In this document: piece by piece, positions 1 to 21,536 of the stretch
Position numbering within the stretch: the stretch's first letter is position 1
Layout of the letters: each line of letters begins with the position of its first letter
Assembly: GCA_048939765.1 (NCBI GenBank)
Contig: JBHLPF010000045.1
Coordinates: 1 to 21,536 of the forward strand
Length of the DNA: 21,536 nt
Reading direction: 5' to 3'
Source of the DNA: Promethearchaeota archaeon
GTDB taxonomy: Archaea > Asgardarchaeota > Thorarchaeia > Thorarchaeales > Thorarchaeaceae
Position numbers and translations under genes: made by a program
The notes under the pieces: generated by a model
What the model was told of the DNA's origin: nothing
Seen by the model: only the letters and a program-made list of their open reading frames with translations
Databases searched by the model: none

Positions 1-614
1 TTCAACTGTGCACCAGTCTGATGATAGTGATTGTTTGCTCCAGCACCGCCATCATTGACAACAGCAAATCTTCCAATCTCATCAGCCAGAGCGGGGGAAG
101 TTGTCTTTTCTACGATTATTATACTTCCATTCTTTGATACAACTGGCATCGGACATAGTTCAATTCCATAACCAACAAAAGTAATCATCTGAGTTTCAGG
201 CGCTGACCGACCGAGTCCATCACCATCCACAGTCGTGATGCCTGCCCTAGCGGCTAAAGAGAGCATGACTGTGGTGTTCGTGCCGCCAAGCTCAAAGGGT
301 ACAAGATGGTCGACTTTCTTCCCGGTGATTTTCTCAGACATTTTCATTGCCTCATGGAGCTCATATCTAGTTTCCCATGCTTCAAGCATATCACCTATGG
401 AGGTGAATGCTGTCACTGAGCCCATATACCCGCCACAGACAATGAATGCGTCATCTTTGATTTCAGCTGGCGGGGTGATTTCATAAACGCGACCTCGGTC
501 ATAGTCCCAATCCACCATTGGTTTTCCAAAAGTAACGGGATCGCCGCCACCTCCAGTACCTAGTATTCCCACGCCTGTAAGCATGTCATAGGAATTCTGC
601 TTCGTTAGCTTCAC
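1..614 (-). CDS. DUF917 family protein (copy 1), 3' end runs off the window
   Basis: Not in the ORF track. Manual translation from GTG at 614 (GGAGAG upstream; in-frame TTG at 629 is an alternative) gives MKLTKQNSYDMLTGVGILGTGGGGDP...VPFELGGTNT...VDGDGLGRSAPETQM. This carries the DUF917 motifs GTGGGG, PxExGGxN and VDGDxxxRxxPE, which are shared with 2735..3868. Confidence 0.88.
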   Translation of the reverse strand, partial: MKLTKQNSYDMLTGVGILGTGGGGDPVTFGKPMVDWDYDRGRVYEITPPAEIKDDAFIVCGGYMGSVTAFTSIGDMLEAWETRYELHEAMKMSEKITGKKVDHLVPFELGGTNTTVMLSLAARAGITTVDGDGLGRSAPETQMITFVGYGIELCPMPVVSKNGSIIIVEKTTSPALADEIGRFAVVNDGGAGANNHYHQTGAQL

Positions 615-655
615 TGATTCTCTCTCCAATGATTGCCTCTTAGAAGGCTTATGAA

Positions 656-1456
656 TCACTCAGCGTTCCGAGTGCCTTCCATTGAATGAACTACCTTGTA
701 CCAGCGTTGTTTAGTACCAACCTTTGCTCGACGCTTCCAAGACCCTGATTTCGGTTCATCCTCAATCATCTGATGGAGCTTCTTCGCTCTGGACAAAACC
801 AGTTCTTTCTGCTCCTCGGTGATTTCCGGAACAGTGGGTACGAAGTTAAAGAACTTCTTGAGGTTCTCCGTCACAGTATAGTAGAATCCCCAGTCTTCTG
901 AGAGAATCTTGGCAATATACTTTCCATTGACCTGAGTGTCATCATTCTCAGTACTTACATCGTGGGCAAGGAAAGTGATGATGAGGTCCTTCAAGTCCTT
1001 TGCATTGATCTCGACAATCTGTGTCTTCTCGAGGAATAATTCCGCCAAGGGGATCGTAGGCCTATCCACTTCTAGTCGGTTTTTCTTCTTGAAATCAATG
1101 TTATGACAGAATTCAAGCTGATCGTAGAACACATCTACTTTCCGCTCGCGTTCCACATCTATGAACAGATCCCTTAGAGTTGTAGCACGGGCAAACCCGG
1201 GAGGAACCCAGTGGTAGCCCAGTTCATCTCTGAACAGGTTCCGTAGTTTCCTTTGGTGTTTGTAGTAGCTTATGAAGTCAATATCAGTGACCTCTCTACC
1301 CATCTTGATATGAAGGTCAGTATACTCTGGACTCTTCAATCTGAATGCAAGGCAGCCAATCAGTCGTAGTGGAACATCCATTTCAGCTGCTGCTTTCTCA
1401 ATCCGCATTGCTTCCTCCATAAAGTCATCAAGAATTGGACCGTATTTCCCAATCAA
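656..1456 (-). CDS. Nucleotidyltransferase-fold protein (Pol-beta superfamily, AbiEii-like motifs), copy A
   Basis: Motifs LIGCLA...REVTDIDF (Gly plus DxD), third acidic residue in KVDVF, and late K...KDxxD (LEKTQIVEINAKDLKD). TTG start with GAGGAG upstream. Clear paralog of 18007..18777. Confidence 0.8.
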   Translation of the reverse strand: MIGKYGPILDDFMEEAMRIEKAAAEMDVPLRLIGCLAFRLKSPEYTDLHIKMGREVTDIDFISYYKHQRKLRNLFRDELGYHWVPPGFARATTLRDLFIDVERERKVDVFYDQLEFCHNIDFKKKNRLEVDRPTIPLAELFLEKTQIVEINAKDLKDLIITFLAHDVSTENDDTQVNGKYIAKILSEDWGFYYTVTENLKKFFNFVPTVPEITEEQKELVLSRAKKLHQMIEDEPKSGSWKRRAKVGTKQRWYKVVHSMEGTRNAE

Positions 1457-1686
1457 ATCTCTGTGCTCCTCTAGAATTCAAGGGTCTTATTACAATGTCC
1501 GATGTTTCACGTCGCATTAATATCTTGTGACATGGCATAGACTCCACTATTTTCTAAATCTACTTAAGCCGCGAAATGTGTTGCACCATTAAACTTTAAA
1601 CAAGGCTAAACTGTCACATCGACAATCTGTGATGCGTCCAGGACTCTGAGGAGTTCACAACACAGAAACGAGCACGAGGTAATTAG

Positions 1687-2628
1687 ATGAGGATATTCCA
1701 AGCCTGTGACCCACACGGAAGCCAACAGACCTGGGAGAAGATGTGTCGGGCACCGAAGGCGTTCAAAGCAGATGTAGCGATGATGTGCGGTGACCTAACC
1801 GGGAAAGCAATTATGCCGATCATCCAGGAGAAAGAAGACCGATGGTACGCCAACCCCAGAGGACAGAAGAAGACCTTCAAGAAGCAAAAAGACCTTGACA
1901 AGTTTATCAAATTCACCAAGGACGAGGGGTTCTATCCAGCAATACTCACACCGGATGAGTTGGCACATCTTCAGGAGACACCTGGAGAGATCACCAAGCT
2001 CTTTGAGAAGCTAATGGTGGAGAGAATTCAGGAATGGATGGACATGGCAAATGACCGTATACCCGAGGAGATAATGGTCGTTGTGAATCCAGGAAATGAT
2101 GACGACTATGTCATTGATGATATAATAAAGAATGACGAGAGAATCATATATCCTTTACAGAGGGTAGTTGACGTTCATGGATATCCCATGATAAGTCTGG
2201 AATGGGTGAACTCCACACCCTGGAACACTCATAGAGAATGCCCTGATGAGGAGCTGCTCGATAAGCTAGAAGCGGAATTTGCACGCCTTGACACAAATGA
2301 TTACTCAAACGTACTCTGCAACTTCCATGACCCCCCATTCAACTCAGGGCTAGATGTAGCACCTCAGCTGACTGAGGACCACCGCGTGGCGAAGGCAGGT
2401 GCACATGAGATTATGGTACCAGTTGGGAGCAAGTCGGTCCGAGCTGTGATCGAGAAATATCAGCCATTGTTGGGTATGCATGGTCATATTCATGAGTCGG
2501 TTGGCTACAGGAAGATTGGGCGAACGCTCTGCGTTAATCCAGGCTCAGAGTACAGAGAAGGCATCTTGAAAGGATTCCTCATCACCATTGAAGATGGAGA
2601 GGTCCAAGCGGGCAGAGTAGAAATCTAG
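1687..2628 (+). CDS. Calcineurin-like metallophosphoesterase (Icc-related), copy A
   Basis: All five motif blocks are present: CDPHGS, CGDLTGK, PGNDD, FHDPP, HGHIHE, followed by VNPGS. GAGGT RBS before ATG 1687. Confidence 0.92.
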   Translation: MRIFQACDPHGSQQTWEKMCRAPKAFKADVAMMCGDLTGKAIMPIIQEKEDRWYANPRGQKKTFKKQKDLDKFIKFTKDEGFYPAILTPDELAHLQETPGEITKLFEKLMVERIQEWMDMANDRIPEEIMVVVNPGNDDDYVIDDIIKNDERIIYPLQRVVDVHGYPMISLEWVNSTPWNTHRECPDEELLDKLEAEFARLDTNDYSNVLCNFHDPPFNSGLDVAPQLTEDHRVAKAGAHEIMVPVGSKSVRAVIEKYQPLLGMHGHIHESVGYRKIGRTLCVNPGSEYREGILKGFLITIEDGEVQAGRVEI

Positions 2629-2644
2629 TGCTGACTAACAGCAA

Positions 2645-2681
2645 GGGAAGTGCTTTTGCACTTCCTTCATTCTTGTTTTTT
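2645..2681 (+). terminator. Hairpin plus T-tract terminator after phosphoesterase A
   Basis: GGAAGTGC-TTTT-GCACTTCC perfect 8-bp stem (2646-2665) followed by TCTTGTTTTTT, just downstream of the stop at 2628. Confidence 0.75.
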
Positions 2682-2734
2682 CGCTCCATTGGAAATATAT
2701 AGAACCAAACACAATCTCAGTTTAAATCACTTTA

Positions 2735-3868
2735 ATGGGGATCGGGACAATCATGACTTTGATATTGAAAACGAGGACTGATGTGGACGACCTCACCACA
2801 GGATGCACATTCTTTGGAACTGGCGGAGGCGGTTCAAAGCAGCTTGGACTTAATATGCTCTATCCTCACATGGATGCTGGGAAGACAATAGAGATTGTTG
2901 ACGTGGAGCATGTGAAGAATGATGACTGGGTAGCTTGTTCTTACTATTCGGGAACTATTGCGCCTCCTACTCCAGAAATTGAGGAATTGAGAACTCGATT
3001 TCCTTGGAAGTACTATGAGCAAGAACTGGCTGCCGGTCTCAAAGCGCTGGAGGATCACATGGGAGTGAAATTTGCTGCGGTAGCACCCTTTGAGCTTGGA
3101 GGAGTGAATACACCAGCACCAATAGATTCAGCAGTAAAACACGGCATTCCATGTGTTGACGGTGATTATTCTGCAAGAGCTGTTCCGGAGATTTGCCAGA
3201 ACACAGTCTGCATCAAGGGGTTTTCGATGGCGCCCATGGCTCTTATCGATTGGTTTGGTAACAGGAGTATCGTCGAACATGTCATCAACTTTGAGATGGG
3301 TGAGCGAATCTCCAAGGCGCTGAGTGAAGCTGCCTGGGGAAGGTTGGGAAATGTTGCTTTTCCATTGAAAGGTTCGGATTTCCATGATGCCATTATCCCA
3401 GGTACACTGACCAAAAGCTATGAAGTTGGAAAGATGATTAGAGAGAGTCGTGAAACGGGCGATGATCCTGCTGACAAAATCGTTGAGAATGTAGGAGGCT
3501 GGATTCTCTTCCGAGGAGAGGTCGTGGATAAGACCTGGGAGAATCGGGCAGGTTACATGTGGGGTGAAACTAAGATCAAAGGGAGCGGCATAAAGCCCGG
3601 ATCTGAGCTTCGAGTCTGGTTCAAGAATGAAAACCATGTCACGTGGCTTGATGACGAACCTTGGGTCATGAGCCCAGATATCATTGAGATAATTGATGCA
3701 AAATCTGGCGAGCCAATAACAAACACAGACATCAAATCTGGTGACAAGGTCAGTGTAGTCGGAATGAAATCAGAACAGGTATTTCGTAGCACTGAAGGTT
3801 TGAAGGTTCTAGGTCCACGTCATTTTGGTTTTGACCTCGACTACAAGCCCATGGAGGATTTGGTCTAG
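2735..3868 (+). CDS. DUF917 family protein (copy 2)
   Basis: Motifs FFGTGGGGS, PFELGGVNT, VDGDYSARAVPE, FKNEN, SPDII and C-terminal GPRHFG. The start may be the second ATG (MTLILK). Confidence 0.9.
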   Translation: MGIGTIMTLILKTRTDVDDLTTGCTFFGTGGGGSKQLGLNMLYPHMDAGKTIEIVDVEHVKNDDWVACSYYSGTIAPPTPEIEELRTRFPWKYYEQELAAGLKALEDHMGVKFAAVAPFELGGVNTPAPIDSAVKHGIPCVDGDYSARAVPEICQNTVCIKGFSMAPMALIDWFGNRSIVEHVINFEMGERISKALSEAAWGRLGNVAFPLKGSDFHDAIIPGTLTKSYEVGKMIRESRETGDDPADKIVENVGGWILFRGEVVDKTWENRAGYMWGETKIKGSGIKPGSELRVWFKNENHVTWLDDEPWVMSPDIIEIIDAKSGEPITNTDIKSGDKVSVVGMKSEQVFRSTEGLKVLGPRHFGFDLDYKPMEDLV

Positions 3869-3882
3869 GACTTCTGATATAT

Positions 3883-3909
3883 TGACTCGTTTCCATTGGA
3901 ATCGAGTCA
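3883..3909. terminator. Near-perfect palindrome between convergent genes; possible bidirectional terminator
   Basis: TGACTCG-t-TTCC-att-GGAA-t-CGAGTCA lies between the stops at 3868 (+) and 3919 (-). Confidence 0.55.
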
Positions 3910-3918
3910 TCTTTCTTC

Positions 3919-4626
3919 CTACAGCCTGATTTTAACAACGTAGTTTTTCCTGAATCCGCTTGGAACTTTCATAACCTCAATTCCGTTGTAGTCATCGTTG
4001 AAGAATTTGATTAGATTCTTTTCAGGATCCTCACCGCTTTTTCGCATAAGGCTTGAAATATGTTGAATTAGAATCTGGACCCATTTCTTTAGATGACGCT
4101 TTTCGTTGGAAACCAACGCTTGATTCTGTTCCACATAATCGTGAATCAACCATGCGATCTTTCTGTTATACCAAGCTGAAGTTAGCCAGCTGACTAGCAT
4201 CATCGCAACAGCAAAAATGGCGATGGGTACGCCAATAGGAGCTAACCAGTCAAGTTGGAACGCATAGGTAAACAAAAGGATAGGAACAGCAATGGTGAGT
4301 GATGCCATCCCGATGAAAGACATGGCCTGTTTGCGATTCAATGAAGACTCAACACCAGGCACTTTCGGGCCAATGGCTGCAAGCTTAGTGAGAACCCTTC
4401 TCATGGTTCCCCACTGCTGAACGAAGGTCCTAGGCAATTCTCCTTCTCCGACTTTCTTATCGATGAAGCCCAGATCATAGGTTCTTTGGATTCTGTAGCC
4501 ATCCAACACTGTCAATAGATTCTTGCTGAATCTCAAATCCAGATTCGCAGGAGTGAATTGAAATTCGTCAAGCGATACCGAAGATGGCCGCTTTGCCTTT
4601 TTATCATGCTTTTCTCGGTGACTCAT
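3919..4626 (-). CDS. Uncharacterised two-TM membrane protein, copy A
   Basis: Central hydrophobic hairpin (FIGMASLTIAVPILLFTYAF / IGVPIAIFAVAMMLVSWLTS) between soluble N- and C-terminal domains. Paralog of 16251..16943. ATG 4626 is preferred (GAGGA upstream) over the ORF-track GTG at 4662. Confidence 0.82.
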   Translation of the reverse strand: MSHREKHDKKAKRPSSVSLDEFQFTPANLDLRFSKNLLTVLDGYRIQRTYDLGFIDKKVGEGELPRTFVQQWGTMRRVLTKLAAIGPKVPGVESSLNRKQAMSFIGMASLTIAVPILLFTYAFQLDWLAPIGVPIAIFAVAMMLVSWLTSAWYNRKIAWLIHDYVEQNQALVSNEKRHLKKWVQILIQHISSLMRKSGEDPEKNLIKFFNDDYNGIEVMKVPSGFRKNYVVKIRL

Positions 4627-4666
4627 CTTGCTAAGTCCTCTTAACGAGTGGCTCGCGGCCACATCT

Positions 4667-4687
4667 AATTAATGTTTACGATTAATT
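4667..4687. promoter_or_regulatory. AT-rich inverted repeat in a divergent promoter (back-to-back TATA-like boxes or operator)
   Basis: AATTAAT-GTTTACG-ATTAATT lies between the divergent starts at 4626 (-) and 4773 (+). Confidence 0.4.
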
Positions 4688-4772
4688 TGCGGGCATGTAC
4701 CAGCTTGTTTAAGAATGGGCTGTCAGAAAGACCGACTCGCCCTAAATCATGAATCATGGGGATATCTGAAGA

Positions 4773-5741
4773 ATGAGCACATATGACAGACTTCCGGAGA
4801 TTGAATATATTGGCGCTGATCCTTATGACGATAGACAAGAGCTCCAAATCAATTCAGAGCATGCAAGATTCATTCTTCCTCGTGAAAAGAGAAGGAAAAA
4901 GTATCTAGCTACATATGACACCGGTTGGAACGAGGTAATTTCCTTTGAAGTCTGCGAAGTGCATTACTGCAAGGATGATAAAACATGGCCGCTGTATGAG
5001 GAACTTCCTAATGACTTCGAGCCAATTGGGCCCGCCGGGATGCTGTTTCTGTTCTCGATGCCATACGGACGCGCAGTCTTTCCAATCTGGGCTATCTTTC
5101 CTTTGGAAGATGTGGCAACTGTAAAGGAGCTGGTTGAGGGGATTCTTGAACGTCCAAGTCTACCTGGATTGGCACATCATGGTACCGCTGCAGCAGTCAG
5201 ATACATTGTTGACCAGTGCGAGGTCATTGGACGTCATAGGGCGCAATGGTTTGATTGGTCAAAGAGAGGGCGTATGGCTAAACCAAATCCAAAATTCCGC
5301 GAGCGAGGACCCGATTATGTCTTCTGCAGGGAGGGGATGGCAATAGACTTCTACGGTGCTGGTGTGCAACTTGCTCAGATGTCCACGTTCTGGCCTTGGA
5401 GGCTTATTGATGGCATCTTCAATGATCATCATGAGTTCTCGATAAAGTACCAGTGGCATGAGGATGCCTATCAATATCAACAGCAGGTACTCGATAGTGA
5501 AGAGCGACAGAGAATTGTGAAAGATGCGAAAAAAGCGCTTGCGATGTATAGATCCTCAGATGATATTGAGGAGGTACTAACAATCAGACCTAGGTCCTTC
5601 CCTTCGCGGTTTCATAAATCGTGGGATAAGCTGGAAGCATTTTCAAGCAAGGCAAGCAGAAATCGATTTCCGCCCATATACGATTTTGCGGAAGAAGAGC
5701 CCTGGGAATCAGAGGAAAATGATGATAGCGCCATCTCCTAG
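4773..5741 (+). CDS. Hypothetical soluble protein, possibly with tandem PH-like domains
   Basis: 322-aa ORF filling the gap between two genes, with an acidic C-terminal tail and no recognised family motif. Confidence 0.75.
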   Translation: MSTYDRLPEIEYIGADPYDDRQELQINSEHARFILPREKRRKKYLATYDTGWNEVISFEVCEVHYCKDDKTWPLYEELPNDFEPIGPAGMLFLFSMPYGRAVFPIWAIFPLEDVATVKELVEGILERPSLPGLAHHGTAAAVRYIVDQCEVIGRHRAQWFDWSKRGRMAKPNPKFRERGPDYVFCREGMAIDFYGAGVQLAQMSTFWPWRLIDGIFNDHHEFSIKYQWHEDAYQYQQQVLDSEERQRIVKDAKKALAMYRSSDDIEEVLTIRPRSFPSRFHKSWDKLEAFSSKASRNRFPPIYDFAEEEPWESEENDDSAIS

Positions 5742-5779
5742 ATAATGATTCAGTTTCCTTTTTGCTATAGAAGAGCACG

Positions 5780-5819
5780 AAAAAAAAGAGAGAGTGAAGA
5801 GAGCTTGCGGCTCTCTTCA
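5780..5819 (-). terminator. Hairpin plus U-tract terminator of APC permease A
   Basis: TGAAGAGAGC-ttgcg-GCTCTCTTCA perfect 10-bp stem (5795-5819). On the minus strand it is followed by CTCTCTCTTTTTTTT. Confidence 0.78.
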
Positions 5820-5832
5820 AATAATATGCGTT

Positions 5833-7371
5833 CTACTCTGGTGGAAGCTGTCCGAAGATAGCAGACATCTCGATGCCTTTGGCCTTGTTCTTGGCACCGT
5901 AATACATGTAGGCAATTTGACCAATCAGGTATACGATTACTGTGAACCAGACCTCGTAGAGGGCACCACCTGGTACGAATGCTATCATAGAATAGAAGAA
6001 TGCGCCGCCTGCAATCAGACCACCGATGGATATCAGTGGAATGCCCAGGAACTTCCATGCTCCGCTTCGCTCCCATAGCGTTGGCCTGTAGTACGGCAAT
6101 GATACCGCGGCTAGTGCCATCTGCCATCTGATGAAGACGTAGGTGAATGCTACGCCGATCAGGGCGTCGAGAGCAGTGCCTGTCGTAACCACTAGGAAGG
6201 TAGCAAAGGCTACTGTTCCAAGTGATAGAATCAACCAGAAGTACAGTGTAATGTGTGGAACATGGTACTTCGGATGGACACTTGCGAATGCTTCAGGACA
6301 GAACCTGTCCATTGCCATGGAATGCATTGGTCGGGTAACCCACAAGGCATTACTCGGGGAGTCCAAGACGCTAGCATAGATTGGACATAATATCACAAAC
6401 CACGCTAATGGATTAGCTCCGAGAATGACTGCAGCGTAGTTACCAAATCCTGGAAATACGCCTCCAGCAAAGTTGATCCCGTACAGATTAGCTCCCATGC
6501 TTGACTCGACTGCGAAGCCTGACAACAGGAAGAAGAAGGCGATGCCGGCCCATCCACCCAGATTGCTCAGGGGGATGTTTCTGCTCGGCTGCGCCACTTC
6601 ACCTGCCACTGGCATGATGAGGTATGGCCACATACCACCAACAGTAAGAATCAAAGCAGGGCCTACAGCTCCCCAGTCGAAGTTGACATACGCAGAGTTG
6701 TCGAATGCAGCGATTGGTGCCCAGGTACCTGCGCCCATTGTGTTCTCCCATACTGTCTGATTGATGGGAGTCGCTAGCATCACTAAATCTGCAACCAGCA
6801 ACGCAACAATGTTGATGATCCCTAGGATTATCACGAACCAGCCTAGCCATTTCACGCTGAGGTAGCTAAAGATGAATCCTACGAAGATCATAATAGCTGC
6901 TGCAACAAACAGTAGAACTGGATCAGATCCCAGAGCACTTGCTGCTGCAACAAGACCTGTGTTGCCTGTCGCTGTTCCAACAACTGTGAGACCGCCTGCG
7001 AAGATCTGTACCGCGAAGAAGCTTCCAGTGCCTCTAAAGACAGGATTGGTAATTACGGACCGCCAACCTTCCATCACACCAAAAATAGGACTGAGGCCTC
7101 TACCAGTAAAGTGGTAAGAAGCACCAGATCGTGGCATGGCAAGCATTAGACACATCAATGAGATTGCTTCAAAGAAGACAATAGCAGCACCAATAGAATA
7201 CATCGGTACAAGATGCGCACCTGCATACCATGATGAAACCTGAGGTCCAAAGTAGTGGAACCACGGTCCAAGAGTCAGTGCAATTGGAAGAATTAGGGCA
7301 AAGCCCGTACCTACTTCCTTCACAAGGCCGGAGCTTTCACGCACGAATAGGAGTTTTTGTTCCTCGCCCAT
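5833..7371 (-). CDS. APC-superfamily amino acid/amine permease, copy A
   Basis: About 12 or more hydrophobic segments. N-terminal LFVRESSGLVKE, AMPRSG, AGEVAQP, MAMDRFCP..F..VHPKYHVP and C-terminal LPPE. ATG 7371 with GGAG upstream is preferred over TTG 7386. Confidence 0.93.
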   Translation of the reverse strand: MGEEQKLLFVRESSGLVKEVGTGFALILPIALTLGPWFHYFGPQVSSWYAGAHLVPMYSIGAAIVFFEAISLMCLMLAMPRSGASYHFTGRGLSPIFGVMEGWRSVITNPVFRGTGSFFAVQIFAGGLTVVGTATGNTGLVAAASALGSDPVLLFVAAAIMIFVGFIFSYLSVKWLGWFVIILGIINIVALLVADLVMLATPINQTVWENTMGAGTWAPIAAFDNSAYVNFDWGAVGPALILTVGGMWPYLIMPVAGEVAQPSRNIPLSNLGGWAGIAFFFLLSGFAVESSMGANLYGINFAGGVFPGFGNYAAVILGANPLAWFVILCPIYASVLDSPSNALWVTRPMHSMAMDRFCPEAFASVHPKYHVPHITLYFWLILSLGTVAFATFLVVTTGTALDALIGVAFTYVFIRWQMALAAVSLPYYRPTLWERSGAWKFLGIPLISIGGLIAGGAFFYSMIAFVPGGALYEVWFTVIVYLIGQIAYMYYGAKNKAKGIEMSAIFGQLPPE

Positions 7372-7450
7372 TGCGTTCTTCTCCAAATTTCTCTCTCACG
7401 GCGAATTGTGAATCTCTCTCCGTGATGAACCAAAAGTAACGCATTTCCTC

Positions 7451-7497
7451 TATTAAAACCTTAAGGCGCGCTCCTTGGTCATTTCTTAATCAAGGAG
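7451..7497 (-). promoter_or_regulatory. Putative TATA box plus upstream inverted repeat for permease A
   Basis: Minus-strand TTTTAATA at 7451-7458. Inverted repeat CTCCTTG-N13-CAAGGAG at 7471-7497 lies just upstream of it. Confidence 0.45.
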
Positions 7498-7620
7498 TTA
7501 ACAATTTATCAATACCTAATATGTTCATATAATGAGTTGCTAACTGCCGCATCGACTAATGTAGAGCTAATGCACAAATGACGGTCTGAGTCGAATGTAC
7601 ATTCACTCATATGTGGAACG

Positions 7621-8406
7621 CTACTCTTCGCTGGATAGACGCTCCCAGAATTCATCGTCCGGTATCAGAACCTCGACTTTTCTCTCTCTCACACCGGTGC
7701 GGCTCTCCAAGAGAACGTTAAGGCATATCTCAATGTCCATCAAGTGGACAGGAGGTACTGAAACCTTCACATCGGTACCTGCATAACCAAGAGCCTCGTT
7801 CTTTGCCTCAGGGGTAACAACACCATTCGATATGAGAACTCCCTGATTGGCCTTAAAGGTAGGCAGGGCGCCGCGAATTTCAAGTATTGTATCGCGATCT
7901 ATCTTCTCGTCAAGGCGGCATTTCTTTGCATACACAACAACAGGAGACCTCCCTCCATCGTCTCGCCAAGACGTTGTCATGACTATGATGTTGTTGTAGC
8001 GCCGGATAACCTCAGACTTCTCGACTCTGGCTCTGATGTTCAGAAGAATAATCTTCGCCAGTTCTTCAAATCCATGGATGTCAAGATTGGCAATCCTCTG
8101 CCGCATATCTCTGCGAGTGGCTAAGTTGAACTCTTCTGCACGAGAACGAACCTCTCTAATGAGGTCCTCATCAACGGCACCCTCACAGAGGTCATTGTAT
8201 TGATATAGGCCAGGTCGAATTCTAACGAAATAGGGTGGCCTATTGTCCTCTTCGGCTTGTTTTCTTTCAATAGATAGTGATGCAGAAACTGAAGCGGCAT
8301 CACGGCCAAGGGCCTCGGCAATCTTCCTATAATGTACGGGTTCAGTACGTGCGTGTGCGGCAAGCCACTCTTTCAACGTTAGCCGTTGTCCGTTTGTCTC
8401 AGTCAA
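7621..8406 (-). CDS. Winged-HTH (HARE-HTH-like) plus Mrr-like restriction-endonuclease-fold protein, probably inactive
   Basis: N-terminal EPVHYRKIAEAL...ASVSASL...YFVRIRPGLY fits a HARE-HTH pattern. The C-terminal part has an Mrr_cat pattern: FEEL...L, V.AKK, I.E.RGAL...ANQGVLIS.G..T.EAK.EA, V.L.D. Confidence 0.8.
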   Translation of the reverse strand: MTETNGQRLTLKEWLAAHARTEPVHYRKIAEALGRDAASVSASLSIERKQAEEDNRPPYFVRIRPGLYQYNDLCEGAVDEDLIREVRSRAEEFNLATRRDMRQRIANLDIHGFEELAKIILLNIRARVEKSEVIRRYNNIIVMTTSWRDDGGRSPVVVYAKKCRLDEKIDRDTILEIRGALPTFKANQGVLISNGVVTPEAKNEALGYAGTDVKVSVPPVHLMDIEICLNVLLESRTGVRERKVEVLIPDDEFWERLSSEE

Positions 8407-8617
8407 TTAGACCAGCCTTCTTTTCCCCAGTGATGGCAATATCCCTGCTTGATGTTTTGTTCAGCCCTGTTAAGGGTATATCACTCTTGTGCAAGTACGA
8501 AAGCTGCGCCCTGAAAATCCTTGTGGCGGCTAGAACACCTTCGTGCTTAAAGACCGTTCCGTCATACTTAACTTAAACTTTGGCTATCTTGACCTGAATG
8601 CTTGGGAGGTTTACGCA

Positions 8618-8908
8618 ATGACCGAGGTCTTTGTCAAACTCATGAATAAAGGGCTCAAGTCCCATGAGCACGACAAATTCAGCTTTGAAACTCAAGATGG
8701 TGCTACAGTCAGAGACCTAATCGACGACCTCCGCGAATCTTATGGGGAGAGGTTCGAGCCATACCTTGAAGAGAAAGGCAGCGGGAAGCTCCGAAGAGAT
8801 GCGATTGTCATTGTGAACGGCAAGAATATGGTGGCACATCAAGGAGAAAGGACAGAGCTTTCTCACGGAGACCTCGTTGTATTCATGATTGCTGCGGTTG
8901 GAGGATAG
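8618..8908 (+). CDS. MoaD/ThiS/SAMP-like ubiquitin-fold protein
   Basis: Motifs TVRDLI..L, IVIVNGKN, L..GDLV and C-terminal AVGG-stop. ATG 8618 follows GGAGGT. The ORF-track start at 8543 is probably too long. Confidence 0.9.
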   Translation: MTEVFVKLMNKGLKSHEHDKFSFETQDGATVRDLIDDLRESYGERFEPYLEEKGSGKLRRDAIVIVNGKNMVAHQGERTELSHGDLVVFMIAAVGG

Positions 8909-8916
8909 TCTACAAA

Positions 8917-10110
8917 TCAATCCTCAGGAAAATAATCAGAGTCGAGTATCGCCTTATCTACAATTCCCGCCGCGACAGCTACAAGTTCTGCGACATCCAA
9001 AACTCTCGCTTCAATATCAGCCGCATAGGTGCCATGAGTAAGATTCATCTCGCAGGCAGGGCAGATTGTGGTGAGGAGGTCGGCATTGGTTGCGATGAAG
9101 TCGCCGATACGTTCCTTTGCAACCTTGTTGGAATGATCCTCGTACATGATTTTGACCCCTCCACCGCCGCCGCAGCAAAATGCTTCCTCGCGATTTCGCC
9201 TCATCTCAATTAGCTCTGCCCCGGGTAGCGCATTGAGGACAGTCCGTCCAGGGTCGTATAATCCGCGGAGTCTTCCAATTTCACACGGATCATGATAGGT
9301 CACTTTCTTATCAATTGGAACCTTGAACTTGAGTTTCTTTTCTTCCACGATCTCCTGAAGGACCTCGCTGGTATGCCTGACTCGGAATGGAACCTCCTTT
9401 CCTAGCAACTTTGGATATTCCTCATCAAGCGCTCTAAAGCAGCTGGGGCAGGGAGTGATTATCTCTCGTATTCCTAGCTCGACCAGCATGTTGACGAAAT
9501 CTTCTGCATTGCCTTTTGCCTCAGAAACCTTGCCAGTTATCCAATAAGGTGTCCCGCAGCACCTCTGCTTCTCTCCAAGGAAGTTGAGTTCGTATCCCGC
9601 GGCCTGCAGTGTTTGTACAAGTATTCTGGTCTTCTCCTTGAATCGATGACTGGCCAAACAGCCAGGATAGAACAGGGTCTCGGCATCATCGATGAATGTC
9701 AGGCCTTCAGCCCACTTTATGTGCTCAGCAGGCGGATCGGCAAAGATATTCCCCGTATCCACAACAGTATCAGCCATTTTCGCTCCGTTTTCAGGAATCT
9801 CAATCCCTTTGTCGACAAAATCTGCTCTCATGGCTTTTGTGATATCAACGGTATTGATGTCCGCCGCCTTCTTACATTCCTCTTGACAACGACCACACAT
9901 GAAACATCCGAAAATCCGTTCAGCCATCTCCTCAGAGTAATCCAGCTTTCCCTCTAGAATACCTCGAGCAATGGCCATTCGGCCTCTCAGAGTCGATGAT
10001 TCCCAGTATTGAGTGAAGAGTTCGGGACATCGCTCATTGAAATCGGCTCCATGACACAGATTGCATCTCCCGCATGCATAGATCATGTTTCTGTAGTCTT
10101 CGATTCTCAT
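8917..10110 (-). CDS. Fe-S oxidoreductase, GlpC/GlcF/HdrD-like (two 4Fe-4S motifs plus two CCG domains)
   Basis: CGRCNLC...CP and CFMCGRCQEEC, then YPGC/CCG/TPCPSC and YHDPC/CCGGGGG/TICPAC. Confidence 0.93.
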   Translation of the reverse strand: MRIEDYRNMIYACGRCNLCHGADFNERCPELFTQYWESSTLRGRMAIARGILEGKLDYSEEMAERIFGCFMCGRCQEECKKAADINTVDITKAMRADFVDKGIEIPENGAKMADTVVDTGNIFADPPAEHIKWAEGLTFIDDAETLFYPGCLASHRFKEKTRILVQTLQAAGYELNFLGEKQRCCGTPYWITGKVSEAKGNAEDFVNMLVELGIREIITPCPSCFRALDEEYPKLLGKEVPFRVRHTSEVLQEIVEEKKLKFKVPIDKKVTYHDPCEIGRLRGLYDPGRTVLNALPGAELIEMRRNREEAFCCGGGGGVKIMYEDHSNKVAKERIGDFIATNADLLTTICPACEMNLTHGTYAADIEARVLDVAELVAVAAGIVDKAILDSDYFPED

Positions 10111-11496
10111 TCAGAACTCCTCCTCTGGGATGAATATGCCACGTTGTAGGATATTCTTGGGATCTAGTGTCCGTTTCAGCGTCTTCAGCAATCGATAGTA
10201 ACCCGTATCTCGTTCGGCAACGAATTGACGAAGCCCGTCTCGACCGCCAATACCGTATGGAACTACCGGCCCAGCCAGCACAATTTCATCTATTTCATCA
10301 CACATCTTGACAAGCTCATCCCATTCTTCAGGCTCTTTGTAGTTAGTAACCATGAAAGCCAACCATCTGCGCGGAAGCACCTGTCCGCCGAATCCAGCTC
10401 TAGTGTACCCCCTCTTCTCAATTACCTCTTCCTTCCAAACCCTATACAGGAAAGAGATGTCATCAATTCTCAATGAACCTGAGCCGAAGAAGTGCCAAAC
10501 ACCAGTCTTGAAGAGGTCAGTGAGCCCAGTCAGAATACGGCCATAGTAGTCATCAGCTGGAGCTCGGTCCCCAATCTCACCGCCTAACTCTTTGATCTTA
10601 TCCTCAATTCGTTTCTTGCGATGTGCGACAATTTCTTTCTCATACCCAAAGATATCCATCATCAAGAAGAACACGTCAGGAGCGGTTGGATCAACCCACA
10701 GGTAGATTCCTTGAAGAAACTCATCACCAACATGCCGATTGATGAAATGCCCAAACTCAATCACCTCATCTAGCGTTGGCATAACTGCTGTCAATCGCTC
10801 GCTAATATCGACCGCAGGACGAATTCGTAGTGTTAATTCGGTACAGATTCCAAGGATTCCCTCTGCACCGATGAACATTCCAGCTAGGTCCGGTCCAAGG
10901 CATTGACGCTCAAACTTCCCTGCACTTGGCCAAGCTGCACTGCCCGTTTCCACAACATCGCCATTGGGCAAGACCATCTCCAAAGTTATGACATCTTGGT
11001 TCCCATGGAATCCGAATTTCGCCGTGGAATGCGGCCCTCCTCCTGCTTTCATTACCGAGCCGCCTACAGTCATGGCAGGACCGCCAGCTTCACTGCACAG
11101 ATAGGTCAGACCTTTTTCGCGGAGCTCTTGGTCAAGCTTGGCCCAAGTACAATTGGGTTGAACAGTTGCTACAAGGTCTCTCTTGTTTATGTCAATAATC
11201 TTGTTCATCCTACGCAAGTCTAGCATAATGCTTGGACCCGATACCTGAGGGAGAAAAGCATCCCAATGTGAGGTGCCCCCGCCGCGAACATATACCGGAA
11301 CATCAATATCATTGGCAATCCTCAAAACATCTTGAATCTCCTCGCGTGTTTCTGGCATCACTACGTGGCTTGGCATCTTTTGTTTCGCAGGACTAAGGTC
11401 TCTGCTGTATGGGATGATATCAAAGTCCTTGTCGGTTACCCTGTCGGAACCAACAACATTGACGAGAAGCTCTGTGATCTTCTTCATATCGACCAT
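10111..11496 (-). CDS. FAD-binding oxidoreductase, GlcD/Dld (VAO/PCMH) family
   Basis: P..VV.P.T.EE, VRGGGTS, LDLRRMNKI, TVGG, LEMVLPNG, GAEGILGI.TE, LK..LDPKNIL. ATG 11496 follows GGAGGT; the ORF track starts at 11526. Confidence 0.92.
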   Translation of the reverse strand: MVDMKKITELLVNVVGSDRVTDKDFDIIPYSRDLSPAKQKMPSHVVMPETREEIQDVLRIANDIDVPVYVRGGGTSHWDAFLPQVSGPSIMLDLRRMNKIIDINKRDLVATVQPNCTWAKLDQELREKGLTYLCSEAGGPAMTVGGSVMKAGGGPHSTAKFGFHGNQDVITLEMVLPNGDVVETGSAAWPSAGKFERQCLGPDLAGMFIGAEGILGICTELTLRIRPAVDISERLTAVMPTLDEVIEFGHFINRHVGDEFLQGIYLWVDPTAPDVFFLMMDIFGYEKEIVAHRKKRIEDKIKELGGEIGDRAPADDYYGRILTGLTDLFKTGVWHFFGSGSLRIDDISFLYRVWKEEVIEKRGYTRAGFGGQVLPRRWLAFMVTNYKEPEEWDELVKMCDEIDEIVLAGPVVPYGIGGRDGLRQFVAERDTGYYRLLKTLKRTLDPKNILQRGIFIPEEEF

Positions 11497-11641
11497 ATTC
11501 TGACCTCCGGCTAGAGAAACGGACATCGAATTCCGGCATTTAACGAGTAGGTGTGGACTGGGATTAATTAAGCACTCCGGTTTAAACTAGCTTAAAGCAC
11601 CAAACTGACTAATTTGCCATGGTCCTGACTTCTACGCTTCA

Positions 11642-11666
11642 TAGTCCCAATGAAGGAAAGGGACTA
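11642..11666 (-). terminator. Possible hairpin after the V4R-like gene
   Basis: TAGTCCC-N11-GGGACTA immediately after the stop at 11668, with no clear U-tract. Confidence 0.35.
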
Positions 11667-11667
11667 C

Positions 11668-12138
11668 TTACTTCTGCCATCTATAGATGCAGTGGTCATC
11701 TCCACGCATCATGCAAAGAGGGATGGTCATGGTGAGATCTGAGTCAACTGCCTGAGCAATGCCTTCATCAATCTTGCACACCCAATGGCAGATGTCTTCA
11801 TTTGCACCCTTTGCTCGGAAAGTGTCAATCCATGGACATGCCGTGACTTTGAGGTCAAGCACTCTATCTGATATATCAGCAATCTCCAATTCAAATCCGA
11901 AAAAGGGATGAGCAGCAGCAAAGAAGTCGTATATTGACCGAAGATCACCTTTTCTGAGGCCACCGCTCTTGAGACCATCCTCTCCTAATTCGATGCCATG
12001 AAGACGGTTTGCCTCGCCAAGTGCCTCAAGCCCTTTCTCACCGAATTGTTTCCTCACTGTTTCAACGTAGACAGTGTGTGCAGCAGCCACTGTAGACATG
12101 CCAACTTTTCTGACATCATCTGCTGATGGTTCTTCCAT
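11668..12138 (-). CDS. Small V4R / L-2-amino-thiazoline-4-carboxylate-hydrolase-like protein, copy 1
   Basis: Cys pattern VTACPW...ICHWVCKID...CMMRGDDHC. ATG 12138 follows GGAG; the ORF track starts at GTG 12147. Confidence 0.75.
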   Translation of the reverse strand: MEEPSADDVRKVGMSTVAAAHTVYVETVRKQFGEKGLEALGEANRLHGIELGEDGLKSGGLRKGDLRSIYDFFAAAHPFFGFELEIADISDRVLDLKVTACPWIDTFRAKGANEDICHWVCKIDEGIAQAVDSDLTMTIPLCMMRGDDHCIYRWQK

Positions 12139-12160
12139 ATTCAACACTCCTTCGTCTCTT

Positions 12161-13600
12161 CTATTTTCCTTTGGCTCGCTTTTCTATAATCTTACGCATC
12201 TCTGCTTCAACATCTTTGCCAAGAGGCTCAACCTCATGACTGGAGAGAATCTCTATGACTTGTTCTTTTGCTCTTTGGAACATGTCTTTTGAGCCTCTCT
12301 TCTCCCACTCAGGTCGAGAGGCCCTCTCTGTTAGTATAGGTTGCCAATGCTCCTCTAGAAGATGCTTCTTTGTAAATCTCAATGCCTCCGGCGTATTGAG
12401 ATAGTTCCTCTCATGTCCAACTGCAGCTATAATCTCTGCAGCAAGTGTTTCCTTTGTAATACGCATTCCCTTGGCAATACGCTTTATGGCACTGCAGATT
12501 TCGTTGCTAATGCCGAACATCTCATAGCTTGCAGTGACTCCTGCCTCCACTATTCCATACACCGCATCATGAACAACATCAGCACCGGCCAAAGTTGCTA
12601 CTAGCACATTGATTGTGTTCTCGTAGACAGCTTGATGATCAGGAATCTTTGAATCAATGACTCCTGCTGCACCATAGTAAGGTATGCCATAGTATCTTGC
12701 CATTTGTGAAAATGCTGCGTGAATTAATCCATTCTCTGGCGATCCATAGGCCGCCGTACCATATCTCTGGTCCAGGATTGTTGCACATGACCCCCACATG
12801 ATTGGAGTTCCGGGCCCTACAAGCTGTGTTAGCACCACTATCACATGGTTCTCGACTATCCCTTGCACTATCGTACCTGCCAACGTGACTGGAGCACTCG
12901 CGCTGGCAAGCGCTCCAGTGCTGATGTCAAATGGAATCCTGTATTTTGCACATTCCAGGATCATATCAATGATTTCTGGAGTGTACTTCAGTGGTGGGAC
13001 ATTATTGAATCCTGTATCAATGAAAGATGGATTCTTGATGAACTCCTCTTTGCCCCCAGCCGCAATCATTGACATTTTGATCACGTCTCTCCAACCCTGG
13101 GGAGTCAATGCGACCAGACTGAGGTGCTTCTCAGCATTCTTGAACATGGCCAAGGCCATTTCTTGTTCCCAGACGGTTTTGGACACATCTTGTGGAAGAA
13201 TGTTTGGCTTGATGTAGTCTACAGTGGGAAAGTAATCTGCAAGAAGTGTGAACTCCTCTAGATCCTTCAACGTGGATAGTCTTCGTTCACCCGTTTCCAG
13301 ATCAATAGTATAATGAGCTCCAAAAGCATTCGTATAATATGACGCCCCATCCCCAATCACGAAATTATACTTCGGGTTTCGAGATGCCATCAAATGCCTT
13401 CCAGGTGATTTCTGCAAAGCATCCTGCAACAGGCTCTCAGGAATCTTTACTACTTTGGACTTTTCCTCTACATCAGCTCCTGCATCCCCGAGAAGTTTCA
13501 GTGCCTTGTCATGTTGGACCATAACACCAACATTCTCAAGAACTTCCATCGCTGCAACATGGATGTCGGATATCTCGTTTCTACCTAGCAAATTAAACAT
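12161..13600 (-). CDS. mttB: Trimethylamine methyltransferase (MttB) superfamily protein, pyrrolysine-free
   Basis: IH.AA.EVLE.VG, GERR.STL.D, SAPVTLAGTIVQ..E, PGTP..WG, YGSPE, ARYYGIP, DSK.PD.QA.YE. No in-frame TAG. ATG 13600 follows GGAGGA; the ORF track starts at TTG 13621. The symbol denotes the family, not the substrate. Confidence 0.93.
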   Translation of the reverse strand: MFNLLGRNEISDIHVAAMEVLENVGVMVQHDKALKLLGDAGADVEEKSKVVKIPESLLQDALQKSPGRHLMASRNPKYNFVIGDGASYYTNAFGAHYTIDLETGERRLSTLKDLEEFTLLADYFPTVDYIKPNILPQDVSKTVWEQEMALAMFKNAEKHLSLVALTPQGWRDVIKMSMIAAGGKEEFIKNPSFIDTGFNNVPPLKYTPEIIDMILECAKYRIPFDISTGALASASAPVTLAGTIVQGIVENHVIVVLTQLVGPGTPIMWGSCATILDQRYGTAAYGSPENGLIHAAFSQMARYYGIPYYGAAGVIDSKIPDHQAVYENTINVLVATLAGADVVHDAVYGIVEAGVTASYEMFGISNEICSAIKRIAKGMRITKETLAAEIIAAVGHERNYLNTPEALRFTKKHLLEEHWQPILTERASRPEWEKRGSKDMFQRAKEQVIEILSSHEVEPLGKDVEAEMRKIIEKRAKGK

Positions 13601-13617
13601 GCGATTCTTCCTCCAAT

Positions 13618-14268
13618 TCAATTCGCGCCTACCAGCTTCTTCACGAGTTCAACTGCACTTACTGCATCTCCCGCCCAGCCATCAGCTCCTATTTCGATTG
13701 CCCACTCATTGGTTGTGGGTGCCCCTCCAATAATGACTTGCACCTTTTCCTTCAGTCCAGCATCGATGAGCTTCTCAATAACCTCTTTTTGTGCCGGCAT
13801 CGTAGCTGTAAGAAGAGAAGACAGGCCGAGGATGTCGGGTTTATGTTCCTTCACCTTATCGATGAATACTTCCGAGGCGACGTCCTCACCAACATTGATC
13901 ACTTCAAAGCCCTCTGCTTCTAGAAGTGTAGCAACAATATCCTTGCCGATGCTATGGATATCACCTGCGACTGTGCCAAGCAAGACCTTTCCAAGTGTCT
14001 TCATCTCAGCGTTGGATGCTTTAATCTCTGGCAGTAAGACCGTCATCCCCGCCTTCATAGCATCGCCGGCCATGATTAGCTCGACCAGAAAGACATCACC
14101 TCTGCTGAACTTGTCTCCAACTTTCTTCACGCCTTTTGCCAGTCCATTTGTGATGGCTTCGAGTGGGGGGATGTTTTGCTCTAATGATTTCTTTGCGAGA
14201 TTCTTGCATTGGTCAGAATCTCCTTCAATGACAGCGTTTTCCAAATCCTCGAATATTGAGGGACTCAT
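13618..14268 (-). CDS. Methyltransferase cognate corrinoid (B12-binding) protein, MttC/MtbC-like
   Basis: N-terminal cap domain (GL..G...VGD.F..G..FL.EL), DxHxxG motif (GDIHSIGK), SSLLT and IIGGAP. ATG 14268 follows AGGAGGA. An in-frame ATG at 14346 is an alternative start. Confidence 0.95.
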   Translation of the reverse strand: MSPSIFEDLENAVIEGDSDQCKNLAKKSLEQNIPPLEAITNGLAKGVKKVGDKFSRGDVFLVELIMAGDAMKAGMTVLLPEIKASNAEMKTLGKVLLGTVAGDIHSIGKDIVATLLEAEGFEVINVGEDVASEVFIDKVKEHKPDILGLSSLLTATMPAQKEVIEKLIDAGLKEKVQVIIGGAPTTNEWAIEIGADGWAGDAVSAVELVKKLVGAN

Positions 14269-14293
14269 GTCGTTTCTCCTCCTGTAAGTGACA

Positions 14294-14332
14294 CAAGCAT
14301 GAATGCACACAACATGGTGCATAACTTGCTTG
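14294..14332 (-). promoter_or_regulatory. Extended inverted repeat / leader hairpin upstream of the corrinoid operon
   Basis: CAAGCA (14294-14299) pairs with TGCTTG (14327-14332), enclosing ATGCAC (14303-14308) / GTGCAT (14317-14322). Confidence 0.5.
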
Positions 14333-14447
14333 AACGCTTCACGCATCTCGGCCTAGAATTTGCCGGTCTTATATCTCTAGCCGTTCTTCTTTAACAAGGG
14401 ACTCTATCCTCGATTTAACTCCTATTATAATCACGATGCTTCAGTTT

Positions 14448-14485
14448 GAAAAAAAGAAAGGGAAGCCTGAGGTGATCCTCAGGCT
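14448..14485 (-). terminator. Hairpin plus U-tract terminator of APC permease B
   Basis: AGCCTGAGG-tgat-CCTCAGGCT perfect 9-bp stem (14464-14485). On the minus strand it is followed by TCCCTTTCTTTTTTT. Confidence 0.78.
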
Positions 14486-14494
14486 ATGGAGGAT

Positions 14495-16075
14495 CTACTC
14501 AGGTGATAGTGACGTGTATATTGCTTCGAGTTCTATGTTCTGCTTCTGTAACCGCCGTGCAAAATACACAAACCATAACGCCGAGAATCCATATTGCACG
14601 CACATCGAGATAATCGACAGGAATGCCGCTCCTTGGAAGAATCCAATCAGCAGGAATAACGCCAGTGGTAATATGATTACTCCAAGTAGCGAAACCAAGG
14701 CAAATCCCGCGATTTCAGGTTGCGCTCTTATACTCCCTTCATATAACGGCCGCCGCATGAAGGGCAATTGTAACGCAGCCATTGACTGGAATATCATCTC
14801 TATGCCCCACAGTCCCACCAGTGAAGTGACAACGGCCAAGAAGCCACTAAGGTTTGGAACTGCATAAGCAAATGCAAACGGAGCACCAAAGATAAAGTAG
14901 TATAGAATTGCATAGGTCGGTGTGTGATACTTCGAGAGCTTGCCAAAGATTGATGGCATCATTCTGTCAAGCGATGCCTCGAAGAATCCTCTCGTGACCC
15001 ATGCCATGTTGATTGGAGTAGCTGTGAGTCCAATGACTACTGGCGATAGTAATATCCATCCAGAAATTAACGGATTCGCAGCTAACACCGCAGTGAATGT
15101 CCCTAAGCCTCCTTGGAAGACACCCGTTTGTGTCAAATTGCCTGATGCTGCCGCCACACCATATTCACTAGAGAAAGTCCCAAAGACCCCTTGGAATAGT
15201 CCAGCACCTGCTGCTAACAATCCAGCTAGAATGAGCCCACCCAGAAGCTGTGAGATCACTAGGTTCTTTGCCGGATCTGAAACCTCTCCACCATAAAGCA
15301 GGATAAGATATGGCCACGTTAAGCCTATGGGCCACACCGTTGCCAACAGTGTCATTTCTATGCTAAACGCCGGCGCCGCATACCCTGCAGCAGCGGCCAC
15401 TGTTTGCACTTCTGCGTATGCTCCTGCACCCCAAACTGCATCCCAGCGGCCTTGAACAGCAGTTGTGGGAGTACCGAGGAGTACGAAGAGTGCCATTATC
15501 CATCCTATTGTGGAGAACACTCCTCCCGCCATCTGTATCCTGGGTTCCATCTTGAGTAATGGCCCAAAGTATGCAATTACTGAGAATAATGCCATTAATA
15601 GAATCGAGATAGTAACAAGCACCATCGGGCTCTGTGTGGAGAAGGTGGTCCCGAGTCCTTGCATTGCGGCATTATTTGTGACTGCACCCCACTGAGCGAA
15701 TGCAGCGCCCAGGAATACAAGAAAGAGGTAGAATTCACTTGTCTTTATGATGGGATTAGCTATTATTCCACGCCAAACCGCAATTGTCCCTGCAACTGGA
15801 TTGAATCCTCTAGCAGAGATTTGGTATAAGCCAGAAGAACGAGGCATGGCCATAGACAGGAGTGTCATCATGAGGGTATACAGGAGCATGAAGAACATAC
15901 CGATTCCCCATGTCATGCCAGCATTGATACCCGGATACATATCCTGTAGAATGCCAACAAATAGCCATTGATACGTTCCTAGACTTGCACCAATGATTGC
16001 GAACAGAGAGGTCCATGTACCGAAATACTTGGTCAGCCCTGAGGTTGGCCTTAGAAAGAGCACTTCTTGTGACAT
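14495..16075 (-). CDS. APC-superfamily amino acid/amine permease, copy B
   Basis: Polytopic membrane protein. LFLRPTSGLTK, AMPRSSG, GGEVSDP, SLDRMMP..FGKL.KYHTP and C-terminal LSPE. Shares WPY.I and WVTR with copy A. Confidence 0.93.
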   Translation of the reverse strand: MSQEVLFLRPTSGLTKYFGTWTSLFAIIGASLGTYQWLFVGILQDMYPGINAGMTWGIGMFFMLLYTLMMTLLSMAMPRSSGLYQISARGFNPVAGTIAVWRGIIANPIIKTSEFYLFLVFLGAAFAQWGAVTNNAAMQGLGTTFSTQSPMVLVTISILLMALFSVIAYFGPLLKMEPRIQMAGGVFSTIGWIMALFVLLGTPTTAVQGRWDAVWGAGAYAEVQTVAAAAGYAAPAFSIEMTLLATVWPIGLTWPYLILLYGGEVSDPAKNLVISQLLGGLILAGLLAAGAGLFQGVFGTFSSEYGVAAASGNLTQTGVFQGGLGTFTAVLAANPLISGWILLSPVVIGLTATPINMAWVTRGFFEASLDRMMPSIFGKLSKYHTPTYAILYYFIFGAPFAFAYAVPNLSGFLAVVTSLVGLWGIEMIFQSMAALQLPFMRRPLYEGSIRAQPEIAGFALVSLLGVIILPLALFLLIGFFQGAAFLSIISMCVQYGFSALWFVYFARRLQKQNIELEAIYTSLSPE

Positions 16076-16250
16076 CTAATCTCTCCCTCTATTTCTTATG
16101 ACCTTCTCCGAACTTAAATCAGAGAAGATGAATCGCCAATGAAGGTGTCCCACGTAATAAGAGTTCCCGTCTTTATTTAATATGATGACTGTGATGTTTA
16201 AAGTCTATTAATAGTCCTTAGAATTTCAAAGCATGAGATATTAGGAGACT

Positions 16251-16943
16251 TCAGAAAGTAACCTTCACAAGGTAGTATTTCCGCCAGGGCCTGGGCGCCT
16301 TCACGACTTCGATGTGATTGTAGTCGACGAGCCCAATTCCAACCAGATGGTCATCAGGCTCTTCTTTCATTTCGTGCAGTGCCCGTCGCAGTTCATTTAT
16401 CAGCAGTTGGACTACGGATTTCAATTCCTCGACTCGAAGTTGCTGCGCCTCGGGATTATTCTCAAAGTATTCATCTATACTCTTCGCTATGCGGGCACCT
16501 ATTAATGACCGTCCAAGAAGCCCTATTACCATGGCAGAAAAAGCGATGATCATTACATATGGAGCAATCGCACTGATGATTGGAATGTTCGGTGCGATGA
16601 GGCCAACAATAAGCAGGACAAAGACAATAGGTATTGCAATCTGCCAGAATGCTTCCGTATATGACTGATAGCGTGCAAGACGAATTGTATACGGATTCGA
16701 AGTTGGACCCCGTGCCATCCTAATGAGCCTTCTACTCAGCTTCTTCCAGTTTTGTCCAAACGCCCGTCCAAGAGTGCCTTGTTCGACCATCTTCTCTACA
16801 AAACTGAGATTGTAGAAGATGTGAGACCGATAGGCATCAATGTGGTAGATTGCTTTTCGTAGATCATCGGTATCAATCTCACCTGATGGGGTTCTCTTCG
16901 CTTTCCCTTTTGGTCGCCCTCTTTCTCCGCTATCAATGGACAT
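16251..16943 (-). CDS. Uncharacterised two-TM membrane protein, copy B
   Basis: Hydrophobic hairpin IAIPIVFVLLIVGLIA / IAPYVMIIAFSAMVIGLLG. Aligns by eye with 3919..4626. Starts 23 bp after the phosphoesterase B stop. Confidence 0.85.
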   Translation of the reverse strand: MSIDSGERGRPKGKAKRTPSGEIDTDDLRKAIYHIDAYRSHIFYNLSFVEKMVEQGTLGRAFGQNWKKLSRRLIRMARGPTSNPYTIRLARYQSYTEAFWQIAIPIVFVLLIVGLIAPNIPIISAIAPYVMIIAFSAMVIGLLGRSLIGARIAKSIDEYFENNPEAQQLRVEELKSVVQLLINELRRALHEMKEEPDDHLVGIGLVDYNHIEVVKAPRPWRKYYLVKVTF

Positions 16944-16966
16944 CCTAATTCACCCTCTTAAATATA

Positions 16967-17917
16967 CTAAGCCGTCACGCTGACTGCTACCACCTCATCC
17001 CCCAGCTTCTCAGGCAGATCAATAACAAAAGCGCTCAGCATGCCCTGCGTATACTTAGAGCCTGGATTAACACAGAGGGTACGACCAATATGTTCCATTC
17101 CTACTGATTCATGAATGTGTCCATGGAGACCCAGGAGCGGCTTATATTTCTCGAAAGATTCACGAACGCTCTTACTCCCAACAGGAACCATTTCAGGAGC
17201 ACCATAGCGGACATTTACCTGCTGCTTGTCATCCAGTTTGGGTGCTAGGTCAATCATTGTCCCATAGGGAGGGGCATGAAAGTTGCAGACGAGATTCTCA
17301 TGTGAGCTGAGTCGACTGAATTCTTTCTCCAGCCTGACCATTAATTCATCCTCAGGGCACTCACGCGGCGTATCCCAAGGTGTAGAATTCACCCATTCGC
17401 AGGAAATCATCTGATGTCTATCATCAAGATCCACGACTGTTTCAAGGGACTGCGTGATTCTGCTGCTTTTCCTAATGAGTTCATCAATTTCCAATGCATC
17501 GTCATTTCCAGGACTCACTATGACCTTGATTTCGTCAGGAATCTTCTCCTCAATGAGATTGATCCAATATTCCATTCGTTCTAGCATCAGCTTCTGAAAA
17601 AGGGATTTTACTTTCTCTGGGGAAGCTTGAAGTTCCTCTAGTTCTGGCTCAGTTGAGAAGAACCAATAGAACCCTCGTTTCTCATAGATATCTTTAGCCC
17701 TTCGAAGGTCCTTCTCAGACTTGTACCTCTCTTTTCGTCCCCATGGTGATGACCACCAGACGCCCGGTTTTTCCTCGACGAGGGGCACAACAGCTTTCCC
17801 GGTAAGATCGCCGCACATCATGACGACATCACAGTTGTAGGCTTCGTGGACTTTCACCATCTTGCGTAGAACTGGTACACTTCCGTGAGCATCGCAGGAG
17901 AAAAAGATGCGGGTCAA
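16967..17917 (-). CDS. Calcineurin-like metallophosphoesterase (Icc-related), copy B
   Basis: CDAHGS, CGDLTGK, PGNDD, FHAPP, HGHIHE, VNPGS. The true start is probably TTG 17917 (MTRIFF), which follows AGGAGGT and matches the MRIF start of copy A. The ORF track extends to 17989. Confidence 0.92.
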   Translation of the reverse strand: MTRIFFSCDAHGSVPVLRKMVKVHEAYNCDVVMMCGDLTGKAVVPLVEEKPGVWWSSPWGRKERYKSEKDLRRAKDIYEKRGFYWFFSTEPELEELQASPEKVKSLFQKLMLERMEYWINLIEEKIPDEIKVIVSPGNDDALEIDELIRKSSRITQSLETVVDLDDRHQMISCEWVNSTPWDTPRECPEDELMVRLEKEFSRLSSHENLVCNFHAPPYGTMIDLAPKLDDKQQVNVRYGAPEMVPVGSKSVRESFEKYKPLLGLHGHIHESVGMEHIGRTLCVNPGSKYTQGMLSAFVIDLPEKLGDEVVAVSVTA

Positions 17918-17941
17918 GATTAAACCTCCTAAAGCCAGCGG

Positions 17942-17960
17942 CCGAAATAGATATTTAAAC
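17942..17960. promoter_or_regulatory. Putative BRE/TATA element in the 89-bp divergent spacer
   Basis: CCGAAA followed by the palindromic TTTAAA (17954-17959), roughly midway between the starts at 17917 (-) and 18007 (+). Confidence 0.5.
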
Positions 17961-18006
17961 ATTACAGAACTCATGCGATGATTTGCCATTCCTCGAAGTG
18001 TTCCGC

Positions 18007-18777
18007 ATGGAAGAAGAGAAAGGAAATCAACAAGTGTTCGTTGACGAAGCCCTTAGAATCATCGATGAAGCAAACAAGCAAGGACTCATTCTTAGACTCA
18101 TGGGGGCTATAGCAATCAGACTTCACAGTCCTGACTATTCATATCTGCATGAGAAACTGGGTAGGTCCATTACTGACATAGATTATGTTGCATATGAGAA
18201 ACAGTCATCGAGATTAGAGAAATTCTTTGAAAGCCAGAATTACTCCAGAAGAATGCTCTCATTTAGCTTCGCACTGGGAGGAAGAATGATCTTTACGAAT
18301 AATTTGGATGGACGACATGTAGATGTCTTTCTTGATCGATTGGAGATGTGTCACAAGATAGAGTACAAGAAGAGGCTGGAGATCGATAGTCCAACCGTAC
18401 CTCTAGCTGAATTGCTGCTCCAGAAGATGCAGATCGTGAAGATTAGCGAGAAGGACATCATCGATACCACCATGCTAATCTTGGCTCACGAGATTGGTGA
18501 TACAGATGAGAATACAATCAACACTGGATACATAGCTGAGATACTCTCCAAGGAGTGGGGATTCTTCTATACAGTTACCACAAATCTGAGAAAAGTGGCT
18601 TCTCTGATGCGCGAGTTCAAGGTTCTCAAGGAGGAAGAAAAGGAAACCGTCAGCTCTCGTATTGATGAGCTTCTTCAGAGGATTGAGGACAAGCCAAAGA
18701 GCAGATCCTGGAAGATGAGAGCCAGAGTTGGGACTTCAAAGAAGTGGTACAAAGAAGTTGATACTCCTGGAGCCTAA
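18007..18777 (+). CDS. Nucleotidyltransferase-fold protein (Pol-beta superfamily, AbiEii-like motifs), copy B
   Basis: LMGAIA...GRSITDIDY, HVDVF, LQKMQIVKISEKDIID. Paralog of 656..1456. ATG 18007 is preferred over 17983. Confidence 0.8.
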   Translation: MEEEKGNQQVFVDEALRIIDEANKQGLILRLMGAIAIRLHSPDYSYLHEKLGRSITDIDYVAYEKQSSRLEKFFESQNYSRRMLSFSFALGGRMIFTNNLDGRHVDVFLDRLEMCHKIEYKKRLEIDSPTVPLAELLLQKMQIVKISEKDIIDTTMLILAHEIGDTDENTINTGYIAEILSKEWGFFYTVTTNLRKVASLMREFKVLKEEEKETVSSRIDELLQRIEDKPKSRSWKMRARVGTSKKWYKEVDTPGA

Positions 18778-18829
18778 GTCGGCATCTGACTCCTGCATTT
18801 CAGATCAAATATGATCCTCTCAATTCGAA

Positions 18830-19351
18830 TCAGTGTTTCTTTGCTATCACGATTGTACAGTATTCGCCGCCCTTCTGTAGGCCAGTTTTGCCGAATTGTG
18901 TTGGATTCTGAGCTTCTAACTCGGGATTCCAGCCTTCAACAAATCCATTGTCGAAAAGCTCCAGTATCGGACATATTGTTCCCAAATAGCTCTCAGACAA
19001 CCCCATTTCCTTGATTGTGGGAATTAGGGTTGGCACTGGACATCGGCGCCACCGAATGACCGCCCGGTCTTCTGAGATTTCAACAGCTTCCGGATTGAAG
19101 ACTTTCGTGCCACCGAAGAGTTCTCCAAGTGTCTTGAGATCATTCTTACCAGCTGCTTTAGCTGCGTTCTTGCCAGCAACAAATCCAGCATCATAGTTTG
19201 CCTGCTTGATGTCCTCTAGAATCTCTTCACCGTATTTGCCAGGTAGTCTGTGAATGAAATACGAAACTATCAAACATCTAGTAGCTATCTCACCTGCAAC
19301 AAGCTCGTTGCAGAGTTCCCAGGTCAACTCATCACTCGACAATATCTTCAC
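18830..19351 (-). CDS. Small V4R / ATC-hydrolase-like protein, copy 2
   Basis: RRCPV...ICPIL..FD.GF..G.NPE...GGEYCTI has the same CP...C...D...G...C layout as 11668..12138. Lies just downstream of the dehydrogenase gene. Confidence 0.7.
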   Translation of the reverse strand: MKILSSDELTWELCNELVAGEIATRCLIVSYFIHRLPGKYGEEILEDIKQANYDAGFVAGKNAAKAAGKNDLKTLGELFGGTKVFNPEAVEISEDRAVIRWRRCPVPTLIPTIKEMGLSESYLGTICPILELFDNGFVEGWNPELEAQNPTQFGKTGLQKGGEYCTIVIAKKH

Positions 19352-19373
19352 CTCAATTTATAAGCTGGCGATA

Positions 19374-20447
19374 TCAGAACACAATCTGAACCTTAATAGA
19401 CTCAGATTCAGCCTTATCTGACGCCGCATCAAAGGCCTCTGAGCATTTCTCAAGTGGAAATTTGTGAGTAATTAGGGATTTTGCATCAATCCTCCCGGAT
19501 TCCAGTAGATTGAGTGACACTTCAAACTCCTTCAAATGTGTCCAATATGCATAACCCCATGCACCTGTCAGTGTGACTTCTTTTGTTATCAAACTGAACA
19601 TATTGATTGGCATGGGATGCAAGAAGATACCGGTTGCAACCAGGGTGCCCCGACGCCTAAGAATGTTAACACCATCTTCTAGTACCGGGGCAACTCCTCC
19701 AACTGCCTCTATGACTTTGTCAACACCTTGACCAGAAGTCAACTCCATCACTCGTTCAACCACATTTTCTTTCCGTGCATTAATAGCTGCGGTTGCTCCA
19801 AGACGGCTCGCAGTCTCAATCTGAAAATTGTGTGTACCAGTGACATAGACCTCTCTAGCTCCAGCCGCAAAAGAACCTTGAGCTGCAAAGAGACCGATAG
19901 TGCCGGAACCCAGGATGGCCACTCTGTCTTCGTTTGATACCTGAGCGCGTTTAATTGCCCGTTCTGCAATTGCAATGCAGTCCATCGTGGCTGCCTCTTC
20001 AAATGAAGTCTTGTCTGAGATCTTGAAACACTTCTCAGCCGGCGCCACAACAAATTCGGCTAGTCCACCAATATAGTAGAAGCCAATCAGTCCCGAATTC
20101 TCACAGAGATTATACCAGCCAGTTTTGCACCAATCACACTTGCCACAGTTGACTGTTGGCTCAACCACCACTCTGTCTCCAGCCTCAAGGTCAGTGACAC
20201 CCTCGCCCAGCTCTTGGATCTCACCTGCAATCTCATGGCCTGGAATATAGATTCCTTCACCAATCACAGATGAGATTGGAATGAATGTCTTCTCCCTATA
20301 GAGATGCAAATCGCTTCCACATATTCCAGCTGCGCGTACCTTGATTAGAACCCACCCAGGTTTGAGGTCGGGGATATCAATTTCCTCAACCCTAATGTCT
20401 CTCGGTCCGTAAAGAATCCCAGCCTTCATCCTTCCCAATTTGGCCAA
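19374..20447 (-). CDS. Zn-dependent medium-chain dehydrogenase (threonine/sorbitol dehydrogenase-like)
   Basis: Catalytic Zn motifs GICGSDLH and GHE, structural Zn motif CGKCDWC...NLC, and Rossmann GSGTIG. The start may be ATG 20429. Confidence 0.94.
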   Translation of the reverse strand: MAKLGRMKAGILYGPRDIRVEEIDIPDLKPGWVLIKVRAAGICGSDLHLYREKTFIPISSVIGEGIYIPGHEIAGEIQELGEGVTDLEAGDRVVVEPTVNCGKCDWCKTGWYNLCENSGLIGFYYIGGLAEFVVAPAEKCFKISDKTSFEEAATMDCIAIAERAIKRAQVSNEDRVAILGSGTIGLFAAQGSFAAGAREVYVTGTHNFQIETASRLGATAAINARKENVVERVMELTSGQGVDKVIEAVGGVAPVLEDGVNILRRRGTLVATGIFLHPMPINMFSLITKEVTLTGAWGYAYWTHLKEFEVSLNLLESGRIDAKSLITHKFPLEKCSEAFDAASDKAESESIKVQIVF

Positions 20448-20592
20448 TCTCCCTAGGAAAATGCCCTCACGCTGCGAACTACATAAACATTTCCGCTGAA
20501 GGTTTAATTAGTGGTTGCACCTTAAGGCGGAGTTAAATCACGCAACTGGAAATAGTGCCATAATTGCACCTTCCCGGGAGTGTCAATGAAGC

Positions 20593-21536
20593 ATGAATTC
20601 ACGAGAGAGATTTCATAAAGCTGTGAACCATGAAGAACCGGACAGAGTCCCGATCGATTATTGGACGACGTCTGCAGCGTATCGCAACTTGCGAGATCAC
20701 TTGGGAATAGCTGCTAAGGAGGATCAAGAGTGGGGCATAATGGAAACATGGAAGATCTCTGAGGAAATGCTGCGCAGACTCCACGTAGACTTCCGACGTG
20801 TGTACATGAACCCATCTTCGAGTTTCGAGATGATGACCTATCCTGACGGCTCCACCGACACAGAGTATGGCTTTCGTGGAAAATACATCGGTCTCTACTG
20901 GGAGGTGACATATTTTCCATGGGCCGAATTCACAGAAGTGGAACAAGTGGAGGAGTACCCATGGCCGGACGCTGATGATCCATCGCGAACGGAAGGAGTT
21001 TTGGAATGGGCAAAGTATCTCCATGAAGAAACAGACTATGCAGTGGTAGGAATGGTGGGCGGGCCCTGGGGGGTCTTTGAGATATGTGAGCACTATATGC
21101 GTGGATTTGACAAGTTTTTGATTGACCTGGGACAACGCACAAAGCTTGCAGAAGCAATGATGGACAAGGCGATGGAGTTGGCACTAGATATGAACAGAGT
21201 CCTTTTGGATGAAGTGGGCGAGTATCTGGACATTGTACAGGTAGGTGACGACCTCGGGCATCAAAATGGTCTGATAATGAGTCCCAGGATGTATAAGAAG
21301 CTCGTAAAACCTAGACACAAGAGAATCTATAGTGACATCCACAAAAGAGCTCCTCATGTCAAAATCCTCTATCACAGCTGCGGCGCCGTGGAGCCGATGA
21401 TTAATGACCTAATAGAGGTGGATGTTGACATCCTTAACCCAATTCAACCTCTAGCAAAGGGGATGGATTCCGTCAATCTGAAAGAGAAATACGGTGACAG
21501 ACTAGTCTTCCATGGTGGTGTTGACCTTCAGAGGGC
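20593..21536 (+). CDS. Uroporphyrinogen decarboxylase / MtaA-CmuA methyltransferase family protein, truncated at the window end
   Basis: Not in the ORF track. Manual translation from ATG 20593 stays open to the end: MNSRERFHKAVNHEEPDRVPIDYW...MRGFDKFLIDL...GDDLGHQNGLIMSP...YHSCG...ILNPIQ...KYGDRLVFHGGVD. Confidence 0.92.
   Translation, partial: MNSRERFHKAVNHEEPDRVPIDYWTTSAAYRNLRDHLGIAAKEDQEWGIMETWKISEEMLRRLHVDFRRVYMNPSSSFEMMTYPDGSTDTEYGFRGKYIGLYWEVTYFPWAEFTEVEQVEEYPWPDADDPSRTEGVLEWAKYLHEETDYAVVGMVGGPWGVFEICEHYMRGFDKFLIDLGQRTKLAEAMMDKAMELALDMNRVLLDEVGEYLDIVQVGDDLGHQNGLIMSPRMYKKLVKPRHKRIYSDIHKRAPHVKILYHSCGAVEPMINDLIEVDVDILNPIQPLAKGMDSVNLKEKYGDRLVFHGGVDLQR

Follow-up and report, generated by a model that had tools for sequence, protein, structure and literature searches.

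Among the closest described systems are the nucleotidylyl switches GlnD/GlnK (PII)/AmtB and GlnE/glutamine synthetase, whose logic is the same as that proposed here for a locus of Thorarchaeota: a Pol-beta-fold nucleotidyltransferase (NT) is paired, in some lineages by fusion, with a hydrolase capable of NMP removal, and the pair is linked genetically to a transporter. The hydrolase of this locus, however, is a metallophosphoesterase (MPE), where those systems use an HD domain or a second NT domain. Unlike GlnD/PII/AmtB, the locus has neither a PII protein nor an ACT sensor domain, and its transporter is an APC permease in place of Amt. Neither PII nor any other known target family was found in or near the modules. 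RelA/SpoT homologues also carry opposing nucleotide-transfer and hydrolase domains on one polypeptide, as do the NT-MPE fusions described below, but the domain families differ and nothing indicates (p)ppGpp-type chemistry.

The NT has the small two-domain layout and the catalytic acids of ANT(2'')-Ia and LnuA, at an identity of only 14–16%; these are stand-alone resistance enzymes, without a partner phosphoesterase or permease. The MenT/AbiEii (DUF1814) toxins are fold matches (Z 8.3–11.7) and share the motif layout of hG, DxD, D and K...KD..D, whereas the NT matches no Pfam DUF1814 model, lacks an antitoxin gene, is inherited stably with a permease and gives no sign of toxicity. Two marks of the AbiEii/MenT family, its Pfam model and an adjacent antitoxin, are thus absent: next to the NT are an MPE, a permease, a two-helix membrane (2TM) protein and DUF917 enzymes; PF14907 is carried by only 19% of one look-alike atlas cluster. 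The MPE has the seven metal ligands of the YfcE/MJ0936- and Rv0805-type metallophosphodiesterases and a GN(C/D)D-type motif III lacking the GNH histidine, but differs from them in an insert of ~100 residues between motifs II and III. No PADLOC model for CBASS matched, and the context of the modules is catabolic. The original prediction had spoken of defence-like parts, a description that proved weak: a defence-system library gave only a faint generic match to the MPE, and the neighbours are catabolic. It had also known of no characterised system of this composition, and a literature search likewise found no published description.

Organization of the two copies

The window, i.e. the whole stretch of 21 536 nt analysed, was predicted to hold four families twice (copies A and B), and open frames are present at all eight positions given for them. 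The copies are real paralogues, far above chance in pairwise BLASTP: identity is 47% between NT_A and NT_B (E 5e-76), 50% between MPE_A and MPE_B (E 2e-112), 30% between TM2_A and TM2_B (E 8e-25) and 27%, over the full length, between APC_A and APC_B (E 9e-42). The shorter starts that had been chosen for TM2_A (4626), APC_A (7371), MPE_B (17917) and NT_B (18007) agree with homologues; NT_B in the protein atlas begins at residue 9 of the longer ORF, which gives the start at 18007. As had been noted, gene order and intervening genes differ between the copies. The source MAG (3.4 Mb, Thorarchaeota) encodes exactly two NTs, two MPEs of the family and two permeases of the subfamily, all on the window's contig. 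The features are as follows.

656..1456, minus strand: NT_A, 266-aa Pol-beta-fold nucleotidyltransferase, ANT(2'')/LnuA/MenT-like, without a Pfam family (AF2 model, Foldseek, VIA-align, invariant residues)
1457..1686, no strand: divergent spacer NT_A/MPE_A, 230 bp, with a TTTAAA element (read from sequence)
1687..2628, plus strand: MPE_A, 313-aa calcineurin-like metallophosphoesterase with GNDD motif and ~100-aa insert (weak Pfam Metallophos_2/_3, invariant ligands)
3919..4626, minus strand: TM2_A, membrane protein with two helices, its cytosolic N- and C-terminal parts conserved (TM2_B identity, AF2 model)
4773..5741, plus strand: 322-aa protein, no family match (synteny)
5833..7371, minus strand: APC_A, APC superfamily permease of the subfamily ending ...GIEMSAIFGQLPPE (Pfam AA_permease 54.3 bits, conserved C-terminal tail)
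7621..8406, minus strand: Mrr_cat-domain protein (Pfam Mrr_cat, synteny)
14495..16075, minus strand: APC_B, paralogue of APC_A within that subfamily, ending ...NIELEAIYTSLSPE (APC_A identity, conserved tail, HMM)
16251..16943, minus strand: TM2_B, two-helix membrane protein (TM2_A identity, invariant residues)
16967..17917, minus strand: MPE_B, 316-aa metallophosphoesterase (MPE_A identity, Pfam Metallophos_2 31.9 bits)
17918..18006, no strand: divergent spacer MPE_B/NT_B, 89 bp, with a TTTAAA element (read from sequence)
18007..18777, plus strand: NT_B, 256-aa nucleotidyltransferase paralogue (NT_A identity, protein-atlas start)

TM2_B follows MPE_B at a distance of 24 nt, both genes being on the minus strand. 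The spacer between NT_A and MPE_A, with its TTTAAA element, is a putative promoter region. Catabolic genes adjoin both copies: DUF917 enzymes lie beside copy A, and an MttB-type methyltransferase and its corrinoid protein beside copy B.

Protein families

Neither copy of the NT matches a Pfam family at E <= 0.01, and NCBIfam offers no support either. The predicted assignment to the nucleotidyltransferases is nevertheless upheld by structure, the AF2 model (pLDDT 90) having an alpha-beta-alpha-beta-alpha-beta core whose top Foldseek matches are all of the Pol-beta type. In VIA-align, ANT(2'')-Ia (Z 11.9), MenT1 (Z 11.7) and LnuA (Z 10.1) lie nearest, and none of the best structural neighbours is a known protein-nucleotidylating enzyme; Rel synthetase domains are among the lower matches (Z 7.6), and CD-NTases reach a Foldseek TM of only 0.22–0.29. 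The hG[GS] turn, the [DE]x[DE] pair and the third carboxylate (G34, D58, D60 and D108) do not vary among 16 archaeal and bacterial sequences. Between archaea and bacteria the NT is 41–51% identical. With its catalytic acids kept, the NT looks catalytically active.

Pfam agrees, weakly, with the predicted MPE and APC families. MPE_B scores 31.9 bits against Metallophos_2 (cut-off 27) and 22.8 against Metallophos (cut-off 21.5), while MPE_A falls under the cut-offs (24.9 bits against 27). NCBIfam YfcE is a further weak match, Rv0805 is a weak sequence match, and similarity to solved structures is marginal (best E 5e-4). All five calcineurin-like motifs (DxH, GD, GNx, H, GHxH) are present, motif III being GNDD, and the seven metal ligands (D8, H10, D36, N137, H214, H267 and H269) show no variation across 16 sequences. 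The MPE, to judge by these residues, also looks catalytically active.

APC_A matches Pfam AA_permease at 54.3 bits (cut-off 24.6) and APC_B at 26.3 (cut-off 27); APC_B has an HMM E value of 1e-170 within the source genome. About 12 hydrophobic segments and the motifs MPRSGG.Y, GE and R...DR..P place both in the APC superfamily. All 33 aligned members of the subfamily end in a conserved C-terminal tail, ...G[IV][DE]xxx[FY]x[EQ][ILV]PP[EDA], which also occurs in a Planctomycetota permease; the third APC protein encoded by the source genome lacks it. No Ser, Thr or Tyr of this tail is invariant among the aligned members, and the permease positions that never vary belong to ordinary APC motifs.

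The name 2TM is borne out by the AF2 model of TM2_A (pLDDT 85.6), which contains a helical hairpin at residues 104–134 and 141–179. Invariant residues in this archaea-only family are D54, R57, W84, D224, Y225, R238 and Y241, and Y56 is nearly invariant.

Linkage and distribution

The conserved core is the NT, the MPE and the special subfamily of APC permeases. All three lie side by side in Bathyarchaeia, Heimdallarchaeia, Chloroflexota, Actinomycetota and Planctomycetota. Of the NT genes flanked by 4 kb or more of sequence in each direction, Thorarchaeota orthologues being left out, an MPE lies within 6 kb in 22 of 25 and a permease within 6 kb in 24 of 25. In 121 Asgard genomes the NT was found in 53, the MPE in 54 and the permease in 54, with all three in 51; thus 51 of the 54 permease-bearing genomes carry the full trio. 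Copy numbers run in parallel, one Asgard genome (G025) having seven NT, seven MPE and six permease matches. The permease is present in 12 of 101 Anaerolineae genomes, each of which also has the NT and MPE; the three share one contig in 10 of these, and in the other two the genes are at contig ends. The trio occurs in about half of the sampled Asgard and an eighth of the sampled Anaerolineae genomes. Another Asgard genome (G070, family f19) has a single canonical NT and a single MPE but four or more dispersed permeases with the tail, close to one of which is a divergent NT-like and MPE-like pair.

The co-occurrence proposed in the original prediction is thus found for three of its families, which sit near each other in numerous lineages of archaea and bacteria and are nearly always together genome-wide; this recurrence also bears out its view that the copies were retained by selection and are not the remnant of a recent duplication. 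The fixed four-gene module that it envisaged does not hold. The 2TM protein is limited to Thorarchaeota and some Bathyarchaeia, an unrelated pair of small proteins substitutes for it elsewhere, and it is a lineage-specific accessory.

Natural fusions are also found. Six protein clusters from some bacteria (P0269–P0272, P0276 and P0278; 578–596 aa) join NT and MPE, and alignments of P0269 show both active sites intact, with equivalents of G34, D58, D60 and D108 kept. In P0273 (860 aa), which has the conserved tail, an MPE is joined to the N-terminus of a permease, presumably on the cytoplasmic side, given the usual 12-helix APC topology.

Copy A groups with A and copy B with B in the NT, MPE and APC trees, which is the congruence that the original prediction had proposed to test. 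Mantel r is 0.75 for NT-MPE, 0.71 for NT-APC and 0.93 for MPE-APC, with none of 2000 permutations as high. For non-Thorarchaeota rows, NT congruence is weak (r 0.19, a value reached in 71 of 2000 permutations) and MPE-APC congruence is 0.79. The best MPE tree unites copies A and B in a single clade with support of 95, and neither the APC data (p 0.60) nor the NT data (p 0.33) reject such a clade. The trees are compatible with a single old duplication of the entire module as the origin of both window copies.

Possible roles of the module

We tentatively favour a reversible nucleotidylation switch acting on the permease complex. An APC-type secondary permease is inherited with a dedicated cytoplasmic pair of enzymes; in this reading the NT, as writer, would form an NMP-phosphodiester bond, and the MPE, as a diesterase-type eraser, would break it, so that the two activities oppose each other at the cytoplasmic face of the permease. 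The conserved C-terminal tail may be the docking site, and the nucleotidylated part could be the permease itself or a small membrane partner (in Thorarchaeota, the 2TM protein). Uptake of an organic amine or amino-acid-like solute might in this way be switched by the state of the cell. In favour of this reading are the linkage, joint presence and common history of the three genes, the intact catalytic residues, both kinds of fusion and the conserved tail. The writer/eraser idea gains from the NT-MPE fusions, since these keep both active sites, and opposing NT and hydrolase activities are fused by design in GlnD and RelA/SpoT.

Alternatively, and somewhat unlikely, the chemistry may be that of the solute. 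Here the permease would admit an amine or amino-alcohol-like compound, the NT would nucleotidylate its hydroxyl, trapping or activating it, and the MPE would cleave the NMP-solute diester to give the free solute or its phosphate to neighbouring catabolic enzymes. The nearest solved folds of the NT include the small-molecule O-nucleotidyltransferases ANT(2'')-Ia and LnuA, the modules are located in catabolic clusters, and many metallophosphoesterases, such as LpxH and CDP-alcohol hydrolases, hydrolyse nucleotide diesters or pyrophosphates. NT-MPE fusions suit consecutive steps, and the close congruence of MPE and permease trees, also outside Thorarchaeota, is expected if both track the solute. 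However, the neighbours are chemically diverse and vary widely by lineage (methyltransferases, aminotransferases, FGGY kinases, amidohydrolases, creatinase), yet the NT is well conserved between archaea and bacteria; one canonical NT-MPE pair faces at least four permeases in G070; and the cytoplasmic tail is left without a role. Nucleotidylation followed by hydrolysis would also be costly, and we know of no precedent for it in solute uptake. The diversity of neighbours, the enzyme-to-permease ratio in G070 and the likeness of the fusions to the GlnD and RelA/SpoT design are what lead us to prefer the switch.

Several observations weigh against the switch. The permease tail has no invariant acceptor among Ser, Thr and Tyr, and the best folds of the NT include small-molecule enzymes and tRNA-modifying toxins but no known protein-nucleotidylating enzyme. 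Consecutive metabolic steps would explain fusion and linkage equally well, co-inheritance alone predicts congruent trees for neighbouring genes, NT congruence is weak outside Thorarchaeota, and only one protein, encoded on a contig of 2.7 kb, joins an MPE to the permease.

A further and rather unlikely reading is uptake by vectorial nucleotidylation, in which the permease would be a facilitator, a docked NT would capture the incoming solute as an NMP adduct and the MPE would resolve the adduct. If true, this would be a nucleotide-driven group translocation used by energy-limited anaerobes, to our knowledge a mode of solute uptake not described before.

A local second messenger, made by the NT, degraded by the MPE and read by the permease or small membrane partner, seems improbable. 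It would resemble c-di-AMP control of potassium transporters or the synthase/effector pairs of CBASS. The fusions parallel the synthetase and hydrolase of RelA/SpoT, Rel synthetases and CD-NTases are among the lower structural matches of the NT, and metallophosphoesterases such as Rv0805, a cyclic-nucleotide phosphodiesterase, cleave cyclic nucleotides. Against this, up to seven complete modules in one genome (G025) would be exposed to cross-talk through a diffusible signal, the best fold matches of the NT are acceptor-using transferases, not cyclases, and neither the permease nor the 2TM protein nor the small-protein pair contains a known nucleotide-binding receptor domain.

Least probable is a toxin-antitoxin or defence role, in which a MenT/AbiEii-like NT would block tRNAs and the MPE would be the enzymatic antidote: the best fold matches include MenT1, MenT3 (TglT), MenT4 and JHP933, the AbiEii-like KD..D motif is kept and there is a faint match to the PADLOC candidate PDC-S10, but neither AbiEi- nor MenA-type antitoxins lie near the modules, the synteny is stable at 60–95% gene identity across Thorarchaeota genera, unlike defence islands, NT and MPE are tightly linked, and in one case fused, to one permease subfamily, and the context is catabolic.

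Other genes in copy A

Two further genes accompany copy A, and it is uncertain whether either is part of the module. The 322-aa protein (4773..5741), which has no match in Pfam, NCBIfam or the PDB, separates TM2_A from APC_A in most Thorarchaeota loci of copy A. The Mrr_cat protein (7621..8406) adjoins APC_A in most Thorarchaeota loci with a long enough flank and NT_A in one (L019), and its synteny is held in loci L007–L031 even where the following genes vary.

Two paralogous gene sets in the window

The window corresponds to a complete 21.5 kb contig from a Thorarchaeota metagenome-assembled genome (MAG) of 3.37 Mb, which is 88.5 % complete. The original prediction was of a duplicated module comprising a nucleotidyltransferase (NT), a calcineurin-like metallophosphoesterase (MPE), a two-helix membrane protein (2TM) and an APC permease, and each of the eight genes that it named is an open reading frame.

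Genes of copies A and B in the window, with identity and E value (pairwise BLASTP, A against B)
NT: A, 656-1456; B, 18007-18777; 47 % identity; E 5e-76
MPE: A, 1687-2628; B, 16967-17917; 50 % identity; E 2e-112
2TM protein: A, 3919-4626; B, 16251-16943; 30 % identity; E 8e-25
APC permease: A, 5833-7371; B, 14495-16075; 27 % identity over the full length; E 9e-42

As judged from these alignments, copies A and B are true paralogues in all four families. A search of the genome for further NT, MPE-family or permease-subfamily genes revealed none beyond the two copies of each. In both copies the NT and MPE genes are divergently oriented, with a TTTAAA element in the spacer between them (230 bp in A, 89 bp in B). 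The MPE, 2TM and permease genes of copy B follow one another in that order on one strand, in what looks like an operon, and the run extends into genes for a corrinoid protein and an MttB-family methyltransferase. The module genes of copy A are interspersed with genes for DUF917 enzymes, a 322 aa unknown protein and an Mrr-like protein.

A conserved three-gene core

A scan in which each species was represented by a single genome revealed at least 576 relatives of NT; 80 loci were fetched, and the proteins of the window were mapped onto them. In the mapped loci, NT, MPE and the permease are encoded side by side, in variable order, in archaea (Thorarchaeota, Bathyarchaeia, Heimdallarchaeota and Nitrososphaerales) and in bacteria (Chloroflexota, Actinomycetota, Desulfobacteraceae and a proteobacterium). 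Linkage was counted for the 25 NT genes flanked on each side by 4 kb of sequence or more, Thorarchaeota orthologues being excluded. A permease gene lies within 6 kb of NT in 24 of the 25, an MPE gene in 22 and a 2TM gene in four. The module is a conserved unit with a core of three genes.

Amongst 121 Asgard genomes, NT is present in 53, MPE in 54, the permease in 54 and all three in 51; the corresponding numbers for 101 Anaerolineae genomes are 18, 14, 12 and 12, all of these counts being given without a significance test because the sampled genomes are mutually related. The three genes occur in the same Asgard families, the exceptional genomes being MAGs that are 76–91 % complete, and copy numbers run in parallel (seven NT, seven MPE and six permease matches in genome G025). 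In Anaerolineae, all three are on one contig in 10 of 12 genomes, and in the other two they lie at contig ends. The genes are unlinked in one Asgard family, f19. Here G070, a 97 % complete genome, has one canonical NT and one MPE, compared with at least four dispersed permeases bearing the C-terminal tail described below. A remoter pair of NT-like and MPE-like genes is located near one permease in this genome.

In some bacteria, NT and MPE are also found joined. Six clusters at 90 % identity (P0269–P0272, P0276 and P0278, from NCBI, JGI, ENA and Logan records) are single polypeptides of 578–596 aa in which NT precedes MPE. The catalytic residues of both domains are retained in the alignment of P0269, and a 20-residue linker is variable amongst five closely related fusion clusters. 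In a Planctomycetota locus (L086), such a fusion lies 3.7 kb from genes for proteins of 144 and 157 aa and for a permease with the tail. In a single observation, P0273 (860 aa), the permease carries MPE at its N-terminus, an end that would be cytoplasmic under the usual APC topology. Two further candidate fusions were discounted as likely artefacts: a permease–MPE reading in L054, on a frameshifted contig, and P0274 (GCV_T...MPE), the contig of which abounds in fragmented genes.

Shared history of the two copies

Trees were built from 47 loci in which NT, MPE and the permease are all complete. A Thorarchaeota A clade (14 entries) and B clade (nine entries) were recovered for each of the three proteins. 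Distance matrices were correlated between NT and MPE (r 0.75), NT and permease (0.71) and MPE and permease (0.93), values as high being reached in none of 2000 permutations; these describe the shared history of neighbouring genes, and should be read with caution because co-inheritance alone would be expected to produce such agreement. Outside Thorarchaeota, r was 0.79 for MPE and permease and only 0.19 and 0.17 for the comparisons with NT, the tree of which is poorly resolved.

In the best MPE tree, copies A and B group together as a single clade (support 95), and this clade was not rejected by the AU test for the permease (p-AU 0.60) or NT (p-AU 0.33). Separate origins were considered since the NT tree seemed to place B closer to Bathyarchaeia than to A; the AU tests do not support this. 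The most economical history is that the entire four-gene set was duplicated once, long ago, within the Thorarchaeota lineage, and that both copies were retained in full. The argument for selection in the original prediction, from retention of both copies, holds, subject to the same caution about co-inheritance.

The nucleotidyltransferase

NT has no match amongst Pfam, NCBIfam and PADLOC models, and a profile search by sequence against solved structures gave nothing meaningful. An alignment of 16 sequences shows invariant residues G34, D58, D60 and D108, together with a K144...K153-D154..D157 block. The AlphaFold2 model is confident (pLDDT 90, pTM 0.87), and Foldseek matched it to nucleotidyltransferases only (JHP933, MenT1, ANT(2'')-Ia and LnuA). 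An all-against-all structural search ranked ANT(2'')-Ia (Z 11.9), MenT1 (Z 11.7) and LnuA (Z 10.1) above JHP933 (Z 9.8) and TglT (Z 8.6). The model and its matches identify NT as a Pol-beta-fold nucleotidyltransferase, belonging to the branch in which tRNA-modifying toxins occur alongside small-molecule O-nucleotidyltransferases. Its family is unannotated and comprises 2637 clusters (50 % identity, E <= 1e-3); identity across domains stays at 41–51 %.

Two side branches have additional domains. P0279 (708 aa), a remote relative at 28 % identity, is joined to a Fic (AMPylase) domain, and P0203 (396 aa), a family member, has an N-terminal MarR-type helix–turn–helix. These hint at regulatory or protein-directed roles in such branches. 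Several Thorarchaeota genomes (G037, contig C116, 104233-104955; G098, C155; G103, C3; G116, C33) encode a third NT paralogue, which is more divergent (E about 1e-52 to 1e-57), with no MPE match found on the same contigs.

Phosphoesterase, permease and membrane partners

MPE retains all seven metal ligands, with GNDD as motif III, and has an insert of approximately 100 residues between motifs II and III. By sequence, its closest solved structures, all marginal matches, are aq_1956, LpxH, YfcE and Rv0805; the PADLOC defence-system library gave at most a faint, generic MPE match.

The permease carries ordinary APC motifs. In addition, the final residues of all 33 aligned subfamily members, right up to the C-terminus, conform to +xx+G[IV][DE]hxxh[FY]x[EQ][ILV]PP[EDA]. 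This tail is also present in P0273 and in the Planctomycetota permease, and is absent from the third APC protein of the source genome. It contains no invariant hydroxyl residue, and has the look of an element for docking or regulation, not of a site of modification.

The 2TM family is restricted to archaea, and its matches in the protein atlas are unnamed archaeal clusters. The model combines a membrane hairpin with three helices at the N-terminus, one long helix and a small sheet of three strands; a fold search returned generic helical hairpins only, with no informative structural relative. Outside the lineages with 2TM, in bacteria and some Bathyarchaeia, another pair of small proteins stands in for it, encoded next to the permease (L041, L048, L052, L053, L061, L069, L079 and L080, fused together in the last). 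One, of approximately 145 aa, combines two membrane helices with a soluble domain of approximately 90 aa; the other is a soluble protein of approximately 160 aa, a relative of which adjoins MPE in G070. Neither matches Pfam or PDB, and no relation of the pair to the 2TM or Mrr-like proteins of Thorarchaeota emerged from profile comparison. The 144 and 157 aa genes of L086 occupy the equivalent place, and are likened to the pair by size and position only.

Possible mechanisms

APC-type secondary transporters are amongst the commonest nutrient carriers, and to our knowledge none has a nucleotide-transfer enzyme and a phosphodiesterase dedicated to it. In the present case, a permease subfamily is co-inherited with NT and a diesterase-type MPE, both of which look active. 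The combination occurs in around half of the Asgard genomes sampled, as well as in Bathyarchaeia and several phyla of bacteria. The module may be a nucleotidylyl switch or an enzyme pair coupled to a transporter. Full-text literature searches on the gene combination, PF14907 and DUF917 found no description of it. The closest known logic is that of GlnD/PII/AmtB and GlnE/glutamine synthetase, from which the module differs in its eraser family, its lack of a PII protein and its class of transporter.

The reading that we tentatively favour is that NT and MPE would act as writer and eraser of a switch on the permease complex. It is preferred because GlnD and RelA/SpoT are built as fused opposing nucleotidyltransferase and hydrolase, because several permeases can accompany one enzyme pair, and because a cytoplasmic, subfamily-specific tail requires a partner. 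Furthermore, the catabolic neighbours are chemically diverse while NT remains 41–51 % identical across domains. Counted against it are the small-molecule enzymes amongst the folds closest to that of NT and the lack of an identified target residue. The same folds would fit nucleotidylation of the solute followed by its cleavage, which we consider somewhat unlikely. A local nucleotide messenger is less probable again, and a MenT-like toxin system, MenT1 being one of the structural matches, is very improbable; part of the probability is assigned to none of these readings.

Whether it works by switching the transporter post-translationally, by trapping the solute or by signalling locally, the module would represent a new principle in transport control or uptake energetics, in sediment archaea and Chloroflexota, groups with poorly known substrate use. 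The system is tractable: it involves four proteins, all small, and offers obvious choices of mutant in the catalytic sites and the tail.

Genes surrounding the modules

DUF917 (S-Me-THD-like) paralogues flank NT and MPE of copy A at 3-659 and 2735-3868, and DUF917 genes also adjoin the module in four Bathyarchaeia loci (L044, L049, L056 and L066). The 322 aa protein (4773-5741), encoded between the 2TM and permease genes in most Thorarchaeota copy-A loci, has no match in Pfam, NCBIfam or PDB. A 261 aa protein with an Mrr_cat restriction-endonuclease-like domain (7621-8406) adjoins permease A in most Thorarchaeota loci with sufficient flank, and NT of copy A in L019; its position is kept even where the genes beyond it vary. 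It may be a fifth component or a regulator of the module.

The two modules appear to lie within a single catabolic island, with genes at 8543-14346 and 18830-21534. These encode an uninterrupted (non-pyrrolysine) MttB-family methyltransferase with a corrinoid protein, a pair of ATC-hydrolase-like paralogues (11668-12147 and 18830-19351), a URO-D/MtaA-like methyltransferase, a Zn-ADH, a ThiS-like protein and a GlcD/GlcF-like FAD plus CCG oxidoreductase. Together with the DUF917 enzymes, these genes suggest that the island may serve to degrade a heterocycle or betaine that is N-methylated and possibly contains sulfur. On a contig rich in fragmented genes (L090, ENA contig_2041, 11315-15080), an MPE of the module's family adjoins an aldehyde dehydrogenase; beside it there is also the oxidoreductase pair (CCG plus FAD_binding_4) that occurs in the window.
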